64,000 nucleotides of DNA. It comes from Candidatus Omnitrophota bacterium. Its GTDB lineage: Bacteria > Omnitrophota > Gorgyraeia > Gygaellales > Profunditerraquicolaceae. Location of the stretch: positions 81,925-145,924 of the forward strand of contig JAKPTF010000035.1 of assembly GCA_029571225.1 (NCBI GenBank), in the 5' to 3' direction. A program made the translations under genes and the position numbers. How positions within the stretch are numbered: the first letter of the stretch is position 1; the number at the start of each line of letters is the position of its first letter. The notes under the pieces were generated by a model. The model was not told the origin of the DNA and did no database searches. It was given only the letters and a program-made list of their open reading frames with translations. This document shows positions 1 through 64,000 of the stretch, in pieces.

Positions 1-1
1 T

Positions 2-1381
2 TTCGCAAATAAGGCGCTCAATAGCCGCAAAGACTCCGCTGATATATTTGACATCGAGGGTACCGGTCTTTTGAACCCAATAGCGCATGGAATCCGTATA
101 AACGCTCCTGAAATTCAACAGACGTTCGACGACAAGTCGGTCCGTATCGTCGGTAATGAACGCGTGCTCGCGGAGTTTTGCTTTCGGAATCGAAACGGCA
201 TCGTTCAAGGCAACCTCTTCGGGAATCGAATCCGCGTGGTCCCTGAACAACTGGCGCAGTTTTGACCGGTATAACGAACGCATGCTATAATCCCTGAAGT
301 ACGCTTCATACATCTTATCAATGGTATATTCTGGTCCGCGGCGCAGCACCCAATTCAACGGGCGCAGGTCCATGCCGGGCAGATGGCGGGCAATGACGTC
401 TTTGACCACTGCCCTCCTGCGGGCGATCTGGGCCCACGCGTCGATGTACGCTTTGTCGAATCTGGCCATGAACGTGGCGCCGGCGGCGTCATTCGCGAAT
501 ACAGGGAGTAACGCGAGCACGTTGAATTCTGACACGCCCTGGCGCGTATCTTCCTGCTCCCAGACGAAATTCTCGAACACAAAGAAGCGGAATTCAACGT
601 CGAAATCGGCGATATTGGCGATCTCGTCCCCGACCACATATATGTATTTGTTGCGCAGGCCATGGTCGTTGCATCCAAGGATATGCTCGAGCACGAGATG
701 AGGCGTCAGCTTGGATATGAGCTGCAAGAGCATCTCGCAATTGTTCTGCCGGATCCACATGGATACGACGCCGTTGGCCGGCGTGCCACGGAACACCGCT
801 TCCACGAGCACATCAGGGCCCGCGGGATTGCGGAACGCGTATGCCCCTTCCTGGATATCGACGCCGAGCAGAACATGCTGCAGCTCAACCCAGATCGCTT
901 CATACGCGACATCGTATCCGGGCTTATCGGCCTGGCTTTTCAGAATACACTCGGTCATCGTTCCGTTATCAAACCTGATAAGGAGTTTGTAAACATTCCT
1001 GCCGATGCTTGCGTCCTTAAGGTCGACGATCCTGTAATTGCCCTCATAGCGGCAATTCTGCCTGACCCACGCGTCAACGGCCTTGTCCCATCCCAGCTCG
1101 GCCATGCGCTCCTTGAACAACTCCAGCTGGATGGCTTTGATGTACGCAGGGGCATCATTAATGATCGACCGGTACGCCTGTTTGACGGCGCTGGAGATGT
1201 CCGGGTGTTTCTCGACAAAATACATCCTCGCCAGCGCGGTCGGGCCGACCACCTTTGACGGATTGAACAACGGCCCCGTCAGCTCGTCGAGCGTTATATC
1301 CGACCTGCCGATGTCTTTCCTGATCGCGTCGTTCAACAGGCCGAGCTTCTCCTGATAGTACTGCTGCAGGATATCCCTTCT
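2..1381 (-). other. Module: protein-kinase-like / aminoglycoside-phosphotransferase-like fold (runs off the left edge)
   Basis: Translation near 600-680 reads LGCNDHGLRNKYIYVVGDEIANIADFDVEF. This is a D-x4-N catalytic-loop-like motif followed about 15 aa later by DFD (a DFG-like metal site), the spacing typical of kinase-like phosphotransferases. The rest is unrecognised. Confidence 0.35.
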
Positions 1382-4300
1382 TCCTCCGTCGCGCAGGTCA
1401 CGCGTCCGCTCTATGCGGATCAATCCGGCAGACCGTGCCTCCAACGTTATGGAAATATCGGTACGGTTGTCCATTCCCGCGAGGAATGAAACATCGCCGA
1501 CGACCGCCTCCCGGGCCAAGGTTATTTGCCCGGGGCCTAGCAGGGCCGTAAGGCTTTCGACGTTAAAATTCGCTGCCCGGTCTTCATCGAGAAGGTTAAG
1601 GGCGCCGATGACGATATGTTCTTCGTCAAACCGTGCGACTGCGACGATATCGCTGTCCGGGCCTGACAGCGGCATATACCAGCCGCGTTTCAGAACCGGA
1701 TAACGGTCACGAATTGAGAAAAGTGTTCTGCCTGCCGCCTGATCGACAGTAGCCGTTTTATCGATAGACGGAGCCGGCGCAGTCTGCCCCATATCTGTCT
1801 TGAACATATGGTCTTTGCCGTATACCTGGCCGTTGAATATCAGGGAGTAGCCCGGCAGGACAAGATACAGGAAATAAAGCAGCGCTTTGCTTCTCTGATC
1901 AAGCAACGCCCAGGGATCGCGAAAATCGAATGCATCGTGCTCCGGGCCTATGCTGACGAGATTCTGCTGAAATCCTGTTGGCATGGCGTCGAGTTCGGTA
2001 AGATAGCCGTTCAATACCGATTGCTTGGTGCGATCGGACAGGGCTTCGGCGGCGTAATTCCTCGGCTTCCAGTTGTAAACGCCCGTATAGCGAAAATCGG
2101 CAAGTTCAAGAAGCTCCGGATGACGTTCGAACCCTTCGAACAGGATGAATGCATCCGGATAGGCCCTGCGGATCGCATGGATGAAATCATGGGTCAGATT
2201 GCTTTCGACCTGGATGCCCCAGTTTTCCTTGACCTTGTCAGGCAGCGTTGACAGTGCGGCATCAATGCGGAAACCGTCAAACCCTTTTCCCATCCAGAAC
2301 ATGCCGATATTGACCGCTTCTTCCCGCACCTCGATGCTTGACAGGTCAGGCTGCGCGAGACTGCCCCACCGCCGCGGGAAGCACCTGAGGGGAACCTCGT
2401 CGGTCGCCGACACGACAAACAGGGCGTTACCCGAGGTGACGATATATTCTCTGCTGCCGCGATAACCGATGGACTCGCGCAGGCTTTTCTGCGCCGGGAT
2501 ATAATCGACTCTGTCATTGCTGATCATGACCGATCCTGCTTCCGGATACGTGCCTGCTGTTATTGTGTCGCGGAATTTTTTCCCAAGCTCTACCTTTCTC
2601 AAGAGCGATTCCGCATCGATCTCCCCTCCCTGGACGAGCGTCGTTTTTTCCTCGGTAAAGAAGTTTCCGTCCGTTGCGTTGGTAAACAGGAACCGCTGGG
2701 GATGGTCCCTGGTCAGAGAGGCTGATTTTGCGACGTGCTGGTTTGCCAGCCAGTCGATGATGACCCTGATGCCAAGACTATGCGCCTCATTGATGAAATC
2801 CCGCAGGTCGTCTTCATCCCCGGCGCGCTCGTCAATGAGGTATGGATCGAGGATCTCAAACGGGCTGCCGGTATGTTTCATGACGCCGAGCAAATAAATA
2901 TACGCGATGCCGCTGTCAGCCAGATACTGCAGTTCAGCCCGGGCCTTTCGAAGCCCGGATACATTGTTTCGCGCGTCGCAATAATCCCGCACTGCCATTT
3001 CATAAACGATCCTGCTTGACGTATCTGCCAGAGCCCACGGCAGGGATGTTTTATCCGGGAATAATAAGACGAGCCCGCGCAGCGTTTCTGCGACGCTCCA
3101 TGCCTGGGCTGAACAGCCCCGTTCATTCCAGCTTCCGGCAACGATGTCGCAGTCTCCGTCCAATATCTCCGGCAGCGACCGCAGCGCGTTCATATCGATC
3201 AGGCGGGAAAGCTGCGTGAAGTAATGCTGTTCCGCGAGCAGTTGGACGGTGCTGTCAATGCCGTACACGCGGACGCACGCTTCGATGAACACGCCGGACA
3301 GCCACGGCCATATGGTCCCCTGGTGATATGAATATTCATCCGTATGATACGCCTTGTACTGCGCGTCCTGTGCCGCGAGCGTACGCAATCCGTACGGGGT
3401 AAACAGCTCTTTATTAACCGTGTCCACGATGGTCTGCGCGCGTTCCGCGTCAAACAGCCCTGCCGCCACGGCAAACAGCTGGTTCGGCCGCACCTGGCAG
3501 CCCTGCTGCCGATCGCCGTCAAGCGTATCGAACAGGCAGCGAGCCTCTTCATTCCAGAACGCATCGAAGTTTGACCTGACCTTGCCGGCAAGATTGCGGT
3601 ATCTTTCCGCCTGTGCGCTTTTTCCCTCTTTGCCGTACATATCCGCCATCACGTTGAGGGCATTGAACCAGAGGGCATTGATATCCACTGCCTTGCCGTA
3701 GCGGCTCGTCACCGGGGTCCCGTTACGCTGTGCGTCCATCCACGTGAGCTGGGTGCTGCGGTCGCCGGCGCACAAAAGGTTGTCGCGAGGATCCATTTTC
3801 ACGCTGATCGTGCGCAGGTATGATACGGCGCCTTCGTTGTCTTGCCAGACATGCGGACGCGTAATACCCTGTTCATATGCCTGCATGATCTCCTCGGCCA
3901 AAGATCTCACGGATGCCGCCTCTCCGGCTGCCGAAGACCTTTCGATCATTTCGTTGAGGAACGCGTAATCTCCGGTCGCCTCCAGATACTTCCCAAGCGC
4001 CCACATGAACAGGAGGCTTGCGTCGACGCAATTATATTGCGGATTTTTCCCGTCCCCGACCAGGTTCGGCATCAGCCCATGATCGACATAGCGCAGATAC
4101 GTCCGCAGGACTGCCTTGAAGAGCGCAGTCCGGCCAGTGCATAAACAAAGACCGGGCAACGAGATCATCGCGTCCCTGGTCCAGTTATATAGCCATGCGT
4201 TTTGGCGCTGGTCGAAATGCGGCGATCCGGCGATAACGGTCCATCCGGAAAGCTTCTTATCATAATAGAGGAAATGGCCGGCTGCGCTCTGAAGTTGTTC

Positions 4301-7300
4301 GATAAGCCCGGCATAACGCAGCTGGCGGTCCTGAGCCTGCGCCGGAGACACCAGACACATGGTCCCGGTCTCCTGCGCGACGATCCTGACTGGTTTTGCG
4401 ATCTTCCAGACGCCTGAAGTGATCTCAAGATTGCCCTGGAACGGCAACGGCAGGTCTGCGGGGATCAGCGTGTAATATTCGGCTTTATTGGGCCCTGCGC
4501 GTTTGACCTTGAGCGGCAGGCGCACGCCGTACTCGTTCACGAGGTCTGCCCGTATCGATTCAAAAGAAACCGGGCCTGTTCTCTTTGTTTCGAAGTTAAT
4601 GTGATCAAGCGCCTCAAGGTGCACCATAACCGAAAATTCCAGATTCTCCCGAAGTTCCTGCACCTTGCCCTTGATATGGAACGTGTCTCCTTCACGCTCG
4701 AGGATCCGTTCACCGTCTTCAAGATATGATGTTATTGCCATCTTGTCGATATCGTAAATCTCGCCCGGGACGCGCGGCAGGGCTTTCCTGCCGGGACGCT
4801 GGAGGAATGCATTGCTCCACAGTGTCAAATATGCCGCCGCTGTCAGCGAGGCTTCGAGGACCCTGCTGAACCTAACGGACTGGGCCTGGTATATTCCGAG
4901 CGAACCGTTTTTGAACTCGTCATGCGCCCAGAAGATGGCATCGAGGTACGACTGCGGATCGACCGATGCCGGAATGAGCGTGTTTCCGGTCTGTCGGCGG
5001 CGATTGATCGCGATGCCCTGATGTTGGATGATCCCTTCCCAGAACGGCGCCCCCATTTGTAATCCCGCGTTGGCTGAGACATCTGCTTCGGTGTACTCCG
5101 CAGCTCCGGTGTACCGATCCGAGTCCTGGACCTGGATGTCGGATGCAGCAAGGAGCTGACGCTGCTCGTCAATATTGAACTTTGCCTTGAAAATGAACCT
5201 TCCCGCATAGCGCATGCGCTCAATCCGGTCCCTGAGCTGCTGAAGCTCCACGCCGATGCGCTGGCTCGCCTCGTACGGCTGGATATTCCCGTAGATCACG
5301 ACCTGGATACCGGCTTTGACCATGCGTTCGATATTGCTGTCCGTAAATGCCCGGTCCCGGCCGGCTTTTTCAGGCACGAGCCTGCCAGAATAGGAAACGA
5401 CCATTTGCTGAGGATTCAGCCCGATATTCTTTTTGGCCGCCTGCTTGGCCTTTGCGACCTGTTCCGGCGTCACATGCTCGTAATCGGATACTCCGATCCG
5501 GTCTAATTCTTTCCTGAAAAATTCCGCCGAATATACCCGGTTGTCACCGTTGGTCACGCCGACCAGGTCGGTGCCGGGATCGCGCGCGTTCATCTCATAT
5601 GCGTGGATGGCGCTGACCGCCTTGGTCACGTCCGCGCTCCTCAGGCCGGCGCTTGTCATATCCCACAGGTTGTCGCCATTCAATTCCTTGCGCAGGAAAA
5701 GCCACAGCCATTCATCAGGCACCCCTGCGGCGCGCAGGAACTGCAGGCCGTACCCTTTGATGTCTCCGCCGATAAAAACGCGGTTGCGGTACGTGTGCGT
5801 TGTTGCGCTGAAAATCGCTTCGTCCAATATCCGGTATGCATTGTCGATCTCGCGGCTGTCCGTGCCCTCCGTCATGATCCTGGATTTCTCACCGTAGAAA
5901 ATGCGGCGCCACGCCGCCAGCGGCAACGCCTGCCCGTCGTTGATATCGACGAGAGGCGCCTTATACGCGCTGCCCAGTTCTTCGAGCTGTTTTACCTCAA
6001 GGAACCTGATCAGTTCAAGGGCTGCCTTCGTGAAGAATTCGGTGAATTCAAAGCTCGACGCAGGAGCATCGGACGTATTATATTCATAAAGGATATTGAC
6101 ATAATAGCCCTTGATATCTTTGATCATATATGTCCTGATCCCCAGCTCATTGACCGCTTCGTACACATGGAACGCCACCGGGCTTCCGCCGACAAAAGTA
6201 TTGAAGACCTGCTTCATCCTGCGGATATTTGAAACAGGCACCGGCAACTTGCTGTAATCGAGTGTTACCACGCGGCCGAGCTTATCCCGTGTTTTCATGT
6301 AGTACGGTTCGACGTACAGGATCTTCGCGCCGAGACGCGCCATGGCGGTGGAATGGTATTGTTCGACCCGGCCCAAACCGCCAGCCAATAATGATATCTC
6401 CGCAGCCACGACATAAATGCTCCTTCCGCTCAACTGGGGCGCCCATTTTTCAAGCCAGTTTGCGCTCCCTCGGTCGAAATCAAGCATAAGGATGATCGCG
6501 TTGATGAGCGAAGAGCGCATCCACTGGCTGCGCGTCAGCAGCCAGTCAACGAGCTTCTGCTGGTCTTCTGCAATCATCTGCGCTATGGCCTGAAGGACGG
6601 GATACATCGACTCAATCGGGTATTGCGACCACTGATCGAGGACGGATGCGTAGGCATCGACGGCGGCGAACAATGCCTGTCTTCCCTCGGACATGGACCG
6701 CTCGATATCGCGGCGGATATATTCGAAATCATGCGCCCAGACCGCAATAACCCTGGGTTCTGCGTTCAAATATACGGTACTGTCAAACTCGAGGCTGAAA
6801 TTATTGTCTTCTGCCCTGATCAGGCCACGACGGCGCAGCCCTTCGAGGCGCTGCAGTATCCTGGCGCGATCGGCTGCCAGGCCATGATCGGCGAATACCG
6901 ACGCTGCTGGATCTATGATAGCGCTGACTGAAAGCGCTGTTTCGCATGAATCAGCCATGCTCAAAATCGCCTGCGCGGTGATGTACGACTCAAGCCATTC
7001 AGGGTCGTTCCATCCGCGCTGGTTGTCAAAGAGGTTCGGGAACGCGAGTGGGATTCGGTATGAAGGCCCCCTGCCGCCGTCGCGCAAGGCCAGGTCTCCT
7101 GTTGCCCCGGAATAATATATCCGGATCGGTGCCTGATACCGCAGGCAGAACTGCAGCTGGAAGGCGCTGACAAAGATCACGCTTTGTCCGATACGAATGA
7201 TCTCGTCTTCCATCTTATAACGCCGGGCCCTGCGCAACTCAGGCTCACCGCAGGCCCTGCCTCCAGAGCACGTCGATACCCGATAGTAAAGTTCTCTGCC

Positions 7301-10300
7301 GGAAAGGAAGTCCGCCGCGCTCTTTTCTACCACGACGCGGCCGTCGTAGAATTTTAATTCGTGTTGTTTATTCTCGTTCTGTGCGCCGCCGTCGTTTTTG
7401 GATGGGAAGAACTTTTGGTAATACTTCTCATTATCCGTCAAAGCAAACTTGAAAAGGTTCTCTGCGGCTCGTAACGACGCCTCCCAACTGTTGTCTGAAA
7501 AGACGGCATTACGCACCAGTTGCCGCCATCCCAGATCAACTGTCCGTTTGCTCCAAATAGAATATAATTTGTCGAAGGCAATTATACTATTGGCTATCGT
7601 CTGATGGAAATTGCCCTCGTCTATCGGGAAACGTACGCCATTCGCTCCGGCTTCATCTTCAGTGATGTTAATAGTCCGGGAGAATTCGGGGACATGGAGA
7701 GTTTTGACTGTGGATTTATGGCCCTGCTTGTCAGAAACAAGACATGGGGAACCGAAAGCGAGCGCTTTCATGGGAGAAATTCCGCCGGGCTCCCAAAGAG
7801 AAAAAGCAATAAACAAATCCCCGCACAAAAACGTGCGGGATTTGATCCTCTCTGGATCTCGATCCGGTAAATAATCATTGTAAAACCCAACCCTGCCCGG
7901 AAATTCAAAAGCCAGACGAATTAACTGATCGGTCCAATATTTATCTCCCGGCGCATTAAAAACAAACGCCACATCGGGATAAAGCCCGCTGTGAATTATG
8001 TTGCGGACGAAAGAAACAACAAAATGGATACCTTTCTGTTCAGCTGCCCGGGATAACAACACAATAACAAACGTGCCATCATGAATAAAATTCGAGCGCC
8101 CATCAGATGCAAACCAGTATGGATGGAAATTGGCGACAACGTTCTTGGCGACACTGCGTTCATGGTAGACAGCATCCACAAGACGCTGTTCATCGGCATT
8201 ATTTTTGACATCCAGGCATGAAAGGCCGAACCACTCCTCCTGCAACTTTTTTAATGATACTCCGTTCGTTATGGCAAAAAGCTTCTTTTGCGCCATTTTT
8301 TCTCTAAAGATATGCATTAATCCTTCCCCGCCCCCTTTATCGTCAGACGCAAGATAATCCGCCATCTGCCCGGGGCTGACGGCGACGACATAATGAGCAT
8401 GCCTGATGAAGGCAGCCATCAGGTTGATATAATTATCGCGGTGAGGATCAATGAACCAGCCGTAATCTTCCGCGGGTAACCCTATGTTGCTTAAAAGATC
8501 CACGCCGTCCTGGAATCGCTCGACCTTGAATTGATAGTCCTGGCCGTTGTTATGCACCCAGCCGATCGTTCGTGTGTATAAGAAATGCGGATCCTGCTTA
8601 TACAAGGAACGCATTGAGTTCAAATGAGCCATAAGCGGCGCGCACATCCAGTCATTGCCGATGACAATAGACGGATACACGTTCATAACTTTCATGGCTT
8701 CCAGGGCACCGAAAGAAAGGAAAATCGCGCGCAACATCTCGTGCTCTTTGGTCACGCGGGACACGGCAGAATTGCTCTCGATCCGGTACTGACCGTATAA
8801 TGAATCGGCGAAATACGGATTGTCCAGGAGAAGATGTTCGACCCCGTTAATCCGGGTTCTCGCAAGACCAGACGAGAACATGCCATGCCTGCCCACATAC
8901 ACCTTGAGCGGCTTGCCGGTATATTTGACGTTAAAGTGCGCAATGGTAGAATGTTTCAGGTCCGCAACAGAAAAGTTATTCTTTTCAATATATTTGTATA
9001 ATGGGCTGACAATATAAACTTTCAGGCCGGACTTTACAAGAACCTCGGCTAATTCTCCCACAACGCTCGCCATGCCACCCGCGGCAGATACCGGTTTAGC
9101 CTCGGGCGATACGAATACTATCGACCCAATATCAATCCAACGTAATATTTGTGCCGCGATATCGGTGATTCGGTTTGTGCCGGTATTTCTCTTTGCTTTC
9201 TCAAGCAGCATCCGTATTCTGTTCTGAAGACCGGGATGCTTTTTCTGCATCTCATGCAGCAGCAGGGTCAGGTCGCCGGTAATAATCCCGGATTCACCGA
9301 TGAACGCAGCCAATTGGCTGAACCGTTTCAAGAACTGGCGCGGTTTGCCGGCAATCAGCGGTTCTTCCAGCCACATGAAGGCAAAGTTCGATGCGATCCT
9401 GACCGCCAAATCTTCTTCGGTGTAACGCGCCAGTGCGTCGCGCAACGCGGTTGTTTGAATGTCGATGCCTTTTTCGTCGCGCACTTCCCTGACGGTAAGG
9501 ATTGCCGCTTGGTAGGAGCCGACCGTATGTTCAAGCGTCAATGAGCGCAGTTCGCAGCCGGTAAAAACCTGCGTCGAATTGCTCTGAAGATCCACGACTC
9601 GATAAAATTTCCTGATTGACTCATGTACGCCGATAGCATCCCACAGCGGCGCAAGATCAACCGTCACCCGCGTTGTTTCCCAGCTTGTATTGACCAGGAA
9701 TATGAGATTTTCCTTGCTGTCATAGCGGGCAATAACGAATACTTTATCTGATGCATCGAATATCCAGTTGTTCCCGCGGCTGAGGACCGGATGTTCCTTA
9801 TAGAACGCCAGCGCGCGGCGGTAAAAATCCTGAACGGTTTCACCCGTTAACTGTTCGAACTCAAGTTGCGCGTAATAACGCTGCCTGTCGGCTTCTTCAT
9901 AATCGTGTTTCGTGTAATTATCGATGCGGATGCGGTGGACTTCTCCGATTTCCTGTCGGTTGTACACCATAAGCGCTCCGCGCGTTGCGGCAAGCCAGGC
10001 CCAGACGGCAGCACTGAGTTTCGTTGGGCCGAAACTCTGCCATCTGTCCATAGCGCGGAAATAGTCGTGCGTTTCCAGCGCCGTCACGACCTGGCTGCCT
10101 TCCGGCAATTGTCCCAGCAGCCATCGGAAATGGCTGTCAAGGACGCTCTTGGGAGCTTTGCCCAGCAGCACATGCTCCAGGTCGTCATGCGTGCCCGAAT
10201 CCATGGGCATGACGCCTGATTTGATAAGCTGGATGTATTTGCCGTAGTTCTCGCCGATAAAGATGAATTCAGGATATTGCGTTGATATGCGCGAAACAAG

Positions 10301-13300
10301 ATGCACCAGGTATGGATTGGGCTGATTCTCATCCCAGGCATTGACGATCCGGTATCCGCCGCGCTCATTCCTCTCCCACGACGTTATATGGCCGAACAAT
10401 TTCTGCTTGCTTCTGAGGCCCGGTTCGACCGGCAGCATTGACCCGAAGTTATGGGCTACATCAATCCTGACCCCGGCAATCCCCAGAGCGGCAAGCCGCT
10501 CTGTCAGGTTGATGATACTTTCCATGACGCGGGAATCGCGGAAGTTCAGCATAACCGAATCATGCCATTCCACCGGCAACCCGTTCTCGTGGTTGATCGC
10601 GCCGTCGGTGGCGAGGCGGCGCACGATTCTGCCGTCGCCCCGCGCTTTTACGATCGCCCATTCCGGAAGATCAGCGAAGTTCTGGTTGACGTGCGGGATC
10701 AGGTCGACAAGTATCCTGATATCCTGTGCTTCCGCCTCTTTGATCAGGCGTTTCAGCCCTTCTTCTCCACCCAGTTCCTTGCTGACAGCCCATTTGAGCG
10801 GTGAGAATAGCGAGGCATCGGGCCCGACCTGACCTTTGATGTTCTCGGGCCTGTCAAGCTGGTAGATACCCATCAGATACACGTGGGTAAACCCGCTTTC
10901 TTTCAAATACGGCAGCATGTCTATGGCTGTCTGGAACGTGCCGGAGAGAGCTCTGCCCGTGTGGTCATATCTGACCTTTCCGCTTTCGTCATACACACCC
11001 ATATACTGCGGCCAGAGCTGGTACATGCGGCTGCCGCGGATATCCGGCTGGACGATCAGCGTCTGGTTGGCTGAAGAATCTTCGACATATCCCCATTTCC
11101 TTTCTTCTGCCAGTTTGGTTTGCAGGGATATGTGGACCATGCCTTTGCGGGCAACCAGCTTGTTCGCGCTGTGGGCAATACGCAGAATCACTGACCTGTC
11201 GGACAGCGGCTCTACGACCAGGTTACGGTATTGGCGGTTGCCGCCGCCGGACTGAGCGATGACAAGCCTGGCTTTCATGCCTGCCAGTTGCTCCTTGTCG
11301 GAGAACGGATTGAATCCGACAGTCATACGAATTTCCCCGGGTACGATAACGCTTCCCGGCGATACGATCCGCGTCACATTCGCAGCGGGGAATTCCAACG
11401 GCCTGCCGGACCGGACGTTGTTCAGGAGTGCCGCTGCACGTCGCTGTACAACAGCGCTGGGATGGCCCAATAAGGCGGTTAATAAACGCAATAGCTCATG
11501 GCTGATGCTGTCATCGGCAAGACGCACCCTTATCTTTTCCATCGTCTTGACGACCTTATCCGGGTCGTCCGAATCCAGGGCGTACACATAGCCGTACAAT
11601 TCCGGATGCGCGGCGTACAAGGAGAGCTCATCGGTAATGTACTGTATTTCCTGGTCGTCAAAGATAATATCCACACGAAGGCCATTACCGAAATATGAAA
11701 TCGTTTTTCTGCTGTCGGTCAAATAATCGACAAAATAATCGGGTGCGATCCTGACAAGGGCTTTGCCTGGAGGGAACGAATATACCAAAATGGCGTGTTC
11801 GTCTTCGAAATATATTTCATCTAATGTATCGGTGATATTCGGGACGCCGGCGTTGAGCGCAATTCCATCCAGCGTCCTGCGTACTGCCTGCTGGCGATCC
11901 ACGTTTCCTTCCAATACTAAGGGCAGGATCCCGGTCAGAAGCCCTTGCTGCGCAAGTTCCTGCCAGGATCTGAGGAATGAGGCTTTGCCGCCGTCCTTCG
12001 GAGGACCGGTTGTCTTATTGACAAGCCGATCCCTTGTATTTTTTACGATATAATCGCCTTTTGTCTTTCTGTTGGCACGTTTCGCAGTTTGTTTAACACC
12101 GTTCGCACCATTAACCGCTTGCCCTCCATTGCCGTTTTTCCCGTTGGACAGGATGAATGTTCTCCATGAAACCGCGATTGCGCCTCTTGCCTTAAACACA
12201 TCGAATACATCGACAAGGTAAGGATCTACGGAATAGAACTCGCTCTTGTCCGCCGTCCTGGAGCGAGAGAAGCGGGCTTTAGCAGCTTTTTCAAGGATCA
12301 CATTCCGCAGCGCGGAAGGGCTCATGATAACAGGCGCCTTGCGCTTAGGTGCAGGCATCACTTTCTGCATGAACGCCCTGACGTCAGGATTAAGGCAGTA
12401 ACGAGAAAATTTTCTTTCCAATACCCGTTTGCCGTTCACCACCAGGGTATCGCTCAAAACTTTTAACAAGCCTTTGCCTTCCTCCTGAATTATTTTGTAC
12501 CCCTCAGTGCTTTTTGCTTTTATGGCCGATGCAATAATGGGGTTTTTGAAATCGCGTGCCAGGATCCCCAGGAATTCGAGCTCCCTGGAAGTGCATGCGT
12601 TCCAGAGTATCCCGTATGTGACGATGTCGTTTTCAGACGTCAATTCGGTCAACGCCCGAGTAACAGGATCGAAGAAGTAGATCTTACCAGGTTTATAAGC
12701 AATGCCGCATATGTCATTTCCAGCGATATAAACCGTTACTTCATCAGCGCGATGATCACGCAGCCTCGCTTCCAGATACAGCCCTGACCTGAGCATGCTC
12801 CATTGAGGCAATTTATAGTAAGTTTTTATTTTGTACACGCCAAGGGCTGAATACCGGGCAAGATTCTCCAGGTCCTTCTGGAAAAAGTCTACGGGATTAT
12901 CATTCACGTCGTAAATCATGTTAAAGTTCCGGGATGCCACGACAGCGCCCTGCTTGTCGTAAACCCTGGCTTGAGACCAAACCAGATCGCCAGTGGCCCC
13001 TTGCTCAATATCTATCTCAGCTTTATAACCCGCGTATGTATGGAACACGCTCTGGATGACCCTATTGTTGAATTCAAGATTGCCTGTCCTCGTTACGCGC
13101 AGATTGCCGACAGTAAATCGGTCCGGCCACTGGCGCATCGAGTTATCTCCTAATTTCCAGAAGGTATCGATCGTCGTCCCGTCCGCGGACAAAACATACT
13201 TAAATTCCAGCCGTTCCTGGGACGATAAAACAAGCACTTCACGGACAAGCTTATCTTTAACGATAATTTCAATTTCTTCGGCGCCATACCGTTGGAATCC

Positions 13301-16300
13301 CGCCCATAACCGGGAACCGATGAACAGAGCGCCGTTCGCATTCAAGGCATCCTTGCGAATGAGTGCCGTGCGGCCCTGCGTATATCCCTCGAATCTTTTC
13401 TTATTAAGTGCCAGATTATATACCCCGATCAATTTGCCGCTGTCCATATCCCATATCTGCTTGTATGGCTCGACGATTCCCGTTCGGTCGCTCCAGACCC
13501 TGATAATATGCTTCATGCCGTTTAGTTCTTCGTAATAATCGATACGAACCTCATCGCCCGGGTGGCCATAAGTAAAATAATAATTACGATCGGTCTTATC
13601 TTTATAGATGAAATTATTTTTTGAGATCGTCCTTGTCATTGTCCGTTTATGATAACAGCACGAATGGAAGCCGAAACGGTAGCCAAAGAAGGCATTAGCA
13701 CATTGATCGTCGATAAAGAGGACTTCGGATGCAGCGCTCTGAGAGCTGCGCAACACATATGTAAATGCCCGTCGGTCCGGTTTGGCCAGCTTTATCTCGT
13801 GAGACAGGAATATATTCTCTTTCTTTATCTGCGGGTAATGAGCGACGATCTTGTTTTTGATCTCTGCTGCCAGATGATTATCCGCGCTCACAAAGTAATT
13901 CGATAAGACATAGATCGGTATCCCGCGCTCGTGCATATCTTTCACAAATTCCTGTATCTGAGAAATGGGCTGATAGTCCAGCGAAAGCATACCGGCGACA
14001 TCAGGTACGGTAAACGGCGCAAGGCCGGGAGCTATAAATCTGAGCGCATTGTTCAACCATACGTTGTATTCTTCTATCGGCAGACTTCTCCGCATGGCTT
14101 TAGCGCGTTTTCCGGTGAATATCAATTTTTCAAGTTCTTCAAGCGGGATATTCATACCCGATCTTTCCTTGATCGTTCTCTGGAAGCGTTTGAGCACCGC
14201 GTCGGCCGGGTTATCGAACAGGACGCCCGCGATATCAAGAACGACCGCGCGGATGTTCTCAAGATCGATCTCCCTCGCAAGATCTTCAGTATCACCTATG
14301 ACGAGCGTACCGCCGTCGCGCTGTTGGCACCCGTTCGTTTTATTCCTCGCAAACGCAGCCAGGACCTCCTTGTCCCAGTGCCGGATCCTGCCTGCAGCGC
14401 ATAAGAGCTCATAATCAGCGACAAGCTGCGGATGGCGCTGGCTGAACGCGCCTTTATTGCGTGCCTGTATCTGGGTAAGGCCCGGTGTGCTTTTCACAAC
14501 CTGATCAAGCTTTTGCCTGAAAGTTTGCGGCGAAATCTCGGCAACAAGCGGGTCCTCGGAAACCCGCTCCTTGATATACGCGCGTAACAACGCGCCCATT
14601 TTGTACCGTCTGCTGACTGTTGTGATGAACGCGGAACCGTTATTGACCTTTTTCACTGCGTGCGCAACAAAATAATTGACTTCCGGCCTTATATATAGCT
14701 CCGCCTTTACGCTTATTCCCATAAGATCCTTCGGCAAAAACGTGTCGGGGAAATGATATGCGGCAACCGCCAGTACATATTGTTCCGCGTCGCTCAAACT
14801 TGCCCACGTGTCATCGAGTGCCCCTCCGTCGAGTTGGCCCCTGCCATTGATAAAACCGACGGAAAAATCCCAGTATTGTTCTCCGGGCCCCAGAAACTGT
14901 TTCACCATACGGCCATCCCAATCTTCGATTGGCGTTACGTACAGCTCATCCATAAACACGCTGCGTTGGGCTGACGCAACCGCGAACATCCTGGCAAAAT
15001 GAGCCTGCCACGGGCTGGTCCTGACCGTATCGAGGATTTTTTGGGCAAGCCGCCGGTCGCCGCAGAGGTACCTGCATTTCATAAATTTGCTCATGGCTAT
15101 CGCGTCTGAATCGTCGATCGCTTTTGCTGACGCCAGCACCGCCTCCCGGCAGAACAGCTCATAATCAAGCGCTTCGTGCCAGATGACGGCGAGGTGGCCG
15201 GCAATCCGATCAAGATCGCGCGTAAGAACACTCTCCGATCCTTTCCAAAGGGCTCCGGTCACGACCAAAACATCGAGATCAGAGCCCTTCATCAGTTCGC
15301 CGCTCACTGCATCTTCGCGCTTGTGCTCATTGGCAAGATGCAAACCGACATCGCCGTTAATGAAAAATACCAGCCCCCGCCGGCCATACCCATTTTTTAT
15401 CAGCTTCTCCATCGCCGCCCTGGCTAAATTCATTTTATTCGCGCTGATCTTTGTTATATTCTCTCTCAGGTTCAACACATACGCGTCTGCCCGGCGATCA
15501 CCGGAACGCGCCACGATCTCGTAATCGAGGAAGCTGCGCAGGGGCGCAGGCGACAAGACCGCCTGCGTATGGTTTCGTGTTGAGATTCGGATATAGTGTT
15601 CTGCGGCGCAATGGGTCGCAATGGATTTCGATGTGTTGCATATCTGGAAAAGGCGCGCCGCACCATGCAGGGTTTGTATCCCCAGCATCCTGGCCAGATC
15701 ATATCCGGTGCTTGGAGCAGCCAACTGACGAATAACCTTGCGCTCATCGAGCGCGCCGCCGTCCTTCTGCCTTCTACCGGAATCCCTGCGCATTATCCTG
15801 TCCATGCCCTCCCCGAACAGCCTCTCAAGGCCCATATCCGAGAATATCTTCTGCGGGATAACGGTATGAAACTCCCCGTCACTCAAGAACCCGGTAACAA
15901 GATCCCGGGTAAAATAACGGTTCCGGTCGTGCACCCTGGCCCACTGATATTTGTGGATGAGCAGCGCGTATTCCCTTTCGGAGCGCTTATGAATGATGCC
16001 CCACTGCCGGTAGCGTGAGCGCTCTTTGATCTGGTCGAACAGCCGCGTCAGGCCAAACATATTTTCGTTGCTGTATTGCCGGCGCACATACAAAAGCGTC
16101 ATGATCTTTTGCATATCGATCCTGCCTCTGGGATCCAGCGGCAGAGGATCGGCCTTCAGGCTGCCGCCTCTTCCCGAACGGACGAATTCCCACTGCGGCA
16201 GGTCATTGAACGTAAGCGCATTGCCGCGGCCAAACCGCTCGTTGTCCCAGTGGATGATGACCAGATATTTATATGCAATGCCTTTGGTCCGGGCGGTATT

Positions 16301-19300
16301 GTCATAATACCGGCGGTAGATTCTGACCAGTTCGCGCCTCACCCGGTCCCGTTCGCTTTCCGGCACCGGCGACACCCTGATATGGATGACCCGTTTATAC
16401 GCCAGCCATTCCGGCGCGTCGATATAATAGCGGGTCAAGACCGCGGACAAGGAAGGACGGTTATACGATACCTTGATTTTATTGGTGTGTATCTCGATGA
16501 TACGCATGCGCCGCTTTTCGGCCGGTATGACAGATGTGCGATTGAGATCGGCCGGGGATGAGGCGGAATCTTCCGCCACGGTAGATTTGACCGCCTCATT
16601 ATCCCCCGGCCTGAACTCATTCAAGGTCGATTGCCTGCCGCCGTCAGCTTGCTTTCCGGCGAGATCCCTGGCCTCTCTCAAATAATCATTAAAAAGTTGT
16701 GTCGAGATACTCTCATCCAGCTTTTGGAACGGGTCTTCGCTTGCAAGAGCATGATCGACCTTTTTCATAAAATGATCATAAGAATCGCGCAGGTCGGCTG
16801 CAGCATCAACGGACACAGAGGAAACCGCATCGTGAACAACAGCGCCGATGGCGCGCCAGGTTCCCTGCCTGAAAAATTGTCCGTATTGTTCCGCGGGCAT
16901 GCTTTGTTCATACAGACCACGCACTGTATCGTGGTCATAGCCTTTTTCTTTCCTCAAAACAAGATAGTACGCTCCGTCTTCATATCTGGCGAATTCCGAT
17001 GCGATAACGAACCCCGCTGCCTGCGCGAGCGCGTGGAAAGGCGCGAAACGGTATACCGCAAGCTGCGGCTTCAGCTCTGGAAATTTCTCAAGCAGCCACC
17101 GGCTTTCATAATCGTCGCCATAATGCCGCAGTAATGTTGTAAGTGAATAAGGTTTTATATCGGATATTTCTATGATCAGTTTTCCCTTGGCATTCAACAA
17201 TATCTGCGCTGATCGCAGCAGTTCAAGCGGATGCATATGATGGAGGGCACACGCAACGACAATATTGTCGAATGTCGTGCAGGCGCGGCTTAACTGACGG
17301 ATCAGTTCGAGATCGTTAAAATCACCGTGCAGGAAAGTCAGCCGATGCTCTGCTTGCTTGAGCTCTGTTTCGGAATACAATCTCCTGCCGTCCAGCCAGA
17401 CCATATCCGGATAGGGAAAATGCCGGTATGGTTCGAATATAAGGAATTTGAAACGATATTTTGGGGACTGCCAGGGGTATTTCCCGTTATGTCGCGCAAA
17501 AATCTTGTGTCGTGATGAAAAATCGCCCGATGGATAGGAACAATTCCAGCGGTGCTCTTTTGCCGTTTTGATCTGATCCTCCGAAAGATCCAATCCGACA
17601 ACTCGATGGCCCTCAACCGCCATGAGAACAGCTAAATGGCCTGCGCCGCAGCCCACATCAAGCACAGACCCGGGGTCCAGCAGATCAGGTATGGCATTGA
17701 TATCAAATAACGGATTGGATACCGCTATAGTAGGCCACATCCGGCTTTTTCCCCGGAATTGCCAGGCATCTTCCACTTCCTGCGATGAAATCTCGGCGGT
17801 CTGCCATGAAGGTTGGGACAATGTGCTGGATTCTGCGCGAACCGTGAACAGCCGTGATAACAAACCGCCGTCTAAGCTGTCTTCCCTGATATACTCAACC
17901 GTCACCGGCTGCAATTGCGAATTGTCTGCCGGTGGCGCCCAGGATTGTTTGACCATGCCCGCCCCTGCGTTGACCATGGTTTGCGTATATCCCGCCTCCG
18001 AAAGCAACGCAGAAATATAGATGCTGTTATCGCGCCGCACCGCGCGCTCTTCCATGGAAAACGCCGGCCTGGACATATTGTTATACACCTGTCCATCAAC
18101 GGTGACCACGGTCCAGGAGCCGTCATCGTTCCAGAACGCCTTTGCGACGAGATTATTATTCGACAGTTTGTCGCCGGGGACCCAGCCCGCCACAGGATCG
18201 AGATTCGACTTCATGGCGCGTATCTGATAATGGCGGCTCATGGCGTCGGAAGGATTCTCGTCCACATAGATATTGTCGCCTCTCTTTTCCTGAATAATGG
18301 GCAGCAGCTCTGCGGCAAGCTCAACCGCCTGATTGGGATAGAGGACGTGAATGTCGCCGGTCTCCTGAGTCTGCGTATATTCCGCAACGGCGGGACGGCC
18401 AAGTTCGCGCTCCCGTGACCGGAGAAGTCCAGGCATGATGTTCGCAAAGAGAACAGCGCTGTTCTGATCCTGGTTCGTCGGCTCATTAAACATGACCGAG
18501 TCCTCCTCGGATGCGGTATCACGATAGGATTCGTACACGCCCGGTTTATAGGGATCGTCGGCGTTGACGCAGGGGCCGCCGACGATACGGCCGGACATGC
18601 GCTCACGGGGAATATATCCGCTCTGGAACAGCAAGTCGGATGGATTGCGCGGCGCGCGGTCGCCATGACCCATAACAAACGACATGGCAAACGCATTCCT
18701 GCGCTCTACCACACTCTCCCAGAGATCGTACGCGGCATTCAGGTAGCGCGGGGTATAACCGGACAGCCCCTGTTGGCGATAGCTGATCTCATCGATCACC
18801 AACAGCGTGCGCACGCGGTCCATTTTATTGCGGTTCGCCCCCCACGCCCAGTCATCAGTCCTGTCGTTGAGCGCGCCGACGCCATACGGATGCACGCGTG
18901 CCATGGCCATGACTTCTTCGCCATACGCAAGAAGGCGTTCCTGCGACTGAACGCGCTCGTTCTGTAATCCGTATTCATAGACCGCATCGTCGGGATACAG
19001 CGCAAGATCGGACAACACAATATTCTGATGCCATTCTGCTTCGAAGATATGCCGCGGCTGGATGGCGTCGATATGGGCTTTAAGATAACCGACCAATGAT
19101 TCAGTCGTGATATACTCTAACCCTGCCTCCGATGATGCGCGCTCGAATATCTCCGGGTAATCGTGCGCGAATAACAGCATCTTTTCGGCTGCCATAACGC
19201 GTTCATCAAGATCGTATAGTTCCCGCGCCGGGCCTTTCTGGAAGACAGCCGGCTGTGGATGGCTCAGGAGGAAACCCCATGCGCGCAGGCTGGCGCTGCA

Positions 19301-22300
19301 GGCGTCGACAGCTTGCATATTGTCCCCCCGTTGCGCCGCAATGCCTGCGGCGACCGACATCGCGCCTGCGTATTGCGCCGTCACGAGCGTCGAGTAGTTA
19401 TTATCCGACGGCTCCACGATATACCTGTCATGTTCCGAGAACTTATAGTTTATGTCGGTATAATAATCTCTATCGCGCTCGTCCTGATATACCGAGCCTG
19501 CGAACGGGCCGGACTCGACCTGCATCGCCAGCATCCACGGGGTCTGATCTTTGAGTACTGACCTTAATTGTTCGGCGTACCGTAGCGCAAACGGACTATC
19601 TTGATGTAGAAACAGCCCCCAAACGTTATACGTTTCCGCCAGATAATCCGTTGTTGCGAGCTGGCTGCCCTCGGGGATCATGGTCGCAGGCATCGTGTCT
19701 GTCAGCCGGATAATCGTTCCGTTGGCGTCTATTACCTTGAGCTGCCGCGGTATATCGGTGATATATTTGCTGCTACGATACTCGTACGCCTCGGTCATAT
19801 CGAGCGCAAGCGCGCTGAACGGATCATCGACGACCTGGAACGAATTCGACTTAAAGAGTTCGCCCGAAACAGTCTCGATCACGATATAGTACGTCCCCGG
19901 CCTGTCGATCTGGGGACTAATGCGATAGACAAGCTCCGACGTCATAAGGTCCTTGCTCGCTTCGGACACTATTCCGTACACCTCGGATCCCATATCAGCG
20001 GTCACAAAGACCGTGCCGCGCGAATCCAGGATATAATACCGGGCGTTATCCAGCGTTCCGTCGATTGTGGGCAGCCCTGATTCCTTTGTGGGAAACGAGA
20101 CATATATCTCCTGGTCCAGTAATCCGCCGGCAGAGATAGACGTCACCGGGGTTTTGATCAAAGGTGAAGCCAGACCGTAGTAGAACTGGCCGTTTTCAGC
20201 CATAAGACCACGCATTTTCTGCAACGTTGCCGGATGCACCCATCCTTCGGGAGCTTCGCGGGTAGTCAAGCCGCCTGAAGCCGTTTGCCCGGAGGATTCT
20301 CTGTTGAACAGACGAGTAGCGGACTCGTACGGGATCAATACGCCGTGATTGCCCTGGATGCCGTTGAAATCGGAATTAAACCGCTGTTCTTCAAGCGCTT
20401 CTGCCTGCTTTGCCAACAGTTCATCGTATGTCGTGACGCCAAGCCGCCCTTCGTAAAGGTGGACATGTTCAACAAGCTTGCGGAACGCGTCAAGCTGGTA
20501 CTCATATGAATCCTGGGCCGGGCCCGTGGACAGCTTATGGAACATGAAGGTAATCGTCGCATTGTTCCAGAGGGCGCGGTCGACCACTTGCTCGTCGAAC
20601 GCCAGCCTGTCATAATCGGTGCTGTTGACCGATGCCGGCACCCGCATATAGAAGTGATAACGATCGAACGGGAAGCGCCCGTTGATTCCATCGTAATCCT
20701 CTTTGATCTGATGAGAATAAAAATGACGGTAAATATAACGCAAGGTATTCTGGTCATAGAGACACTCCGGAGAGCAGTACGAGCTGGCCGGGAAGCCGAG
20801 CATGCGCAGGGTGTTGCCTTTGCCGACGATCTCGTCGAACATCCGACGGTCGGTTTCGGCCGTTACATTTTCCGATGCGGAATGCGCTCCGATCTGATTG
20901 CCTTGCGCAGCAAGCGCCTGGACATTCTGAAGTGTCATATACTCATTATCGACATGCATCGGGTTGCCTGTCCGCTCGTCCCACATGGTTTCGGGTATGA
21001 TGTTGTACACCGCGGGGTATCCATACCTATGCAGGATATCCGCCGCCGCGAACTGGCTTTTCCATCCGTCGTCAAATCTGAATATGACATGCGGCTGCCG
21101 CAGCCAATTCAAGGCCTCGGAATCAACGACGCGCGATACCCGGATGCCATCGCAATAGGCCTCGAGCCGTCCGTCGGCTTCTTGCGCCTCGATGGCAATC
21201 GCAATGGCTTTTACGTCCTTGCCTGAGGGCGTATAGATAAAGGTATCCGAGGTAATGCCGGGCGCTGCTGACTCTTTCGTGGACGCCCGCTGGATCAAGA
21301 AAGCCCGGCTGCCTTTCATGGAGTATTCATCAACGCAGATTTTAACGGATCCTTTCTCCATCTGGCGGACATCGACCATATATTCGACCACATACGTCTG
21401 GGACGGATCGACCCGGACAAGGTCAGAATGCGCGATACCCGGCGCGCTTATTTTTAATGATGCGCCGGGGGACGGATACACGCCGTTATCATTGAGGTCG
21501 ACATCCCACCCTGTTTGCGGGACTGCCCACCCTTCAACCTTTGCGTACGGCCGGGGCACAAAAAGCTGGAATCCGGCTAAGCCCTCGATCTGTTCCAGAA
21601 GTATGGACCCGGCTCCTTCAACGCCGTTTGCCCCGAAACCGAGTTCTTCGACGACACGAACGCTTTCGCCGGCGACAGGGACCCCGGCCGTAATGCCCAG
21701 GGCCATCATCATTTCAGGGCCGACGAGGACCATTGAGATCGTATCGCTTGCGAGCGTGACAGCCGTCAATCGCGAGGCTTTCCGAGCCGGCGAGCGGACG
21801 GACCTGTCCGCAAATTGCGCCTGCCATATCTTGATTACCACAGGCAGGTCAAGAAACGCCACGACAATCATGCTGTTGAGCAGCAATTCCGGGGTGACCA
21901 CGAACATGCCTGCTACCGGCAATACAATGCTCGACAATGGGGTGTTCAGCCATACAGGATCAAGGAAGAAATACAGGATGGCAGGCCCGATCCTCATACC
22001 GAGGATCGCCAGGAACAGGCGCTGGCTCAGGAATGAAACAGCGCCTCGCGTCAGGGCGATCGCGCCGGTCATCAGCGCAAGCGCGGCGCCTCCTGTCGTG
22101 CCCCTGGACGCGCGCGTCCGGTCTGCATACCGGACGATCACTCCGTCCATAATATTGAAAAACGGCTGTAACGTCGCGGCCCTGGACAGGATGCGTAAAA
22201 TTTTCCCTTTGGCATGGGGCATGTATGCCGCGTCAATTTCTTCGCGCGTCTCCATGATGAATTGCCGAAGCAGGGGCTCCGGGACCCGATTCGCGTATCC

Positions 22301-25300
22301 GTGAAACGCAAGGCCCGCAGGGACAAGGAAATGGCGCAGGAAGAAACGATACAGGATCATGAGGGTAAGGATATCCCATATCCAGGTCCCGATCATCAGA
22401 AGACCCTTTGCCAGAGGATTATTGGCCGACGCCCGTTTTGCGCTTAACGGAGAGAAAAAGCCGATCTGCCGGGAAGCGTTATATTCGTTGATCTTCTGAG
22501 AAACTCCGCGTAAGAGCTTCCTGCGATAGATAATATCCTTGACATCAGGAGCTATTCTATCTATGTCCTCGGCAAGGCTCGATCCTGCGGGCTGCTTTGC
22601 CATGGAGAACCGGTAATATGCGGCCAGGATGCCCAGGGTAAAAACGGTCACGCCTGCTATGCCGACGGCATATTCTGCGAAAAAGGCCGATGCCCCGGTG
22701 GCAGCTGGCGCAAAGATGCCCCATCCCGCGCCTGAAACGGCCGCTGAGAGAATGCCCATAGCCGGAGTATAAAGAATACAGGCTGATATGAACGGAGCCG
22801 CCCAGATCCCGAAAGCCAGCACGCAGGTAAACGCGGCGAATGTAGCAGGGTTTCCGATATACCGCCGCAGCGAATTTTCCGGCGGGACGGAATCAACAGT
22901 GGCTTTAGGGCATTTTATCCGTCCGAGCAGGAACTCTATCGTCGCGATCGGCGACGTGATCACATCCAGGAAGAAAGTCAGAATGCCCTGCGGAACCATG
23001 TAAAGGAATGCTTCGTCCCGGTATTCTTTTTTGAACTCGGGGTTCATGACCATAAGAAATCCCTGGGATACAATCGAATATGCGACAGCAATGATCGTCG
23101 TCATGATGGGATTCAGGAAAAACGGTATGAGGAACCCGAAAAAGGTTACATATCTTGTCATTTCGACCAGGCTGTAGATCCCGAGGGCGCTCCCCTTCTT
23201 GATTTCTTGCCAGTAGAAACCGCGATACCGCATATATGTCTTTAAGGCCCCGCGCCTCCACCGGATACGCTGCGAGAACAAGCGCCGTAATGTCGAAGGG
23301 ACGATCGTCTTGATTTCCAGGTCGTCGTTGAAATATCCGACGCGATAACCGTGCTGCTGCAGAAGAACGGTAACCTCCATATCGTCTCCGTCATGATCAA
23401 GCGAATGGTTGCCTAACGCGCGCATCAGGGGAGCGGTATTGAACACGCCCCCTGCCCCTGGGATGCACCGCATATTGCCGTGCCTGCAGAAAATGGTATG
23501 AAGCATGCGGTCGGATATATACTCGTAATACTGCACCTGCTGCAACATCCCTGATCCCCGGTCCAGGTACGGGACATCTTTTAACCCGACAGCCTGCCAG
23601 TCATTCCGATCCATCAATATGAAGATATCCCGTAATTTGTTCTTGATGGTCAGAGCTGATCCGTCCCGCGTCCACAAGAATGAATCCCCGTCGATCAAGA
23701 TGACCCGGCGCGGCAGTTTATGGTTCTCGGAAAGTGAATCAAGCGCTGCCTTGATCTGGCCGATCTTTTTTCGGTTACGAGTGCCGAAAAATGCATTGAT
23801 GCCGCGCGTTTCCGACAGCTCGCGGAGTATATCTGCAGTGGCATCGGTCGAGCCGTCATCGATAAAAAGGCATTGTCCTAGATACCCATATTCACGGGCC
23901 AGTTCGACGATGTGCCGAATGTTTTTGGCTTCGTTATACAAAGGCAGGAATATCAGGTAATCCTGATCCGGTTCAACGTCATTTTTCCATGTTCCCATTG
24001 CCTCCTTCGCTGCCGGACCGACGGCCTTTTCTTTCCGCGCCTCCCTGGCGGATATCAAGGTGACAATGGCAAATGAAATAATCACAAGCACGCTTCCCCA
24101 GTGCTCCAGCAGGAATGAACCGCCCGTTACGGCAGCGGTGGTCAGATCGCCCCACAAAACCGACGTTGGATCGAACAAAGCGCTCTGGAGCCCAGCGCTG
24201 TTGTTAACGGACTGGGCGTGATATTGCAGGAAACTCAGGATATTAGCACGCAAATGGGCAAATGGCACATCGAGCATAAGATACGTCCCGTATATAAGCG
24301 GCATAAGCATTGCTGCGCCTTGTGCGAGGGCCAGGCCTCTCGACAATGGCGTTTTTTCCACGCTCACCGGTTTTTCCCAATCAATGTCAATCGCCCGTTC
24401 AGCCAGGACTTCCGCTGTTACGGCACCGCTCGGCTTCTGGTACCCGTTGGGCAGCTTATTGACCATGCCCCGGGTCCCCCAGTTATTGTCCGCCATGGTT
24501 GCCAATGCAATGAAGCTCAAATGATCGAACAGGAGCATGGAGAAATAGAACTGGCCGATGCCGAAATAAAAGTTCGTACGCCTGTTTTCGTAATAATAAA
24601 ACAGCGACAATACGGCAGCCATCATCGTGCTGCAGACGATATAGGTCCAGGCCGGGATTCCCAGGATCAACCAGTTAATGCCGATGAGGATAATGACAAG
24701 GGGGCTAAAAAAGAACGTGCTTGACATGGCGATAAGAGAGATTCCGACGGCAAAGGGATGCGCCGGCCAGTTAGACGGCGTCAACAGAAGACGGGCCGTT
24801 TCATAGAAATGCGACCGTTTCCAGCGGAGCTGCTGCTTGAAGAACTGCCTGAAGTTCTCGGGGACTGCCGTGCGGGCTACGGCGCGCGGATGATAATAAA
24901 TCTTATAACCGCGGGCAAGGATGATGTTGGTCAAATGGCGATCCTCCCCGACAGTGCAGAACTTTTCGCTCAGGAACTCATCAAGCGTCGCAAGGACAAG
25001 GTCGCGCCGGGTCGCGGTGAATACGCCGGGGCAGCATGTAACGTCGCCGAACGCGCTCTCAGCCGCTTTGACGATGCGGAACATGAAGAAATACCATGTC
25101 GCCTGAAAACGCGTGAGCATATTGACGTCGTGGTTGACGACATCGCAATGGCCGCACGCGGCGCCGACCCTCTCATCCTTGAAGAACTGGACAAGGCGCC
25201 TGAACGATCCCTTGTCGACGATCGTATCGGAATCGAGCGAAATGATGATATCGCTGTGTTCGCTGGTGCGACGCACGCCTGTTGCCATTGCCTCCTGCTT

Positions 25301-28300
25301 GCCTTTATTGACTTCATGATGCAGGACCGTAATCTCAAAACCGTACCTGTCGCGGGCATATGCCTTGATATATTCAAGCACGGTCCCTGAATTATCCTGG
25401 CAGCCGTCGTTGACCGCGATCAGTTCCATCCTGTCAAGGGGGTATCCGTTCTCAATGCAGCTGATGATGGTTTTGGCGACGTCGCGCTCTTCGTTATATA
25501 CCGGCAGGACAACGGAAATGAACGGCAGATGATCGTCCGTTCTGGGCAGGACCAGTTTATTGAATCCGGCGCACAAGAAAACTATCGACCAAACGCTTGA
25601 TACCAGAGCGATAAAACCGAATACCGACGAAACAAGCATGATCGTTGCGAACGCGCCGATGAACAGGGAAACCGACAGCGCAAGGCAGAAAGGCTTGATA
25701 AGCCTGATGTTGGGAGTTCCGTCTTCGCCCATGAAACGCGCGGTGATCAGGAAACGGCGGATATATTTTCCCCCGTCCTTGCCCGGAGCGGCGAGGACGG
25801 CGTCGGCGAATGCGTGAGCGCTCGCATAGATGTCGGAGCGCTCGTTGATGCCGCGATACGCGGCCATGAATGCGGTGACGAGCAGCGCACGGCGAAGGCC
25901 TGTGCCGTTAAGCACGATAATAGTATCTTTAAGGCCGGCGGTGAATACGGTAACTGCGGGGATCAATTGACTGGCCAGGTGGGATATCTCGTCGCGCAGC
26001 TGCGGCGGCGCCCGCGCTACCTGCAGGCTGGCGAGTATGTCGGCAATCTCATGATATCCCCTGCTGCGCAACCGGTCAATGACGATCGTTTTCTCATCAA
26101 GGTAATACGTGCTGTAGTACATCGGGTCCATGCGTCCCGCATACGCGTTCACGATGTCCGTCAATTCCCGCTCTTCGTTTTCCGTCAACGGACGGTCGGC
26201 TGCGGCCGGGATGAATGCTGCGCCGTCAAGGTCAAACATGCCCTTGAGAACAACGGCGAGCTCTTCCGGATCATTGACCAGAATAAGCTTTTCTTTCAGC
26301 GCCGCAGGGATCACATCGAAGTTCCTGACGAACGCGCCAGTCGCGCCTTCGAACACAAGTTCGAGCATGTCGAGGTCATTTTCGCTGTCGCCTGCGACGA
26401 ATATACGCTCTGCCGGGATGCCGCTGCGCGCGGCAAGGTCCTTAAGCGCCCTGCCCTTTGCGGTCAGGCCTATATCGATGGCGACGTTATTGTTATTGAA
26501 AACATAGATTCCGTCTTCGCTCAATCGCTGTTCAAGATATTGAACGACCTGCGGCGCGTACTGCCTGTACTCCGGTTCATTGAACTTCAGGGTGCGCGAT
26601 GAACGCTTGCGGTCGTTTAAGACTATTTTGCCCGGCGTGCCTTCCATGACGAGGTCATCGATGAGGCCAAGTTCAGTCAGCTTTTCCTTCACGGCGCTCA
26701 ATATCTTTGCCTGCAACGCTTCGGACAACTCCAGGGAATATTCGATATCCCGCACGAATTCGCACTGTTCTGTGCAATAACCTATATGGCCGCCGAGCTC
26801 GCCCAGGAATATGAGACGCCGAGGATCTCTTATCCCGGAGAGAATGCCGGTTTTTGCGCTCAATTCATCATAGACGAATTTCGGACCCCTGCCTGAAACA
26901 ATAGCGCCTAAAGCGCCTTTGTTAAGAGCCTCTATGATTGCGCCCTGCAACGCAGGAGGCACTTGCTTGAAATAAACGCTATCAGGATCCAAATCCGTCA
27001 ATGTACCGTCGTAGTCGAACGCAATAAGCCACTGCGAGACATCTTTTTTGATACCCCCGTCTTTAATAAAGTCTTTCGGAAGTAGGAAACATTTCAGGCC
27101 TGAAGCAGGAACATTCTGCGGGCTCGTTTTCTGGCTTATTGAAGGAATAATATATATTACTATTGCCGTCTCGTCCACAAAAAGGCCAGATCCATTCTTT
27201 TCACTGAGCTCAAACGCATTGACCGTGGACAATCGGGAACTGAAATAGTGTCGTGTGACCGTAAGCCTTAATTGCAACACTGCGCCGAAGATATTCTTGA
27301 GCACCCTGATTGATATAGAGCCGATGCCGCCGTCTTTCAGGGTGAACGTGCGTTTTGCGCCTTCTTTCTTTGTGCGCTGCCGCTGCGCTTCGGCTGTCGT
27401 ATTGGTAAGCCGCACGCCGTTGGCATCATCAACAGGAAGTTTGGCATCCTTGAGTATGCCTTTCCTGCGCGCGCGATCGACCGCGTCTTCACCGCCGTCT
27501 TTGTACACGGCGACCTTTTTGATCATGGGACAGATATCGATATTCTTAATGTCCTTGGCCACGATTTGAGCGCCTGCTGCACGCAGTTCGTCTTCATTGC
27601 CGAGACGCGCAAGGCCCAGGCCGAAGAACCCGCCTGCGCGCGCCGCCTCCATGTCAGCGACGGCGTCGCCTATAACAAGGGTCTTTGCAGGGAACACACC
27701 CAACTTCTTCGCTGCCAGGAGGAACATATCCGGATGCGGCTTGCCGTGGGTCACATCCTTTGAGGTAACGACAGCTGTAAAATAACCGATCAGGCCGACG
27801 TCCGTCAGAAGCTTGACCGAAACATCGGAGCCGGAGCCCACGGCAAGCGGGACCCCGGAAGCATGCAACCGCTGAATGAGGCGTATAGTGGATTCAAATT
27901 TCTTGATCCCGTCATGCGCCAAAAATTCGAGATAATACTTATGCACGGCCGCATGGCAACGGTCTATTTCATCGCTGCGCAGATCCGGGAACCATTTCTT
28001 TAACGATTCGCGGCCTTTGCGCCCGTTCAGATTATGATCGTAGAATTCAAGATCAACCTCAGGGCCGCCATTTTCTTTGAAAACCCGGTTCCATGCAATC
28101 ACCCAGACGGGCGTCGTATCGAATATGACGCCGTCCACCTCGAATATCACGGCCTCGAATATCCCCACGAGGGCGCCGCCGTCGAGCGCGGCAAAATCGA
28201 GCGGACCCTCGAGTTTCCTGAGTTTGCCCGCCTGCCCCATCGCTTCGCGCATGATATCGCGCGCGTCAATATGGCCCAGGGCTCCGTGAAGCGCGTCGTC

Positions 28301-31300
28301 TTCGGTAAACCTCGAGATCCACGATGACCGGCGATTGTATTTCGAATACACCAGTACCGGCACTTCATGCCACGAATGGCCTTTCATTGCCGCGGGAGTC
28401 GAATGGTCTCCTGTTACGACCAGGACATCCCGGCGGTCTGTATCAAGCAAATCCAGAATTCCTGGCAGTGCTTGGTCCACCTGTTCGATATACCGCACCT
28501 TGGCGTCAAAATCCCCGTCTTCCCCGGCTTTATCCGTGTATTTAAAATGCACATAAAAGAAATCGTGGTCTTCCCAATGATCCCTGACTGCGGCAAACTC
28601 ATCGGCAATGGTCTGGCTGCCTCCGACCGGCAAAAGCTTCATGCCGACGACGCTTGCAATGCCCTTATAGGCGGGATACGTCGCGACAGCCGCGGGGTTC
28701 AATTGATAGATTTCGGTGAACGACGGCAGCTGGACCAGCTCATCCCAGCTGCGAAGAAGAATGCTGTTGATCTGAGATTCGCCGCTCAGCCTTCGGTGAG
28801 CCGTTTCGACGATCTGCCTGACGAGCTGAGCCGTTGATTCTGCTTCCGGGACTTTCGCCTCAGTCAATAACGCGGGCTTGCCTGTCTCCTCAGGGTCAGT
28901 ATCTTTCAGTTTGGCGCTTAAATCCCTGCCGCCGCGCAATATCAATACACCGCGATGTTCCTTGGTCACCTGGATCAGCACCTGGACCTCGCCGAATTGC
29001 AAGCCGGTAAGGCAGCGCTCCACAACCCCGGAAGAAACTTCCGTTGCGACGCGGCCTGCGCGCCGGTCAACGATAATGCCATCCCTTGCCGTTGCGAAAT
29101 TCACCCTCGCGATGACATCGCCGGGCATCAGCTTGATATTATCGCCCATTGCGTCAAGTATGCCCCGGCCCACCGCGTGGATATACGGGTCATAGCCGAA
29201 TATCGCAAAATGGCCCGGGCCGCTTCCCGGCGTGACGCCGGCGCCTGCGATCCGCGAGAGACCGACAGAACCACGGCGGGCAAGTGAATCGAGATTCGGG
29301 TGCGCAGCCTTGTCCAGTTCTGTGCCGGCCTCGCCGGGCATGTGTAAGCCGCCCAGACCGTCCATGACGAGAAAGACGATTTTGGAATCTGTCTTTATCG
29401 AAAGCCCCTTCATTTCCTTGAGATGCCGGTCAAGCGCGTGCTTCTTGACATTACCGCCGTCTTTATGCTCCGACTCTCCTGACTGCTGCGGCTGTCGATC
29501 CCGGGTGATGCGCGCCCTTCGCTCTTTCATTATATCCTTAAGATCAGCGCGCAGATTCCATATAAGCCATGACTGAATAATGACGGTTCCGATACCCAGC
29601 CACAACAGGCCCGCAGTCACATATCCATGGAAGAACGCCGCAATCGCAGGAATGACCACCAACAACACTTCATGGAACGCCATGAGGATAAACGGAAGCG
29701 CATTGAGTATTTTGTCTTCGGTGCCGCCGTCATGTTTCACGCGCGTCTGAATGCCGTACTCAAGGGCAGTTATTGCAAAAACAGGGGCTCTGCGATCAAT
29801 CATACTCAGCGGTTGCGAATATCTGGTCGAGGCAAGAAGCATGGCGGACGCCTCACAGAGAAACGCCGCCGCCCTGGCCTTTGACAGAGTGCGGTAGTTA
29901 TTTCTTGTCTCAATAGTGATTTCGAAAAGCCGGTCATGGTAGCCGGCCGGCAGAATCGAAATCAAGAGCGCATTAAGGTTCAGAAGCCGGCTTATGGCTT
30001 TTTTCGTATTCCCTGCAGATAAATGGCGGAATGCGTTAATACAGGTGAAAACAGCGGCGCCATATTTCACGATCGCGGGAATCTGTTTCTGCGAAAAGTC
30101 CTCGCCCCGCAGCAGCAGCGCATTCGGCAACTCCACTTTCCAGCAATAATTTGACTTCAGATCATGCCTGTTGTACACGTTAATGTCTATGCGCTCGCCG
30201 TTGAATGCTGAGGTGAACCGCCGCGAGCGCTGGCGGTCTTCGGTGATCACGAGCACGTCCACGTCCGAATACGCCGGGCACATGATGAAAGACCCAAAAA
30301 CGTACACCGCCGCTGCGCGTGATCCGGGTTCAAGACAATGAAGCACGTGTTCGACCCCTCCGGTCTGTACGAATGTTGCGATCCGCGCGCAGATCGCCTT
30401 CTGCAGCGATTCATCCACGGTATTGCGCCAGAAATATCTGCCGGCCAATTCAGCACGTATTCCTTCGATCGTGCCGGCCTCTGTGCCGCCGTCTTTGCAA
30501 AGCGCGCTGATATCTTTCATCATGAGACTTGAGCCGATAAAGCCCCTGCGCTTCCAGAATACAAGCTGCTGCTCGTAGGGCGCGCCGCCATCAAACCATA
30601 CATTCGCCTTATCGGATCCCGGATACGGACCTTCGGCGACCTCGATCATCTTATTTGATGCACCGATGAAATCAACCTTGTGGCCGCCAAGGCTCAGGAT
30701 CCGGTCGCCGGCACTGAGCAGCAGCGTATCAACCGGCTTACCCTGGGGAGTATACACGGTGTATTTGACCTCGCCGCGGACTACGAATATCAACTCGATC
30801 CTGGGCTTCTCGATCGGGGTCGGGCAATGCGGCCGGCCGATATCGTTCTGTGCCGGGGACTTGGTGCCGATGCCCAGCGCGAACGCAGGATTCGTCATAA
30901 CCTTGTATTTTTCAAATTCAATGCCGCTGCGCAGGACAAGCGCATGGATCATCCAGTAATAATAGGAATCCATGACAAGCTCCGGAGTGAATGACGCATC
31001 CCGGTTCTCATTGTAATCGGAAATGCTCGGGCTGGTGACAACAGGAAGGTGTTCGGTTTGATATACGATCGACACGACCGACTGCTCTGAGGCAATGATG
31101 GAACGGTATGAAGTAAGGATGGTGGCCAGATCTCCCGCCGACAGCTCGATGTGCCTGCTTTTTTCTTGCGAATCGAACAAACCAAGGGTGACCTTGCCGG
31201 ATTCGACATAAATGACATCCTGGGCCGGCGGGCCCCGGGTCCGCGGCCGGTATTCCTGTCCGGGCTCCAGATCAATGACTTCCAGTTCAACAGGCAGGCC

Positions 31301-34300
31301 CTTTGGCTCCAGAATGACGCCGCGGGAATCCCTGCGGATAACGATTGCCTGCGTTCTGCCGTTATGATCCACAATGGCCTGTCCAAAAGGTTCAACGCCA
31401 GCATTGCCCCCGTCGCGAGGCTTTGTCCTTGCAGCGCCGCAGTTCACGCAACCCTTGAACTCGCGCAATTGGCTTATCCTATCATATGCCTTCAGGAATA
31501 ATTCGACATCCTTCTGCGGCAGAAGCCCAATTTCCACATCAAGCTCATAACCGCTTGCCGGCGCGTGGACCGCGTTGAACATAATACCCGTAATCCTGGG
31601 GCTCAACCCGCGCGCCTCCGCTTGCCTCATGAACTTTGCAACAGCGGTATTCGCATATTTTGTCTGGTTCCATACAACATGCCTGAGGCTTCCCGGATGC
31701 GCACGGTTTATATCGGTCGCGCCCACGACGACGGCTTTGACAAAATCCTGCTCTGCAACGGCAAGCGGGTTTTGACCTTTCAAAAGCACCGTTGCCTCTT
31801 CGACGGTCAGATGGAATGCTTTGAGAACGTCTTCACGCGGCCTCCTCCTGACGAGCATCCACGGCTGCATTTCCTGCCTGCTGTATTCGATCCAGAGGCT
31901 GAAAGCCGCAACGGACAACTCCCCGGGATATAGGTTCTGTATCGCAGCAAACCATTGTTCGAACCGGACGCCGTCTTTGTCAGCAATGATCTGCCTGCCT
32001 TCTTCTATAAGGGCAGGATCGATTATTCCTGACCGCTCCAGTGCATCGAGATTCGTGGTAAATGCCGTATGGCCCCAGCGTTCCAAAAGATGCTGGATGG
32101 TCACGGGAGCGATCGCGCCCTTGAATACCCTGAAGCTTGATCCAAGGCGCTGATTCAGTTTATAATTGAGCGGCTCGCTTAATCCTCCCCTATCCCCGCC
32201 TTTGAGCCAGATAAACGAAATCGTGCCGACCGTGCGCACCAATGCGCCCAGGAGGTTTTCATCTTTATGCTCCGATACAATAATTCCGCCGTCGTTCTGA
32301 CGCCTTGACGCGCCGGCAACAGGCAACCATACCTTGTTGCTGCGGCGCTCAACCCGCGCCTTCAACGCATCCAGCATACTCCATGCCGCGGCGAATTCAG
32401 GTGATTTCTTCCCGCCGTTATATGTTTTACGATATGTTTCAATGTCTGAAACCAAAACCGCCAGTGATGCAATCGCCGATGTTCTCAGACGCTTTGCTTC
32501 CTGTCGGAATTCATTATCGTTAAGCATGATACCACGATACGCGTAAAATTCCCTGTTCCAGCCATCGCTGGTCCGGTCGAGCAGCCGGTCCAGCCGCATC
32601 GCCCAGAAACCGCCGTTCTCTTTCGGCCGCATAGCATAAAATTTCCGGTCCTTTTCATCGCCGACCTCATTGAAACCAAGGCCCCGCACCAGGCCGCGCA
32701 GCGGGCCGAGCGTAAGGTTTTCATAATCTTCCTCGTACGATGCCCGGCTCTCGTCTTCCGGCGACCACAGATAATACAGACACGCCCATTCAGGAGCAAG
32801 GCCGAATAGCGCGCCCAGCTGTGCTGCCCGCATGAATGTCCGGGCGGTGATCTCTTTCAGGACATGTTTGCCGGGGATATACGATATGAAGTTGATCCCG
32901 CTGTTGAACGGATTACACGTAAATATCTTCACGGCGTTATTATCGAGCCTGAAATTCGTCACGCCGATAAGCACGCCGTCAAAGTAAAATCTGCCGCGTA
33001 CCCGGAACGATTCGAGCCGGCCGGTTTCAAGGGACTTGCTGGCCTGTTCAATGATCCATTGCTCTCTGATTTCAGAGGAAACGATCGGCCGTGTAACCGC
33101 CGCGCTCAGATCCAGGCCGCCGTCTTTCTTTCCTTCATATTTGCCGGTGACGATATCAGGGTCTTCACGGTGATCTCCCAGATATCTGGACCGGGCAATA
33201 AACCTGCCGATGACTCCGAACGCATCCATGGAAACCCCCGCGAGCGCTGCAGATATGCCGATTGCCAGAATAATGAACGCCGCAGCCGGGAAGCTGCCGA
33301 TAAGCATGCCTGCGCCGACGCTGCCAGCCATGATCATACCGACGAAAACAATAAAACCTTTTGCATTCAGGCCGTACGGGAATTCCTGCGCCCATTCCTC
33401 AAGCGTCTTTTTGTCCCCGCCGTCAAATGTCTTTTCGAGCAGGGCGAACCATTCCCTCGTGCCCTCCGTCTCACTACCCATCCAGATCATGCGGCAATCG
33501 GTCCTTGTAAGATCAGGCTCTTCCTTATCCACGCTGATAATGTATTCCAACTGGGACTTTGTCACTTGTTCTGAAACCGGTCGGGCATTTCCGCCCTTAA
33601 AGAATTCGTTGCCGTGATAGATATACAAGGCATCCGGCCCGATCTGGGCGATCACATCATTGACTGCAACTGCCTTGTTGACGCCGGCGACGTTGATGTC
33701 AACCGTGACGCCGGTTGCGCCGCCCGCTTCAAAAGCCTCATACGGCAGACGCAGCGTCCGGAAGAAATCGTTGAATTCCGCTGCGATAGACCCGCGCGCC
33801 TCGGGCGGAACCGGCTTGAACGCAAGCTGGAACACCGGTTCATTGGTAATCGCGCGCGTTTTCGCATCAGGCCGCAGCTCTAATCCCGGTTTTCGCCAGG
33901 CGTACGACATGCGGCCGGCGGCACGCGTCCCGAAAATGAATCCCGGATACAGGTATCTATGCGATACTTCGCCTTTTTCATTGATCTTTTGATTTTCCGC
34001 CAGCGCGATATCGACGCTGTGCCAGAGATCGATGCTCACTTTACGGGCGATTGGCTGGATCATTTCGATATGCACCGGATCAACGGTCTTGCCGCTGCGG
34101 TATGAGATATCTTCGATACGCGCGCCATTCTTGAAGGTGAACTTCTGCGCGGCGCCGTTGCCGTAAATAATGAAGTTATCGAAGAGCTCGACCTTGCCCT
34201 GTTCAGCAAGCGCTTTCAACAAAGGCGTGACAATACGCTCGTTCTGTTTCAAGATATCATTGCCGGAGATGATGGCGACAATGAACCCTTTCTCCAGCAT

Positions 34301-37300
34301 CCATATGAACGTGTCCACCAGGCCTGCTTCTTCGATGGTCTCTTTATGATCCTTGCCGGTTTTAAGCAGCGTCTTGTCAACGTCGAAGATCAAGACGACC
34401 TGTTTGCCCTGTCTGCGGTATCCGGCAGCGCGCTCAAGCACAGGCTGTAACCTTCTTCTGATCTCTTTGCGCTCCCCGCCGTCCTTTCCCATGGTCACAA
34501 TTACATTATGGTTGTGCCCATCATAAGGGATTATATTACCTGGGATAAGATTACCCGTCTTTCTATCCTGCATCGATATAACACCGCTGGATACTCCGTC
34601 AGGATTCAGGATTTCAATATAATATGTTTTACCCCTGAATTTTCTTTTTACCCTATATCCAGCCCAATTACTCGGAATACATGGATCGACAACCAAACCA
34701 TCATACACAGGCTTGATCCCCAGCATAAACTGCATAACGGCCCTCAAATACCACGCGGCCGCGCCGGTAAGCCAGGACCCGCCCGCACCCTCTTCTCCAT
34801 TTTCTCCGTTCACGACCTGTGATAAAACATGGGGGTCCGACTGATATTTTATCGGGTCATTCAGGCTGGCAACAGGCGGGAGCACAGCTCTGATGACTTT
34901 GTAGGCGTCGTCAGCACGGCCCGCTTTTAACAAAGCGGTTATTCCCATTGATGCAGCGTGGACAAAACAAGCACCATTCTCTTTAAAGTACGGAGGATAA
35001 AAATAACAACAGCCTACCGGACAATTTTCCTTATCATAGGCAGGATAAAAAAGAAGAAGGCCCGCATTTCTGGATAAACTCATTATAGCGTTAACACAGT
35101 CCTCTTCTATGTCCTGATATTCGCCGCTCAGTATCGCATATACCTGAGACAAAAGATGAACACGCCCTTCCACATTAGTCGAGGTTCCAAACGGGTTACC
35201 GTTATCGTCTTTGCCGGCAATAAAATACTTGCCTTTAGAATCCCAATATTGTCTCGCGGCTATTTCTTCTTTCGCTTTCTGTATCAACTCCTGATGTTTA
35301 GTTTTGTTGATCTGTTTCTCGCTCGCGCTCACAGCATCTTTATCGCTGATCTCGATCAAACAATTGCACATGAGCAGAAACATCATAGCCACCATGACAG
35401 ATTCGGCTTTTGACTTCTTTAATTTTTTAAGGTAATTGTCTCTATTATAGCCCTCGGCGTAGTTGCCCTTATACTTGCGTTGATTGGCATCATTCCAATC
35501 CGCGGTTAGCAAAAGTCCGAAATTTCCCCAGGAGAATTCAATTGCTTTCATGAGATGTTGATATACCGTATCGAGCTTGTGCTTGTTATCCGCATATCCT
35601 GCCAATTTACCCAGTATTGAGATATCATTCGTTTCTCTAATGTACTCATAAATCGCCAGGATCATCCAAAGATGATCGTCAGAGAACGGAACCTCATCAT
35701 GTTCCTTAGGGTCGCTTGTCAATACGTCAAACGCATGAATAGCACTGCCATTCTGAAGATGTGTGGCCCGCAATAGCAATATTATTCTTCTTTTGGCAGC
35801 GGCTGCGTCCAAATGGACGTAACCAATGATATCCTGCCAGGAATCTCTAGTCCCCATACCCCGGCTCTGGCCGGTTTTCAGTTTATCTACGGAACGAGAA
35901 AATATATAATTTGCCCATACCTGCCACTGTAACCAACTGTTGGCCATAAATTCAAGCTCTTTATCTGGAAGCTCACACTGAAATTTCTCAGTCTTCCCAC
36001 TAACATGTTTTTTCAATGCTTCAAAAGCAGTATTAACATTTTCGGGATTCAGCCATTTTTCCGCTTGTTCCCAGCAAACCTCTTCATCTTTTCCAATGCC
36101 CAAAGCAAAGATGATTTCTTTCCGGCAGCCTGCCTGATTTGCCGGAGCCAACTTGATGCGTATCTTATGGCTGCCTACGCCAAACCCGCCTGTTGATTTG
36201 TCATTGCCGGGCAACAACGGATCCTCGACCCACGCCGGACACGATAAGTCTCCTGCGCCGGTAAATCCTTTCAAGCTGGTTTGTACGGCTACGGGGCACT
36301 CGCTTACGGCAAAAAAAGTAATTGGCCATTCCTGCTGGTTTTTCTCATACCAAAGCTTTTCCTTTAACCGGAACTCAGTCTTTCTATAGATTATGCGCTT
36401 ATCCCCGGTTGTAAAGTTACGATATGTAAAGTTCTGTCCCATTTTTTCATTGTCCTGGGGCCCGTTAGGAAATTCGCGCAAGCTCCAGATCATCAAATCC
36501 TTCTCTTGAAAGGATTTATTCCTGAATATGACTTTTTGAATTTCGGGCGCTCCTTTATTTAATGGTATGAATATTACCTGCTCGGTCTCTATCCCATTTC
36601 TTTCAGAGATGATACGGAGATATCCGAATCCAATGCGCGTTTCATACCACTTAAATTTAGCCCTTTCCTTTACGATAGGCTTAATACTCGCCGACCAATA
36701 CTCCTCTGGATTATTCATATCCATTAAGTAAATATACCTGCCTTGAATGCCCTCTTCGCTGCCTCCGCCGGTATATCTGGTAAGCCAATAATTGTTAGGA
36801 TCTTCCAGTGTCCAGGTAAATCCGGACCCATCGGTAAATACGATAGCATGAAGGTATCTTTTGCCGAACTTTACTCCTAAATATGTATAATAACGTGGCG
36901 CATCACGCGATATAACGACATATTCTTTAGTCTTTGTATCAAAATAGCCGACAGCGGATTGCGCAAGCTTTCCGCCGTCTTTTTCGATATCAGCAGGATT
37001 AATATTACCGGCAGGCCCCAAATCATCCGCCACGGTAGATAATGGGGCCTGCGTATCGGTAATATGAGTCTCTGAATCCTTAATATCGACGGCAGGCCCC
37101 AAATCTTCATCCGCCACGGTAGAGAGACCCAGGGCCTGCCTGATAGAAATCAAGACAATTGCCGGAAATGCGATAAAGGCGAGATACAACACAGCCAGAA
37201 GTTGTACTGAAGGATTGTTGATCCTGCTGAGGGAAAGGTACGGAGCGATGATCCTGACAAAATCGTTTTGCTGCCTGACCGCCGGAGGCCCTCTGGATCC

Positions 37301-40300
37301 GGGCAATCTGACGGATTGTTCGGGTGCAATGACTGCATCAGCAGGATGGACAAGGCCTTCCTGTTCGATGCCGTGGTCAAACCGGCAGCTATCTTTCATA
37401 AGCTTTTCGGCAATGACCTCGTTGTGACGAACGGACTTCACATCCCCGCCGTCCTGCTCGCTATTATCGTCATAGGGAGGCTGGGCTGCCAGGCCTGCCA
37501 GTTTTTCCTTAAAAAATTCCATCGTGCAGAAAATGCAATCGATCGCGCCCGATCTCCTCTGAGCCAGAACCATGGTATATGCCTGTGGCTGGGCCTGCAT
37601 GATACGGCGAGCCGCCTCTATCGCTTCCGGATCGGTCAGCACGCAGAACCGGATGGCACCTGACCGGACCATGGCGATATCGTTATAATCATAATAATCG
37701 AGTCTCATGATTTTCTGAGCCGGATCCGACACGTTTTCGCCGGTCGCGCCGTTGCCAAGCAATGCGTGATACAGATCGAATGCATCTTCTTCGCCGCCGT
37801 CTTTCTTGCCGTACCCCCAGTAGTGTGGATCAAGTTCTATGGGCATATACGTCACCGGAGCATATACGATCGGTTTATACACGAATGCGGGGTAAAGCTG
37901 CGGCTTGAACGCCGCTTTGAACAGTTCCCGGTTCTTTTCGGTATCTTTCATGCGCACGAAAACGCCTGCGCCGCCCTGTTGCTGACGCAGCTGTGTCAAT
38001 GCTTCAAACGAGGCCTGCGCGAAGTAATCACGCACCAGGTTGGGGCTGATACGATCCAGATATCCTTTGGCAAACCCGACTGCCGGGTTGCCCGGGATGA
38101 ACATTTGAGGCACCAGTGACACGAACAGAACGAAATAATTCTGCGGCTGGGCCAGAATCTGCTGGAAGTTGATATGCTGGTCGCTGGTGCCCTGCAGGAC
38201 CCAGTCCACCCCCTGGCTGATAAGGAAATCCCGCAGCGAATAAAATTTCTCGCCTTCGAGATAAAGCACGATGACGAACTTCCGGCCGTGCATACGTGCA
38301 AACTCCTTGCCCATGCTCAACAGGGCAACCATGTCGCCTCTGTTTTTGACCGCAGACGGAAACGCGAGCTCGGTGATATTGGTCCGGACCATCCCCCTGC
38401 CCGCCTGAATCCTGGTTTCTTGTACCGCTTCATCAATCGCCCCGGCATTGCGCCAGGCCGCTTCCTGAAGGGCCTTCATTCTGCTTTCAAGCAGGCCTTT
38501 GCCCAGCTCGACGAATGGCTGGCGCAGGTACAGATTCTCCTGCAGGATCCGTGTCGCAGGATTCTTCAAATCATTCAGATCGACATCGGCGCCCGTATAA
38601 CCTGAGGCGAGCAGCGCGCGGGCGATCAGCCGGTCGCCGTTCAGGTTGGTCAGGCCGTAGAAAATGGTAAACAATGCTGCGTAGATGAGGGCCACCTGCT
38701 GCCCGGTCATGCCGGTAAAATCAACGGCAAGCGGAATATTCACCACGTTGCCCGATATGTGCGCGGATGAAAGGTTAATCACCAGGGCATCCGGTTTATT
38801 CTGATAATATTGTTTCTGGTCGGGCCAATCGCGCGCGCGCACGGCTATGAGGTTAATGAACCCTTCCTGCCAGATGCTCTCGTTATTGTTCTGCTCCTGC
38901 GCCTTGCCGAACCAGAACAGATGATCCGGCACGACAAGCGCGATATTCCGGATGCCTTGATCCATGATCATCTCATTGAGGATGTTGGCGCAATGGCGGC
39001 CTTCGAGGACCTGCGCGATGTTAGCGCTCCGCGCCTGCCAGTATTGCTCCGCGTCAAGATCATAGAACGCCAGGAATGTCATCATGTGCAGATCGCCTGT
39101 CCAGCGGCCGGCGACATTGTCATACATGGCGCCGAAGCCGGGAGCGTTCTCTCCAAGCTCATCGCCGAGGCCTGAATTCCTGATGAATGCCGACAGGCGG
39201 CTGACTTCAGGCCTGTCCACAGTTTCGAAAAACATGTTGCCCAGGGCTACCCCGAGGATCGCGGTTACGTCTTCCCGGCTCATGCCCAGCGCGGCTGCGT
39301 TACGCGTAATCAGCTCGATCAGACTCGTTGTGCCAAACCGCGCTTCATCCACTTTGAACAAATCGGCACCCGCCCGCTCCTTGCCGTCGATAAAGTTCAC
39401 CTCATGGAGCGTATTGAGCACGGTATGTGCGAACCGATCGCCGTCGAATCCTCGATCCAGGGCGATATTCTTGAGGAGCGCCTTGAATATATCGATAAAG
39501 ATCATCATGGTTTCATCGGTCGATCCTGATTTGGAGCTGGGGATCACGGCAACCTGGTCCCAGTCGATCTTAAACGCTCTCAGATGCTTCCTGATAAACG
39601 CCTCGTAATCCACGCCAAGCTCGTACGCGCCGACGATCTTGCCCGATGTCGAATCTACGACTTCGAATCCGCTCGCAATGCCCTGGAACGGCGTGTGCTG
39701 GCCGCCGATGCCCGGCTTGATGACCAGCTTGATCGGCTTACCTATAATGCGGCTGCGGTTTTTGAAGAACGCTTTCATGTCGTTGACAGTTTTGATAAAA
39801 GATTCCTTCCCGGTCTCCTTGCCATCCGGACTCCGCGTGTAGTATCCCTGCGAGCCGGTCAGGGCAAAAGAACCGTCCGGCGACGCGCCTTCAGGCACGC
39901 CGTATCCCAATTCGTTATGCCCGCCTTTCATGAACAGTTTGCGGATTTGCTCATTCCCGCGGGCATCAAGCGGCGTGCGCAGCTTTTTACCGACGATGCG
40001 AGCCTCTTCTTTCTCGCCGCCGTCTTTTTTACCGGTCGCAACAACAGCCTTGCCGTTCTCCTCCTGGATCATTTTCAGGATCACCAGTTTGAGGAAATTG
40101 ACCAGCTCTCTGGTATAGTCGTGCGCGCCTGAAATGCAATGCGCGATCTCTTCGATATACGTCGTCAGGAAATCGTCTTCCTTTTGCAGGCGGCTGCGGC
40201 GGATGCCGATCGTGCGCGTTGCCTCGTCCCAGAAGCCCCAGGTCATCATGTCAACCTCTCTGCCGCGTTCCAGTTCCCATTTGCTCAAGGTCCGTTCAAA

Positions 40301-43300
40301 TACGCGGACTTTGAATTGCGGCAGCTCTTTGCCAAGTAACAAAACAAGTTTTCTATTGACGATGAAGGCGGTCGCAAGCATTGCTTTCTCCTGCTCGGTC
40401 AACTCATCCGCAGCCACATATTCGATAAACTGGTGAACCACCTCATAGTCATAGGGTACGCCCAAATGGTCATGCAAAACGGTCCTGATATGTTTGGCCG
40501 TGTTCACAGGGTTATATCCGATGTGGTGCAACTTCGTGCCTATGTCCGGATTCTTAAAGAACACTTTGGTCACCAGCGCAATGCGTTTACCCCGCATGAC
40601 GCTGTCATAGGCCATTTGCCAGACAGGAACGTTAACGGTAAAGCTATCAATGGGGCATGATAATTCGATGCAATCTTCTCTTTCAGACTCGATCAATGCT
40701 TCTTTCAGTACGCGCTCGATTGCCGCCGGAGAGTCGCCTTCGGCAAGTATTCTGCCGACCGCATCTTTTAGCAACTGAAGATTCAATACGTTTCTGTCCG
40801 GAGAGGCCACAAGCTTCTTGTCGAAGAAATTATATCCGAGCAACAACTTGATCCCCTGCCATGCGCTTGCAGGAACGAACAGGTCCTTCACGTATACGGC
40901 AGGATGCAGGAATGCGATCTCGCCGACAGAAGTTTTGGAAAGCGGCTTGTAATTCGGATTCAGGGTCAGCACAAGCTCCGGTATGCGGGCGATGACATGA
41001 CCGAAGCGGCTGTCAAAATCACGGAAAGTGATCTCGGTGCCGAAAATAGAATCCTGGCGGGACTTGACAAGCTCAAACCCGAGCGATTTGACGTTAAACC
41101 GCTTTTTATCCCCGTTCCTGGTTTCAAATACTTCATCCTCGAGCTCGACGGCCTTTGCACTCCAGTTCCTCGAGCGTATCTCGATCGACCTGACATTATT
41201 GCGCAGGCAGCTTGCGACTGCCATTTTCAGACCTTCGCCGAACGAACCCCTTGCTTCCGTGTTCCCGTTCTTGGTCGAATACAACAGGCTTAACAAGTGC
41301 TCATCAAACCCTGCGCCGTTGTCCTTAAAACGGACCGCGACGATTTGGCCGTCGATCGTGCCGTTATACTGTTCATGGGCGGTGCCTTCCGCAACCTGAA
41401 CAGGCACGGGAAGGTGCGCGCCGTTGCCGAAAAGCCTCTTGACCGTTGAAATAAACCCTGGTTTTTGCGCCAAAGCCGACGCAAGCCGTGTATTCGACGC
41501 CAGGTCATGCCACTGCTCCCGACCCTGATTATTCCGGATTGCGACCTCGACATGCACTGCAGTCGCCCCTGAATCCTCATGAAGCATGTTTTGTATCAGG
41601 TCAGTGACCGCGCGTTCGAGCGTCCATGCCTCTGCGCGATAATCGAGCGAGATGGACGTCCGCAATAAAGAATCATGCTCCGCGTAATATTCGTCAAAAA
41701 CCGTCGGCACGGATTTATCCAGCAAGTACTCTATGCCATACGTGATGATAACTTTCCTGCCGCTTTGAGATATCGCTTTGACCATCTGCCCGACTTTGGG
41801 CACTGCCAGGGAAGTAGCCGGCATAATGACAGCGTTCTTTCCGTAGACATCATAAAGCGCGTGCGCCCAGAGAGACCTGTCTGTCCATGTCCAGAAATGT
41901 CTGAATTTCTCAAACGCCTCGTTCTCAAAGACCCCTTGAGCCGTTTTTCCTGACATCCATTCATTGGTGCACGCCGCGATCACAGTCCTCATCACCTCGG
42001 GATTTTTCGTATTCCTTAACAGGTGGTGCACCGCGCTCAAGATCCTGTAGGAAGGCAGGGAATCCCGGTCCCGATTCAGATCATTCTTCGCATCCTGGGA
42101 AATAAGATTATAATCGAACAACCCGCCGGCGACTTCCATTACGAACATGCCGCTGACATATATCCTGGATGGCCGTCCCTGCGCCTTCCGGATCATATCG
42201 CCCGTTTCTGCGTCACGGTCCAGTATCTTCAGGTCATCCCGGAGATACAGGATCAGGTTATCCGCGCGCTGGGCTGTCTTGAAGAAGGCCTGATCAAAAT
42301 CCGTTATAATGGTCCTGGAACCGCGGATCATGGGGCTCGGTTCGATCTCATAACAGAGTTCGTACGTAGAGAGCTCATTGGCCTTGCCTTTGTTCAAAGT
42401 CAGCGGCTCAAGCCGCGCAGTTGCCTTCCAGTCCTTCGAATAGAATGTCAGGCCGAATCCCTTGCGCATTGCGACCAGCGCTGCGATCTTAAGCCCTTCG
42501 CCGAATTTGCCGACCATTTCTGCCTGGTTCTCTTTGGTGCTGCACAAAAGCGCAAGCAGTTCTTTGTCATACCCGACGCCGTCATCGCGTATCTCGATCG
42601 CCTCGACATCCTGCCTGCGCAGGTTCTTTGCATAACGCAGCGGAACCATCCGGCCCTTGTCTGTGCGGAACAGGACCTCGATCTTGCTGCCCATGGCATC
42701 TGACGGCAGATGGTTCTGCACCAGGTCGATCATGATGCGCAGGTCCGGCCAGTTCACGTTATAATTGGTGGTTATATTGGTCCGCATCAGGGCCTTGCCC
42801 CTGGCAGCGCCGCCGTCGCGAAAGGATCCGACCGATGTTCCGACATTTTTCGCGCAAGGTTTCAACACCACCATGCCCAGAGGCGGCAGGGTAAATTCTG
42901 CGGAGGCAGGGAAACCGTGCGCCGGACGGTCAACTGCCGCAATCCGGCCGAGATTTCCCACATTGCTCCCCCCGTACACGGCGGCATCGCTGTTAAACGT
43001 TTCCTCCCATTCGCCTTCCCCGGGCAGCCCAAGGATGTAGCCGTAGCGGGGAACCGGAGTAAAATTCAGGGCAACCGCCAATGTATCCTGTGGCTTTTCG
43101 CCGAAACGCAGGTACGCCGCCACGGCGTGCTGCTTGTCGTCACATGCGATCCAGCGGAAACCCCGCGATTCGAAATCATATTGGTGCAGGGCAGGTTGAT
43201 CGCGTTCCAGCCGGTTCAGGTCCCTGACAAACCGTTGTATCGCCCGGTGCTCGGGATATTCCAGCAGCCACCAGTCGAGGTCCTTGTCATGGTTCCATTC

Positions 43301-46300
43301 TTTGTACTGTCCGAATTCCCCTCCCATAAACAAAAGCTGCTTGCCCGGCATGGTGTACTGCAGACCAAGCAACAGGCGCAGGTTGGCGAACCGCTGCCAC
43401 TGATCACCCGGCATCTTTTCCAGCAATGAATGCTTCAGGTGCACCACTTCGTCGTGGGACAAAGCAAGCACGAAATTCTCACTAAAGGCATATGCCAGGT
43501 AGAAGGAGAGCCCGCCCAGATAAAAACCACGAAATACCGGATCAAGCTTGATGAACTCCAGGGTATCGTGCATCCATCCCATTGCCCATTTCATGGAAAA
43601 GCCCAGGCCGCCTGCGTACACCGGCCGGGAGACCATCGGCCAGGCGGTGGATTCTTCGGCGACGGTGAGGATGCCCGGATAACGCGCGTGCACCACCTGA
43701 TTGAACTGCTTGAGAAAATGCACCGCTTCGAGATTCTCCCTTCCGCCGTACACGTTAGGTATCCACTGTCCGTTTTTGCGGGAATAGTCGCGATAAAGCA
43801 TCGAGGCTACCGCGTCCATGCGCAGGCCGTCGATATGGTACTTCTGCAGCCAGAAGCAGGCGTTGCTGATCAGGAAACTGCGCACCTCATTCCTGCCAAG
43901 GTTGAACACCGCGGTGCCCCAATCCGGATGCCTGCCTTCCCGGGCATCGATATGCGAATACAGTTCGGTGCCGTCAAAATAGATCAAACCTTCTTCATTG
44001 AGCGGGAAGTGCGCCGGTACCCAGTCCATCAATACGCCGATCTCTTCCCTATGCAGCCGGTCCACCAGATACATCAGATCCTGCGGGGTGCCGAAGCGAG
44101 AGGTGGGCGCAAAAAAATTGGTCACCTGGTATCCCCAGGACGGAACAAAGGCATGCTCAGTAACCGGCAAGAGCTCCACGTGGGTGAAGCCCATGTCCCC
44201 GATATATTCCGCCAGCTCATCCGCGGTCTCCCGATAAGTCAACCAGCGATTATCCTCTTTCCTGCGCCAGGAACCAAGGTGCATCTCGTACACGGACATC
44301 GGGCTTTCCAGCGACTGACGTGCCGCACGGGTATCCATCCACTCCCTGTCCCGCCAGTCGTAATTCAGCTCCCAGACAATCGATGCGGTGGTCTCGGGAT
44401 GATCCTTTGTTGGAAACTGGTTAAAAAAGGCAACTGGATCTGATTTCAGACGGGACTGGTGGTCAGCGCCAAGCACGTGGAACTTGTACAACGCTCCCAT
44501 GCCCACTCCGGGAATGAAAGTCTCCCAGACCCCTGCGTAGGTTTTGGACATTGGCGCGACGGATCGATCCCATGAGTTAAAATCCCCGCACACGCTCACC
44601 TGCCGGGCATGCGGCGCCCACACCGCAAAATGCGTCCCCAGCAACCTGCTGCGGTCGAGTACCACATGCGCGCCCAACTTGCGGTAGGTGTCATAATGCG
44701 TTCCCTCGACCATGAACAGGTGCTGGTCGAATTCAGTAAAACGCGGCAGAAGTCCTTCCTCGTTTCCGCCATCCTGCTTAGCAGCGGAACCGTCCGGTTG
44801 CGCCTGCGGGGCAGTGCGCGACATCCGGATCGTCAGTACGGATTTCTCCGGCATGTTCAGGCTGATCCGACCTCCATCGTTGAATTGAGACGCAGACCCC
44901 GAACCTTCACCCGCCACGGTAGATTGACCCAAGGCCTGCGTTATCTCAATCGGAACAAGAAGCCGAACGCGTTTAATATCATATGTCAATCCTGCACGAC
45001 CCTTGACCTCAGCAAGAAGAGCTTCCAAAACTTCCAGTGAATGCCGGTTTATCAAAGCTATTTCCCTCTCGTACCCGGCCTGATTAAGCCACATGCCCCG
45101 GTAGACATAGAACCATGCGTACCAGTTACGCTCGGCAGCCGCAAAAAGATCTTCCGAGGACAAGGCCCAGGCCCCGCTACTATGCTTGCATTCCAGGGCA
45201 CGCAAGGCCGAATCGAGTAGCATGTGCCTGTTTATCAGGCGCAATCCCAGTCCGCGACTAAGCGTCCGTAATGGCAGGAGCAAATTGTCTTCATAGTCAG
45301 GATTGTAATCCGCGCGATGCTCATCTTCCACTCCCCAGATATAGTACAAAGTCGCCCAGGGGCTGTCCCATCCCAGGGCCTGGCCGATCTGTATCGCCCG
45401 CAACAGCGTGCGCAGGGTGATCTCCTTGCCCAAATGCTGACGGGGAATATAGGAAACCAGATTCTTCCTGTCCCAGCCCGGCGGGTTGCACCCGTAGATC
45501 CGCGCGCCGTTCTCGCTGATGGTGACGTTGGTCAAGCCCACTGCCCGCTCCCCGGCCCGGAAACCAGGCAGCGCATAAATCTCGATAAAGTCCTTCTTCT
45601 CATAGTCCGGACCGACGCGACGGATCATCCATTCCTCGCGGATATCCGAAGACCGGATAGCCTGCTCCTGCGCCCCACCGTCCTTGCCATGTCTGTTTTT
45701 CATTATCTCAAACAACCTCGTTCGAAGATCCTTTTCGGTCAGGCACGCTTTCAACATATCAAGATCGTCTTCGCTAAAGACTGAAGACGCGCTTGAATAC
45801 CCCCTCAACTTATACTCACCATACTCTGCCTTCGTAAAAACGAACGAGGATTCATCGAATATCTGGATTTCAAAGTACCGGTTAGCATACGAACGGGAAC
45901 GATCAAAAGGAAATCTTTCCGGCATAAAGAAGAAGCAATTTGCCCGGGTCGATCCGTTTCTGGTAACTACCCTTTTCTCTTTCAAGCGGAAACCCGCCGC
46001 TGCCATTTTTGCACAGATATCGTCTATCCCAATCTCCCGTTTCAGTATTCTCATCCCTATGTAATCGTTCGCAATCTCTGCCCCCCGGCAGAGCAGTCCA
46101 AAGACATACGCATAACATGCATCGGGATTTTTTAACTGCTCCGAATTTAACGGCACTCCGTACTTCTTGTTCAGGCGCAGATAAATACTCAAGGCTCCCT
46201 TGATTCGATGGTCTATCCTAACAATTTGTTTTGTTTCTCCAGTCAAAGCGCGCGCGATATCATCACGGATCTGGCAACTGACACCTTTTGGATCGATATA

Positions 46301-49300
46301 ATAATCGGCGAACGCATTCTCGATCGCCTTTGACAAGACGGGAGCGATGACCGAGAAACAGCCGTTGCGCAGGTTGGAAGCAAGATCATCCATGCCGAGA
46401 CGATAGGCCAACGGGATATACACCAGGTTCACATCCGTAAGCATCTCTCGCGCCCGGGCATCCAACGATCCATGTAATGCTTTGACCTGGAAGAGCTGCG
46501 CCTGCAAGGCCGATTCCACTTCGTTTACACTCGAGAATCTATCCAGCAATTCCCGCATCCTCCTGGCTTTGGCTGCCTTGACAGCCTTGAATTCTTGATA
46601 GCGACCGCTCATCTTCCTCATCTGTTCGATGAGCTCCGCGTGGAAATTTTTCTGATTGCGTATATAGTTCTCTAAAGGCATGAAAATCTCTTCCATCTCT
46701 TTCTCGATTTCAGCTTGCTCCTCGCTTGGCAGCAATTCAAGCATGTCAATTCTCTCTGAAAACTGTTCCAGCAAAGTCGCCAGCCGCGTATCCTCATCAA
46801 CATCCGCCGTTCCTATATATATCCCGGCGCGTTCCTTCAATCGGGAAGCTAACGATGGCAGTCCCAGAACTTCGGCAAACGGCGCATAGAAATCGTGAAC
46901 CCGGCGAGCAAGGAAGCGTAATTCGAAGATCGTGTTCTTGGTTGGAGCCAGAGGCAGTTTCTCTTCAAGCGCAGCAAGCGGGAAGAAACCGAGAGATGCT
47001 TTTTCTGCTTCATGCAGCCTGGCCACGATCTCCATGATCTGGCGCGTTCCTTCGTGCGTTTTCATCGGCCAAAGATTGATCGTCTCTGGAGCGCCATTGA
47101 AATCTTTGCCCGGCACGCCCACTAAATACGGCAGCTTGTTACCCGATTGCGCGCCCAGCCGGGCCATAGGCGCAGCCAGGAAGTTGTAATCGGTAGCGCT
47201 ATCGCCGATCCCGATGATCAGCGGATTTACAAACGCCCTCTCGCGCAAGAATTCCTTCAGGGTGAACTCCTTATCCCGCACGCTGGCGATCACAAAGGTG
47301 GTCCCGGAGAACACGTACATCTTCTCCTTCAGACCGTCAGGCAGCATCGGCATCATCAATTCCACGATCCGGGCGGTGAACCGGGCGTCCTGCAGCTCGG
47401 CCGCTGCGTATTCTTGGCTGTTTTCTTTTAGTTCCACAGAAAGCATCTTGCCTGCGCCGTTGTTCAACTTCACGATGCCCAGCTGATACCGATATGTGAC
47501 GATGAATTCTTCAAAAATATTCAGCACCGTCTGCATATCCTGAGATTCCAGAGTGAACCTGATATAATCTTCCGTGGGCACGTCGAACATGCTTACCACT
47601 GCCGTATAGAACGCCAGGGCATAAGCCTGGATGATCCGGAACTGCTCTTCCTCGCTGAATGGCTCTCCGCAGGCCTGGGCATACTCATCGCCTTTCTCAT
47701 CCCAGATCAGCTTTTCGCTGCCGCTCATACAATAATAGACTAAACGCGCCAGCTGTTTATGCATGCCGCGCTGCCTGGCTGCTTGCGTCAACGGTTTGAT
47801 CACGTTCTCATAGCTGTGCACTAACAGGCCGCCGGTGATCACCACAAACCACACGTTCTTCGCCAGCAGGTCGAGCGCGGCGTTTATCGCATCCTGCGTG
47901 ATCGGTTCGTTTGGGCCTGTTAACGTACCATCCTTATCCATAAAGAATACCAGATCGGAATGTTTTTTATTGACCGCCTTGATCAGCGCCAGCATAACAT
48001 GCAGCTGCCCGACTAGATCAGGATTGGAAAGAATATCCCGGCCCAGGGATGCGTACGCCGCGTCCCCCTCGACGCGATACCTGTTCAGCTCCTCTTCCAA
48101 GCTCACCCATTCCAAGGCGGAGGTCTTTTTCGCGTCAGGAGACAGCAGGGCGATCTCCCGGTCATCCACCAGATATAAATACATGCTGCCGATTTCCCGG
48201 TCAGTACCGTGCACTACGCGCAGCGCGCCTTCGGATCCCACCACAAACGCGCGCTTGCGATCAAGCTGTACGGTGCCCTGGTAGAGTTTTTTCTCCGCCG
48301 CTTGCAGGCCGGCTTCCCGGTCATCGGTAATCAGGCCGCAATTGGTTGCTGCGGATACGTCTCTGGCAAAAGGCATCTTCTCCACGTTGCCGCGCACACC
48401 TATCAAGATCTCTCCCTCCTTATTCACCAGGAGCACGAATACCGTACGATGCCACAGGCCCTGGGTGTGCACTTCGTCGCGCGGCCGGGCAATGAATGCG
48501 CCCGATGCATCGGTCAGAAACGCGCCCTGCTCATCGGTGATGTAGAACAACTCTTCCTTCCCGCCGTCACGGGCCAAATTCCTAAGGAAAGCCGCTATCC
48601 GCTCGTTATCAAAAGCCGCCGCGATTGATCCTACAAAGACTTTGGGATTATCGCGCACTGCCACTTCCAACTCGCTGATATCCCAGAAACGGCTTTCCGC
48701 AGCCACGATCATATCCGCCTCATCCACAACCAGTTTCTCCAGCTCTTCGTCAGTGGCTTGATATACGTACAGCTTGTAGATGGCCCGGTTGTAGGCGTTG
48801 TTGCCCTTGACATCGTCGCAGAAAGTCCCCATTTCATGCAACCGGCCAAGGTCGATGTTCTTAAGATTCAGCTCCTCTTCGATCTCGCGCAGACAGCCTT
48901 CCATATAGGTATCGCCCAAGTTCAGATGGCCGCCCACCGACTCTGCGTATTTGTCCGGATCGATGTCCTTGTCCGCACCGCGCTTTTGCACGAACACTTG
49001 GCCGCGGGGATTTATTACCCAGACGCGGTTGTCCCGATGCAAGTCTCCGTCCACGTGCACCAGCGCCCGAGGCTTGACCCTGCCCAGCACCATGCCGCAG
49101 GCATCGATAATCTCGAAAAAATCCATTGCGTAGCTGTCTTCTTTAACGATCTGGTTCAGCAGGACGGTCTTATTCAGTTTGCTGCGGAAATCACGCTGCC
49201 ATTCCAGGAGTTGCCGGGTAAAATTGTAAAGCGTGGAGTACTCATCCTTTCCCTGCAGGTCTTTGGCATAACGCAGGAATGCCTGCACGTACGGCCGGTC

Positions 49301-52300
49301 GAAATTGGTGACCGCCTTAAGCACGGCGGCATATCCATCGGCAGAGCTTCCGGCAGGAATGCGGTTCAAATGGTACTGGGAAAGGTCGATTTGATCGAGC
49401 AGGCGGGCAAAGGCCCTGACGCCGATGTGTTCCGAGGCGGTGATCACAATGATCTCGTAATCGCGTTCGCTGCGATTGGCCAGGGTGAAACCGGTAATGG
49501 GGTTTTCGCCGACATTATTGTTCAACACGACATGGCTTGCGGAAGAAAGCGTGATCTGCTCCGGAGGACCACGCATTCTTAGAATCCCCATGGTCGCGGA
49601 AAGCTTTGCGCTGTCGGTTTCGGCATTCCAATCTGCAGAAATATTTTTTGGCCAGGGCATGAACCTGACGACTTGCAGTCCCGGATACAGCGAAGCGAAC
49701 GGGATCACATCGGTGGTCTCGCCCGGTTTGATCGTAATTATCTTAAAATCGATATCCATAACCAGAGACACTTCGGGATTGTACACTCCGGCAGCATCCT
49801 GCTTGAATATCACATTGCCTTCTTCATCAGTCTTCAACTGTGCGGCCATAGCCGGCAAGATGTGGGAATAAACCGCCCAGCCGTTACCCTGTGTGACCTG
49901 CGCCGGCACCAACGCATACCTGCCGGAGACAATCGTTTCTCCGGAGGACTTGAACAGCCTGGCAAAAATATCCTTGAACGTCCAGTCGATACTCGGGGCG
50001 ATGGCATCGGTGTTACGCAACGTATGCGAATATCCGGCGGGAATACGCACCAGGCAGCCGAACGGCATCTGCTGGCTGTATTTCGCTTCCAAAGCATTGA
50101 TGTCGGTTTCCGAGATAATCCTGGCCAGCAACGCATGTTCTTCTACGCCCAGATAAATACCCTGACAGCATTTCTGCAGCTCATCCGGAGAAATGCTTGC
50201 TGCATACAAAGCATCCCGCAGCAACACTTTGGCCAGGCCGCTGTCCGGAGCGAACCCGTATTTGATGGAGAGCTCGTGGATCAAACCGTTGTAATCCACG
50301 AAAGCGATATTCTCCGCGCCTGAAAAAGTCAATTCTTCTGCTTCATGGGTGTGGATACCCTGCCTGCTTGCGATCCGATTCTCCCCCTCGGAAAGACTCA
50401 AACCCAGGGCCCGGGACGACGTCTGGCTGAACGCGGTATACTGCCGCTTACTATCTTGCACCCAGCGACTGACCACAAATGCTGAGGGAATCACGGAAAC
50501 CTGTTTGTCCTGCGTCATATATATTGTATCGGCATTGTCCACGATCGCCGCGCGGATGTAGAGGGCACGAGTGTATTCCCGGAGGAACGTGCTGCCGTTG
50601 CGCATGGCGATCGTTTCCGCCAAGAGGCCGAACGTCTTGCTCAAGGCGAATCCCTGTTTGCCAAGGCGCAAGGCCTTCTGCCAGAGATCCCGGTCATTGA
50701 TCCTCCAGAGGGCGGGATGCTTCTGCGTATCTTCCCTAATCTGTTGCTCCAGTGCTTCCAGCTGCCTGATCGCTGCCAGCACATCATCGTATTCCTGGAT
50801 ATCGAGGAAACTTTTCAACTCATCCAGATAGTGCGGGAGCTCGCCGCCGTCCGCATGCACGGCCTGCATCTGCGCCAGGTACTGCGTGGTTAAATCCTTT
50901 GCCGGCAGACCCATGACCAGATCCGTGTTCCTTACGTAAATCTTCTTCACCTCCAGGGTTATCACTACCACCGCGCCAAACAACATCAGCAGGTCATTAA
51001 ATCCACGCATGCCCTCGGCAAACCGGGTGATCTTTAAGAAAGCATCTGCAATTACCCCTCCGTCGAGAGACAGGCCGGCATGTTCCCTGGCCCAGCGGTA
51101 GATGTTGATATATTCCTTGACCGGTCCTCGCCAGCTCCAGTCATGGCCTGCGGCGTTTTCCGTGACCCTCTCCCAGTGCTCGGGAACCCGGAAGGTGTTG
51201 ATCGCCCGCCAGATCGCCGCGTACAATTCCTCGTCGTTTATGTTCTCGAACAGCCAGCCGTTGCCCTTACCGGTGAACCATTCGTATTCCTGGAAATTAT
51301 CCGCCAGTCCGCCGGTGCGGCGAACCACGCCGGGTACCCGGTTGATCAGGGCTACCACCGGCCGGGTGCCGAACGGCTCAAATTCAGAAGGATACAGGAA
51401 GATGTCCAGGGCGTGGAACACGTCGCGCTGCTCGTCAGTGGTGTACTTCTGCTTGAAATTTACATTCTTCGGCCAGCGTGCCTGTAGCGCCTGTAGTTCG
51501 TCAGCGACCTCGGTGGCGTATTGGCTTGAGGTGTCCCCCTTGCCCAGGTACATGAACTGTACTCCGCCATTGGTCTCCAACAGCAGGCGGTCGATCGCCC
51601 TGACCACTTGGCGTACACCCTTCTGTTCGTCGATACGCGCGACCATACCAATAAGGGGAATATGCTGATCCACCTTGAATCTGAGCTTCGCCTGCATCGC
51701 CGCTTTTTTGAGCGGTTTCTCCTGCTTGCTCACCGGCTGCCAGATCGGATAATATATCCCGTTAGGAATACCGAGCAGGTCGCCGATGCGCGCCCTGTAC
51801 GCCTCATGCAGGCCGCTGCCTCCGGAAGGCGTCATCATCTCGTCGCGGTTAGTGCGGGATACTGCATTCAATTTGTCCGCGTGGGTGATCGCCCCGCGCA
51901 TCAGGCAGAAATGATGCTCGCTTTCCGGCTGGCGCATGCCGAACCAATGTTCACCATTGATGCCAAGCTCTGGGAAGCGATTTCCGGGGATCCAGCCGGC
52001 GGTGTGCTTTGGATTGTGCACGGAGAACAATGTTGCGGCCTGCGAAATAATCGGATCGTTGCGGTACTTGGTCTTGACAAACACCGGCACCAGCGCAGCC
52101 GGCCAATCGTTGGCGTGCAACACCTGCGGCTGCGGCATCTCGCCGGCTTCAACCAGAGCCTTGACCGCCTTGAGCGCGCCTTCGGAAAGTCCCACTGCGA
52201 AGTTCAACTTATCGCCGGAATACGGCTGTCTGAACCAGGCACTGCCTGCGGAGGTATAATAGGTGGTACTGCCTTCCCGCACCTCGCTGAACCAACCTGC

Positions 52301-55300
52301 CTCTTCCAGGAAATAATAATTTACGTTGCCGTTAGTCCCCTTCCAGATACGGCATGGCAACTGTTTATATTCTATATCCACCATACAGGTGATTCCGGTA
52401 TTCACGAGCATGCTCTCATCCACGGCATCATACTTATACAGGATCACCGATACGTTCAATCCGAAATTCGACAGGGCAGTAGCCAGTTCGCCGCAGACGT
52501 CTCCCAGGCCGCCGGTCTTGAAGAACGGTTCAGATTCAGGCGTGACGATCACTACATTTTTCACTCCGTTGGGATCGAGCAGGTTGCGAATGCGGTAGGT
52601 AATATCCTCTGCGAACACCGCGCCTTCGTTATCGCGGATATGCTCCTGGATCTGTCCAGCGATGAATCGCAGCAGTGCGACCACATCCGGGTTGGCCAAC
52701 ACGTCTTTGATCCCGGCGTATTTGCGTTTGCTATGCGCAATGCTCTTGAGCAGAGAATTAAGTTTTACAAATTCCACACCAAAGATTTCGTCAGTGTGCA
52801 GGGTCACTTGGGCGGCCTCCGGGATGACGTAGGCAAAGACATGGGTAAAGGTATTCTCGATCATGCCCTGCTGGATGAAGTCGCGCTGGATCCTGATCCC
52901 CCGCTGCGATGTAATACGGATAAGATGATCCGCCTGAACCTTCATCCCCAGCTCCTGTTGCATCCGGGATACCGCTGCCTGCTCGGGCGTTTCTCCAGCC
53001 AGAACATGGCCGCTGGCCGATGCCTCCAGCAAGCCAGGATACATCTTCTTGGAAGCAGCACGTCTTTGCAGCAGGATCTGGCCGTCCTTGTTGATCACAA
53101 AAACATACACGTCGCTGTGCCATTCGCCGGCCAGATGCATCTGAGTCTTGGGCATCACCAGGCCGATGGCATTGCCTTCGGCGTCCCTCACGTCCAGGTA
53201 CTGCTCGCCGGTGACTCCGGCGTAACCAATGATCTCGAAATCCAGCTTCAGGCTGTTGATGATATGTTTGGCCAACTCGCGGGAGAAGGCAAAGGCGGAA
53301 ATCGTTCCGCGCATTTCCGCTTCCCGCAACCGCTCGATGATTCTGCTCACCGCAGGGGCTTCCGATTCGAGGATCTGCCGAGATTCCAGGCCAGCAAAAT
53401 CGTCCACGCCCAGGGCGCGCAATACCATAGCCACAAACGTCGCCTCGTCCACAGCCAGCGGATCCGCTGCCTCGAGCATCGCCCGGGCCAGCTCATCGGA
53501 AATCCCCTGGTTGTTTAAAACCCATTCCCGGGCATGCAGCCTGCGGAAGATGATAATATCCTGCTTTGCCTCTTCCCCGCCGTCGGCGGAGTACGCCATT
53601 GCTGTAAATATACCTGCAGACCCGAAAATACCCGCCACGGTAGGTTCCCGGGCCTGCAGAAGTGTAACCGTATTAATCCCAGCTCTCAGATTCTTGACTC
53701 TCAACCAGATCACCACCACCGCGCCGTAGGCGATAAGACCGACCTTGCGAAGCGCCAGTCTGATCATGCCGAGGATGCTGTAGACGGAGCTCTTCAGGGC
53801 CTGCGCGTTGCTGCCGCCGTCTTTCGGATCCGCAAGGATACTCTCGCTGGCAGTAACGATGATCAGCTCATAATCATCATCGCTTGTATTCTTGATTTTA
53901 AATCCCGTAATCGTATTTACCTGGTCGTTATTATTCAGGACGATCTGCGAACCGCCAAGGATATCAGGGATGACCTCTGGAGGACCTCTCGCTTTTATAA
54001 CCGTCAGCAATGCCTTTAATTTCGACCTCTCTGCCGCCATATTCCAGTCCCCGCCTATATTCTTCGGCCACGGCATGATCCGCACGATCTGTAAACCGGG
54101 ATATAACTGGGCAAAATCGAATACCTTTGTCTCCTTGCCGGGTTTCACAGCTATCATCTTAAACACAACATCAATTATCTTATCCGCAACAGGATTATGG
54201 ATGCCGTCTTCATCCTTGGCAAATAACGGCAACCCATCTTTATCTGTCTTTATAGTGGCTATCATATGATCCAGAATATGAGTGTACAATTCCCATCCAT
54301 CGCCGTTCTCGATCTCCGGAGGCAGTATCTGAGGCGCCCCTTGGGCTTCACCGCCACCCTGTACCTTAAATACCTGCAGATACAAGTCTTTGAATGTCCA
54401 GTCAATACTTGCTATCTCCTTATTAATATTGCGGATGGTATGTATGTATTCTGCAGGCGTCCGCACCACATACCCGAATGGAACCTGAGATGTATATACC
54501 TTCTCCAGTTCATTGATATCTTCATTTTTCCACATATCCCATACCACCCGTTTTTCCTCAGCGGTCAAGGTTATACCCTTAGTCTTGATATAGTCATCCA
54601 GCAATGCCTCGTTTTTCTCAACGCCGCTGGTCGTCCTTTGTTTTTCCAGGTCATACAGCATATCCATGCCCAAGGCGTTAAAAATGTTCTTGTTCCCCGC
54701 AACGTTGTATTTCTCAAGCAAATCCTTGATCAACTTCCCGTAATCCATATACCCCGTATAATCCGACCCCGAAAGAGTCCTTTCGGCTATCTTGGGATGT
54801 TTATGTATCCCTTGCCGGCTCCCTTTCGGGTTCTCGGCTTCGGTCATGCTGAACCCTCTTGCCCGGGAAGATTCAGGATTGAAGCTCGGATACTGCCGCT
54901 GGCTGTCGCCGTCTTGGCCTTTAACCAACCGATTCACAATGAACTCATATGGGATAACCGTGACCTGCTGCTGCAAACTCATATACAAGAGGTCTTCATT
55001 ATTGATAAATGCCGACCTGACAACCAACTCCTTCGTATAATCAAGAGTATCGGCTGTGGCGCCGAGTTTCTCAAGGTCTTTGCCTAAAGCGTCAAACGCA
55101 ACATTGATGGTCCGGCCTGTGGATTGCCTGTCCAATGACGCTTTCCATCTGTCCGCACTGTTCGATTCCCACTGGCTGCGATCGTTATAAATCCCGGCAA
55201 CTTCTTGCTCCAGCCGCTCCAACGCTTCTAATGATTGAACCGCAGCGTTAAACTTCGCTGTATCCAGCAATTCTTTCAGCTCGCGTACAAACCGGATTCT

Positions 55301-58300
55301 CCTCACCGAAAACTTTGTGGTCACCAGCGCGCCCAGCCTGTCCGCCAGCCTGCGAAGCGGCCGGAACAGCGTCCTGAACAGCGCCAAATTGCTGTAAGCG
55401 AAATCTCTAAGGAACTGACCGCAACTCTTTGTGCCGCCATCTTGCTTTGTTTCTGACTGCAAAGCACCCAAAGTTTCCTCATCGAAGGGCGAGATGAAGA
55501 TGCTCATCAGGTCATCGCCGTATTTCTCGCGCAGGGCCTCAAACCAGGCCAGGCCGCATTCCAGGATGATCAGCTTTGAGCCCTGGGCAAGCTTGGTATC
55601 CAGGCCTTCGATGTAAACAGTGTCTTTGTGCTCTTCTTTAGTGACGGGATCGATATATACAAACTCATCTACGATATCTTTGACTGCCATGCCCTGAAGC
55701 TGGTTATTGATCAAAGCGGTGATCACATGGCCCTGCCATTCCTCTTCTACAAAGAACCAGTGATCGGGATTACGGTAGTGATAATTCACGCCCATCTGCT
55801 CGCCCTTGCGGATGTTGCGGGTATGGATCAGAACGAATTTCTCGATCAGATCGCTATATTTGCGCTCGAAAGCCTCCCACACCGCACCCTTGCCGCCTCC
55901 CGGAGGGCCGGAGTACACGACGAACTTGGCAGGCGTGCTGTATGCGGACAGATCGATCGTGCGCAGCCGCTCGGCATAAGCATCAGCTGTCGCCTGATCA
56001 TCGCTCAACAGATCAGCAAAAATCGGTTCTTTGCCATTCTGAATGTTCTGCTGATCGATTCCTTGAGCGAGATTTATGAATATGGCCAGCGAGAAATCCT
56101 CGGTAAGATGAGCCATAATCTTTTCAAACTCTTCTTGGCTGCTGGCCCATTTATTTACCAGGACCTTCTTGTATTCGTTGCGCCGGGCAACCTGGTTCAC
56201 TGCCTCGTTGATGCGGTTTACAAATTCTTCCTGCTTGGTAGGCACGTAGAAATCTTTTTCCAGCAGCGCCTCGCCGTTGGCTAATTTGCCCATGGAAGCA
56301 GCTTTAACTTTCTCTGCTTCTTGAACCTCGCGGGAATGAATACGCTTGGCGATCTCAAGGCCGACAACGCCATGCAGCGCCTTGGCAGGATTGCTGATCG
56401 ATGCCTCGATCTCTTCATCCGAGAACGGCGAAATGAAGATGCTCATCAGGTCGCTGCCGTACTGGTCGCGCAGGGCCTCAAACCACGCCAGACCGCACTC
56501 CAGGATGATCAGCTTGGAACCCATCTGCAGCTTCGATTCCAGGCCTTCGACTTCCGCAACACCCCTGTGCTCTTCTTTGGTAACCGGGTCAAGATACACA
56601 AACTCGTCAGTGAAGTTGCGGATTGCCATACCCTGCAGCTGATTATTGATCTTTGCCTGCAGCACGTAATCTTTCCATTCCTCTTCTGCAAAGAACCAAT
56701 GCCCGGGATTACGGTAATGATAATTCCTGCCCATCTGTTCGCCGTCGCGGATGTTGCGGGTGTGGATAAGCACAAACTTCTCGATCATGTCGTTGTACTT
56801 TTCGGAGAATTTCTCCCACACCGCGCCCTTGCCGCCTCCCGGAGGACCAGAGTAAATGGCGAACTTCGCCGGCGTGTTATATGCCGAAAGATCAATCGTG
56901 CGGATCAGCGCTGCATAATCATCCGCAGTAGCGGAAGGATTGTTCAGGAATGCAGCAAAAATAGCAGCTTTGCCTTCTTTAATATTCTGCTGATCGATCG
57001 CAGTAGCGAGATTGGAGAAGATGGCGAGTGCGAATTCCTCGGTCAGGCGGTTAATCGTAGCTTCGTATTCGGCCTGGGAATTGGCCCATTTATTCACCAG
57101 CACTTGTGCATACTCATGCCGTCTGGCTACCTGGACCACCGCTTCTTCGATACGATTGACGAATTCGTTCTGATTGGTGGGAACGTAGAAATCCTTGCCC
57201 TGCAGGGCCTGCGCGGCGGCAACCTTGTCCAGCGATTTGGCCTTGACCTTCTCCGCTTCCTTGACTTCGCGGGCATGGATGCGTTTGGCGATCTCCAGGC
57301 CGATGATGCCGGAGAACGCGCGCTGCCTGATGATTTCGATGGCGCGCTTAAGCTTGTCGCCATCCTGCTTAGGTTGTTTCTCCGAAGCCCCTGCACTAGG
57401 AATATCCGATTGATTCTCGACTGGAGGAGCACGGGCAGAAACTCCACCCCTCTCGCTCTTTTGTATCATTTCGGCTTCCGCCCTCACGTTTAGCTTCTCA
57501 GCTCTTTCGCACAATTCGTTAATTCTTTCTATCAATTTGAAATACCGATTATTTTTGTTACCGTCAACATACCCTGGGGTAGACTTTATTAATTTATGCA
57601 CTTTTGAATCCCGGAAAGTTGCCTTTAATGCTTTGGCTCTACGGCCAATAGCTTCATAATCAGCCTCGCTTAGTCTTTTTTCTTGCTCCTGCTGCTCCAG
57701 TTTCTCAAGCCATTTCATCCCGGTGCGAAACTTGGTAATTTCTGCAGCATCCTTTTTCGTACTATCCCCACTGCAATTGGGCTCGCTCAATATATGCTGT
57801 AGTTCTAAATCAAGAACGCGCATCTTATTCAAGCGGAGCTTGGCGGGCAATACTTCGAAGATCACATAACCGGAAACGACAAGTCCATACATAATGCTTA
57901 ATCCGACGGCCTTCGCAAAGCCCACTTCCGGATCTCTCTTGAAACGCCCGTAAGAAAGGGCGGTGTAAATCAATCCTATCGCTCCCCAGGCAAAAAGCAT
58001 AACAATAAGTAAAGCCGGAGTTAATATCGCGGGCAATATGGCAGCCGCGACCGTGCCTCCGATAACACTCAAAGTGACAATTGCGTAAACTGCAGCAACA
58101 AGCTCGGATTTCTTGGTGAGATCTGCCTGCTCAACTTCTCTCACAACGTAGTTCACATGCTTTCCGTCCGCATTTACCATTTTGGCAGGGTCATTTTCGG
58201 TTCCCTTCCCGATATAATTCATTCCACGGTAGAAACTGCGGAGGTTCAAAACGAAGTTCTGAGCCTCTTTATTCTTATCCTTTACTTTTCCGTCCTTGCG

Positions 58301-61300
58301 CTCAGTTTTAACTGCCGCCTTTGAAAACCATTCAAAAAGATCTGCCTTCTGCTTCTCAATAGCAGCCCTGGCTTTCTCCGGATGCTTAATATGCCACATG
58401 AGAATCGCGGTTCCAATAATTATGTTAATTCCCGTTACGGTAAGATAATATATCGCAGCGGCGATTCCATACATTGCCGCTCTAACCTTACCTCTCCATC
58501 CCAATTCATTGTTTGTAAACGGCCCAAACAAGAAAACAAAAGGCAGCATGTAGAAGAATAACTGGAAGATAACTCCAAAAGGATGGATAGGAGTGAGCGC
58601 AACGATAATGAAAAGGATCATTGCAAATTTGATGGTAGGTTCATAAGCTTTGTATAATTCTTCGAAAGGCACGACCGGATACACTATGTCTTTAACGCCA
58701 GAAGTAAACAATCCGGCCTTACCGAGAAAAGCGTTCATTACCTTTTCCGCATGCAATGGAATTAGGGTGGCGAAAGTAAAAACAAGACTCCAGAAACGCT
58801 GCAGGAGCAATCCCAAGCTTATTAAAACATTTATAGAAACAGCGGTCCGAGCCCATCCATACTTCTGGAAATATCCCATTAACTTTACCAGGTGGGAATC
58901 CCCGGTTTTGGGCCTGCTCATAAATAACCTTAACCCTCCCGAGGTAATAGCTTCTGTAAAGATGTATTGCGCAACAATGAAAAATAGGGGCAATGCAAAA
59001 TAGGAGAACGGGCTAAATGTGACAAATAACGCAAATACAAAGATCGTTAGATTATACAAGGGAATAAGCGGTTTGTTGAAATAGAAGTCAAAATTCTGCA
59101 GCAAAGTCAGCTTCTCTGTCCAATGAAGCTGGTCGCTTAGAAGCAACTTCTGAAAGTGTGTAGATAGAGCCTCATCCAATACCAGGCCGCCAAATCTATT
59201 TTGAAAATCAAGGATCGCAACCATGAGCATTTCACGCGGCCGGCTCCAGCTTATTACCGGCGTAAAGCATCCCCTGTATCCCAAAAGCATTGCTTCATGC
59301 GCAGCCGCTGTATCCTCGATGTTAGACATAAAAGCTGCCCACTGCCTCATTACGTTCCACCTCACCAGACCTGGGCCGTAGAAAGCGTGGATCCCAACTT
59401 CCGCTTCCATTGCCACTATCCGCTCATTCCAGGTATCCTCTGCCACCTTGTGGTTGGCTGCAACGTTACTGACACCTCCCGTCCCCATGGACAAACGCGT
59501 AGTCATCCACCCCAAGGTAGCATCACTCATAAACTCCTGGGCTACGAATGGCAGCAAGTAATAGTCGGAGGGGAAGAAAAAGTGGTCACGGTCAAGGTTA
59601 ACGATCAACGCATCATCCTGCCCATTCTTGAAGATCATATGATCAATGAACCGCGCTGCGATGCTCCATTTATCCGTCTTAACTTCCCATCGCTTCGATT
59701 CTCCCTTTTCATAATTGTAGACTATGGGCTTGCCCTCTAAATCGACCAGAACATCGCCTTTCTCAGAGTCCTTGGTAGAAACGACGACCTTTCTTCCGTA
59801 TTGATTAACCACGAACCCGCGATTTTTCACTAACTCCTTAATAAGCGTGTTGGGTTCCTTCCCTCCCCATCTTTTATCTTCTTCACTCTCATTTGCCTTA
59901 TCAGGATCAATGTCTTCATGAATATGTACCAAACCAACATACTTGTTAACTTTCTCTATAAGCGCCCCTTCATCAATAATAATATTTTCCTTCCATTCAG
60001 ATTCTTTGGCCAGGCGGTTTGGCCTCGCGTCATTCGCTTCGCGCTCCATTTGATACCTGAAGAAATCTTTATAGGCGTTTTCCAGAGCCTCTTCAGCGAA
60101 AAGCAGTGTTTTCAAATACCCGTCTGCTCGATAAATAACCCACCCTACGACGATCCTATCTCCAATTACCTTGGAGATCTCTTCAATGACCACCGGCACC
60201 TTCATTTCATCTTTCCAAGAATTCGGCTTCTTTTTCAGGACTTTTTCCTTTCCCTGGGCCACAAGCCTATTTATAGCTTCCGGATCATTCTCCGCGAGAT
60301 AAGCAAAAACCATGTCAGCAAGATCATCGATAGTTGCCCTGAGCGCCATTTTCGCATCAGTGAATTTTTCAATGTTCTTCAAGTAAATATCTCGAACAAA
60401 TTGATTTTTGAAATCATCGCGGTTAGTTATTTGCAAAGCCTCCAGCAAGTTATTATCTGAGAACAATCCCTCTTTCAAGAATATTCTCCACGATTCCCCA
60501 AATTGCTCCTTAAATACCCTGAATCCGGATTTAAGGACTCGGTAAGGTCTTTGCTTGGTACGCGGCTGTTCATCAAGCTCCTCTATGTTGCCATCGAGAA
60601 ATTCAATGCTGGGAATTATTCTTTTCTTCCCTGTTCCTTTGCCGATTGTCATGATTGTTGGATTCCGAGATCGCCTATCGAACTCTTTCTCTCCGCCAAC
60701 CAACGCAATTTGGGTTTCCATTTTATTGAACCATTTAATTATTTCCAGCTGGGCTTGCGCATTAATTGGTTTGTAAATAGTCTTTTCTCCTACCTTGGTA
60801 GCCTTCAGCAACTCGGCGGCTTCGTTTTGATCGACAAGCCAGTATTTTTTGAGAGTGTTATTAACCATTCCTTCGAATGAAATTTGCCAATACCTCTTAG
60901 TTTGAATTCTTTCCAACTGTTTCTTGCCGATCCCTTCGTAAACGAAAATGCTATCCCATCCCTGATTGCGGATTATAGATGTCGAAGCTGCATCCGCCAT
61001 CAAATACCACCAGCTGCGAAAAGACATTCTGACATTCAGCAACACCAAGGGGATGCCTATAACAATTAATCCAAGCGTAACAATAGTACCAAGGCCGAAA
61101 GCTAAGCTCAATACTGCAATTCCGACCGAATACGCCCCGAGGACGAAGAAATATTTGATAAAGAAACTCTTCATGACGCGCAGCCGTTGTTCGCTTAATG
61201 CTCCTCGGTAAGGATATTCTTCGTCTTTTGTCTTGCCCAAGAAATGCCTAATATGGAATGATATATAAGGCAGGAATATTTTGACGAAGAACATCGGCCA

Positions 61301-64000
61301 GATCACTATCTGGAACTCCAGGAACGGCATCATCTTAATGACAAGATGAGCGAAGATGGCGATAACAAATGCGTAAAAGATAGCGGCGACCAATCCAAAA
61401 CCCAAAGCAGTGGTTCCGACAATGATGATCGTGAAAACTACCGTGGGAAGACCCAAAGTATAATACGGATTATCCGAGTAACGCGCCAAGGCAACAGGGA
61501 ATACTGGCTGGATAAATCCGCTTGTCAACTGTTTCAACCAAGCGCGAACAGCCAACGTAAACAATCCGACTGCAGCGCCAGTGGCGGCTGCAACCTGTAA
61601 TGACATAACAATGCCGCCTCCGGTCACTATAAACAATACGGCAGTTAGAATGAATGCCACAACGGCAATCCCGAGAACCAAATAGGGATTCCTGTTTTGG
61701 CCCCATCTTCTCAAGCGCTCCGATTTAATAACAGCGTTTGCCGGATCTATGTTCTTCTTAATAAGCCATTCCCTTATAGGCTGGGAAGCTTCTTCAATAA
61801 ACCTTTGCGAAACCTCGGCTGGGCTTACTTGCTTTCCATTTACGGTTATAGAAGCTGCAGATTTCTCCCACAAGTTCTTGTGAATTCCCACCTTGTTGCT
61901 GTCCGGGTGCAGAGGCAACATGTAACGGTTCAGGGAAAACTTCAACACAGGATCCACATAATGCCTGCCTTCAGATTGCTTACCGCAATACTCAAGCACC
62001 CTCTTCACATCTCTATCGGAAAGAATATAGTATGCTTTGGTCCATTCTTTGTGCTCTTTGAGCAAGGCCTTTATCACATCCATGCGCTTGCCTTCGTTTT
62101 CTTTCTTCCATTTTGCAGCATGGTCAGTCATCAGGGCGAAGAAGATATATCCGATCGGATTGACGTAGAATTTTTCCAGATGAGTAACAACCAGCAAATT
62201 ATGCATTGCGTCATATTCGTCAGTCGCAATCCCTGATCCGGGCGTTACACTTGCGATAAGTTCCCTCAGGGCATTCTCAACTTTGCTGCGCGCAGGGTGT
62301 TCTACAGCTATTAATGCTCCGTCTCTCAATGTTGCCAAAGTGCCATAGTAGGTTTCAAGCAGAAACCGCAAATGAATTAGATCGATAATCTTATAGTTAC
62401 GCTGTCGTTCCTGAGATAAAGCCGCTTGGATTTCATCAATGTTCTTGCTGTCCAACCACTTACCAGGTTCAATTTCCCCCGACTCCAAAGCCCAATATAT
62501 ATTTCGCACATAGGAACGAGCTTCCTCGTTATTCATCAGGTATTCCGCCAAACGACGATAGTCAATCCTGTAAAAACCTGCCAGGTACTTGATTATTCCC
62601 CACATAATTGCTTCATGGCGATGTAACGAATCGAGTCGCAAGATTATATTCTTGTATTGCTCCCCTCCAATATAATCCTCTCTTTCTGTTCCAGCAAAAA
62701 TGCTCTTCGCTCCGGTCTTATGGATTTTAGGTTGCTCGCCTGCTATTTTCTTGCCTAAGCGTCTTAATCCGATATACGAAATTACTGTGACAAATGCTGC
62801 CAAGGCAATAGGCAAAAGAAGTGTAACCAAACCAATTCCGGCAATAACAACTAGACCAAACATTCCCGACACCCCGGAAGACATAGCGGAGAACGGCTTG
62901 CCTTTGGATATGGACGCGGGAAGGTTCAACAGATCCTGCGCAGCCTCGTTCAGGCAGCGATACACAAACACCGCTCCACTATTGATATTTATATACTCTC
63001 CCTGTACCCTAAAGTATTCTACAAAGATCGCAATATCTCTAGGCAGCAATGAAAGCACGGGACTACGATCAACTCCCCTATCATAGTCTTTCCATTCAAT
63101 CGGAGCATATTTATTCTTGATCTGGTATTGCAGGCTGTTGAAAACAAAGCGCTTAGCGTCTCTCTCTGGCAATTTGGCTGGCATTTGAATTACTCTGCCC
63201 GAATTCTTTTCAACAGAGATTTGTTCGCCGTTGAAATTATTCTTCTCATTCATCCACTCCTCGGGATTTGTTAAGAGCTTTAACATCTCTTCCCTAATTC
63301 CAACGGAATAATCCGAGCGATTGACGTTCTTGCTCATGACCCAGTAGTTTCCATAGCCTTCAAATGCCGTATAAGCTTCTTGATAAGGAATAAATTTGCC
63401 ATCATCAATCTTGTAGCTTCTTTTTGCCAACCCTGACGCAGTTTCGTAATACATCTTGATGGCTGGCAATTGCATGAGATTAACAATCCCCAAGAGGTCC
63501 AAAGATGGTCCAGCGTATTCATCCCACAATGTAGTTCCCTCAGCGGTAAGAGCAAATTTTTTCATGCTTTTTCTATTTTCTCTCTTATCATCGACGTCGT
63601 ACTGGAAGGTGATGGATTTTTTATCCGGGGTGGCGGGATCGAGAGCCTCCAGATGGATGGTACGATTGCCGGTCTTGCTGATCCAATCCATGTTCTGCTC
63701 GTAGAGGGAATAATTCAAACCATATGCGGGATTAAAATGATAGGTCGTACCGCCCTGACCGTAACCAAGATGCAGCGGGCCGGCATCGTAATAGCTGGCA
63801 ATATCCTTCTGAAGATTGATAAAGGTGACATCGGTGAAGGCGCCGCTCGCGATAAGCTCTTCGGAAGTCATCTGCTCGCCAGCCTGAACCTTATCCAGGA
63901 ATACTTTGGTCTCCGGGCTATTCAGTGCGAATCCATCCATGGTCGTCACAAGGTGACCGGAACCGTCTTTGAACTGCAGAATGATATTGGTGACCTTGCT
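2..64000 (-). CDS. Giant multi-enzyme ORF, internal fragment (both ends lie outside the window; 21,333 codons here)
   Basis: Hand translation of the minus frame with codon first bases at 64000, 63997 ... 4 gives continuous enzyme-like protein, and I met no stop. All 51 minus-strand ORFs in the supplied track start at coordinates = 0 or 2 (mod 3) and none at 1 (mod 3), so this frame yields no bounded ORF, as expected if it is open edge to edge. Dozens of catalytic motifs (GlgA KTGGLGDV, GlgB, GH13 regions I-IV, GT2 QxxRW, etc.) all lie in this one frame. Confidence 0.9.
1391..3010 (-). other. Module: GH13 alpha-amylase-family catalytic domain (third GH13 in the window)
   Basis: The four GH13 conserved regions occur in order: I VIIDWLANQH (~2735-2765), II GFDGFRIDAAL (~2258-2292), III AFILFEGFE (~2125-2150), IV IGPEHDAFD (~1925-1955). 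Confidence 0.7.
3060..4780 (-). other. Module: glycogen debranching enzyme, amylo-alpha-1,6-glucosidase type (GDE_C barrel plus N-terminal domain)
   Basis: WLYNWTRDAMISLPGL (~4150-4200), GKNPQYNCVDASLLFMWALGKYLEATGD (~3960-4060), LTWMDA, GKAVDINALWFNAL and YHQGTIWPWLSGVFIEA (~3270-3320) are hallmark motifs of archaeal/bacterial-type debranching enzymes. Confidence 0.75.
4800..6420 (-). other. Module: GT-B alpha-glucan synthase/phosphorylase-like (GT5 vs GT35 not resolved)
   Basis: SIYVVAAEISLLAGGLGRVEQY (~6355-6420) resembles the N-terminal GGL loop of glycogen synthases/alpha-glucan phosphorylases. Also present are VGVTNGDN (~5545-5570) and SYSGRLVPEKAG (~5360-5400), plus C-lobe-like [32 protein letters not shown] (~5040-5140). 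Confidence 0.5.
7400..9130 (-). other. Module: glycogen-synthase-like GT-B glycosyltransferase (divergent, GT5-like)
   Basis: IVFVSPEAKPVSAAGGMASVVGELAEVL (~9040-9125), GNDWMCAPL (~8640-8665), ITNGVS (~8255-8280), LLSRAAEQKGI (~8020-8065), FSLWEPGGISPMKALAFGSPCLVS (~7735-7805). Confidence 0.6.
9560..10990 (-). other. Module: GH13 alpha-amylase-family catalytic domain (second GH13)
   Basis: Regions I ILVDLIPHVNQ (~10683-10715), II GIAGVRIDVAHNF (~10447-10487), III FIFIGENYG (~10240-10275), IV VVTALETHDYF (~10058-10090). Confidence 0.75.
13690..14260 (-). other. Module: HAD-superfamily hydrolase-like, degenerate motif I
   Basis: AVVLDIAGVLFDN (~14210-14250) is motif I with the second Asp replaced by Ala. 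LAKPDRRAF (~13765-13795) and VLFIDDQCANA (~13690-13735) are typical HAD-IA motifs III/IV. Confidence 0.5.
14850..15450 (-). other. Module: nucleotidyltransferase-fold-like
   Basis: GLVFFINGDVG ... MKGSDLDVLVVTG (~15255-15400) resembles the G-x-n-[DE]h[DE]h signature of Pol-beta-type nucleotidyltransferases. The support is weak. Confidence 0.35.
17150..17720 (-). other. Module: class I SAM-dependent methyltransferase
   Basis: VLDVGCGAGHLAVLMAVEGHRVVGLDLS (~17590-17670) is motif I plus the acidic post-I residue. NAKGKLIIEISD (~17160-17200) fits the later beta strand. Confidence 0.65.
18430..19650 (-). other. Module: GH9-like (alpha/alpha)6 glycoside hydrolase
   Basis: AMSFVMGHGDRAPRNP (~18650-18700), GRIVGGP (~18570-18595) and YRDTASEEDSVMFNEPTNQDQNSAVLFA (~18445-18530) resemble the GH9 patterns S-x-V-x-G-x-G..P, GALVGGP and Y-x-D...NE-x-x-x-D-x-NA. 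The usual H-x-R is absent. Confidence 0.45.
20500..21110 (-). other. Module: CE4 / NodB-type polysaccharide deacetylase
   Basis: HVIFRFDDGWKSQF (~21058-21100; TFDDG-type motif 1), QIGAHSASE (~20880-20905; H-S-x-x motif 2, second His not seen), ITFMFHKL (~20530-20560). Confidence 0.55.
21130..21560 (-). other. Module: beta-sandwich, possible carbohydrate-binding module
   Basis: About 140 aa, beta-rich (VEGWAVPQTGWDVDL ... YVVEYMVDVRQ ... AIAIAIEAQEADGRLEAYCDGIRV), between the last TM helix and CE4. This is a pattern-level resemblance only. Confidence 0.3.
21660..23250 (-). other. Polytopic transmembrane block following GT2 #2
   Basis: Long hydrophobic runs, e.g. FFGFLIPFFLNPIMTTTIIAVAYSIV, ATFAAFTCVLAFGIWAAPFISACILY, GIAGVTVFTLGILAAYY, LLMIGTWIWDILTLMILY, GAALALMTGAIAL, IVLPVAGMFVV. 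Confidence 0.5.
23250..23960 (-). other. Module: GT2 processive beta-glycosyltransferase #2 (BcsA/PgaC-like)
   Basis: YLIFLPLYNE (~23925-23955), FIDDGSTDAT (~23830-23860), VILIDGDS (~23680-23705), GAGGVF (~23440-23475), GDDMEVT (~23375-23395), QRIRWRRG (~23250-23275). Confidence 0.75.
23990..24760 (-). other. Polytopic transmembrane block following GT2 #1
   Basis: Hydrophobic runs FAVGISLIAMSSTFFFSPLVIILIGINWLILGIPAWTYIV, MMAAVLSLFYYY, FGIGQFYFSMLLFDHLSFIALA, AAMLMPLIYGTYLML, WGSVLVIISFAIVTLI. Confidence 0.5.
24760..25540 (-). other. Module: GT2 processive beta-glycosyltransferase #1 (NodC / hyaluronan-synthase-like)
   Basis: VVLPVYNEE (~25490-25520), AVNDGCQDNS (~25385-25420), ISLDSDT (~25220-25245), GEDRHLT (~24925-24955; the GEDRxLT motif of the NodC/HAS/chitin-synthase group), QQLRWKRS (~24812-24838). 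Confidence 0.8.
25565..25715 (-). other. Transmembrane helix pair preceding GT2 #1
   Basis: IKPFCLALSVSLFIGAFATIMLVSSVFGFIALVSSVWSIVFLCAGF. Confidence 0.5.
26200..27040 (-). other. Module: HAD-IIB (Cof / sugar-phosphate phosphatase type)
   Basis: LIAFDYDGTLT (~27005-27040), AIVSGRG (~26885-26915), FVAGDSENDLDML (~26365-26405). Confidence 0.65.
27560..28170 (-). other. Module: HAD-IA, beta-phosphoglucomutase-like
   Basis: AVIFEVDGVIFDT (~28110-28150; Glu at the usual nucleophile Asp position), LAVGSGS (~27830-27850), THGKPHPDMF (~27715-27745), LVIGDAVADMEAARAGG (~27625-27680). Confidence 0.6.
28230..29400 (-). other. Module: cofactor-independent (metal-dependent) phosphomutase, archaeal ApgM-like
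   Basis: KIVFLVMDGLGGLH (~29345-29390), GVTPGSGPGHFAIFGYDP (~29190-29245), VNFATARDG (~29085-29110), VLVVTGDHSTPAAMKGHSWHEVPV (~28365-28435). Confidence 0.75.
29560..29715 (-). other. Hydrophobic hairpin (2 predicted TM helices) bracketed by DGG motifs
   Basis: ILNALPFILMAFHEVLLVVIPAIAAFFHGYVTAGLLWLGIGTVIIQSWLIW lies between the DGG copies at ~29723 and ~29453. Confidence 0.5.
29890..30480 (-). other. Module: minimal nucleotidyltransferase (Pol-beta superfamily)
   Basis: VYVFGSFIMCPAYSDVDVLVIT (~30245-30310) matches hG[GS]-x9-13-DhDh. Confidence 0.55.
30600..31400 (-). other. Module: bicupin-like (two double-stranded beta-helix halves)
   Basis: DVIYVESGKVTLGLF...IELSAGD (~31145-31225) and IELIFVVRGEVKYTVY...LLLSAGD (~30705-30805). 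Confidence 0.4.
32294..33115 (-). repeat. Uncharacterised ~270-aa module, paralog copy B (pairs with 44879-45673)
   Basis: Shared blocks with copy A: S-x-IRE-x-W-x-I; G-x-TN...N...I...CNP; SYIP...L-x-KEIT-x-RT..RA-x-Q-x-G; LYY-x-W..EDE-x-RA-x-Y..DYE..L..PLR-x-L-x-RGLG. Both copies are bounded by DGG. Confidence 0.6.
33190..33365 (-). other. Hydrophobic hairpin bracketed by DGG motifs
   Basis: GFIVFVGMIMAGSVGAGMLIGSFPAAAFIILAIGISAALAGVSMDAFGVIGRFI lies between the DGG copies at ~33416 and ~33116. Confidence 0.5.
33580..34420 (-). other. Module: HAD-superfamily phosphatase (IIB-like)
   Basis: VVLIFDVDKTLL (~34375-34410), VAIISGN (~34265-34285), IYHGNEFFKGGNA (~33585-33630). Confidence 0.5.
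34490..36960 (-). other. Module: GH94 glycoside phosphorylase (cellobiose/chitobiose-phosphorylase type)
   Basis: SRGMGTRDSWQD (~35830-35875), DDHLWMILAIYEY (~35655-35695), LLTADWNDAN (~35490-35520), GSWLTGAAAWYLRAVMQFMLGIKP (~34720-34790), DPCIPSNWAGYRVKRKFRG (~34640-34700). The DGG-to-DGG length is 832 aa. Confidence 0.7.
36995..37145 (-). repeat. Short peptide repeat LSTVAD(E)DLGPA x2 with conserved QALG-x-STVA lead-in (third copy near 44880-44950)
   Basis: Plus-strand ...ggcaggccccaaatc(a/t)tc..ccgccacggtaga... occurs twice (37021-37060 and 37091-37130). ccgccacggtagagagacccagggcctgcc at ~37111 compares with ccgccacggtagattgacccaaggcctgcg at ~44907. Confidence 0.6.
37150..37215 (-). other. 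Single predicted TM helix
   Basis: VQLLAVLYLAFIAFPAIVLISI. Confidence 0.45.
37810..40010 (-). other. Module: phosphoglucose-isomerase-like (SIS fold), divergent
   Basis: VIKPGIGGQHTPF (~39690-39730; GIGGS-type), VIPSSKSGSTDETMMIF (~39500-39550; SKSG(T/S)T-x-ET), MYDNVAGRWTGDL (~39090-39130; near-match to the PGI G-G-R-[FY]-S signature). Confidence 0.55.
40900..41650 (-). other. Module: GHKL (Bergerat-fold) ATPase-like #2
   Basis: TDLIQNMLHED (~41583-41610; N box), VRFKDNGAGFD (~41300-41335; G1), GSFGEGLKMAVA (~41215-41255; G2). Confidence 0.5.
42000..42800 (-). other. Module: GHKL (Bergerat-fold) ATPase-like #1
   Basis: IDLVQNHLPSD (~42715-42750), IEIRDDGVGYD (~42565-42600), GKFGEGLKIAAL (~42485-42520). 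Confidence 0.5.
42860..44760 (-). other. glgB: Module: 1,4-alpha-glucan branching enzyme (CBM48 + GH13_9 + C-terminal domain)
   Basis: [22 protein letters not shown] (~44600-44665), [31 protein letters not shown] (~44000-44097), HIDGLRMDAVASMLY (~43801-43845), TVAEESTAWP (~43640-43670), ALSHDEVVH (~43445-43475). The DGG-to-DGG length is 652 aa. Confidence 0.9.
44879..45673 (-). repeat. Uncharacterised ~265-aa module, paralog copy A (pairs with 32294-33115)
   Basis: SSDIREEWMI, GLTNVTISENGARIYGCNP, SYIPRQHLGKEITLRTLLRAIQIGQALG, LYYIWGVEDEHRADYNPDYEDNLLLPLRTLSRGLG. Confidence 0.6.
45800..46480 (-). other. Module: RelA/SpoT-homolog-like nucleotidyl (pyrophospho)transferase domain
   Basis: LVYIPLAYRLGM (~46395-46430; cf. 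EIYAPLAxRLG), IDHRIKGALSIYLRLNKK (~46170-46220; cf. GRxKxxYSIYxKM), YFEIQIFDESSFVFTKAEYG (~45820-45880; cf. EIQIRT...AEYG). Confidence 0.5.
47150..47950 (-). other. Module: HAD-IIB phosphatase-like
   Basis: LVFFMDKDGTLTG (~47905-47945), FVVITGG, IIGIGDSATDYNFL (~47185-47225). Confidence 0.6.
48200..48490 (-). other. Module: Nudix-fold-like, Nudix box degenerate
   Basis: VHTQGLWHRTVFVLLVNKEGEILIGVRG (~48400-48480) parallels the N-terminal strands of the two Nudix modules below, but no G-x5-E-x7-REUxEE box follows. Confidence 0.3.
48700..49080 (-). other. Module: Nudix hydrolase (IDI-like), copy B
   Basis: VHVDGDLHRDNRVWVINPRGQVFVQKRG (~48985-49065), GGHLNLGDTYMEGCLREIEEELNL (~48862-48935). 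Confidence 0.6.
49450..50840 (-). other. Module: cupin-containing ~460-540-aa module, copy B
   Basis: SRQGIHTHEAEELTFSG (~50320-50375; cupin motif 1-like). GCLVRIPAGYSHTLRN (~50010-50060) matches cupin motif 2, G-x5-P-x-G-x2-H-x3-N. The conserved tail is SIDWTFKD, LYPGLQVVRFMPWPKNI, RGPPE, VLNNN, ITGF, DYEIIVITASE. Confidence 0.45.
50852..51055 (-). other. DGG-bracketed hydrophobic linker, copy B
   Basis: VIADAFLKITRFAEGMRGFNDLLMLFGAVVVITLEVKKIYVRN... is homologous to the linker at 53585-53812 (shared [YF]GAVVVI-x-L-x-VK). Confidence 0.5.
51070..52570 (-). other. glgA: Module: glycogen/starch synthase (GT5, GlgA type)
   Basis: VVIVTPESEPFFKTGGLGDV (~52495-52565), LHANDWPAALVP, GIPNGIYYPIW, PLIGMVARIDEQKG, LYPSEFEPFGTRPVVALINRVPGVVRRTGGLADN (~51290-51390). 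Confidence 0.85.
52800..53150 (-). other. Module: Nudix hydrolase (IDI-like), copy A
   Basis: HLAGEWHSDVYVFVINKDGQILLQRRA (~53060-53145). GHVLAGETPEQAAVSRMQQELGM (~52940-53015) aligns residue for residue with the IDI-type box [24 protein letters not shown]. Confidence 0.65.
53585..53812 (-). other. DGG-bracketed hydrophobic linker, copy A
   Basis: SNAQALKSSVYSILGMIRLALRKVGLIAYGAVVVIWLRVKNL...AGIFGSAGIFTAMAYSA. Confidence 0.5.
53830..55430 (-). other. Module: cupin-containing ~540-aa module, copy A
   Basis: SRQGIHKHPK (~54790-54825), GYVVRTPAEYIHTIRN (~54428-54480). The conserved tail is SIDWTFKD, LYPGLQIVRIMPWPKNI, RGPPE, VLNNN, ITGF, DYELIIVTASE. Confidence 0.45.
55442..56366 (-). repeat. 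Tandem repeat copy 1 (C-proximal): guanylate-kinase-like P-loop module
   Basis: VVYSGPPGGGKGAVWE (~55885-55920), HTRNIRKGEQMGVNYHYRNPDHWF, LIILECGLAWFEAL, MSIFISPF. This copy is offset 939 bp (313 codons) from copy 2; for example, atgaagatgctcatcaggtc occurs at ~55494 and ~56433. Confidence 0.6.
56367..57305 (-). repeat. Tandem repeat copy 2 (N-proximal): guanylate-kinase-like P-loop module
   Basis: AIYSGPPGGGKGAVWE (~56824-56858), HTRNIRDGEQMGRNYHYRNPGHWF (cf. guanylate kinase TTR-x-PR-x-GE-x-x-G-x-DY-x-F), GLEIAKRIHAREVKEAEKVKA lead-in. The similarity is mirrored in the antisense track ORFs 55628..56284 and 56321..57493. Confidence 0.6.
57860..59150 (-). other. Polytopic transmembrane block (C-terminal to the GT48-like core)
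   Basis: LTIFVFALFVTFSPFSYFALPLFFIVAQYIF, VLISLGLLLQRFWSLVFTFATLI, FAMILFIIVALTPIHPFGVIFQLFFYMLPFVFLFGPF, AAMYGIAAAIYYLTVTGINIIIGTAILMW, LVAAVYAIVTLSVIGGTVAAAILPAILTPALLIVMLFAWGAIGLIY, LSIMYGLVVSGYVIF. Confidence 0.55.
59150..60000 (-). other. Module: FKS / callose-synthase (GT48)-like catalytic core, tentative
   Basis: IDHMIFKNGQDDALIVNLDRD (~59620-59690; cf. FKS NHAIIFxRGExIQxIDxNQD), LGWMTTRLSMGTGGVSNVAANHKVAEDTWNE (~59425-59520; cf. [24 protein letters not shown]), FDFYFNKPLIPLYNLTIFVFALF (~59040-59110; cf. FYYAHPGFHLNNLFIQLS). The comparison is against remembered FKS1 sequence only. Confidence 0.4.
61040..61700 (-). other. Polytopic transmembrane block (N-terminal to the GT48-like core)
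   Basis: NPYLVLGIAVVAFILTAVLFIVTGGGIVMSLQVAAATGAAVGLFTLAV, LGLPTVVFTIIIVGTTALGFGLVAAIFYAFVIAIFAHLVI, FLEFQIVIWPMFFVKIFLPYI, FFVLGAYSVGIAVLSLAFGLGTIVTLGLIVIGIPLVLL. Confidence 0.55.
62765..62885 (-). other. Predicted TM helix or helix pair
   Basis: SGVSGMFGLVVIAGIGLVTLLLPIALAAFVTVISYIGL. Confidence 0.45.

Follow-up and report, generated by a model that had tools for sequence, protein, structure and literature searches.

Giant genes have been documented in Omnitrophota by the hundreds (at least 10 kaa), with lengths of up to 147 kaa. The archaeovorins, whose type sequence is a 39,678-aa protein of Velamenicoccus archaeovorus LiM (West-Roberts et al. 2023, bioRxiv 10.1101/2023.11.21.568195; Seymour et al. 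2023, PMC10066038), combine glycosyl transferases, methyltransferases, glycosyl hydrolases, NUDIX hydrolases and peptidases with numerous transmembrane regions and, in most full-length examples, a divergent SecA DEAD helicase domain (West-Roberts 2023, bioRxiv 10.1101/2023.11.21.568195). A second class, the 'multi-enzyme metabolic cluster', is exemplified by the 147,155-aa KR0015B_u4168876_114 (Nielsen & Lui 2026, bioRxiv 10.64898/2026.06.07.730766), in a study that nowhere uses the words DGG, cleavage, linker or polyprotein and whose catalogues of long Omnitrophota proteins comprise 916 and 5,761 entries. The length thresholds in use are at least 10 kaa (Nielsen & Lui 2026) and more than 30 kaa for 'giant' (West-Roberts 2023). 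The literature treats it as an open question whether such a protein remains one chain or is cut; with no cleavage points known, it states, the dissection of structure and function is blocked.

We analysed a window of 64,000 nt that is, very probably, an internal piece of a real Omnitrophota giant gene of the membrane-anchored multi-enzyme class, made of units delimited by the tripeptide DGG. The window is spanned by one reading frame, in which residue aa i corresponds to base 64000-3(i-1), so that residue numbers run downwards along the bases:

2..64000, minus strand: single ORF of 21,333 codons, both ends open (stop count, composition, GC3 > GC2, domains)

A programmatic scan of the minus-strand frame beginning at base 64000 (codons 64000-63998 ... 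4-2) returned 0 stop codons in 21,333, which bears out the unbroken 64-kb frame of the original prediction. The remaining five frames contain 320, 613, 857, 1035 and 1138 stops, with a longest open run of 662 codons, and with the lowest of their stop rates (1.5%) a run of 21,333 open codons would still have a probability of only about e^-320. TAA, TAG and TGA are all absent from the frame, so a reassigned genetic code is unnecessary as an explanation. The earlier remark that no bounded ORF lies in this frame was also correct; the ORF listing omits any ORF that extends past both edges of the sequence, hence the apparently empty frame. As the window contains neither end of the ORF, 21,333 aa is a lower bound on its length, and one that lies above the 10,000-codon threshold. 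The amino-acid composition is normal for protein, GC by codon position is 0.56/0.39/0.62 (GC3 0.62 vs GC2 0.39), and Pfam domains, along with NCBIfam matches, occur from aa ~2,690 up to the C-terminal edge. The giant frame is genuine coding sequence. Relative to the residue with which the window opens, its homologue P0001 begins just ~78 aa earlier, and the gene start probably lies ~80 codons upstream of that residue. The plus strand holds seven ORFs of at least 250 aa, all devoid of Pfam matches, which are antisense shadows. Rfam matches, tRNAs and tandem repeats were absent from the window. Giants of this kind being already documented, the open frame alone is one further, though clear, example; the DGG punctuation is a new detail on a known class of giant proteins.

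The frame links about 38 units of protein size, the principal ones being the following:

55442..64000, minus strand: DGG-free N-terminal region, aa 1-2853 (hydropathy, Pfam, self-BLAST)
53813..55432, minus strand: helical bundle and bicupin copy 1, aa 2857-3396 (AlphaFold2, Foldseek)
51056..53575, minus strand: NUDIX (IPP-isomerase-like) and full-length probable glycogen/starch synthase, aa 3476-4315 (Pfam NUDIX, Glyco_transf_5, Glycos_transf_1)
48560..50842, minus strand: bicupin copy 2 and NUDIX, aa 4387-5147 (Pfam, self-BLAST, relative L002 at 69-75% identity)
42809..44764, minus strand: complete 1,4-alpha-glucan branching enzyme GlgB, aa 6413-7064 (NF003811; CBM_48, Alpha-amylase, Alpha-amylase_C)
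40016..42808, minus strand: two divergent HATPase_c-type ATPase modules, aa 7065-7995 (Pfam, self-BLAST)
37793..40015, minus strand: unit without family match, aa 7996-8736 (homology to L002, 55%)
34475..36970, minus strand: GH94 glucan phosphorylase (supersandwich and catalytic), aa 9011-9842 (Pfam GH94_b-supersand, Glyco_hydro_94, E 4e-75)
29453..34474, minus strand: eight short DGG-bounded units (33-353 aa), mostly unannotated, aa 9843-11516 (DGG scan, hydropathy)
28175..29452, minus strand: complete cofactor-independent phosphoglycerate mutase (PGAM), aa 11517-11942 (NF003160)
27491..28174, minus strand: HAD hydrolase of the beta-phosphoglucomutase family, aa 11943-12170 (TIGR02009, Pfam HAD_2)
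17864..25768, minus strand: longest DGG-free stretch after the N-terminal region, aa 12745-15379 (Pfam, hydropathy)
24605-25519 and 23129-23959, minus strand: two membrane GT2 synthase modules in aa 12745-15379, a unit with ~13 hydrophobic helices
20735-21097, minus strand: polysaccharide deacetylase in aa 12745-15379 (Pfam)
18473-19576, minus strand: GH9 in aa 12745-15379 (Pfam)
16637..17863, minus strand: SAM-dependent methyltransferase, aa 15380-15788 (Pfam Methyltransf_31/25/23)
7385..11986, minus strand: GH13 alpha-amylase-family and GlgA-like GT5/GT1 domain, aa 17339-18872 (Pfam, NCBIfam)
1382..7072, minus strand: GT5-like, amylo-alpha-1,6-glucosidase (GDE_C, E 1e-96) and GH13, aa 18977-20873 (Pfam, NCBIfam)

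The identified components comprise three GlgA-like domains, GlgB, a debranching enzyme, three GH13 domains, GH94, GH9 and two membrane GT2s, together with a deacetylase, PGAM, a HAD of the beta-PGM family and NUDIX. They belong to more than 20 distinct Pfam families, none of them dominant, the most repeated being GT5 and GH13 with 3 copies each. The enzymes had originally been described as unrelated to one another, a description that did not hold: most of those identified work on alpha-/beta-glucans or sugar phosphates. Judged by its family assignments, the gene content makes up a coherent pathway for glucans and sugar phosphates and not a random assortment. The encoded enzymes would make, branch, debranch, phosphorolyse and hydrolyse alpha- and beta-glucans and interconvert sugar phosphates and nucleotide sugars, a content that bears on the debate between prey-wall digestion and the handling of storage or envelope polysaccharides.

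Several units are full-length versions of ordinary stand-alone enzymes. GlgB covers positions 5-618/619 of NF003811 (909.6 bits vs a cutoff of 741) and PGAM positions 5-401/403 of NF003160 (488 bits vs 468). The HAD unit covers positions 2-184/186 of TIGR02009 with 124.5 bits, below the cutoff of 153, and the GlgA-like segment aa 3815-4307 covers positions 2-475/477 of TIGR02095 with 303 bits, below the cutoff of 328. The GlgA-like domain of unit aa 3476-4315 aligns to residues 4-480/485 of E. coli GlgA (2qzs, E 1e-32), and the alignment stops 6 aa short of DGG. A sequence search of the PDB with aa 2854-6430 retrieved solely known glycogen/starch synthases and NUDIX / IPP-isomerase proteins; aa 1-2700, 7062-9008 and 9840-11514 had no match in that search. 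The AlphaFold2 model of unit aa 2857-3396 is compact (pLDDT 87.2, pTM 0.84) except that pLDDT drops to less than 50 at its two DGG-bearing ends, and its Foldseek matches are bicupins such as oxalate decarboxylase (E 1e-9). This unit has 32 homologues among 1.84 billion representatives, and all those with a named source are from Omnitrophota; its second copy, at aa ~4489-4859, is 43% identical to it. The HATPase_c-type modules likewise form an internal repeat (aa 7056-7341 / 7430-7765). Unit aa 7996-8736 had no match in Pfam, NCBIfam or PDB; to our eye its segment 'SKSGSTDET' may recall phosphoglucose isomerase and SIS proteins. Among the eight short units, two are helix-bearing cassettes (aa 10196-10295 and 11427-11516), and a fragment from this region carries the NCBI name 'nucleotidyltransferase domain-containing'. 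A protein search with aa 15780-17340 found no homologue.

The N-terminal region contains ~13 hydrophobic helices within aa 383-2050 (hydropathy scan). It has no Pfam match before aa ~2690, and aa 1-2100 are blank even at E<=1. The region closes with two copies of a P-loop (guanylate-kinase-like) module, at aa 2227-2500 and 2540-2813, that are 69% identical. Homologues of the region are P0001 (62% identity) and P0006 (42% identity, from an Omnitrophota MAG); the first 5,000 aa had no relative in the genome and metagenome contig collections, and a second, alignment-based scan was likewise empty. AlphaFold2 of aa 1150-2100, run from a 2-sequence alignment, gave a pLDDT of 31.6, so the N-terminal membrane model is unusable. 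An impression that aa ~1300-1650 resemble a processive beta-glucan synthase was dropped, the relaxed Pfam search (E<=1) being empty.

The window shares with the archaeovorins its origin in Omnitrophota, a single ORF that is tens of kb long and encodes many transmembrane helices, an N-terminal part in which no domain is identifiable, and the presence of GT5 (glycogen-synthase-like), GT1, methyltransferases, glycoside hydrolases, NUDIX, HAD and HATPase_c. When the archaeovorin family set is taken as reference, GT5/GT1/GT2, methyltransferase, GH13/GH94/GH9/GDE and NUDIX are present, and no peptidase was found in the part of the gene that the window covers. The hydropathy scan counted 34 hydrophobic segments in the window, an approximate helix count (19-aa Kyte-Doolittle mean >= 1.7) that comes from a simple hydropathy window and agrees with the membrane bias described in the literature. 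Single helices lie amid cytoplasmic-type enzymes and, if all were real, would produce an implausible alternating topology. The window differs from archaeovorins, being part of a gene, in having no SecA-DEAD, C39/S8 peptidase, HEAT/TPR or dockerin. Note that SecA-related Pfam matches were absent from the window at E<=1e-3, and since the window covers part of the gene, absence from the whole gene is not implied. A further difference is that published work gives the cleavage points as unknown, whereas the window shows a candidate delimiter, DGG. With the multi-enzyme metabolic class the window shares the tiling of the chain by many distinct Pfam families with none dominant, a sugar-metabolism module (PF08323, PF00534) accompanied by methyltransferase, HATPase, HAD and NUDIX, a membrane-anchored build, and repeated domains without nucleotide tandem repeats. 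That catalogue, however, covers domains and topology and not linkers, and lengths are not comparable because the window is open-ended.

Cyclic beta-1,2-glucan synthase (Cgs/NdvB) is a membrane protein of ~2,900 aa in which a glycosyltransferase is combined with a GH94 domain. It resembles the window as a membrane-embedded multi-domain glucan machine with a GH94 phosphorylase-type domain, but it is about ten times smaller; no homology is claimed, and the N-terminal membrane region of the window has no solved-structure match.

The units are parted by 37 in-frame DGG tripeptides:

1382..55441, minus strand: 37 in-frame DGG delimiting modules, each a 9-nt motif running from start to start+8
Starts 1-10: 55433, 53813, 53576, 51056, 50843, 48560, 45674, 44870, 44765, 42809
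Starts 11-20: 40016, 37793, 37445, 36971, 34475, 33416, 33116, 32285, 31406, 30584
Starts 21-30: 30485, 29723, 29453, 28175, 27491, 27326, 27053, 25769, 17864, 16637
Starts 31-37: 15755, 14822, 14309, 11987, 7385, 7073, 1382

DGG is the most over-represented tripeptide of the frame, its 37 occurrences comparing with 6.7+/-2.7 in shuffles (maximum 15 among 500). None of the 37 falls inside a Pfam envelope (P about 1e-5), vs 38-42% for control dipeptide motifs, and the linkers that carry them are short and hydrophilic. The looser variants EGG/NGG, DGA/DGS and DAG are not enriched. The original prediction had described modules following one another without gaps; intergenic gaps are indeed lacking, but the joins are not seamless, since 37 short linkers carry DGG. 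We read DGG as a candidate protein-level module delimiter. The conservation of the motif was assessed in one independent relative, L002, which is 55-75% identical to the window at the amino-acid level, orders its modules differently, and retains DGG at homologous borders while the flanks diverge (8 DGG in 5,388 aa vs 1.4 expected). More distant homologues of one module revealed no DGG enrichment. In other Omnitrophota multi-module proteins, the motif K[AST]SS[AS]G occurs 4 times each vs 0.04-0.07 expected and, as far as these counts indicate, is a different, equally strict delimiter.

These patterns suggest that the gene grew by fusion and shuffling of whole protein-coding units. Internal paralogues at 35-69% identity (self-BLAST) indicate duplication as a route of growth. 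The helix-rich, domain-less N-terminal region is followed by enzymes among which hydrophobic helices are scattered, and DGG, a motif under selection at the protein level, would be the functional delimiter of these units. Co-translation would confer fixed stoichiometry and co-localisation on a glucan-handling pathway.

Gly-Gly-cut precursors include polyubiquitin, viral proteins with papain-like protease sites (LxGG), and bacteriocins with double-glycine leaders (C39 peptidases); classical C39 leaders bear hydrophobic residues at -4, -7 and -12. The window shares with such polyproteins the arrangement of one-frame units between which exposed linkers carry a short motif with Gly-Gly at its end. 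As the preferred reading, though at somewhat less than an even chance, DGG may be a recognition site for proteolytic processing, and the giant protein a polyprotein. Cleavage at 37 or more DGG during or after membrane insertion would then yield ~38 enzymes plus small membrane peptides, the protease being encoded in another part of the gene or of the genome, and Omnitrophota lineages would use different delimiters (DGG; K-x-S-S-A/S-G) that co-evolve with their protease. The Asp of DGG at P3 and the Lys/Arg at P4, however, fit none of the consensus sites of the known Gly-Gly-cut polyproteins. In common with the C39 system, Gly-Gly lies in an exposed segment (37 DGG outside domains; low-pLDDT ends), the cleavage itself being predicted only; in contrast to it, position -4 is K/R/Q in 24/37 sites, and no conserved hydrophobic pattern of the leader type precedes the motif. 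The K/R/Q before Asp, which is P4 if the cut follows Gly-Gly, speaks against cleavage of C39 type. Other giant proteins of Omnitrophota are reported to carry C39 domains close to their N-termini; Peptidase_C39 had no match within the window, and the failure to find any peptidase domain in its 21,333 aa (Pfam; the N-terminal 2,100 aa also at E<=1) counts against cleavage in general. If the polyprotein reading is true, it would supply the missing cleavage points of Omnitrophota giant proteins, and giant genes would be a means of producing all the enzymes of a pathway at fixed stoichiometry from a single start codon. DGG offers candidate module boundaries for giant proteins that are concrete and inexpensive to test.

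Otherwise DGG would be a fixed hinge between autonomous enzymes on one membrane-tethered chain, that is, a mere flexible and soluble joint in an uncut protein that holds enzymes for channelling with no proteolysis, a reading to which we likewise give somewhat less than an even chance. It accords with the flexibility of Gly-Gly, with the hydrophilic character and low model confidence of the linkers, with the lack of a protease domain in the window, and with published topology work, which treats such proteins as single membrane-anchored chains. An invariant tripeptide is nevertheless rarely kept in flexible linkers, and a hinge does not readily account for the lack of enrichment of near variants, for the retention of DGG in the diverged L002 despite changed flanks, or for K[AST]SS[AS]G in other Omnitrophota proteins, which resembles a recognition site that co-evolves with a partner.

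Both of these readings place the delimiter in the protein. It is very unlikely that the motif acts instead as a nucleic-acid signal, with GACGGCGG at DGG serving internal ribosome binding and initiation, RNA processing or recombination, and with modules made or shuffled separately. This 8-mer is the commonest of the window, with 27 copies on the coding strand and 1 on the opposite strand, the motif Asp is encoded by GAC in 33/37 cases vs 43% gene-wide, and DGG-bounded modules look shuffled between the window and L002. The codon bias, however, is mostly ordinary dipeptide context: GAC is used in 73% of D-G pairs (Fisher p 0.055) and GGC at 66% of first Gly positions of G-G (Fisher p 0.19). Furthermore, the DGG codons of L002 vary (GAT/GAC, GGA/GGC/GGG/GGT), conservation is confined to the 8 bases, and Rfam found nothing. 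The dipeptide-context control, the codon variety of L002 and the unconserved nucleotide flanks led us to reject a DNA- or RNA-level signal at GACGGCGG. Internal translation starts after DGG were likewise rejected, neither Met (12/37 vs 16+/-3) nor an in-frame SD plus start codon (3 vs 3.6) being enriched there.

The protein-level delimiter also bears on the integrity of the contig, for which database matches provide independent evidence:

29822..38341, minus strand: stretch reproduced by the independent SPAdes assembly ERZ761562 from short reads (HOU36063.1, HOU36401.1)

Two fragments, P0002 and P0003 (together HOU36401.1 and HOU36063.1), are labelled 'Candidatus Omnitrophota bacterium' by NCBI and agree with the window protein at 100% identity. 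P0002 is contained in it without a single difference (aa 10274-11393), and contig L001, which bears P0003, corresponds to window 33255-38341 with 3 mismatches (99.94% DNA identity). The Omnitrophota assignment is taken from the NCBI labels of matching fragments; more distant homologues with a source name are also from Omnitrophota. The suggestion that the frame resembled giant genes of Omnitrophota was thus well founded, the domain set fitting the published classes as well. An assembly chimera, or an artefactual joining of unrelated genes by an assembler or by synthesis, is highly improbable, even though GC3 is uneven among units (0.46 in the GH94 unit vs 0.61-0.70 in its neighbours), module order differs in L002, and the window's contig has no counterpart in the public contig collections searched. 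Random joins would not keep 64 kb free of stops in one frame, a fusion of like style exists in another organism (L002), and the 8.4 kb repeated by the independent assembly include 10 DGG junctions and the low-GC3 GH94 unit with its two borders, a unit that lies within L001. Chimeric assembly is directly excluded for 8.4 kb only of the 64 kb; the remaining contig is taken as non-chimeric because its frame has no stops, it contains internal paralogues, and one delimiter is used consistently throughout the entire length.

A silent or decaying locus, open in frame yet never translated as a whole, is scarcely credible: L002 has two frameshifts within continuous homology, but 64 kb without translation would gather stops, the embedded GlgB (909 vs 741) and PGAM (488 vs 468) exceed curated equivalog cutoffs, the GC3/GC2 contrast is preserved, and the literature reports peptides from the giant ORF of V. 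archaeovorus. Promoter- and terminator-like matches, scanned over bases 1-60000, were mostly near shuffle expectation. A modest excess of ~2.5-2.7 sd was seen for terminator-like sites in 1-20000 and for promoter-like sites in 40001-60000.

The window belongs to a real giant gene of Omnitrophota, built of whole-protein units that are mostly glucan and sugar-phosphate enzymes. As the original prediction held, the minus-strand frame from base 64000 is uninterrupted: reverse-complement translation of the whole window gave 21,333 codons, and a scan for in-frame TAA, TAG and TGA found none, a result far beyond chance. The remaining five frames carry 320-1,138 stops each, and none of them stays open for more than 662 codons. 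As the giant frame is without a stop codon of any kind, no recoding need be invoked, and the product has at least 21,333 aa because the ORF runs off both window edges. The codon-position GC of the frame (0.56/0.39/0.62) is that expected of real coding sequence, and its amino acid composition is ordinary. Nothing recognisable was found on the opposite strand of the window, where seven plus-strand ORFs (51608-53518 (+) and six others) were without any Pfam match. The longest antisense ORF spans 636 aa, and the plus-strand ORFs appear to be shadow ORFs cast by a GC3-rich gene.

Modules were sought with Pfam in thirty overlapping 1,000-aa pieces and with NCBIfam in the units delimited by the tripeptide Asp-Gly-Gly (DGG).

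Modules of the giant frame (minus strand; window coordinates), from N- to C-terminus, with an unannotated module and the helix cassettes last; identities between copies are from self-comparison
N-terminal ~2,100 aa: no family match even at E<=1; ~13 hydrophobic helices
55562-57322, after the N-terminal helix region: P-loop module, two copies, 69% identity
53813-55432 and ~49400-50600: helical-bundle plus bicupin module, two copies, 43% identity
After the bicupin module: NUDIX domains
Glycogen/starch synthase, full-length, aligning with 4-480 of the 485 residues of E. coli GlgA
Branching enzyme GlgB, complete (NF003811, 909 bits against a cutoff of 741)
40700-42830: two HATPase_c modules, 26% identity
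34475-36970 (aa 9011-9842): GH94 glucan phosphorylase
Cofactor-independent phosphoglycerate mutase, complete (488 bits against a cutoff of 468)
Beta-phosphoglucomutase-family HAD and HAD-IIB phosphatase
Two membrane GT2 synthases, polysaccharide deacetylase and GH9
Methyltransferase and a further HAD
GH13 and GlgA-like domain
GlgA-like domain, amylo-alpha-1,6-glucosidase and GH13, the C-terminal-most
45002-45685 and 32438-33127: unannotated ~230-aa module, two copies, 35% identity, each starting with DGG
53576-53812, 50843-51055, 36971-37444, 33116-33415 and 29453-29722: helix cassettes

The enzymes had been described as unrelated, a view that does not hold, for most of those identified are predicted from their families to act on alpha-/beta-glucans, sugar phosphates or nucleotide sugars. 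The 741-aa unit aa 7996-8736 (window 37793-40015) had no Pfam, NCBIfam or PDB match. It contains 'IPSSKSGSTDETMM', which on our own reading only recalls the SKSGxTxET of phosphoglucose isomerases and SIS-domain proteins; its homologue in a relative's contig is 55% identical.

When aa 10100-11550 were searched against 5.8 billion proteins, two fragments matched at 100% identity (HOU36401.1 and HOU36063.1), both annotated 'partial [Candidatus Omnitrophota bacterium]' and carried by contigs 3.4 and 5.1 kb long. The contig of one, a SPAdes node of ERZ761562 with 3.4x coverage, equals window 33255-38341 with 3 mismatches, and the other fragment is an exact match to aa 10274-11393; an independent, fragmented assembly thus bears out 8.4 kb, 10 unit junctions among them. 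Further homologues that bear a name are also from Omnitrophota. Searches of genome and metagenome contig collections did not recover the contig from which the window comes. Together with the coding statistics and the domains, these matches sustain the giant gene as the main interpretation. A homologue of the N-terminus (P0001, 62% identical) has its called start 101 nt into its own contig, at a point just ~78 aa ahead of the first residue of the window (right edge, 64000). This alignment suggests that little of the gene's start is missing from the window, and the true N-terminus may lie ~240 nt beyond the edge at 64000.

A recurring (K/R/Q)-D-G-G was noticed in the translation of the giant frame. 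DGG, its most over-represented tripeptide, has 37 copies, whereas shuffles gave 6.7+/-2.7 (at most 15 in 500 shuffles). None of the 37 copies falls within a Pfam envelope (P about 1e-5), although 26.6% of residues do; of the controls, 42% of (non-D)GG and 38% of DG(non-G) are inside domains. The flanks are of above-average hydrophilicity. The segments bounded by DGG match entire free-standing proteins and leave no more than ~5-40 aa over: GlgB covers its profile from 5 to 618 of 619, the phosphoglycerate mutase from 5 to 401 of 403 and the beta-PGM-family unit from 2 to 184 of 186, and GlgA stops 6 aa short of DGG. An AlphaFold2 model of the unannotated unit aa 2854-3396 (20-sequence alignment; pLDDT 87.2, pTM 0.84) has a compact fold over residues ~45-536, predicted to be a helical bundle plus bicupin, and pLDDT <50 at both DGG-bearing ends. 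The units are separated by linkers bearing an invariant, protein-level DGG. The motif does not occur in the helix-rich N-terminal 2,853 aa or in the 2,635-aa block holding the membrane GT2s, deacetylase and GH9.

Hydrophobic helices are also scattered among the units, one or two in each of the short DGG-to-DGG cassettes of 71-158 aa. If all cassette helices were transmembrane, the cytoplasmic-type enzymes that they separate would lie on opposite sides of the membrane in turn, which is implausible. One possibility is that a cassette serves as signal anchor for the next unit; another is that the cassettes are set free as small membrane peptides.

For the bicupin unit, exhaustive HMMER searching returned 32 homologues, one of which (P0004) sits on a 25.9-kb contig of a relative (L002; JGI 3300018489, Ga0192804_1000208; GC 0.47). 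L002 carries homologues of aa 7992-8704 (55%), 4315-4377, 4379-4964 (69%) and 4961-5146 (75%) at its coordinates 7509-12270 in altered order, the first being followed directly by the homologues of 4315-5146. Despite this different arrangement DGG is kept at every homologous border, with differing adjacent residues (RDGGQDAL vs KKDGGEKEE; LFDGGEMQ vs HADGGELP; QRDGGKNE vs ARDGGKEE), and the 5,388 aa of L002 contain 8 DGG where 1.4 would be expected. Homology runs on through two frameshifts (~9970 and ~11715), probably assembly indels, which split the stretch so that five ORFs were called; these are probably one continuous giant ORF. L002 also has a short stop-containing stretch at 6255-6381.

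More distant Omnitrophota homologues showed no DGG enrichment. Three Omnitrophota multi-module proteins of 3.0-3.7 kaa (P0005, P0036 and P0008) contain four copies apiece of K[AST]SS[AS]G, where 0.04-0.07 would be expected, and a fourth (P0011) has one, apparently between modules; this group (1.4-3.7 kaa) has in common a signal peptide and, at the C-terminus, a conserved '...ALIAA'. P0007 and P0028 instead have '(D/S)xAML', together with a 'VGGID' motif at the C-terminus. K[AST]SS[AS]G may be an analogous, lineage-specific counterpart of DGG.

Omnitrophota commonly carry giant ORFs >20 kb (Seymour et al. 2023, PMC10066038). Published sets include 46 genes >90 kb encoding up to 85,804 aa, with 'Archaeovorin' type contents of GT5/GT1, methyltransferases, glycoside hydrolases, NUDIX and peptidases (West-Roberts et al. 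2023, 10.1101/2023.11.21.568195), and 916 proteins >=10 kaa (maximum 147,155 aa), among which a 'multi-enzyme metabolic' class is defined, as is a module for sugar metabolism built around PF08323 and PF00534 (Nielsen & Lui 2026, 10.64898/2026.06.07.730766). Apart from the peptidases, of which none was found in the window, it fits both descriptions, and the giant gene therefore belongs to an already known kind. Neither West-Roberts et al. nor Nielsen & Lui mention DGG punctuation, and a further search of one collection of papers gave nothing relevant. West-Roberts et al. raised processing by cleavage as a possibility, with cleavage points unknown, an explicit open question that DGG punctuation makes testable.

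Because the motif is strict and exposed, and because a different strict motif exists in other lineages, we favour DGG as a recognition site, and a processing protease is the simplest candidate to read it. Cleavage itself, which would make the product a putative polyprotein, is a tentative reading of the sequence to which we give rather less than an even chance: no protease was found in the window, and K/R at P4 misfits classical C39 leaders. That DGG is instead a non-cleaved hinge or docking motif is quite conceivable, if somewhat short of even.

A signal at the nucleic-acid level is very improbable. GACGGCGG is the commonest coding-strand 8-mer (27 copies, 26 in frame; one on the other strand), and the Asp and first-Gly codons at DGG look biased. 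However, dipeptide context accounts for, and so removes, most of this bias: GAC already makes up 73% in D-G dipeptides (Fisher p 0.055) and GGC 66% at the first Gly of G-G (p 0.19). DGG codons vary in L002, there is no conservation past the 8 bases, and the sequence after DGG shows no excess of Met or of an in-frame SD plus start codon. We rejected GACGGCGG as a separate DNA signal, its frequency being explained by the motif and ordinary dipeptide-context codon preference. Selection at DGG acts on the peptide.

GC3 forms a mosaic by DGG-bounded unit, which suggests that units differ in origin or age. The GH94 unit (34475-36970) has 0.46 against 0.61-0.70 in its neighbours, and this shift lies inside the independently assembled contig matching 33255-38341 and is therefore not an assembly join. 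Values are 0.53 in the N-terminal region 55433-64000, 0.52 in the methyltransferase unit 16637-17863 and 0.48 in the 91-aa unit 27053-27325. No nucleotide-level tandem repeats were found in the window. The giant gene would have grown by fusion, duplication and shuffling of complete coding units.

Terminator-like matches in 1-20000 number 33 against 19.9+/-5.3 in shuffles, ~2.5 sd above. The strongest coding-strand hairpin (7819-7840, minus) has a stem of 9 pairs, including 6 G-C, and then a T-rich tail. It falls within the ORF, shortly past the GT1 part of a GlgA-like domain and ~140 codons ahead of the DGG at 7385-7393.

Follow-up and report, generated by a model that had tools for sequence, protein, structure and literature searches.

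The 64,000-nucleotide stretch analysed here (the window) raises the question of why a short motif, (K/R)-D-G-G, recurs along a single giant protein. The minus strand of the window carries an open reading frame (window 2–64000) which encodes 21,333 aa without a stop, is open at both ends and fills the whole window. It belongs to a multi-enzyme ("Archaeovorin"-like) giant protein of Omnitrophota, in which glycogen and glucan enzymes are strung non-repetitively with membrane blocks. Glycosyltransferase, methyltransferase, NUDIX and kinase-like domains are numerous in it. The motif lies in short unstructured linkers separating soluble enzyme modules, each with one or more domains, and small membrane-anchor segments (Table 1), and it is best explained as a "punctuation mark" that one lineage of these giants uses at the protein level.

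Table 1. The 37 DGG sites, motif-free blocks and TM mini-segments of the window protein, all on the minus strand
Feature	Residues (aa)	Sequence	Window positions	Remarks
Motif-free N-terminal block	1–2853		55442..64000	multi-TM module + two guanylate-kinase-like P-loop domains
QDGG	2853–2856	QSETKQDGGTKSC	55433..55444	N-terminal block ends; 18 homology breakpoints 10 aa upstream
KDGG	3393–3396	ILADPKDGGSNAQ	53813..53824	module X / TM mini-segment; coil, pLDDT<50
TM mini-segment			53585..53812	79 aa; DGG at either side
ADGG	3472–3475	AMAYSADGGEEAK	53576..53587	TM mini-segment / NUDIX+GT5+GT1; coil, pLDDT<50
LDGG	4312–4315	HAGLSLDGGVIAD	51056..51067	3 aa past last helix of confidently folded GT-B domain; 26 homology breakpoints 10 aa upstream
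TM mini-segment			50852..51055	71 aa; DGG-bracketed
ADGG	4383–4386	MQAVHADGGELPH	50843..50854	TM mini-segment / module X paralogue; coil, pLDDT<50
RDGG	5144–5147	LRNLARDGGKEEL	48560..48571	past NUDIX (end 5111); 14 homology breakpoints at 5144
KDGG	6106–6109	KNRHGKDGGAQEQ	45674..45685	unannotated segments either side
NDGG	6374–6377	SASQFNDGGRISL	44870..44881	35-aa spacer follows
QDGG	6409–6412	GSAAKQDGGNEEG	44765..44776	GlgB_N/CBM48 begins 20 aa later
RDGG	7061–7064	SVGSFRDGGAARG	42809..42820	Alpha-amylase_C (end 7048) / HATPase (start 7091); P0003 homology begins at 7067
KDGG	7992–7995	VATGKKDGGEKEE	40016..40027	HATPase module / PGI-like module; P0001/P0002 homology begins at 7994–7996
KDGG	8733–8736	WGYGKKDGGEEDA	37793..37804	34 aa past end of PGI-like homology
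QDGG	8849–8852	DDNSEQDGGDVKS	37445..37456	TM mini-segment follows; coil
TM mini-segment			36980..37444	158 aa; DGG-bracketed
KDGG	9007–9010	PADIEKDGGKLAQ	36971..36982	TM mini-segment / GH94 (start 9050)
KDGG	9839–9842	IVTMGKDGGERKE	34475..34486	36 aa past GH94/GH65C end (9803)
FDGG	10192–10195	LLEKTFDGGDKKT	33416..33427	TM mini-segment follows
TM mini-segment			33125..33415	100 aa; 2 TM; DGG-bracketed
KDGG	10292–10295	KYEGKKDGGLDLS	33116..33127	TM mini-segment precedes
NDGG	10569–10572	ASRRQNDGGIIVS	32285..32296	unannotated segments either side
RDGG	10862–10865	ARTKPRDGGNAGV	31406..31417	cupin-like stretch about 45 aa later
FDGG	11136–11139	KANVWFDGGAPYE	30584..30595	
KDGG	11169–11172	ISALCKDGGTEAG	30485..30496	NTase-like segment follows
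HDGG	11423–11426	QTRVKHDGGTEDK	29723..29734	TM mini-segment follows
TM mini-segment			29462..29722	90 aa; DGG-bracketed
KDGG	11513–11516	GESEHKDGGNVKK	29453..29464	iPGM-like domain (11540) 27 aa later
LDGG	11939–11942	LDFAALDGGALVG	28175..28186	Metalloenzyme (end 11917) / HAD (start 11949)
KDGG	12167–12170	KVAVYKDGGEDAV	27491..27502	38 aa past HAD end (12129)
KDGG	12222–12225	RTFTLKDGGIGSI	27326..27337	may be beta-turn within small domain
KDGG	12313–12316	PKDFIKDGGIKKD	27053..27064	
KDGG	12741–12744	LAAPGKDGGKYIR	25769..25780	soluble HAD-like module / multi-TM GT2 block
Second motif-free block	12745–15376		17873..25768	multi-TM GT2 x2, deacetylase, GH9-like domains
LDGG	15376–15379	IREDSLDGGLLSR	17864..17875	multi-TM block ends; methyltransferase 62 aa later
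ADGG	15785–15788	LAGKQADGGRQST	16637..16648	past methyltransferase (end 15665)
KDGG	16079–16082	SGRRQKDGGALDE	15755..15766	
LDGG	16390–16393	NGRGQLDGGALDD	14822..14833	
RDGG	16561–16564	NGCQQRDGGTLVI	14309..14320	HAD (16583) 22 aa later
KDGG	17335–17338	TTGPPKDGGKASF	11987..11998	amylase+GT5+GT1 module follows
NDGG	18869–18872	FFPSKNDGGAQNE	7385..7396	19 homology breakpoints 12 aa upstream
RDGG	18973–18976	GDLALRDGGRGPS	7073..7084	debranching-enzyme-like module follows
RDGG	20870–20873	RTRDLRDGGRRDI	1382..1393	final site in window

Exactly 37 in-frame DGG were counted, the first at aa 2853 (window 55441) and the last at aa 20870 (window 1382–1390); 21 of them are preceded by K (15) or R (6), while the other 16 have neither. 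The preliminary description had given at least 37 and 21 copies, and all its coordinates hold, as do its quoted examples (GKKDGGE at 40024 and 37801, GKKDGGL at 33124 and GKDGGE at 34483) and the absence of DGG from the N-terminal 8.5 kb (none in the first 2,853 aa, 55.4–64 kb). Its single-digit chance expectation was also right: with 6.0% D and 7.2% G in the ORF, 1000 global shuffles gave a mean of 6.7 DGG (sd 2.6, max 16) and 0.8 [KR]DGG (max 5), which confirms the enrichment. Shuffles confined to 300-aa blocks gave the same expectations, and the Poisson probabilities were 4e-16 for DGG and 1e-22 for [KR]DGG. No other tripeptide is as strongly enriched as DGG (z 11.7), and among tetrapeptides KDGG ranks first (15 versus 0.35 expected). 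The motif is tight at both its last position (15 of the 21 KDGx are KDGG) and its second (15 of the 17 KxGG). Elsewhere in the ORF, xGG with x other than D is avoided (73 versus about 105 expected), with EGG absent altogether. A set of 167 related sequences (185,716 aa) contains fewer DGG than expected (15 versus 57.9) and only two [KR]DGG.

Could the repeat be a signal of the nucleic acid itself? The 11-mer AAAGACGGCGG (plus strand CCGCCGTCTTT), for which at least nine copies had been claimed, was found nine times with both strands counted, and AAGGACGGCGG three more times; all copies of both are in frame 0, with none on the opposite strand. The commonest 8-mer, GACGGCGG, has 27 copies on the coding strand, 26 of them in frame, versus one on the other. 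This asymmetry would suit a DNA or RNA element, be it a module-shuffling recombination joint, a Chi/KOPS-like polar oligomer, an internal ribosome-binding site or an RNase site, as would the persistence of the motif in P0004, the closest relative, despite a different module order, and a joint use of GAC-GGC slightly above the context expectation (26/37 versus 48%, p=0.008). However, under synonymous shuffling the 8-mer was enriched in frame 0 only (26 versus 7.9 expected), with 0 and 1 copies off frame against 0.08 and 1.1. The stereotyped codons described earlier are real, but they are not specific to the motif: throughout the gene, C-ending codons are favoured over T-ending ones ahead of GGN. 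Where D precedes G outside the motif, GAC is used in 73% of cases, and where G precedes G, GGC is used in 66%; N, Y, V, T and other residues show the same preference before GGN, and in P0004 this context bias fully accounts for the codon choice at the motif. The K codon (AAA/AAG) and the third Gly codon follow background usage, sequence conservation around the sites is confined to positions −3 to +9, start codons show no enrichment after DGG (13/37 versus a background of 0.40), and the serines of SSP[IV], the counterpart of the motif in related giants, are encoded by both the TCN and AGY families. Since the DNA motif is enriched in frame only and its codons follow the gene-wide C-ending preference, the signal is a protein motif and the repeated 11-mer is its by-product. 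A DNA or RNA element is thus largely refuted and highly improbable.

None of the 37 DGG falls inside a Pfam best stretch of the window protein; these stretches cover about 23% of it, so that the chance of such a result is about 6e-5, with the junction status of about 20 of the 37 sites given by the absence of a Pfam match alone. For the DGG at aa 2854, 3473, 4313, 4384, 5145, 7062, 7993 and 18870, homology to independent proteins begins or ends no more than about 10 aa away. In the window, 20% of 51 clusters of homology breakpoints are ≤25 aa from DGG versus 5.5% under the null (p=0.001), and in its DGG-bearing part the share is 10 of 30 (33%). Two AlphaFold models cover 7 DGG sites, all in coil, 6 of them being in low-confidence stretches. 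In the GT-B model, the core (pLDDT>90) stops at segment residue 930, the DGG being 933–935, and 4/4 DGG are in coil with pLDDT<50; in the second model, 3 DGG lie outside the PGI-like core. The seventh site, aa 7992, lies where coil passes into helix and is modelled with moderate confidence. The surroundings of DGG are less hydrophobic (fraction 0.25) than those of control xGG and DGx sites (0.34–0.35). As a whole, the first reading of the locus therefore stands for the punctuation of module junctions but not for the recombination joint. One exception is the NUDIX/GT5 boundary at about aa 3804, which has no motif. Certain sites, e.g. TFTLKDGGIGSISIRV at aa 12222, resemble beta-hairpin turns.

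D-G, N-G and G-G are well known to form turns. The motif could therefore be an uncleaved linker signal, a tight turn, hinge or docking site in a chain that stays intact, and it would be read by a chaperone, a scaffold (e.g. HEAT/TPR modules) or the membrane-insertion machinery, which would organise module folding and topology. The position of sites in coil between helices and the hairpin-like appearance of some are in keeping with this, as is the lack of a detected protease in the window. DGG also brackets 5/5 short TM segments, marking soluble-to-membrane transitions as suits a topogenic or hinge role, and is absent within either multi-TM block; the multi-TM module of the N-terminal block is conserved in giants of Omnitrophota/Elusimicrobiota. 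However, most DGG sites adjoin no TM helix, a plain hinge would not call for the same four residues to recur at dozens of junctions that share no homology, and stand-alone multi-domain homologues manage with ordinary, variable linkers that lack DGG. We consider an uncleaved signal possible, though rather unlikely.

Related giants add a further line of evidence. P0004 (57–60% identity) has 13 DGG versus 1.8 expected, 6 of them [KR]DGG, and 0/13 lie within Pfam best stretches; it lacks the motif at a GT1/HEAT boundary where the window has DGG. As judged from sequence, more distant giants replace DGG at homologous junctions with SSP[IV], SSAG or DNGN. SSPI occurs 5 times in P0006 (0.05 expected) and 3 times in L004 (0.06 expected), and SSAG 4 times in P0012 (0.05 expected), at junctions equivalent to those of the window. 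At aa 3472 P0004 keeps DGG and P0006 has SSPV in the identical column, at aa 4312 P0006 carries ASSPI, and KDNGN of L009 aligns with the first DGG of the window (aa 2853). The conservation at junctions that the preliminary description had looked to in homologues was thus seen in P0004 at aa 3472, but distant giants carry other motifs instead.

A concerted swap to the chemically different SSPI and SSAG at like junctions is left unexplained by a linker signal, and equally by chemistry that proceeds spontaneously, without an enzyme. Asp-Gly and Asn-Gly are labile bonds and hot spots of succinimide/isoaspartate formation, and D/N-G is common to DGG, DNGN and DNGG (window, L009 and P0013), where it might provide linkers with built-in weak points or timers. 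Yet the K/R preference and the second Gly would have no explanation, and DGx tripeptides other than DGG show no enrichment (77 altogether, KDG[^G] just 6), which makes this reading very doubtful. Post-translational modification by one of the protein's own many transferases, on the flanking Lys/Asp in the DGG lineage and on Ser (O-glycosylated or phosphorylated) in the SSP lineages, would fit the exposed linkers and the wealth of glycosyltransferase, methyltransferase, NUDIX and kinase-like domains, with SSP[IV] a plausible sequon. It is nevertheless unlikely: DGG offers no hydroxyl acceptor, K/R is not obligatory (16/37 without), DGG and SSPI would demand different chemistries at one junction, and we know of no sequon that matches the motif.

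Because non-homologous junctions share the motif and other lineages swap it at homologous ones, we infer a trans-acting reader that co-evolves with it. Most likely this reader would be a dedicated processing protease, and (K/R)-D-G-G a putative lineage-specific processing site in a polyprotein-like chain, to which we assign a probability of roughly 0.45. Cutting at or beside Gly-Gly would mature the giant translation product into single glycogen/glucan-metabolism enzymes, multi-pass membrane modules and small TM peptides. The lineage-specific replacement at homologous junctions strengthens this idea, which is plausible although unproven. The sites are the first concrete candidate points at which giant proteins of this kind might be cut into pieces. 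Against cleavage, freed TM peptides of 70–160 aa would have no obvious use, some domain boundaries lack the motif and some sites are beta-hairpin-like.

No peptidase domain, GG-specific as suggested beforehand or of any other family, was detected by domain search anywhere in the window protein (21,333 aa), where HExxH is also absent, nor was one detected in P0004. Full-length Omnitrophota giants are described as having C39 (double-glycine) and S8 peptidase domains near their N-termini. Unlike a canonical C39 leader, the sites of the window protein lack the −7/−12 hydrophobic periodicity, and their P4 residue is K/R rather than hydrophobic.

One uninterrupted minus-strand frame of 21,333 codons fills the window and runs off both of its ends (Table), and all other frames of the 64 kb show ordinary stop densities. 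Within it, D-G-G occurs in frame 37 times, from aa 2853 to aa 20870, and K or R precedes 21 of the copies. The preliminary description, which had counted at least 37 and 21, was therefore exact; its quoted examples are all present in frame, and the N-terminal 8.5 kb is free of the motif as it had stated. The ORF contains 6.0% D and 7.2% G, and 1000 composition-preserving shuffles gave a mean of 6.7 DGG (sd 2.6, maximum 16) and 0.8 [KR]DGG (maximum 5), in line with the single digits anticipated; shuffles inside 300-aa blocks had the same outcome. DGG ranks first in enrichment among 8000 tripeptides (z = 11.7) and KDGG is the top tetrapeptide, with 15 copies against 0.35 expected (Poisson P of 4e-16 and 8e-20, respectively). 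K-D-G continues with G in 15 of 21 cases, and K-x-G-G has D in 15 of 17. GG in total is at its expectation (110 vs 112), so that DGG makes up one third of all GG; xGG with residues other than D falls short of its expectation (73 vs about 105), and no EGG occurs. Chance or composition as the origin of the count is ruled out by the global and local shuffles. Duplication of a linker cassette was also rejected, since there is no internal paralogy or repeat within the window ORF at E<1e-6 and the flanks have low information content.

The sites are placed between the units of the protein. None of the 37 falls inside the best Pfam stretches, which cover about 23% of the protein and thus give this result a chance probability of about 6e-5, and many lie 3–40 aa beyond a Pfam boundary, such as the site at 7061 between Alpha-amylase_C (ending at 7048) and HATPase (starting at 7091), or that at 11939 between the phosphomutase (ending at 11917) and HAD (starting at 11949). 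About 17 of the 37 have a Pfam boundary or a homology breakpoint within about 40 aa, and it is to these that independent boundary evidence is limited. Homology to proteins of unrelated context starts or stops at the motif: that to P0001 and P0002 begins at aa 7994–7996, where DGG occupies 7993–7995, and that to P0003 covers 7067–8017, from one DGG to the next. Among 164 homologues, the best-supported breakpoint clusters, at 2845 (18 ends), 4304 (26), 5144 (14) and 18859 (19), are each 2–12 aa off a DGG. For all 51 clusters in the window, 20% were within 25 aa of a DGG compared with a null of 5.5% (p = 0.001), and in the DGG-bearing part only, the share was 10 of 30 (33%). In stand-alone homologues, the corresponding linker is an ordinary one that lacks DGG. 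Not every domain boundary is marked, as the one between NUDIX and GT5 at about aa 3804 is without the motif.

Structure prediction located the sites in coil. In an AlphaFold2 model of aa 3381–4420, built on a 58-sequence alignment, the GT-B core keeps a pLDDT>90 as far as segment residue 930, DGG follows at 933–935, and all four DGG sites are coil with pLDDT<50. Three further sites were outside the PGI-like core in a second model, which is weak evidence because its mean pLDDT, from a three-sequence alignment, is only 55.6. All seven modelled sites are thus in coil, six of them with pLDDT<50. Local hydrophobic content was 0.25 at DGG compared with 0.34–0.35 at control xGG and DGx. Five short inter-DGG segments (71–158 aa) contain 1–2 TM helices each, the two long stretches free of DGG are both multi-pass membrane modules, and at some sites (aa 11423, 10192 and 12741, and several in the closest relative) GG is followed by a TM helix within 6–25 residues. 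Where such evidence is available, the sites stand at boundaries between functional units, a feature of polyprotein cleavage sites. A motif so placed could also act as a hinge, as a docking site or as a topogenic signal of a chain that stays uncleaved, which we consider possible, though unlikely.

Relatives were collected with the NUDIX-GT5-GT1 module as query of an exhaustive HMMER search, which gave giant-protein fragments, and the lineage statistics derive from fragments of 1.7–7.4 kaa. The closest relative, P0004 (NCBI MGE5309091.1; 57–60% identity), has 13 DGG against 1.8 expected, 6 of them [KR]DGG. One aligns to window site 3472, most fall in modules without a window counterpart, none of the 13 is inside a Pfam domain, and TM blocks are bracketed by DGG in this protein too. 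More distant Omnitrophota fragments showed no DGG excess, and at the corresponding junctions they had recurring linker motifs of their own. These were SSP[IVL] in P0006 (SSPI 5 vs 0.05 expected, Bonferroni 4e-4), SSPI (3 vs 0.06 expected) plus SSAV in the contig locus L004, SSP- or SSS-type motifs in P0019, P0011, P0023 and P0025, SSAG in P0012 (4 vs 0.05 expected), and PLDNGG, twice, in P0013. A locus of Ca. Gygaella obscura (L009) has four [KR]DNGN, the first of which aligned exactly to the first DGG of the window. Over 167 related sequences, DGG is rarer than expected (15 vs 57.9). 'ARPLPGxP' in P0005 and P0007 was considered as a further punctuation motif and left out of the count because a small repeated domain more probably starts with it. 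Conservation of the motif in related giants, for which a check had been proposed earlier, held for P0004, with its DGG excess and the shared site 3472, but not for the distant giants, which carry other motifs. The alignments suggest a shared consensus that co-varies with lineage, KDGG here and SSP[IV], SSAG or DNGN elsewhere at the same junctions.

Module order differs between the window and P0004 (contig locus L001), the two proteins of the DGG lineage. The methyltransferase directly precedes NUDIX-GT5-GT1 in P0004 and in the window follows it at a distance of about 12,000 aa, and the modules of P0004 (TPR-like, Q-rich, EamA transporter, HEAT) are mostly without window counterparts. Between these two giants the modules are shuffled and the motif persists.

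The DNA under the motif is repetitive as well. Counting both strands, the 11-mer AAAGACGGCGG occurs 9 times, which agrees with the at least 9 copies reported before, and AAGGACGGCGG 3 times; all copies are in frame and none is on the other strand. GACGGCGG is the most frequent 8-mer, with 27 copies against 1 on the other strand, and GAC encodes the D of 33 among the 37 motifs compared with 43% of D overall, both of which at first suggested that the selected entity is a nucleic-acid element. In-frame and off-frame copies of the 8-mer, however, number 26, 0 and 1 vs 7.9, 0.08 and 1.1 in synonymous-codon shuffles, so that only the in-frame count is enriched. In D-G pairs outside the motif, GAC encodes 56 of 77 D (39% where another residue follows); in G-G pairs, GGC encodes the first G in 48 of 73, and in front of GGN a C-ending codon is likewise favoured over a T-ending one for N, Y, H, F, I, V, T, A and S. 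Against this context the codon bias of the motif is marginal (Fisher p = 0.055 and 0.19), although joint GAC-GGC use has p = 0.008; in L001, the motif-specific bias is gone, the codon stereotypy of P0004 being fully explained. The K codons (10 AAA, 5 AAG) and the third Gly codon follow background usage, and conservation is confined to positions -3 to +9, with none in the flanks. The serines of SSP[IV] in other lineages are written TCT, TCG, TCA, TCC, AGC and AGT, a mixture that nothing but peptide-level selection can maintain.

Thus, the codons are stereotyped as had been noticed, but from a gene-wide bias for NNC before GGN rather than a cause specific to the motif, and the 'identical 11-mer' is a by-product of a peptide motif and this codon-pair bias. 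Polar DNA oligomers require frame-independent enrichment and DNA conservation beyond coding need, and neither was observed. In-frame-only enrichment, unconserved flanks and context-explained codons excluded a polar oligomer (Chi/KOPS, uptake sequence) or recombinase core, and with them the recombination joint considered in the preliminary description; a DNA or RNA element of any kind is very improbable. An internal RBS or start site was rejected, as start codons are not enriched downstream of the motif. The codon-pair bias of the coding (minus) strand is strong, extends to every amino acid and reaches 0.76 vs about 0.45 for N and 0.71 vs about 0.38 for Y, and its effect is the avoidance of T before GG over codon borders.

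What is selected is therefore a peptide motif in exposed linkers at module boundaries. The junctions of one lineage have it in common even where they are not homologous, and it is replaced in concert from lineage to lineage. Such concerted turnover points to a common reader co-evolving with the motif, that is, to a trans-acting partner even without cleavage. We assign a probability of about 0.45 to the reading that this partner is a processing protease, which would make the giant ORF a polyprotein. A protease reader fits the motifs, all of small residues, and the depletion of GG elsewhere, as well as published findings on full-length Omnitrophota giants, which carry C39 (double-glycine) and S8 peptidase domains close to their N-termini (10.1101/2023.11.21.568195; 10.64898/2026.06.07.730766). 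Against it stand the absence of a detectable peptidase from the window and from P0004, and a motif unlike the canonical C39 leader. That the motif is a modification site seems quite doubtful to us, and spontaneous Asp/Asn-Gly chemistry would be a most improbable explanation.

The search for GG-specific peptidases (C39, Ulp/DUB-like) advised in the preliminary description returned none within the window. No peptidase domain was identified in the window ORF by Pfam, over the whole ORF and then over 20 unannotated segments at E<=1, or by NCBIfam, none was detected in P0004, and HExxH occurs 0 times in the window vs about 0.6 expected. Besides DGG, the peptide R-[AG]-P-P is enriched in the window (6 vs 0.33 expected; Table), and in most cases an xx[IV]x[IV] stretch resembling a beta-strand comes after it. 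Omnitrophota giant fragments share it whatever their motif lineage, with about 22 copies vs about 1 expected, often near the lineage-specific punctuation motif. In relatives (P0008, P0010, P0012, P0017, P0025, and the L004 ORF at aa about 4730–4900 and 5570–5740), a mini-module of ~100 aa starts with R[AG]PP and ends with RLFHE[LF][GC]H, an HExxH zinc-protease-like motif. Its only Pfam match is a faint SprT-like one (E=0.12), and it is a candidate in-cis metalloprotease. The Logan contigs L002 and L003, with P0008, encode a 709-aa stand-alone protein made up of the HExxH mini-module and a GT5/GT1 glycogen-synthase-like domain 56% identical to the window module, in an ordinary neighbourhood (PAS, MacB-type ABC transporter). 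Modules of the giant thus also exist as normal-sized genes.

Features of the window and its giant ORF (enzyme domains are those found in the window ORF)
Feature	Number	Position (aa)	Position in window (nt)	Strand	Basis
Giant ORF			2–64000	minus
Starch-synthase-like GT5+GT1 units	2				Pfam
GlgB-like branching enzyme					Pfam
GH94					Pfam
iPGM-like phosphomutase					Pfam
HAD phosphatases	several				Pfam
GT2 synthases	2				Pfam
Polysaccharide deacetylase					Pfam
GH9-like pieces					Pfam
SAM methyltransferase					Pfam
GDE_C/amylase					Pfam
NUDIX domains					Pfam
HATPase-like domains					Pfam
PGI-like module					homologues
N-terminal 8.5 kb, GC 0.45–0.47 (vs 0.52–0.56)			55442–64000
Multi-TM module		~600–2020
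Guanylate-kinase-like P-loop domain, first copy		~2380–2434	about 56700–56860
Guanylate-kinase-like P-loop domain, second copy		~2691–2747	about 55760–55930
R-[AG]-P-P		2189	about 57431	minus
R-[AG]-P-P		3337	about 53987	minus
R-[AG]-P-P		4809	about 49571	minus
R-[AG]-P-P		8902	about 37292	minus
R-[AG]-P-P		10921	about 31235	minus
R-[AG]-P-P		12662	about 26012	minus
Antisense ORF			51608–53518	plus
Antisense ORF			56321–57493	plus
Antisense ORF			21255–22304	plus
Antisense ORF			43430–44443	plus

The Pfam scan describes the ORF as a non-repetitive chain of carbohydrate enzymes. Candidatus Omnitrophota bacterium is the label of two NCBI fragments with 100% identity to the window, and alignment of the N-terminal membrane module gave 11 colinear loci in Omnitrophota and Elusimicrobiota MAGs, nearly all still within open giant ORFs. 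The domains of the window ORF make up the repertoire that has been published for the Omnitrophota 'Archaeovorin' or 'multi-enzyme metabolic' giants (10.1101/2023.11.21.568195; 10.64898/2026.06.07.730766). The window ORF agrees with these in its size and Omnitrophota origin, in its GT5/GT1 glycogen-synthase-like modules, methyltransferase, glycoside hydrolases, NUDIX, and sugar-phosphate isomerase and mutase domains, and in its many TM helices. It differs in that HEAT, SecA-like and peptidase domains were not found in the window, which holds neither the N- nor the C-terminus of the ORF; HEAT_2 is present in P0004.

The N-terminal multi-TM module has 35–52% identity to Omnitrophota and Elusimicrobiota giants and no Pfam, NCBIfam or PDB sequence match. 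The N-terminal 1000 aa of the window had no match in genome or metagenome contig collections, nor did a search of metagenome contigs with the window and P0004 alignment give any. The two guanylate-kinase-like P-loop domains share an identical signature, YSGPPGGGKGAVWE, and related giants have 2–5 copies of this unit. The long antisense ORFs (337–636 aa) inside the giant gene are most likely spurious, a result of opposite-strand codon composition.

Omnitrophota giant genes reach 85,000–147,000 codons, and the published work states that no cleavage points are known; cleavage was suspected because peptidase domains are present (10.1101/2023.11.21.568195; 10.64898/2026.06.07.730766). The central question on these giants is whether each is one multi-megadalton chain or many cut proteins, and the missing cleavage points have also blocked structure prediction of the natural units. 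A statistically strong, lineage-changing protein-level motif supplies explicit candidate boundaries, and its practical value is that it gives testable cut points where maturation is in question. Cleavage can now be looked for in existing metaproteomes, as peptides ending in ...DGG or starting right after it, the motif can rationally guide the splitting of giants into modules for folding and annotation, and motif type compared with protease type across complete Omnitrophota genomes offers a handle on the reader enzyme. Tentatively, the Omnitrophota giant ORFs may encode genuine bacterial polyproteins punctuated by a code that differs between lineages, (K/R)DGG in the lineage of the window and DNGN, SSP[IV] or SSAG in others, read by co-evolving processing proteases. 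Processing of one product of >20,000 aa would then yield, by the dozen, stoichiometric carbohydrate-metabolism enzymes, membrane modules and small TM peptides. If true, viral polyprotein maturation would have a cellular equivalent, at a scale known in no cell.

The host protein class is already known; neither of the two Omnitrophota giant-gene preprints describes a junction motif or cleavage points, and the other literature searched does not mention the motif. We rate (K/R)DGG as a new form of inter-module or processing signal. NRPS and PKS megasynthases also have short recurring linker elements between the catalytic modules of very large proteins, but theirs are uncleaved and join repeated homologous modules, whereas the modules flanking DGG are unrelated enzymes. 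The GlyGly-CTERM/rhombosortase signal occurs only at the C-terminus, where GG is immediately followed by a TM helix and a basic tail. A subset of the window sites does have a TM helix after GG, but all sites are internal, only a minority precede a TM helix, and DGG also occurs after TM segments. C39 signals are N-terminal amphipathic leaders, hydrophobic at -4, -7 and -12, that are cut by the peptidase domains of bacteriocin ABC exporters. They share Gly-Gly at P2-P1 with our motif, whose 37 sites are instead internal, with K/R at -4 in 21 of 37 and no hydrophobic periodicity seen upstream. On the features compared, the motif thus belongs to neither of these defined families; the preliminary description had likewise not recognised it as a known sorting or cleavage signal.

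Viral polyproteins have cleavage sites with Gly-Gly or small residues, such as the LxGG of coronavirus PLpro and the G-A/G of alphavirus nsP2, and polyubiquitin is processed at LRGG by deubiquitinases. The differences are that the gene here is bacterial and chromosomal, that P4 is K/R and P3 is D, that no papain-like, DUB or other protease was found in the window, and that cleavage is only proposed. The likeness is a short small-residue or GG motif that recurs at the unit boundaries of one long product and is lineage-specific, as co-evolution with a protease would predict. By this analogy, the closest functional likeness of DGG appears to be with the GG cleavage sites of viral polyproteins and polyubiquitin.

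Follow-up and report, generated by a model that had tools for sequence, protein, structure and literature searches.

A DGG-bounded section of a giant gene

The whole stretch of DNA analysed here (the window, 64 kb) is one minus-strand frame without stop codons that runs from nt 2 to 64000 (21,333 codons) and is open at both ends. Its host gene, from Candidatus Omnitrophota, is giant, with more than 21,000 residues that include many transmembrane helices and GT5/GT1, NUDIX, methyltransferase, HAD and glycoside hydrolase domains. Within it, nt 17864-25777 lie in frame with the giant ORF, have both ends exactly on the motif DGG, and form a 2,635-residue section (the cassette) whose order is a hyaluronan synthase (HAS)/chitin-synthase-like GT2 (GT2#1), a QxxRW-type GT2 (GT2#2), a polytopic domain, a CBM4/16-like sandwich, a CE4 domain, an Ig-like domain, a GH9 domain and a tail of about 185 residues. 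All features below are on the minus strand, and local residues are counted from the upstream K-DGG boundary motif (local 1-3, nt 25769-25777), which is preceded by ...APGK. The downstream DGG (local 2636-2638, nt 17864-17872; ...YIREDSLDGG) aligns residue for residue with DGG 4547 of L085 (...IYKDDLDGG), an independent giant gene in which the DGG positions coincide and the same two bounding DGGs enclose a homologous cassette.

The window frame holds 37 copies of DGG against 6.7 expected for its 21,333 residues, and none lies inside any of the 26 Pfam envelopes (P about 7e-5). A gap as long as 2,635 residues has a probability of about 1% per gap under random placement and, with 38 gaps, is not improbable alone; it becomes meaningful because the DGG positions are non-random, as seen in the excess of copies, their location outside Pfam envelopes and the shared bounds. 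The initial annotation had called this the largest DGG-free stretch, which holds for stretches with a DGG at both sides, although the first 2,856 residues of the window frame, cut by the window edge, are also DGG-free. The best explanation of these observations is that nt 17864-25777 constitute a single cassette, bounded by DGG, within a giant multi-enzyme gene of Omnitrophota.

Two GT2 domains and a separate polytopic domain

GT2#1 opens with a K/R-rich stretch and an N-terminal transmembrane hairpin (local 31-70, nt 25568-25687; Kyte-Doolittle scan) that matches the two N-terminal transmembrane helices of class I hyaluronan synthase (PMC11750622). Its HAS/chitin-synthase/NodC-like catalytic domain (local 87-330, nt 24788-25519) carries DSDT at 182, GEDRHLT at 277 and QQLRWKRS at 315, and is followed by interface and transmembrane helices (local 339-437, nt 24467-24763) that end in WGTRG (local 433-437, nt 24467-24481), a gating-loop motif whose role in class I HAS has been described (PMC11750622). 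A helix equivalent to TMH5 lies past the gating loop (local 480-506, nt 24260-24340) and has a homologous helix in the relatives P0005 and L005. GT2 families of Pfam matched twice in the cassette (120 bits), with Chitin_synth_2 reaching E = 1e-20 on GT2#1, and the best solved structure for GT2#1 was Chlorella virus HAS (7sp7, E = 2e-26), in an alignment spanning GDDR, QxxRW and WGTRG.

A second stretch (local about 559-1030, nt 22688-24103) comprises a duplicate of a TMH6-like helix (559-577), GT2#2 and its own interface and transmembrane helices. The GT2#2 catalytic domain (local 607-860, nt 23198-23959) bears DDGS at 640, DGDS at 696, GDDME at 797 and QRIRWRRG at 836, so that all three motifs quoted in the initial annotation (GEDRHLT, QQLRWKRS and QRIRWRRG) are present. 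It matched Glyco_trans_2_3 at 50.6 bits, plus Glycos_transf_2 and Glyco_tranf_2_4, and had no sequence match among solved structures. PgaC_IcaA was the top NCBIfam match for both GT2s (188 vs 422 bits; 66 bits for GT2#2), far under the equivalog cut-offs, and NodC likewise matched GT2#1 below its own cut-off.

A TMH6-equivalent helix (local 1037-1055, nt 22613-22669), followed by a K/R-rich and presumably cytoplasmic segment, leads into a conserved polytopic membrane domain (local 1056-1390, nt 21608-22612) with the motifs LYRFFLRHFLVP and GPE...GVPVAGESVRVVEELGFGANG. This domain is 33-38% identical in P0005, L005, P0015 and L085; it had no Pfam match, its AlphaFold model is uninformative (pLDDT about 30), and its count of hydrophobic segments is ambiguous. 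The GT2#2 insert is missing at the equivalent position in P0005 and L005, and lies upstream of GT2#1 in L001 and L085. By sequence comparison, the polytopic domain is what joins the HAS-like GT2#1 to CE4 in relatives without GT2#2 there, and GT2#2 is a rearranged insert here; the second GT2 had been correctly recognised in the initial annotation, but the long polytopic region assigned to it is a separate conserved domain.

The sandwich, CE4, Ig-like and GH9 tail

Past the membrane domain, a beta-sandwich resembling CBM4, CBM16 and CBM70 (local about 1410-1545, nt 21143-21550) had no Pfam match and was modelled by AlphaFold at pLDDT about 80-90; Foldseek matched it to CBM4, to CBM16 and to 4d0q, a module that binds hyaluronan. 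The CE4 (NodB-homology) domain that follows (local 1555-1800, nt 20378-21115) contains RFDDGW at 1567, HSASE at 1632 and FMFHK at 1744; it exceeded the cut-off for PF01522 (Polysacc_deac_1; 24.0 bits vs 23.1), an 18-sequence profile matched CE4 structures at E = 4e-25, the profile of the cassette CE4 had PgaB as its top, weak solved-structure match, and Foldseek likewise returned CE4 matches. The Ig-like domain N-terminal to GH9 (local 1866-1987, nt 19817-20182) is conserved in 7 homologues, and its profile found as best structure the N-terminal Ig domain of CelD (1clc residues 57-132), weakly (E = 0.036) and at the right position. The (alpha/alpha)6 GH9 domain (local 2030-2450, nt 18428-19690) scored 48.5 bits against a cut-off of 27.7 for PF00759 (Glyco_hydro_9), matched GH9 structures with a 7-sequence profile (E = 4.7e-22), and gave an AlphaFold pTM of 0.75 with a Foldseek top 10 made up wholly of GH9; the fold matches include 5dgq, a GH9 exo-glucosaminidase. 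A conserved domain of about 185 residues (local 2451-2635, nt 17873-18427) closes the cassette; it had no Pfam match and can be aligned with L085 right up to its end. Searches with Pfam and with profiles against the PDB, together with AlphaFold/Foldseek, thus uphold the earlier calls of a pair of GT2s of QxxRW type, a CBM-like sandwich, CE4 and GH9. At the level of HMM assignment, CE4 and GH9 stand above their Pfam cut-offs and GT2 families are matched, while the NCBIfam PgaC/NodC equivalog cut-offs are not reached; the Ig-like and C-terminal domains had been overlooked.

The active sites of CE4 and GH9 are non-canonical, so that enzymatic activity is not assured. By alignment, the HSxxH metal site of CE4 lacks its second His, which is Glu in HSASE; members of the cassette family have E, Y, D or Y at this position, and more distant relatives retain His. 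The motif-1 DD, the first His and the motif-5 His are invariant, and an invariant His in SHQI could substitute for the lost ligand. GH9 has an invariant PEG (2035-2037) in place of the expected DAGD, an equivalence based solely on spacing, and an invariant NE (2431-2432) at the catalytic-acid motif. DAGD was not recognisable in this GH9, where the HMM alignments begin past that region, and is absent from all 7 GH9 homologues. AlphaFold confidence is low around both active sites, and both domains are 37-50% identical across lineages.

Relatives of the cassette

The cassette recurs in other Omnitrophota giants at 33-44% identity with the GT2 order permuted, and its parts behave, as the initial annotation had suggested, as one conserved unit found together in several relatives. 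P0005 (Omnitrophica) has GT2A-polytopic-sandwich-CE4, P0004/L001 has GT2B-GT2A-polytopic-sandwich-CE4-Ig-GH9, and the independent giant ORF L085/L086 contains the complete cassette with a DGG on either side (2,518 residues; 34% identity over 2,140 residues). In Methanobacterium MAGs, GT2A-polytopic-sandwich-CE4 stands alone as a gene of 1,391-1,473 residues that is 33% identical across the polytopic domain and CE4 without transmembrane indels and ends in a terminal transmembrane anchor, then NKRRK and a zinc ribbon. The family is rare, with only 11 cluster representatives at E < 1e-30 among 1.84 billion, and in relatives the adjoining cassette encodes an NDP-sugar dehydrogenase, an enzyme of precursor supply.

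Topology

Topology was read from a Kyte-Doolittle scan and the positive-inside rule. All fifteen hydrophobic segments of the cassette fall within local 31-1368, which leaves the remainder free of them. Across 11 flanking helices in 8 proteins (7 homologues and the cassette), K/R per 20 residues was 2-8 on the GT2 or downstream side and 0-1, once 3, on the CE4/GH9 side; the last helix ahead of the sandwich is flanked N-terminally by 3 K/R and C-terminally by 1 K/R plus 4 D/E. This charge bias places the GT2s inside and CE4/GH9 outside, and an outside location is predicted for the tail of this copy. Together with the co-occurrence of the parts in relatives, it fits the earlier reading of a logic of synthesis, export and modification in cis.

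Downstream of GH9, the giant protein continues into SAM methyltransferase, HAD, GT5 glycogen synthase and GDE domains, and no hydrophobic segment occurs for more than 5,900 residues of these SAM- and ADP-glucose-type enzymes in this copy. The chain does cross the membrane repeatedly, as had been anticipated, but there is no return helix after GH9; an exported tail therefore requires an extra assumption, and the likeliest resolution would be cleavage at K-DGG, which may separate the tail from the cytoplasm-type enzymes that follow. Enzymes of the CE4 and GH9 families need not lie outside the cytoplasm; both NodB and the GH9 glucosaminidase of Photobacterium are cytoplasmic.

Comparison with known systems

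The closest analogues of the cassette are Streptomyces MatB and PgaC/PgaB. MatB, a PNAG synthase/deacetylase with a GT2 inside, one transmembrane helix and CE4 outside, likewise unites in one polypeptide a processive GT2 on the intracellular side with a CE4 on the extracellular side, so that a GlcNAc polymer is made and deacetylated in cis (PMC5972031). It differs in having one PgaC-like GT2, one connecting helix and no hydrolase, whereas the cassette has two GT2s, the WGTRG signature of HAS/chitin-synthase type, a large polytopic domain, a CBM-like sandwich, Ig-GH9, a further tail and its giant-gene setting. PgaC/PgaD/PgaB/PgaA of E. coli and staphylococcal IcaADBC share a GT2 synthase-translocase followed by periplasmic CE4 de-N-acetylation and a glycoside hydrolase, PgaB itself pairing CE4 with GH153. 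These are separate proteins, the cassette hydrolase is GH9 rather than GH153, and within the cassette we found no PgaD or c-di-GMP element and no outer-membrane porin, unlike in the Pga systems.

Class I HAS, NodC and chitin synthases resemble GT2#1 in DxDT, G(D/E)DR, QxxRW and the WGTRG gating loop, and in two N-terminal helices, interface helices and C-terminal transmembrane helices, but they are only about 25-30% identical to it and have no fused CE4 or GH tail. Cellulose synthases also come with a dedicated glucanase, as in bacterial BcsA/BcsZ, plant CesA with the GH9 enzyme KORRIGAN, and the tunicate CesA-GH6 fusion; BcsZ is GH8, and GH9 is the plant family for this hydrolase. The likeness lies in a processive GT2 with an endoglucanase-type hydrolase on the nascent chain, fused to the GT2 in tunicates; the sugar chemistry differs, since CE4 and HAS-like motifs are implied for the cassette, and we know of no deacetylase in these three systems. 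The best two-domain fold match to sandwich plus CE4 was 8qpg (chain 8qpg_TA, E = 1.6e-11), the turret protein of Haloferax tailed virus 1, described as a 'prokaryotic polysaccharide deacetylase'; it is a virion protein that lacks a synthase and is 12% identical, and the similarity is one of fold and architecture only.

Omnitrophota giant proteins are a described class ('Archaeovorins', West-Roberts 2023; 'multi-enzyme metabolic clusters', Nielsen & Lui 2026), which the host gene fits by its more than 21,000 residues, transmembrane helices and enzyme domains. A term search of both papers did not find the GT2/CE4/GH9 cassette, nor did one of West-Roberts 2023 find the DGG motif; that paper states the cleavage points of giant proteins to be unknown.

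Proposed function and alternatives

We consider it probable, though by no means certain, that the cassette is a one-chain, synthase-dependent exopolysaccharide machine whose tail acts outside on the polymer; its product and activity we infer from the domains. The sequence analysis itself shows which domains and motifs are present, that the unit is conserved and bounded by DGG, and that its flanking helices are biased in charge. At the cytoplasmic face, GT2#1 would polymerise a GlcNAc-containing beta-glycan from UDP-sugars and thread it through its own transmembrane channel, with GT2#2 alongside. The polytopic domain would take the polypeptide across to the outer membrane face, where the tethered tail (CBM-like sandwich, CE4 de-N-acetylase, Ig-like domain, GH9 and the domain of about 185 residues) would act on the emerging polymer, binding it, deacetylating part of it and trimming or releasing it. 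Neither a c-di-GMP receptor nor a component for outer-membrane export was seen in the cassette.

The missing return helix before the downstream enzymes and the ambiguous hydrophobic-segment count of the polytopic block would also suit a cytoplasmic CE4-Ig-GH9 tail engaged in NodC/NodB-like or oligosaccharide recycling, in which the GT2 would produce oligomers or a polymer and the tail would deacetylate and cleave GlcNAc oligomers inside the cell, beside the glycogen and sugar-phosphate enzymes of the giant protein; a CE4 (NodB) and Ig-GH9 enzymes are both known from the cytoplasm, and 5dgq is one of the fold matches. We regard this as unlikely, given the charge bias at the last pre-sandwich helix, the outside placement of CE4/GH9 in all homologues of simpler architecture by the same measure, the C-terminal stop-transfer anchor of the Methanobacterium homologue, and a CBM-like sandwich and tethered tail that suit action on extruded polymer. 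Catalytic death of CE4 and/or GH9, leaving carbohydrate-binding or scaffolding modules and a glycan made and held but unmodified, is quite unlikely: the loss and variability of the second metal-binding His, the absence of DAGD from all 7 homologues and the low model confidence speak for it, but the invariant motif-1 DD, first His, motif-5 His and GH9 NE, the PEG at the expected spacing, the SHQI His that could stand in and the conservation of both domains across lineages speak against.

West-Roberts et al. propose that Omnitrophota giants bind and degrade prey walls, and giant-protein peptides of V. archaeovorus are about 3-fold up in attached cells, which, with an outward CE4/GH9/CBM tail by charge bias, would agree with an attack tool that deacetylates and cuts prey cell-wall glycans and to which the GT2s are accessory. 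This is very unlikely, however, as in every relative found the tail is tied, both covalently and in evolution, to a polymerising GT2 of HAS/chitin-synthase type, the GT2-CE4 unit is a normal chromosomal gene of the non-predator Methanobacterium, and relatives carry the NDP-sugar dehydrogenase in the neighbouring cassette. An assembly or frame artefact that wrongly joined separate genes is extremely improbable: public fragments of the source organism are short (P0001 on 6.6 kb, P0006 on 1.3 kb) and L001 and L002 contain frameshifts, yet the frame runs stop-free for its 21,333 codons, independent public fragments are 100% identical over GT2#1-GT2#2-polytopic and over sandwich-CE4, the same continuous cassette lies within open frames on 702 kb and 165 kb contigs from two archives, and giant ORFs of this Omnitrophota class are known from complete genomes. 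As an exopolysaccharide machine, the cassette would be a single-chain counterpart of the multi-protein machines that make, export and trim bacterial surface polysaccharides.

The host gene is a member of a described class of Omnitrophota giants

The cassette (nt 17864-25777, minus strand) sits within a single frame of 21,333 codons that has no stop, covers nt 2-64000 of the minus strand, is open at both ends, and is in part 100% identical to partial proteins of 'MAG TPA: Candidatus Omnitrophota bacterium' (P0001 and P0006). With an ORF of >10,000 aa, many TM helices (47 hydrophobic segments across the window frame in a Kyte-Doolittle scan) and a tiling of NUDIX, methyltransferase and sugar-metabolism domains, the gene belongs to a published class of giant multi-enzyme proteins from Omnitrophota. 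These were named 'Archaeovorins' by West-Roberts et al. 2023, a 'multi-enzyme metabolic cluster' class was described by Nielsen & Lui 2026, and giants also appear in Seymour et al. 2023; term searches of these three papers returned no mention of the GT2/CE4/GH9 unit or of the DGG motif. In the rest of the frame, Pfam matches comprised two GT5+GT1 glycogen synthases, two NUDIX domains, a complete GlgB, GH94, an iPGM-like metalloenzyme, three HADs, a SAM methyltransferase, alpha-amylases, GDE_C and HATPase domains.

Read in this frame, the cassette begins and ends exactly on DGG, as the initial annotation had it, and all of the GT2 motifs quoted there are present in the translation. Its description as the largest DGG-free stretch holds in part: at 2,635 aa it is the longest piece with a DGG at either end, and the first 2,856 aa of the frame, cut by the window edge, are also free of DGG. 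That N-terminal part (giant aa 1-2856 in the numbering of the frame, nt 55433-64000) carries two clusters of ~8 hydrophobic helices each and is almost without Pfam matches, the sole one being a sub-threshold guanylate-kinase P-loop. Plus-strand ORFs within the cassette region (≤349 aa) gave no family hits and were taken as antisense noise.

Two GT2 synthases, one aligned with hyaluronan synthase

Pfam placed two GT2 domains and Chitin_synth_2 in the cassette, and NCBIfam ranked PgaC/IcaA (TIGR03937) and NodC (TIGR04242) first for the GT2 region, yet far below their equivalog cut-offs (188.4 vs 422.3 bits and 177.8 vs 550 bits, respectively). The first domain, GT2A, has the GT-A motifs LDSDT (residue 181, counted locally within the cassette, as throughout), GEDRHLT (277) and QQLRWKRS (315), aligned to those of its best solved relative, the Chlorella virus hyaluronan synthase CvHAS (7sp7, E = 2e-26). 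This alignment pairs GDDRxLTN with GEDRHLTN and QQTRWSKS with QQLRWKRS, and then continues through membrane helices up to an identical WGTRG (local 433). [quoted passage not shown] Because both the motifs and WGTRG align with CvHAS, GT2A belongs to the HAS/chitin-synthase/NodC clade of processive membrane GT2s.

The second domain, GT2B, exceeded the Pfam GT2 cut-off (Glyco_trans_2_3, 50.6 vs 27 bits), scored 66.4 bits against PgaC on its own and carries the D, DxD, (E/D)D and QxxRW signatures of a processive GT2 as DDGS (local 640), DGDS (696), GDDME (797) and QRIRWRRG (836). It lacks a WGTR-type loop and had no solved relative in single-sequence searches, which against solved structures also returned nothing for the CE4 region and the N-terminal part of GH9; profiles were needed.

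The cassette tail contains genuine CE4 and GH9 modules

Neither the CE4 nor the GH9 call of the initial annotation proved spurious. The Pfam score for CE4 was marginal (PF01522 Polysacc_deac_1, 24.0 bits vs a cut-off of 23.1), and an 18-sequence profile joining the cassette CE4 to ordinary relatives matched CE4 structures at E = 4e-25. In an AlphaFold model of the CBM-like beta-sandwich plus CE4 (pLDDT 75-90), Foldseek matched the CE4 fold to 7ax7, 1ny1, 5lfz and 4l1g (target-normalised TM-scores 0.5-0.6) and the sandwich, which has no Pfam match, to CBM4 (1gu3), CBM16 (2zew) and CBM70 (4d0q). The best match for the two together was the two-domain 'prokaryotic polysaccharide deacetylase' of the HFTV1 turret (E = 1.6e-11).

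In CE4 enzymes, motif 1, (T/R)FDD, supplies the catalytic base and a metal ligand, motif 2, H(S/T)xxH, two metal-binding histidines, and motif 5, LxH, the catalytic-acid histidine. Motif 1 is present as RFDDGW (local 1567), with FD invariant across the 18 aligned sequences and the second D in ≥90% of them; the histidine of motif 5 is present in FMFHK (local 1744), in a nearly invariant column. Motif 2 departs from H(S/T)xxH, reading HSASE with Glu replacing the second His; that column holds E here and Y, D and Y in the other three cassette-type sequences, and His in 14/14 distant relatives. An invariant His in SHQI might stand in for the missing ligand.

GH9 was well above its Pfam cut-off (PF00759 Glyco_hydro_9, 48.5 vs 27.7 bits), a 7-sequence profile matched GH9 structures at E = 4.7e-22, and all of the top 10 Foldseek matches of its model (pTM 0.75), which bear out the (alpha/alpha)6 fold, were GH9 enzymes at query-normalised TM-scores of at most 0.57, including the Ig-bearing CelD, AaCel9A and the exo-glucosaminidase PBPRA0520. 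The Ig-like profile gave a weak match, at the correct position, to the N-terminal Ig domain of CelD. By motif and position, the Glu of FNEPT (local 2430), a C-terminal NE(V/P) motif whose N and E are invariant in seven homologues, would be the GH9 catalytic acid. DAGD, which provides the two catalytic-base Asp of the family, is absent from every GH9 homologue examined, and the HMM alignments start downstream of that site. By its matching spacing from a conserved W downstream, an invariant PEG (local 2035-2037, model pLDDT <50) may be the counterpart of DAGD; ATTD (local 2041) was set aside because its D varies among homologues and the PEG fits the spacing better. The last ~185 aa of the cassette have no Pfam family match. 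Enzymatic activity of both CE4 and GH9 is plausible.

Relatives point to a rearrangement and include an archaeal version

The cassette family is rare, with 264 matches below E = 1e-3 and just 11 below 1e-30 among 1.84 billion cluster representatives. Word-indexed protein searches gave two to three relatives per query, and the informative relatives came from exhaustive search and contig scans. Their architectures differ. In P0005, a protein of another Omnitrophica MAG, the GT2A homologue is joined directly to polytopic domain, sandwich and CE4 (34-38% identity), with local 520-1024 missing. Loci L001 and L002, from two JGI samples, read DGG, GT2B, GT2A, polytopic, sandwich, CE4, Ig and GH9, and the same order recurs in L085/L086, which come from two archives on contigs of 702 and 165 kb and where a 21-kb stretch lies wholly within an open frame. 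The L085 cassette runs from DGG 2029 to DGG 4547 (2,518 aa), is 34% identical to ours over 2,140 aa, and aligns at its end (...IYKDDLDGG vs ...YIREDSLDGG in the window). The large proteins P0012, P0013 and P0017 are permuted (sandwich-CE4, TM, GT2A, TM, Ig-GH9), and P0016 and L084, also large proteins, have GT2A, one TM and sandwich-CE4. In L001 and L002 (JGI 3300018489 and 3300018490), the cassette is interrupted by identical frameshifts, within domains, in both samples, which could reflect an error of sequencing or assembly common to both, or a copy in decay.

GT2B thus stands behind GT2A in the window and in front of it in L001 and L085, and two cassette segments, local 559-577 (nt 24050-24103) and 1037-1055 (nt 22613-22669), both align to the single TMH6 of an archaeal homologue. 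Together, this doubled helix and the A-B vs B-A order look like what a duplication plus a deletion would have left behind on relocating GT2B.

The archaeal homologues are free-standing genes of 1,391-1,473 aa in Methanobacterium MAGs of 28-30% GC (L005 2009-6322, L087 7190-11608 and P0015), with GT2A-polytopic-sandwich-CE4 followed by a C-terminal TM anchor and zinc ribbon. They lie on long, low-GC contigs (645 kb for P0015, 369 kb for L087) and share 31-39% identity with the Omnitrophota cassette, a pattern suggestive of gene transfer across domains, with Omnitrophota and methanogenic archaea as the partners. V. archaeovorus, a cultured member of the Omnitrophota, preys on methanogens.

The next cassette in three relatives, L085 (aa 4550-5123), P0009 (C-terminus) and P0011 (aa 579 onward), is an NDP-sugar dehydrogenase resembling UDP-ManNAc/UDP-Glc dehydrogenases (TIGR03026, 236 bits vs a cut-off of 190). 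Its window counterpart downstream of the cassette is a SAM methyltransferase (nt ~17000-17670) instead.

Charge bias predicts an outside location for the deacetylase and hydrolase

Between the synthases and the tail lies the conserved polytopic membrane domain (local 1056-1390, nt 21608-22612), which has no Pfam family match and for which an AlphaFold model built with five sequences (pLDDT ~30) yielded no fold or 3D topology. It has the near-invariant motifs LYRFFLRHFLxP and GPE..G[VI]P[VL]xGE[ST]VR..EE..[FY]GANG, common to the Omnitrophota and Methanobacterium copies. The Kyte-Doolittle scan found 15 hydrophobic segments between local 31 and 1368 and none later in the cassette. Helix parity by segment counting was abandoned, since the count varies from 15 to 17 with threshold and is ambiguous in the polytopic block, and we used the charge bias at the single helices of simpler homologues instead.

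GT2 domains depend on UDP-sugars from the cytoplasm, and the WGTRG loop lies on that same side. Across 11 domain-separating helices in eight proteins (seven homologues plus the cassette), counted over 20 residues on each side, the GT2 or downstream side held 2-8 K/R per 20 residues (4-8 in 9/11) and the CE4/GH9 side 0-1 (3 in one case). The archaeal homologues end on a hydrophobic anchor, NKRRK or NKLKSKEK, and the zinc ribbon. Because this bias puts the GT2 side inside by the positive-inside rule, we infer that sandwich-CE4 and Ig-GH9 are extracytoplasmic.

What follows GH9 varies between copies. P0009, P0010 and P0012 have a return helix and a K/R cluster, L085 has just a weak helix located past DGG, and P0011 and the window have no helix, continuing through ~130-190 aa to K-DGG and the next enzyme. 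In P0010, a complete Omnitrophota protein of 2,870 aa, residues 1385-1410 after GH9 read 'PGF', a TM helix and KRQ, followed by ...ESLDGG; the PGF-TM-KRQ arrangement resembles a PGF-CTERM-type sorting signal.

DGG marks the boundaries between units of the giant

The DGG boundaries are a more surprising lead than the cassette itself. DGG is the most enriched tripeptide of the window frame, with 37 copies vs 6.7 expected (5.5-fold), and K or R precedes it at 21 of the 37; sites include (minus strand, first base of D) nt 55441, 44773, 42817, 36979, 34483, 29461, 28183, 27499, 25777, 17872 and 14317. None falls inside any of 26 Pfam envelopes (P ~7e-5), and DGG-to-DGG pieces match free-standing enzymes in size (GlgB 652 aa, GH94 832, iPGM-like 426, HAD 228). 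Five short DGG-bounded pieces, located between cytoplasm-type enzymes, hold little beyond one TM helix (n = 3) or a TM hairpin (n = 2): nt 53576-53812, 50843-51055, 36971-37444, 33116-33415 and 29453-29722 (giant aa 3397-3475, 4316-4386, 8853-9010, 10196-10295 and 11427-11516). If uncleaved and membrane-spanning, the single-helix pieces would leave adjacent nucleotide-sugar enzymes separated by the membrane.

The same motif recurs in independent proteins. DGG is enriched 7- to 10-fold in P0010 and P0011, and the L085 frame (7,049 aa) has 13 copies. In BLAST blocks shared by the window and L085 (33-58% identity), 8/8 of the L085 DGGs coincide with a window DGG, and several blocks start or end on DGG, with block order differing between the genes. 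An internal Shine-Dalgarno or other nucleotide-level signal was rejected, with GGAGG at only 4/37 sites, and the codon bias of DGG (GAC, GGC) largely follows general codon-pair usage (GAC in 73% of other D-G pairs, Fisher p = 0.055); for these two reasons we regard DGG as a signal in the peptide. Gly-Gly is the site after which C39 enzymes cleave. Published work on these giants reports C39 and S8 peptidase domains and states the cleavage points as unknown; the 64-kb window holds no peptidase domain. K/R-DGG is a candidate both for polyprotein processing sites and for the units of cassette shuffling. Tentatively, and as something possible rather than probable, K/R-DGG may be processing sites, with cleavage after DGG that cuts the giant into native-size enzymes and frees an exported CE4-GH9 tail; DGG-bounded cassettes would be shuffled between giants, and this one would also have been exchanged with Methanobacterium.

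Such cleavage bears directly on the return helix missing after GH9, for which release of the tail at DGG is the most likely explanation; if true, it would explain why the helix is dispensable in the window and in P0011. A tail that stays in the cytoplasm in the cassette copy is another way out, which we rate lower: the cassette's last helix before the sandwich has the same polarity as those of the homologues, with three K/R on its N side and one K/R plus four D/E on its C side. Export of everything downstream of GH9 we likewise rate below cleavage. No hydrophobic segment occurs after GH9 for the remaining ~5,950 aa of the window, and this stretch holds SAM-, ADP-glucose- and phosphosugar-type enzymes.

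The cassette as a probable one-chain exopolysaccharide system

Taken as a whole, the cassette is best read as a synthase-dependent exopolysaccharide system in one chain, set within a known giant-gene class, and the initial annotation's observation is confirmed and its interpretation largely right, with the corrections given here. Its idea of synthesis, export and modification in one chain gains support from the charge bias and from the resemblance to two known systems, Streptomyces MatB, which likewise has GT2 inside, one helix and CE4 outside (PMC5972031), and PgaC/PgaB, whose logic the layout matches. The synthase-dependent arrangement of Pga, Ica, Bcs, Pel and Alg, an inner-membrane GT2 synthase-translocase plus extracytoplasmic polymer-modifying enzymes including a hydrolase or lyase, is found here in a single polypeptide, with the modifying enzymes predicted to lie outside. 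Among the Pfam families listed, there was no c-di-GMP receptor (PilZ, PgaD-type) and no outer-membrane TPR/porin export domain in the cassette or the window, beyond which the gene extends.

The evidence favours biosynthesis over attack as the cassette's role, because no tail among the relatives occurs uncoupled from a polymerising GT2, because the unit exists in a non-predatory methanogen, and because the next cassette in three relatives is the NDP-sugar dehydrogenase, which supplies precursors. The polymer made is probably a beta-glycan that contains GlcNAc and is partly de-N-acetylated; it may resemble chitin/chitosan, PNAG or hyaluronan, and that neighbouring dehydrogenase hints at uronic acid in it. 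A function in the cell coat of these epibionts or in their adhesion is speculative.

By this reading, a whole synthase-dependent pathway (polymerise, translocate, bind, deacetylate, cut) can be condensed into one chain, which is useful for understanding the coupling in Pga, Ica, Bcs and HAS systems and for engineering, and the free-standing Methanobacterium version of ~1,400 aa offers a tractable experimental entry point. The DGG bounds, conserved and coincident between independent giants, supply candidate cleavage points that the giant-gene literature lacks. For the poorly understood Omnitrophota giants, the cassette offers one section a concrete, testable function, the building of surface polysaccharide, instead of or besides the degradation of prey walls.

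Follow-up and report, generated by a model that had tools for sequence, protein, structure and literature searches.

The window, by which we mean the whole 64-kb stretch of DNA analysed here, encodes part of a giant multi-enzyme chain punctuated by the motif KDGG. We infer, with slightly less than even confidence, that this chain is a polyprotein precursor and that KDGG is where a double-glycine-type cysteine peptidase cuts it, a reading that is plausible on the evidence below. In this sub-lineage [K/R/Q]-D-G-G, set in short disordered linkers, marks the joints between functional units, and it would most likely serve as both recognition and cleavage site for the peptidase. Cutting would release about 40 units, among them single enzymes, a small number of units with several enzymes each, large membrane machines and small membrane peptides. 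The motif also lies at the points where modules come, go or are exchanged as wholes.

A single open frame from a giant gene

The whole 64 kb is a single stop-free frame of 21,333 codons on the minus strand with both ends open; in reverse-complement frame 0, TAA, TAG and TGA are all absent over 63,999 nt.

2-64000, minus strand: uninterrupted reading frame within a giant gene of Omnitrophota type

The closest relatives of this ORF are Omnitrophota MAG contigs with identities of 42-58%. Its content centres on glucan and sugar-phosphate enzymes (two GlgA, GlgB, a GH94 phosphorylase, GDE-like and amylase-family modules, ApgM, HAD phosphatases/mutases and NUDIX), together with membrane-embedded GT2 blocks and short membrane-spanning spacers. 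Scans of the window for Rfam families and tRNA genes returned none, and a search of the window for an RNA-processing element was likewise negative. The giant gene from whose interior these 64 kb come is of Omnitrophota type and belongs to the 'multi-enzyme metabolic' (Archaeovorin-like) class. The preliminary description of this DNA had called a polyprotein-like organisation very unusual for a cellular system, a statement that needs a qualifier, as giant multi-enzyme Omnitrophota ORFs are already known (10.64898/2026.06.07.730766) and C39 or S8 peptidase domains within them have been proposed to cut them (West-Roberts et al. 2023, 10.1101/2023.11.21.568195). Both the giant ORFs and the cleavage idea are already published, while the junction motif appears to be new.

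DGG recurs outside folded domains

DGG occurs 37 times in the window ORF against 6.7 expected (z = 11.7) and ranks first among over-represented tripeptides; 2,000 shuffles gave 6.8 on average and never more than 16. For KDGG the count is 15 against 0.35 expected, and EGG does not occur at all against 7.2 expected, although the depletion of EGG is a weak argument for cleavage. The consensus is [K/R/Q]-D-G-G, with little information at other linker positions. Comparison of domain edges with the motif positions agreed with the preliminary description, in that the 23 homology envelopes, which together span 29% of the chain, contain not one of the 37 sites (P = 3e-6). The finding region and its sites are as follows.

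27491-44773, minus strand: finding region, aa 6410-12170, with 19 DGG counted including two just outside
DGG sites in the region: aa 6410, 7062, 7993, 8734, 8850, 9008, 9840, 10193, 10293, 10570, 10863, 11137, 11170, 11424, 11514, 11940 and 12168
DGG sites just outside: aa 12223 and 12314

The DGG coordinates given previously proved exact, being the first bases of Asp codons of a feature on the minus strand, and the spacings derived from them were reproduced (44773-42817, 652 aa; 36979-34483, 832 aa; 29461-28183, 426 aa; 28183-27499, 228 aa). At the nucleotide level, GACGGCGG encodes the motif at 26 of the 37 sites; 26 of its 27 occurrences are in frame and one lies on the other strand. The preferences for GAC and GGC approximate the codon-context background, which largely accounts for codon choice, and the third codon of the motif (Gly) uses all four synonyms. 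The motif is maintained by selection at the protein level.

Modules between DGG sites

The preliminary description held that the DGG-to-DGG segments are full-length enzymes. This stands for four of the six named segments (GlgB, GH94, ApgM and HAD), which give end-to-end coverage of stand-alone or crystallised enzymes with gaps of 1-14 residues between fold and motif, but not for the 'bicupin' and nucleotidyltransferase, whose Pfam matches are weak.

42818-44764, minus strand: GlgB (1,4-alpha-glucan branching enzyme), aa 6413-7061
34484-36970, minus strand: GH94 cellobiose/chitobiose-phosphorylase, a compositionally foreign cassette, aa 9011-9839
28184-29452, minus strand: ApgM-type cofactor-independent phosphoglycerate mutase, aa 11517-11939
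27500-28174, minus strand: beta-phosphoglucomutase-family HAD, aa 11943-12167
51056-53575, minus strand: NUDIX/IDI-like plus GlgA-1 unit, DGG-bounded, aa 3476-4315

The GlgB module matches NF003811 over positions 5-618 of 619 (904 bits, cut-off 741) and PDB 8zqa_A over residues 14-618 of 620 (E = 4e-218), and lies 12 and 13 aa from its flanking DGGs. GH94, which lies 4 and 1 aa from its DGGs, aligns with residues 3-811 of the 811 of cellobiose phosphorylase (PDB 3qde_A; E = 4e-106); its GC3 is 0.46 against 0.6-0.7 in its neighbours, and GC3 breaks downstream at aa 9834, 6 codons away from DGG 9840. ApgM covers positions 5-401 of 403 of NF003160 (481 bits, cut-off 468) and is 49% identical to the stand-alone, 401-aa P0002, aligned over residues 7-399. 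The HAD module spans positions 2-184 of 186 of TIGR02009, with a score of 118 that is below the cut-off of 153, and positions 2-210 of 216 of NF053653. GlgA-1 (aa 3815-4302) covers positions 2-475 of 477 of TIGR02095, and the NUDIX-GlgA-1 unit has a DGG-bounded single-helix spacer on either side.

AlphaFold modelling of individual segments agreed with this picture for ApgM (mean pLDDT 85.8, core >90), where low confidence is confined to the terminal linker regions and both flanking DGGs fall within or border stretches of pLDDT mostly <50; the 'bicupin' model, with a pLDDT of 35, was too poor to use. Many of the segments between DGGs are complete enzymes, probably functional, on very short disordered linkers.

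The remaining segments of the region are less readily assigned.

40025-42808, minus strand: 931-aa segment with two GHKL ATPase-like domains (Pfam HATPase_c_3, E = 6e-9; HATPase_c, E = 5e-7)
37802-40015, minus strand: 741-aa segment with no Pfam or PDB match
36980-37444, minus strand: DGG-bounded membrane spacer, aa 8853-9007, one strongly hydrophobic helix
33125-33415, minus strand: DGG-bounded membrane spacer, aa 10196-10292, two hydrophobic helices
32294-33115, minus strand: module of no assigned family, aa 10296-10569
30593-31405, minus strand: 'bicupin', aa 10866-11136 (weak Pfam Cupin_2, E = 0.0019)
29732-30484, minus strand: putative minimal nucleotidyltransferase, aa 11173-11423 (weak Pfam Polbeta, E = 0.017)
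29462-29722, minus strand: DGG-bounded membrane spacer, aa 11427-11513, two helices

A PDB sequence search with the GHKL ATPase-like segment gave no match, and the 741-aa segment contains 'SKSGSTDET', a possible PGI/SIS-like motif. Helices in the spacers were called from hydropathy, a crude analysis. The spacer at aa 8853-9007 has a homologue in the related contig L010 (aa 659-788), and that at aa 11427-11513 is kept in L010, while P0001 has a different, GNAT-like-looking sequence in its place. The module at aa 10296-10569 is a paralogue of aa 6110-6333 (35% identity, E = 2e-41 by internal BLAST), with DGG immediately before both copies, and has an orthologue in L010 with KDGG conserved. The 'bicupin' is 45% identical to the Omnitrophota fragment P0153, in which it follows a GlgA module without DGG. 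The nucleotidyltransferase translation contains 'FGS-x10-DVD' (GS-x10-DxD). Stand-alone homologues were sought for both and none was recovered; these two family assignments are weakly supported.

Elsewhere, a DGG-to-DGG segment can contain two or more enzymes, or be just 33-158 aa long.

17864-25768, minus strand: DGG-free 2,635-aa segment, aa 12745-15379, outside the finding region
1382-11986, minus strand: downstream segments with several enzymes per DGG unit

The first of these contains two membrane-embedded GT2 (NodC/PgaC-like) modules, a CE4 deacetylase-like domain and a GH9-like domain, which shows that a DGG unit can be a large block of several domains. Downstream, a TreY/amylase-like module and GlgA-2 share one unit (aa 17339-18872), as do GT5-like, GDE and amylase-like modules (aa 18977-20873). 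The NUDIX-GlgA, TreY-like-GlgA and GDE-amylase junctions have no DGG, so that DGG does not bound every enzyme.

Conservation and exchange at DGG sites

L010, from activated sludge, has 18 DGG against 2.8 expected. Eleven DGG sites are positionally conserved between it and the window, 9 of these pairs differing by synonymous changes, and at two orthologous sites L010 has GGG and NGG, with Asp changed and Gly-Gly retained. Between two of its DGGs, L010 carries a citrate synthase that is complete (Pfam positions 1-356 of 357); GH94 is not at the corresponding position, and the 'bicupin' and nucleotidyltransferase are missing. The HAD module is wholly missing from both P0001 and L010, with breakpoints at DGG, and L010 lacks the GT2/CE4/GH9 block and a methyltransferase segment, with breakpoints at DGG 12742 and 15786. 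In these alignments the modules act as evolutionary cassettes that are gained, lost and swapped, with breakpoints at DGG in P0001 and L010, contrary to the description of the chain as not domain-shuffled. Short GACGGCGG microhomology repeats may also promote in-frame loss or exchange of modules.

The motif was absent from L001, L002, L007, P0123 and P0153, all relatives within the gene family. More distant Omnitrophota giants have the same junctions without DGG (L001, P0153), including the NUDIX-GlgA-1 unit of L001 (42% identity over 875 aa), so the view of DGG as a standard connector left by gene fusion fails. As DGG is limited to one sub-lineage and the junctions of distant relatives are free of it, it was either installed at joints that already existed or lost from them. 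Some distant giants have other recurrent junction motifs, one in L002 that includes Asp-Pro and a third, K[AST]SS[AS]G, that lacks Asp.

Interpretation of the KDGG motif

Citrate synthase and GH94 phosphorylases function as homodimers, and dimeric enzymes on ~10-aa linkers in a chain of >20,000 aa are hard to reconcile with permanent tethering. A weak further argument for cleavage is that single-helix spacers would set GlgA-1 and GlgB on opposite sides of the membrane if the chain were threaded through it uncut. Near their N-termini, such giant proteins have been reported to carry C39-like domains, and a 24-protein cluster with a C39 architecture has been described (10.64898/2026.06.07.730766). 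A peptidase domain of any family was sought in the window's 21,333 aa, the ends of the gene lying outside it, and none was found; the scanned parts of L001, L002 and L010 likewise had none. Several observations count against cleavage: several enzyme-enzyme junctions and whole relatives do without DGG, cuts at all sites would yield peptides of 33-55 aa and lone transmembrane hairpins, and for C39 in particular position -4 is Lys/Arg rather than hydrophobic and position -3 is Asp. The absence of a protease from the window scan and the motif-free junctions of relatives, which indicate that junctions function without DGG, would also suit an uncleaved, membrane-tethered mega-enzyme, a 'metabolon on a string' that works intact, as AROM, CAD, FAS and PKS/NRPS do, and in which KDGG is a flexible hinge or turn insulating the folding of adjacent modules. 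The linkers are short and disordered, Gly-Gly is flexible by nature, and in published proteomics peptides map to a related giant ORF with no evidence of processing so far. Nevertheless, we consider this unlikely, as a tripeptide invariant at 37 sites (18 in L010) in linkers otherwise free to vary is atypical of generic hinges, the motif is absent from domain interiors, EGG is depleted, and the dimeric enzymes are a poor fit.

Such a short, exposed and strictly conserved motif could also be recognised by a modifying enzyme or by a partner in docking or scaffolding, or could contain a labile Asp-Gly bond acting as an isoaspartate/succinimide timer or breakpoint. Asp-Gly is the Asp-X sequence most liable to isomerisation and Asp-Pro, present in the L002 junction motif, is the classical acid-labile bond, yet such a role is improbable given that Gly-Gly is better conserved than Asp, that K[AST]SS[AS]G lacks Asp, and that we know of no candidate partner for KDGG. 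A mainly DNA-level function, with GACGGCGG microhomology as a recombination or insertion scar of in-frame cassette traffic, would account for its predominance at the sites, for indel breakpoints exactly on DGG and for the foreign GC3 of GH94 stopping at one, but is highly improbable: the sequence is restricted to one frame and strand, codon preferences follow context, orthologous sites vary synonymously while the residues stay constant, and relatives share the junctions but not the motif. DNA-level effects may instead be a secondary consequence, and not the reason for the motif's upkeep. We give almost no credence to separate proteins arising from internal transcription or translation starts at junctions of an operon-like array that has lost its stop codons; the modules are complete and gene-sized, but GGAGG is encoded at just 4 of 37 DGG sites, no conserved Met or start codon follows the motif, where stand-alone homologues have residue 1, the aligned residue is not Met, the window has no RNA-processing element, and Seymour et al. 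describe giant ORFs without catalytic RNA.

Comparison with known systems

Eukaryotic AROM, CAD and FAS and bacterial PKS/NRPS also carry several complete same-pathway enzymes per chain but are uncleaved, with 2-10 activities and linkers without a single repeated tetrapeptide. The MARTX (multifunctional autoprocessing RTX) toxins of Vibrio have a beads-on-a-string organisation with effector cassettes exchanged between strains and freed by an internal cysteine protease that cuts short inter-domain linkers; they are secreted proteins of 3,500-5,300 aa, cut after Leu, and activated by inositol hexakisphosphate of the host cell. In contrast, the window has housekeeping-type metabolic enzymes, the motif KDGG and no protease in the scan.

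The classical C39 substrate is an N-terminal leader peptide that bears hydrophobic residues at -4, -7 and -12 and receives a single cut during export. Bacteriocin and PCAT double-glycine leader processing resembles our proposal in cleavage after Gly-Gly and in the C39-like domains reported in this giant-protein class, but here the sites would be internal and ~40 in number, with Lys/Arg at -4 and Asp at -3. Papain-like proteases cut viral polyproteins at X-Gly-Gly, as coronavirus PLpro does at LXGG, and polyubiquitin is processed by deubiquitinases. LXGG is also mentioned in the abstract of PMC10849127. These systems share with the window head-to-tail units and a short, fixed motif ending in Gly-Gly between variable flanks; compared with viral polyproteins, the gene here is cellular, 5-10 times longer and encodes metabolic enzymes, with Asp at P3 and a proposed cleavage.

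The closest likeness is to the Archaeovorins (10.1101/2023.11.21.568195) and the multi-enzyme metabolic cluster (10.64898/2026.06.07.730766), which are likewise single ORFs of tens of kilobases with GT5 starch synthase, GT1, methyltransferase, HAD, NUDIX, GHKL ATPase and glycoside hydrolase modules, many transmembrane helices, nearest relatives among Omnitrophota MAGs and post-translational cleavage already hypothesised. No C39, S8 or SecA-like domain, as known from the published architectures, was seen in the window. Those papers give no junction motif or cleavage points, whereas the window has KDGG at unit boundaries in one sub-lineage, and KDGG is the first concrete candidate for possible cut points in such giant proteins.

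A single giant reading frame spans the window

Translation of reverse-complement frame 0 revealed no TAA, TAG or TGA in 63,999 nt, or 21,333 codons (window 2-64000, minus strand), and this single frame overruns both ends of the window, giving a length of at least 63,999 nt. An ORF listing with the bacterial code on both strands returned no long ORF inside the window because the whole of it is one frame running off both ends, and the short plus-strand ORFs listed are spurious. No tRNA genes or Rfam families were found in the window, and a viral-contig scan gave no match. By its features the gene falls within the class of giant multi-enzyme proteins already described from Omnitrophota (10.1101/2023.11.21.568195; 10.64898/2026.06.07.730766; PMC10066038), which reach ~147,000 aa and number 5,761 at 10,000 aa or more (10.64898/2026.06.07.730766). 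As a single ORF it has the giant length of the Archaeovorin or multi-enzyme metabolic class (20-90 kb or more in the defining papers), and Pfam and NCBIfam models identified the domain set of that class, namely GT5, GT1, methyltransferase, glycoside hydrolases, NUDIX, HAD and GHKL ATPase. The transmembrane helices of the class are represented by ~40 peaks in a crude hydropathy analysis, clustered at aa 380-2050, aa 12680-14060 and in five DGG-bounded spacers. For the N-terminal membrane region, Omnitrophota MAGs supplied the best relatives (42-58% identity), followed by Elusimicrobiota (36-45%), and P0153, a fragment carrying a bicupin, is annotated as Candidatus Omnitrophica.

Several further regions were delineated in the frame:

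~57700-62900, minus strand (aa ~380-2100): conserved multi-pass membrane region
~55450-57300, minus strand (aa ~2230-2850): P-loop guanylate-kinase-like module in tandem duplicate
53813-55432, minus strand (aa 2857-3396): cupin-like module, first of two paralogues
~49425-50842, minus strand (aa 4387-4859): cupin-like module, second paralogue
45674-48559, minus strand (aa 5148-6109): one DGG unit with NUDIX, HAD-IIB-like and RelA/SpoT-like stretches

The membrane region is glycosyltransferase-like in appearance, has no Pfam match and carries the motifs 'DRDHFF.PSD', 'QNRFGGLVLD' and 'HWTEKLTLLQNFD'. As it is common to four ORFs of 4,700 to >7,200 aa from Elusimicrobiota and Endomicrobiaceae MAGs (L006-L009), related giant genes occur outside Omnitrophota. 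The joint between the two guanylate-kinase-like copies is without DGG, and KQDGG stands at the end of the second; the Omnitrophota giant ORFs L001 and L002 have at least four and at least two copies, respectively. The paralogous modules share 39% identity, have no assigned function and display cupin-like metal motifs (H-x-H-x4-E ... P-x4-H-x3-N) together with 'IDWTFKD' and 'MPWPKNI' signatures. Their 32 relatives all lie within multi-module proteins, and a word-index homologue search with aa 2854-3394 gave no match. The RelA/SpoT-like stretch (TIGR00691, E = 6e-5) hints that nucleotide-signalling functions may be present among the sugar enzymes.

DGG is over-represented as a protein-level motif

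The Asp-Gly-Gly tripeptide singled out in the preliminary description was confirmed as a real feature of the frame, and the coordinates assigned to it there are exact, each marking the opening base of a minus-strand Asp codon. DGG occurs 37 times versus 6.7 expected from composition (z = 11.7), ranks first for over-representation among all tripeptides, and averaged 6.8 occurrences, with a maximum of 16, in 2,000 residue shuffles. KDGG was observed 15 times versus 0.35 expected, and the preceding residue is K, R or Q at 24 of the 37 sites; apart from this K/R preference at position -1, the 15 residues on each side of the motif hold little information.

DGG is a protein-level feature. Of the occurrences of the sequence GACGGCGG, 26 are in frame, one is out of frame and one is on the opposite strand, and the use of GAC and GGC at the motif approximates the general codon-context bias of the gene, in which Asp before Gly is GAC in 73% of cases and Gly before Gly is GGC in 66%. 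A DNA- or RNA-level motif as the primary cause is ruled out by this frame and strand specificity, by the codon context and by the synonymous variation between relatives described below, and we regard a purely DNA-level role as very improbable. Internal initiation at the junctions, by which each module would be translated from its own start, is the least credible of the explanations considered: a Shine-Dalgarno-like GGAGG is spelled at only 4 of the 37 sites, which therefore are not ribosome-binding sites, and no start codon follows.

EGG is absent from the whole translated frame (7.2 expected), in which DGG is five-fold enriched, and occurs once in L010, an activated-sludge contig with a related giant ORF. 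Its absence could reflect avoidance of a near-cognate site, or chance.

DGG motifs lie at the edges of complete enzymes

The preliminary description proposed that six segments between consecutive DGG motifs are complete enzymes. This was borne out by end-to-end matches for the four that could be tested, GlgB, GH94, ApgM and HAD. GlgB, ApgM and GH94 each have either a full-length match above a curated cut-off or an end-to-end alignment to a solved enzyme.

Full-length matches of four modules and their distances to the flanking DGG motifs (N-side, between Gly-Gly and the start of homology; C-side, between the end of homology and the Asp that follows)
GlgB: NCBIfam equivalog NF003811 positions 5-618 of 619, 904 bits (cut-off 741); PDB 8zqa residues 14-618 of 620; N-side 12 aa, C-side 13 aa
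GH94: Clostridium cellobiose phosphorylase 3qde residues 3-811 of 811, chitobiose phosphorylase 1v7v similar; N-side 4 aa, C-side 1 aa
ApgM: NF003160 positions 5-401 of 403, 481 bits (cut-off 468); 49% identity to a 401-aa stand-alone enzyme over residues 7-399; N-side 7 aa, C-side 7 aa
HAD: beta-PGM family model positions 2-184 of 186, score below the model cut-off; N-side 5 aa, C-side 14 aa

The remaining two segments, the bicupin (E = 0.0019) and the nucleotidyltransferase (E = 0.017, with a GS-x10-DxD motif), are weak Pfam matches, and a homologue search with this stretch returned one fragment and no stand-alone homologue. An AlphaFold model of the stretch from a two-sequence alignment was unusable (pLDDT 35), and PDB sequence searches with aa 7996-8736 and aa 10194-11423 gave no match.

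None of the 37 DGGs falls inside the 23 homology envelopes, which make up 29% of the chain (P = 3e-6). The gaps in the four modules are 1-14 aa, and 10 and 18 aa separate the ends of the two GlgA modules from a following DGG. An AlphaFold model of aa 11480-11980 from a 47-sequence alignment had a mean pLDDT of 85.8 and a core above 90, with values below 50 in the N-terminal linker up to the first DGG, over the second DGG and past it.

The wider interpretation, of whole enzymes strung together through a standard connector, is only partly supported, as complete enzymes do have DGG at their edges but not every enzyme is separated by one. Single DGG segments are common to NUDIX and GlgA-1, to a TreY/amylase-like domain and GlgA-2, and to a GT5-like domain, GDE and an amylase-like domain. 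No DGG lies within the 2,635-aa membrane GT2/CE4/GH9 block or in the first 2,853 aa, and 11 segments measure just 33-158 aa, including five membrane-spanning spacers with DGG at both ends.

Cassettes differ between relatives, with breakpoints at DGG

In P0001, a JGI fragment (66% identity), both DGGs around the ApgM module are kept and the sequence after the second continues with the module that starts at window DGG 12314. P0001 thus lacks the HAD module and two short segments, and the break falls exactly at the motif. L010 runs for 7,109 codons without a stop and shares modules with the window at 44-65% identity, and DGG is again its top tripeptide (18 versus 2.8 expected). Eleven DGG sites are positionally conserved between the two, nine of these pairs differing by synonymous substitutions, and at two further sites L010 shows GGG or NGG in place of DGG, which leaves Gly-Gly as the part of the motif that stays constant. 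Missing from L010, with breakpoints at DGGs, are the bicupin, 33-aa and nucleotidyltransferase segments of the window, as well as a 3,000-aa GT2 block and the methyltransferase segment. In one interval framed by anchors common to both, GH94 and a HAD-like module of the window correspond to CofD-like and PMM-like modules of L010. A complete citrate synthase, matching Pfam positions 1-356 of 357, occupies L010 aa 277-651 (bases ~830-1955), exactly between DGG 270 and DGG 675. The DGG unit after it contains a CofD-like and a PMM-like domain. These comparisons show DGG to be a boundary motif under purifying selection at the protein level that marks cassette breakpoints in a modular architecture, and they contradict the earlier view that this is not a domain-shuffled protein.

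Most DGG units have a GC3 of 0.60-0.72, with lower values in the following:

34475-36970, minus strand: GH94, 0.46 (0.6-0.7 around it; downstream change-point 6 codons from DGG 9840)
27053-27325, minus strand: aa 12226-12316, 0.48
16637-17863, minus strand: methyltransferase unit, 0.52
55433-64000, minus strand: N-terminal block, 0.53

Such strong variation between DGG units suggests modules of different ages or origins.

The motif is confined to one lineage

With the conserved membrane region as starting point, nine more distant giant ORFs were obtained, five from Omnitrophota MAGs (L001-L005) and four from Elusimicrobiota MAGs (L006-L009). None is enriched in DGG: six of the nine (L001, L002, L003, L005, L006 and L007) have zero, L004, L008 and L009 have 1-3 each, and all counts are near expectation. 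The 32 relatives of the cupin-like module, drawn from a representative library, likewise show no enrichment. The motif is thus lineage-specific, and its generality across giant genes is ruled out by both sets. The NUDIX-GlgA unit (42% over 875 aa) is also present in L001 along with its junctions, where unremarkable sequence stands in place of DGG, and in P0153 the bicupin is joined directly to a GlgA module without DGG. The motif is therefore not a scar of the original fusions, as the idea of a standard connector left by gene fusion would have it, and so one sub-lineage either acquired it or lost it at joints that were already there.

Separate recurrent junction motifs seem to exist in other lineages. 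In L002 (DOGZ01000009.1, UBA10174), frame +1, [KR]QDPxR[PG][IL]PGQA occurs four times, at aa 4314, 4714, 6029 and 7103, possibly as the equivalent of KDGG specific to that lineage. This motif flanks the guanylate-kinase-like module, precedes a NUDIX region and has an acid-labile Asp-Pro bond. K[AST]SS[AS]G lies between modules of three multi-module proteins of 1,400-3,200 aa (P0122, P0125 and P0128), with all four positions common to the two longest, P0122 and P0125. All three have an apparent signal-peptide-like N-terminus and end in '...ALIAA'.

Possible processing at DGG

In keeping with a polyprotein, the motif ([K/R/Q]DGG) stands at 37 sites, all outside domains and in low-pLDDT linkers, and is conserved in L010 and P0001. 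We consider the chance that DGG is the recognition and cleavage site of a Gly-Gly-specific protease to be a little short of even. Cleavage is suggested because an invariant exposed tripeptide recurs in otherwise free linkers and is avoided inside domains, because some modules are dimeric enzymes, and because an intact chain gives an implausible membrane topology. The rival in which the chain stays uncut and DGG acts as a hinge we judge unlikely, and a role for the motif in some other recognition or chemistry seems more improbable still. Against cleavage, relatives do without the motif, junctions without DGG exist, and no protease was found in the window or in the recovered parts of relatives. 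Peptidase domains are absent from the window at Pfam E ≤ 0.01, and from the segments of unknown function tested at E ≤ 5, as are C39 or S8 peptidase and SecA-like domains, the N- and C-termini of the gene lying outside it; a relaxed-threshold Pfam search of the recovered upstream parts of L001, L002 and L010 also found none. The context of the motif, moreover, is unlike that of classical C39 leaders: position -4 is Lys or Arg at 57% of sites, and no periodic hydrophobic pattern (-4, -7, -12) was detected upstream.

On a bolder and more doubtful version of the cleavage reading, which we offer tentatively, the gene would encode a true cellular polyprotein, a precursor of >21,000 aa cut at ~40 K-D-G-G sites by a dedicated double-glycine peptidase. 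The products would be free enzymes of central metabolism (GlgA, GlgB, cellobiose phosphorylase and phosphoglycerate mutase, with citrate synthase in the relative), membrane machines and small membrane peptides. Junction code and protease would have evolved together in different Omnitrophota lineages, giving KDGG in this one, KQDPxRPxPGQA in UBA10174 and K[AS]SS[AS]G in a third. If true, this would be a virus-like gene-expression strategy by which a free-living or predatory bacterium fixes the stoichiometry of a metabolic pathway at 1:1.

No cleavage points were known for Omnitrophota giant proteins in 2023 (10.1101/2023.11.21.568195), and whether they act as a single chain or as cut pieces is explicitly open. 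A text search of 10.1101/2023.11.21.568195 and 10.64898/2026.06.07.730766 found no mention of a DGG, polyprotein or linker motif, and a wider literature search found no paper that describes one for this class; within the literature searched, the junction motif appears to be new, as do its conservation and breakpoint behaviour. A conserved junction motif under protein-level selection supplies concrete, checkable coordinates for the cutting question: peptides with ...DGG at their end, or starting directly after it, can be sought in metaproteomes, and candidate peptidases can be assayed on two-module constructs. It also offers a way to divide giant proteins into units for structure prediction. 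Module turnover at the motif bears on how such genes grow, and complete housekeeping enzymes, including citrate synthase in the relative, can be captured as in-frame cassettes.

C39 double-glycine substrates have Gly-Gly at P2-P1, hydrophobic residues at -4, -7 and -12 and a helical leader, of which the window motif has Gly-Gly alone; its nearest functional analogues are MARTX toxins and the viral polyproteins cut at X-Gly-Gly.

Follow-up and report, generated by a model that had tools for sequence, protein, structure and literature searches.

The giant proteins of Omnitrophota contain scattered transmembrane helices, which have been read as anchoring cytoplasmic domains to the membrane, and these proteins have already been proposed to be cut into several products (bioRxiv 10.1101/2023.11.21.568195; 10.64898/2026.06.07.730766). 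We analysed an inner section of a giant 'multi-enzyme' gene from Omnitrophota; it consists of about 38 cassettes with the motif [K/R]-D-G-G between them. The whole stretch of DNA that was analysed (64 kb), referred to here as the window, is a single open frame on the minus strand: frame 0 of its reverse complement runs through all 64,000 bases without a stop, and its 21,333 codons, translated into 21,333 aa, are open at both ends. An earlier note had described five hydrophobic inserts in this frame; its coordinates and frame were correct, but it did not state that the reading is on the minus strand.

2..64000, minus strand: internal part of the giant ORF, encoding carbohydrate and central-metabolism enzymes in a row, with two large transmembrane blocks in addition

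The ORF is 100% identical to the Candidatus Omnitrophota MAG fragments HOU36063.1, HOU36401.1, and HOU35908.1 and therefore belongs to the known group of Omnitrophota giant multi-enzyme genes. It shares with the described proteins (West-Roberts et al. 2023; class 1 'multi-enzyme metabolic clusters' of Nielsen and Lui 2026) the phylum, a length of more than 20,000 aa, a wealth of enzyme families in which sugar metabolism predominates (GT5 starch synthase, GT1, NUDIX, HAD, methyltransferase), and numerous scattered transmembrane helices. The membrane-stitched arrangement that had been called unusual is thus, as such, already present in two preprints. Neither text names a DGG motif (0 occurrences) or defines where modules end or where cleavage would take place, and transmembrane helices packaged as separate portable cassettes are not described there.

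Many of the cassettes are complete enzymes, such as a full-length GlgB (905.6 bits against a cut-off of 741), and the median cassette length in four giant genes, 293 aa, is about that of an ordinary bacterial protein. Viral polyproteins carry small hydrophobic peptides, such as flavivirus 2K, alphavirus 6K, and picornavirus 2B/3A. As in these viruses, short segments of one or two transmembrane helices are interspersed among the soluble enzymes of one ORF, are flanked by recurring short sites (protease sites in the viruses), and suggest membrane tethering. In contrast to viral polyproteins, the organism is cellular, the chain is hundredfold longer, the enzymes are metabolic and not replicative, and cleavage is here only postulated; there is no sequence relationship, and the analogy concerns the working principle, not membership. 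Cyclic beta-1,2-glucan synthase is a large membrane-embedded multi-domain enzyme composed of GT84, a transmembrane region, and GH94. Such synthases likewise unite cytoplasmic glycosyltransferase and GH94 phosphorylase domains within one membrane-anchored chain, but at about 3,000 aa they have a fixed architecture without a recurrent delimiter, and their helices form one integral block.

Two systems share the glycine pair. An invariant Gly-Gly marks C39 double-glycine processing (bacteriocin and NHLP/Nif11 leaders), and a survey preprint reports C39-like domains close to the N-terminal ends of full-length giant proteins from Omnitrophota; no C39 domain was found in the examined sequences. GlyGly-CTERM/rhombosortase signals resemble ins1 in having Gly-Gly near a transmembrane helix that is followed by a basic cluster. 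This signal occupies the extreme C-terminus with GG right at the helix, whereas the DGG triplets of the window are internal and stand 10-20 aa from a helix, and at about 30 of the 37 sites no helix follows at all.

With 37 occurrences against 6.7 expected (Poisson p 4e-16), DGG is the most over-represented tripeptide of the window ORF, and K or R precedes it (position -1) at 21 sites. None of the 37 lies inside a Pfam envelope, although envelopes cover 22.8% of the residues (p 7e-5); the flanking DGGs stand 9-79 aa outside the GlgB, GH94, iPGM, and HAD domains, and alignments of the paralogous modules B1 and B2 start at residue 1, the DGG itself. All five inserts are bracketed by DGG exactly as the earlier note had it (ten triplets):

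53813..53821, minus strand: DGG site aa 3394 (K-DGG), ins5
53576..53584, minus strand: DGG site aa 3473, ins5
51056..51064, minus strand: DGG site aa 4313, ins4
50843..50851, minus strand: DGG site aa 4384, ins4
37445..37453, minus strand: DGG site aa 8850, ins3
36971..36979, minus strand: DGG site aa 9008 (K-DGG), ins3; start of the GH94 module
33416..33424, minus strand: DGG site aa 10193, ins2
33116..33124, minus strand: DGG site aa 10293 (K-DGG), ins2; start of module B2; the alignment with its paralogue B1 likewise starts at the DGG of B1
29723..29731, minus strand: DGG site aa 11424, ins1
29453..29461, minus strand: DGG site aa 11514 (K-DGG), ins1; start of the iPGM module

The brackets are present but not specific to the inserts, since DGG delimits almost every module of the window ORF and of related giant genes. 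Our comparison of giant genes covered four fragments: the window, P0004/L001 (14 DGG vs. 1.3 expected), L004 (18 vs. 2.8), and L005 (15 vs. 2.4). Pooled, 84 triplets stand against 13.2 expected, 53 of them with K/R at -1. Stand-alone ApgM loci lack DGG except for a single one in L032 (0.32 expected); these enzymes start about 20 aa past one DGG and end about 10-15 aa short of the next, and all four polyprotein-type ApgM copies of the alignment retain both triplets. BLASTP alignments between giant genes end within 15 aa of a DGG in 18 of 19 cases (p 2.5e-22), so that the triplets also coincide with synteny breakpoints. P0003, for example, is without the 254-aa module and ins1, and different cassettes are joined at the DGGs.

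We then graded the inserts with simple scales (KD19, Hessa, GES), which over-call, as segments inside soluble domains reach a GES of 1.67. Membrane-grade helices were obtained for three inserts, two in ins1, which are the weaker ones, two in ins2, and a single strong one in ins3:

29453..29731, minus strand: ins1 cassette, aa 11424-11516, DGG to DGG, between an unknown 254-aa module and iPGM
29630..29692, minus strand: ins1 helix 1, aa 11437-11457, FILMAFHEVLLVVIPAIAAFF; KD19 2.31, GES 1.53
29552..29614, minus strand: ins1 helix 2, aa 11463-11483, AGLLWLGIGTVIIQSWLIWNL; KD 1.6-2.0, GES 1.75, 39-residue uncharged run
33116..33424, minus strand: ins2 cassette, aa 10193-10295, between an unknown 353-aa module and module B2
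33296..33358, minus strand: ins2 helix 1, aa 10215-10235; KD 2.23, Hessa -0.2, GES 2.21; AlphaFold helix at insert residues 21-41
33227..33286, minus strand: ins2 helix 2, aa 10239-10258, after the turn S-F-P; KD 2.26, Hessa -0.41, GES 2.12; AlphaFold helix from insert residue 47
36971..37453, minus strand: ins3 cassette, aa 8850-9010; polar N-terminal part, one transmembrane helix, acidic tail
37142..37207, minus strand: ins3 single helix, aa 8932-8953, VQLLAVLYLAFIAFPAIVLISI; KD19 2.67, Hessa sum -1.67, GES 2.14

All three strong membrane-grade loci of the enzyme-string part fall within short DGG-DGG cassettes, which make up 7% of its residues (p ~4e-4), and the modular packaging is therefore real. 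In our reading, ins1, ins2, and ins3 are small, autonomous, portable membrane cassettes with membrane-grade helices, which we predict to insert into the membrane; as had been proposed, they adjoin modules that look like soluble, cytoplasmic-type enzymes. Each of ins1 and ins2 is most likely a helical hairpin that starts and ends on the cytoplasmic side; the basic residues flanking the hairpins C-terminally are consistent with such an in/in topology, which would preserve sidedness. Helix 1 of ins1 contains an embedded His-Glu (Tyr-Glu in L004, with the Glu retained), and helix 2 is followed by a basic tail with eight K/R; by alignment, the L004 counterpart (aa 3273-3350) conserves the hairpin with the embedded Glu and a loop His. 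For ins2, both helices of which lie within one 44-residue uncharged run, AlphaFold returned helix, 5-residue turn, and helix at low confidence (pLDDT about 60), and searching L004, L005, and P0004 gave no counterpart. Insert ins3 does not consist mostly of hydrophobic helix, as had been claimed, since its helix accounts for only 22 of 158 residues. The polar N-terminal part (80 aa) carries SRGPP and APYxSLS motifs, and the acidic tail a duplicated STVADxDLGPA. A likewise DGG-bracketed cassette in L004 (aa 675-787) is 49.6% identical to ins3, with the helix stretch LAVLYLAFIA unchanged at 10/10 positions, but its neighbours differ: it follows citrate synthase, whereas ins3 of the window precedes GH94.

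The other two inserts had also been described as strongly hydrophobic, but they resemble buried segments of soluble enzymes:

50843..51064, minus strand: ins4 cassette, aa 4313-4386, between GlgA and module A2; paralogue of ins5
50954..50992, minus strand: ins4 apolar core, aa 4337-4349, LLMLFGAVVVITL; KD19 1.80, GES 1.03; 13 residues
53576..53821, minus strand: ins5 cassette, aa 3394-3475, between module A1 and a NUDIX-GlgA module
53702..53743, minus strand: ins5 apolar core, aa 3420-3433, VGLIAYGAVVVIWL; KD19 1.84; K/R flank on both sides

They hold only 13-14 uncharged apolar residues, and none of their 19-residue windows is under 3 kcal on the Hessa scale. The ins4 core, with 13 residues, is too short for a classical span, and AlphaFold modelled ins5 mostly as one long helix (pLDDT 59.5). 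In a shuffle comparison of all five inserts, ins4 and ins5 were related to each other (z 5.3; none of 300 shuffles as good), while no homology was found in any other pair. Along the chain, the gaps between the five inserts are about 920, 4,600, 1,290, and 1,210 aa, so that their spacing is not regular, as had been assumed. We regard ins4 and ins5 as weakly related paralogous helical cassettes of about 75 aa, which are not convincing as transmembrane anchors. Their short apolar core is part of a recurrent 'LGA-hydrophobic-hydrophobic' element after many DGG sites; 'GA[VLIM][VLIM]' occurs within 40 aa past DGG at 12 of 84 sites (2.1 expected), and some of these elements lie at the N-termini of large soluble modules.

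The earlier note had expected the single helix at ~37.15-37.2 kb to flip the chain, and from the upstream GlgA/GlgB to the downstream GH94/iPGM/HAD/GT2, ins3 is indeed the only odd crossing that is predicted, although two apolar stretches below threshold (aa 8435 and aa 8623, KD 1.47) could alter this parity count. An intact chain would therefore expose one group of enzymes, of nucleotide-sugar or glycolytic type, to the exterior, an outcome that the note itself had named as speaking against its uncut protein, and the same conflict arises in L004 between citrate synthase and iPGM. For this reason we favour portable membrane cassettes in a polyprotein that is processed at [K/R]DGG, a reading to which we assign a probability of roughly 50%; the DGG triplets may be the cutting sites of a bacterial polyprotein. 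If, instead, the giant protein stayed uncut, with the inserts fastening it to the inner membrane at several points along its length and DGG serving only as a conserved linker or turn, the sidedness-preserving hairpins with their basic flanks would be accounted for. The published DeepTMHMM surveys, which count against cleavage, read these giant proteins as intact and membrane-threaded with cytoplasmic domains (~1 helix per 370-1,000 residues), and a search for protease domains in the window, L004, and L005 found none. Moreover, the K-DGG at aa 11514 is conserved in P0003, P0004, P0006, and L005, but L004 has KGGG between its ins1-like hairpin and iPGM, so that the hairpin may remain attached to the enzyme there. 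We nevertheless consider an uncut chain rather unlikely: besides the sidedness conflict, two of the five supposed anchors (ins4, ins5) are below transmembrane grade. A passive linker also leaves unexplained why D-G-G is invariant, with a preferred K/R, and kept at homologous boundaries in copies 47-70% identical while the surrounding linker varies.

The hydrophobic runs could also belong to a soluble assembly, either as helices or strands buried in it or as elements for oligomerisation or docking. This applies mainly to ins4 and ins5, whose KD19 of 1.8 is on par with core segments of GH94 (KD 1.97) and HAD (KD 1.81) in the same ORF and whose GAVVVI core matches the element found partly at soluble-module N-termini; in addition, none of the five inserts was matched by a Pfam membrane family. 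As a general explanation it is improbable, since ins2 (GES above 2.1) and ins3 outscore all segments in recognised soluble domains and score as high as the genuine transmembrane blocks elsewhere in this ORF, and cassettes of 90-160 aa have insufficient polar mass to bury such helices. Export of the enzyme string or its delivery to prey or host, with the cassettes acting in translocation or inserting into the target membrane, would fit the predatory or episymbiotic lifestyle of Omnitrophota. TMHMM-based surveys place most giant-protein domains outside and report that giant genes adjoin a conserved secretion locus, and in P0006, a complete 713-aa relative, a signal-peptide-like N-terminus precedes KDGG-iPGM. 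But the modules encode enzymes of glycogen, glycolysis, and TCA type, which depend on cytoplasmic cofactors, the survey authors themselves rate some predicted localisations as highly unlikely, and no feature of the window supports export, which we regard as very unlikely.

In the favoured polyprotein, the hydrophobic cassettes would recruit the ribosome and the nascent enzyme string to the inner membrane, on the cytoplasmic side, during translation of the very long chain and would keep them there. A postulated protease would subsequently cut at [K/R]DGG; one candidate is the domain of C39 double-glycine type that other giant proteins of Omnitrophota are reported to have close to the N-terminus. 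The window, in which the gene is incomplete, yielded no SecA-DEAD, C39, or dockerin domain. After cleavage, the membrane cassettes would persist as small membrane proteins, and where a site has degenerated, the cassette would stay as a terminal anchor of the adjacent enzyme. Features of the sites also argue against cleavage. Classical C39 sites lie in leaders at the N-terminus and have hydrophobic residues at -4, -7, and -12, whereas the sites of the window are internal and, for a cut after GG, have Asp at -3 and K/R at -4, a mismatch to the double-glycine leader. Furthermore, cleavage at the DGG units of 14 aa that stand in tandem in L005 would yield tiny peptides. Further DGG-TM-DGG cassettes are present in P0004 (aa 1434-1548) and in L005 (aa 3898-4130).

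Frame 0 of the reverse complement contained no stop codon across 64,000 bases, with hundreds in every other frame, and the plus strand carried short ORFs only (standard bacterial code). Therefore, the window is the internal part of one minus-strand gene, in which residue i corresponds to window positions 64000-3(i-1) down to 64000-3i+1. Pfam and NCBIfam searches placed a string of enzymes in this single frame: guanylate-kinase-like P-loops, NUDIX/IPP-isomerase-like domains, two glycogen synthases, GHKL ATPases, a GH94 phosphorylase, the cofactor-independent phosphoglycerate mutase iPGM (ApgM), three HAD phosphatases, GT2 synthases with a large transmembrane block, a polysaccharide deacetylase, a GH9 enzyme, a methyltransferase, and amylase-family domains together with a debranching enzyme. 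GlgB is full-length (905.6 bits versus an NCBIfam equivalog cut-off of 741). The database entries that match at 100% identity are three partial proteins from a Candidatus Omnitrophota MAG (HOU36063.1, HOU36401.1, HOU35908.1; contigs of 3-6.5 kb). The window thus shows a long stretch of an Omnitrophota giant gene without interruption. Public annotation covers this ORF only as fragments of 1,100-2,200 aa, each named for one domain.

Features of the giant ORF (minus strand; aa, residues of the translated ORF; ins1-ins5, DGG-bracketed inserts numbered from low window coordinates)
Window 2-64000, minus strand: giant ORF, 21,333 stop-free codons, both ends open
Window 53822-55441 (aa 2854-3393): module A1, adjoins ins5
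aa 3394-3473, minus strand: ins5
aa 4313-4384, minus strand: ins4
Window 49421-50851 (aa 4384-4860): module A2, adjoins ins4
Window 44879-45682 (aa 6107-6374): module B1, paralogue of B2 with 35% identity
Window 41000-44800 (aa 6410-7062): GlgB, embedded between DGGs
aa 8850-9008, minus strand: ins3
aa 10193-10293, minus strand: ins2
Window 32294-33124 (aa 10293-10569): module B2, NCBI fragment named 'nucleotidyltransferase domain-containing protein'
aa 11424-11514, minus strand: ins1
Window 42815-42817, 44771-44773 and 28181-28183, minus strand: examples of DGG sites

The ORF is at least 10,000 aa long and lies in an Omnitrophota genome. Many Pfam families tile the chain, sugar metabolism being prominent (PF08323, PF00534, NUDIX, HAD), and transmembrane helices are scattered along it (blocks at aa 370-2050 and 12765-14060 plus ins1-ins3). 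These are features of Omnitrophota giant proteins. The gene belongs to the class of 'multi-enzyme metabolic clusters' of Nielsen & Lui 2026 (bioRxiv 10.64898/2026.06.07.730766) and is a case of what West-Roberts et al. (2023, bioRxiv 10.1101/2023.11.21.568195) reported.

The earlier note had described the five inserts as bracketed by the tripeptide Asp-Gly-Gly (DGG). All ten bracketing triplets were found where it had placed them, but the motif is a feature of the whole gene, nearly every module being delimited by it. DGG is the most over-represented tripeptide of the ORF (37 versus 6.7 expected, p 4e-16); GG dipeptides are not enriched (110 versus 112 expected). A K or R directly precedes 21 of the 37 sites. 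All 37 sites fall outside the Pfam envelopes, which take up 22.8% of the residues (p 7e-5). The enzyme ends are found a short distance inside the flanking DGGs, by 19 and 15 aa for GlgB, 26 and 23 aa for iPGM, 9 and 44 aa for HAD, and 42 and 79 aa for GH94. Alignments of internal paralogues likewise start at DGG, both for B1 with B2 (from residue 1) and for A1 with A2.

At the nucleotide level, GACGGCGG occurs 28 times in the window versus 3.3 expected and is present at 26/37 DGG sites. The DGG codons are mainly GAC and GGC in all four giant genes, that is, the window gene and the three relatives P0004, L004 and L005 described below. GAC is used for 73% of Asp before any Gly and GGC for 64% of the first Gly of GG, and codon use did not differ significantly between DGG sites and other Asp-Gly or Gly-Gly contexts (Fisher p 0.05-0.44). 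A separate nucleic-acid signal at DGG was therefore ruled out, since the codon bias is general to Asp-Gly and Gly-Gly; the near-identical GACGGCGG is due to context-dependent codon choice, which indicates that the motif is selected at the amino-acid level. The same bias (window, L001, which is the fragment with P0004, L004 and L005) would avoid in-ORF GATG and GGAGG strings.

We scored the inserts on three hydrophobicity scales (Kyte-Doolittle (KD) means over 19 residues, the Hessa biological scale, and GES in a TopPred-like scan) and also by hydrophobic moment and the length of uncharged runs. All measures were calibrated on segments within the recognised soluble enzymes of the ORF, among which the GH94 core gave the highest values (KD 1.97, GES 1.67); the GES scan, which over-calls inside soluble enzymes at its default cut-offs, was used only after this step. 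The single helix that the earlier note had placed at ~37.15-37.2 kb corresponds to that of ins3, which is well over these maxima (KD 2.67, Hessa -1.67, GES 2.14). A 44-residue uncharged run in ins2 holds two helices (GES 2.21 and 2.12); in its low-confidence AlphaFold model (pLDDT 60.6), a helix of 21 residues is joined to a second one by a 5-residue turn, I-G-S-F-P. Two intermediate helices (KD 2.31 and ~1.6-2.0; GES 1.53 and 1.75) separated by HGYVT were found in ins1. In ins4 and ins5, the uncharged apolar stretch is only 13-14 residues long (KD 1.80-1.84), and every window fails on the Hessa scale. AlphaFold modelled ins5 as one long helix (pLDDT 59.5); of the two low-confidence models, only the helix-turn-helix break of ins2 was informative. 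The C-terminal Gly/Ala-rich uncharged stretch of ins5 reaches GES 1.74 with a KD of only ~1.1 (hand calculation); its ins4 counterpart is polar.

Thus, of the five hydrophobic inserts proposed, ins1, ins2 and ins3 hold up as membrane-grade, and ins4 and ins5 have soluble-like scores. Only ins1 and ins2 have a pair of apolar helices, each 18 residues or longer, joined by a short turn; ins3 has one helix and ins4/ins5 none of sufficient length. C-terminal to these two predicted hairpins are basic flanks (by simple count, 8 K/R in the ins1 tail and R-x-x-x-R-x-R in ins2), which under the positive-inside rule point to both ends being cytoplasmic, in agreement with the earlier proposal that hairpins would keep sidedness. 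The supposed regular spacing of the inserts was not found; it is irregular. Short cassettes account for 7% of the residues in the enzyme-string part, yet hold all three strong membrane-grade loci (p ~4e-4). Pairwise comparison revealed kinship between ins4 and ins5 (z 5.3) and between no other pair, so that a common origin of all five was rejected, and no insert matched a Pfam family even at E = 10.

The ins1-iPGM-HAD region served as the query of a profile-free HMMER search for relatives, which was followed by a metagenome scan. The HMMER search retrieved P0003 at 66% identity and P0004 at 63%; the latter is part (4,965 aa) of another Omnitrophota giant gene. It also retrieved P0006, a complete 713-aa gene (47% identity). 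The metagenome scan gave two 21-kb stretches, each one stop-free frame: L004, which comes from activated sludge and is 70% identical in iPGM, and L005, which lies on the 897-kb contig Ga0074198_1000004 (62%). Word-index searches for close relatives returned only fragments of the window sequence itself, a word-index search with the ins3 alignment gave no match, and neither did scans of genome contigs for close relatives.

DGG counts in relatives and stand-alone loci (observed; expected)
P0004: 14; 1.3
L004: 18; 2.8
L005: 15; 2.4
Four giant genes pooled: 84; 13.2
Eight stand-alone ApgM loci: 1 (in L032); 0.2-0.5 each

In the four pooled genes, K/R is found at -1 in 53/84 sites, and modules run for a median of 293 aa from DGG to DGG. 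DGG is kept ~20 aa before and ~10-15 aa after the iPGM core in P0003, P0004 and P0006, and ordinary stand-alone ApgM proteins start and end inside those limits. P0006 (L002 303-2444, Logan SRR22388321) consists of a signal-peptide-like N-terminus, KDGG, iPGM, LDGG and 230 aa of no assigned function; the DGG-flanked module design is thus seen at ordinary protein size, too. Giant genes share partly collinear modules and differ by entire cassettes that are present or absent, and 18 of 19 alignment ends are at most 15 aa from a DGG (p 2.5e-22). Taken together, these alignment ends and the presence or absence of whole cassettes indicate that DGG delimits evolutionary and structural cassettes.

L004 contains a likewise DGG-bracketed counterpart of ins3 (aa 675-787, 49.6% identity), in which the helix core LAVLYLAFIA is identical and SRGPP, APYxSLS and RQAxGLSTVADxDLGPA are conserved. 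The neighbours differ: ins3 precedes GH94 in the window, and its counterpart follows a complete citrate synthase module. The ins1 hairpin is retained before iPGM in L004 at ~30% identity, with the helix-1 Glu and the His after the helix conserved, and the site between hairpin and iPGM reads KGGG, not KDGG. P0003 lacks both ins1 and the module preceding it. No ins2 counterpart was found in L004, L005 or P0004. Further cassettes of the DGG-transmembrane-DGG type are present in P0004 (aa 1434-1548) and L005 (aa 3898-4130).

A polyprotein is a working principle and not a sequence family: complete enzymes in one ORF with a recurrent short site between them, which is the arrangement found here. Our preferred explanation, to which we assign a probability of about 0.5, is that the inserts are portable membrane cassettes in a polyprotein for which we infer processing at [K/R]DGG. 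The hydrophobic cassettes would hold the nascent chain at the membrane, the chain would be cut at [K/R]DGG, and the cassettes would persist as small membrane proteins or, where a DGG site has decayed, as terminal anchors. Such processing fits the invariant tripeptide at homologous boundaries, the whole-protein-sized modules with complete enzymes between sites, and the C39 (double-glycine type) and S8 peptidase domains which, together with SecA-DEAD domains, have been reported in full-length Omnitrophota giant proteins (West-Roberts et al. 2023). No protease domain was detected in the window, L004, L005 or other fragments by Pfam, NCBIfam and PDB-sequence searches; C39, S8 and SecA-DEAD domains were absent from the window, L004 and L005, all of which are internal fragments, and the reported domains lie near termini.

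An intact giant chain stitched to the membrane, as the earlier note envisaged, we consider unlikely. By our parity count, ins3 is predicted to be the sole odd crossing, with GlgA/GlgB upstream and GH94, iPGM, HAD and the GT2 catalytic domain downstream; the count relies on crude scales, and apolar stretches below the threshold (aa 8435 and 8623) could change it. If the chain stayed intact, one of these two cytoplasmic-type enzyme sets would therefore be outside, and L004 presents a matching conflict between citrate synthase and iPGM. Non-membrane roles of the hydrophobic runs, which would apply mainly to ins4 and ins5, appear improbable as a general account. They gain some ground from a 'GA[VLIM][VLIM]' element, preceded by an amphipathic helix, that occurs at most 40 aa after DGG at 12/84 sites (2.1 expected). 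The GAVVVI core of ins4/ins5 is this element, and since it also recurs at the starts of large soluble modules, it argues against a transmembrane role there. Export, or delivery to prey, is very improbable in our view.

Sites of the 'GA[VLIM][VLIM]' element (aa)
Window: 2854, 3394, 4313, 10570, 12223
L004: 212, 2940, 3822
L005: 3124, 3816, 4601

We also compared the putative [K/R]DGG site with known processing signals. GG is invariant in the motif and retained as KGGG in L004; in the C39 double-glycine site, GG directly precedes the scissile bond. C39 leaders are N-terminal with hydrophobic residues at -4, -7 and -12, whereas the sites here are internal with K/R at -4 in 57-63% and show no periodic hydrophobic pattern; a cognate C39 peptidase was not found in the window, L004 or L005. 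The GlyGly-CTERM signal, in which the protein ends in GG followed by a transmembrane helix and a basic cluster, was rejected because the DGG sites are internal and mostly without a following helix. SEA-type 'G/SVVV' autoproteolysis was rejected as well, since no Ser follows the Gly in GAVVV.

Extending the polyprotein explanation, it is quite possible, and we propose it tentatively, that the Omnitrophota multi-enzyme genes are true bacterial polyproteins, in which cutting at [K/R]DGG would free dozens of enzymes of ordinary size. Membrane cassettes, freed as well or still attached where a site is lost, would then gather enzymes into a membrane-bound metabolic assembly, and DGG boundaries would be where genes gain, lose and exchange cassettes. 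Scattered transmembrane helices, membrane-anchored cytoplasmic domains and possible cleavage have already been described for Omnitrophota giants (bioRxiv 10.1101/2023.11.21.568195; 10.64898/2026.06.07.730766), so that the arrangement, which the earlier note regarded as unusual in cell biology, is known for this clade. Whether these giants act as one chain or as cut pieces has been called an open question, with missing known cleavage points named as an obstacle (bioRxiv 10.1101/2023.11.21.568195). Neither preprint mentions the DGG motif, and in our literature search no paper was found that connects polyproteins to the giant genes of Omnitrophota, or cleavage to KDGG. New relative to both preprints are the DGG delimiter, the cassette-wise synteny breaks at DGG, and the finding that membrane helices come packaged in conserved, portable cassettes of their own. 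It is the bracketing motif that makes the cleavage question testable, as [K/R]DGG at enzyme and synteny boundaries provides concrete candidate cleavage sites that can be checked in existing proteomic data. DGG sites are also rational splitting points for structure prediction and expression. The question thereby shifts from the stitching of a giant chain to the role of small conserved portable membrane cassettes among cytoplasmic enzymes.

Some minor observations were made along these genes. Two long stretches of the ORF are free of DGG (window 58000-64000 and 17900-25800; aa 1-2853 and 12742-15376), each holding a dense transmembrane block (aa 370-2050 and aa 12765-14060, respectively). The G+C content is ~0.45 in window 58000-64000, encoding aa 1-2000, versus ~0.55 elsewhere. 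A1 and A2 are paralogues of ~480 aa with 41% identity and no Pfam or PDB family match; only A1 has an extra 43-aa basic amphipathic stretch directly after DGG. The acidic tail of ins3 (window 36977-37130, aa 8957-9008) carries a tandem duplication of STVAD(E/D)DLGPA, which is single in L004. In L004 (aa 270-787), two DGGs enclose a complete citrate synthase (Pfam 1-356 of 357), and thus a TCA-cycle enzyme within a giant ORF; the ins3-like single-span cassette comes directly after it. In L005, two tandem 14-aa units (aa 6642-6669, ~nt 19925-20008), starting with DGG and ending with RVASSR, lie between two large modules. Finally, the tetrapeptide RGPP, which may be a second short linear motif, was seen 7 times versus 0.28 expected in the window, L004 and L005, homologous pairs accounting for part of this excess.

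RGPP sites (aa)
Window: 3338, 4810, 8903, 10922
L004: 702
L005: 3884, 4667
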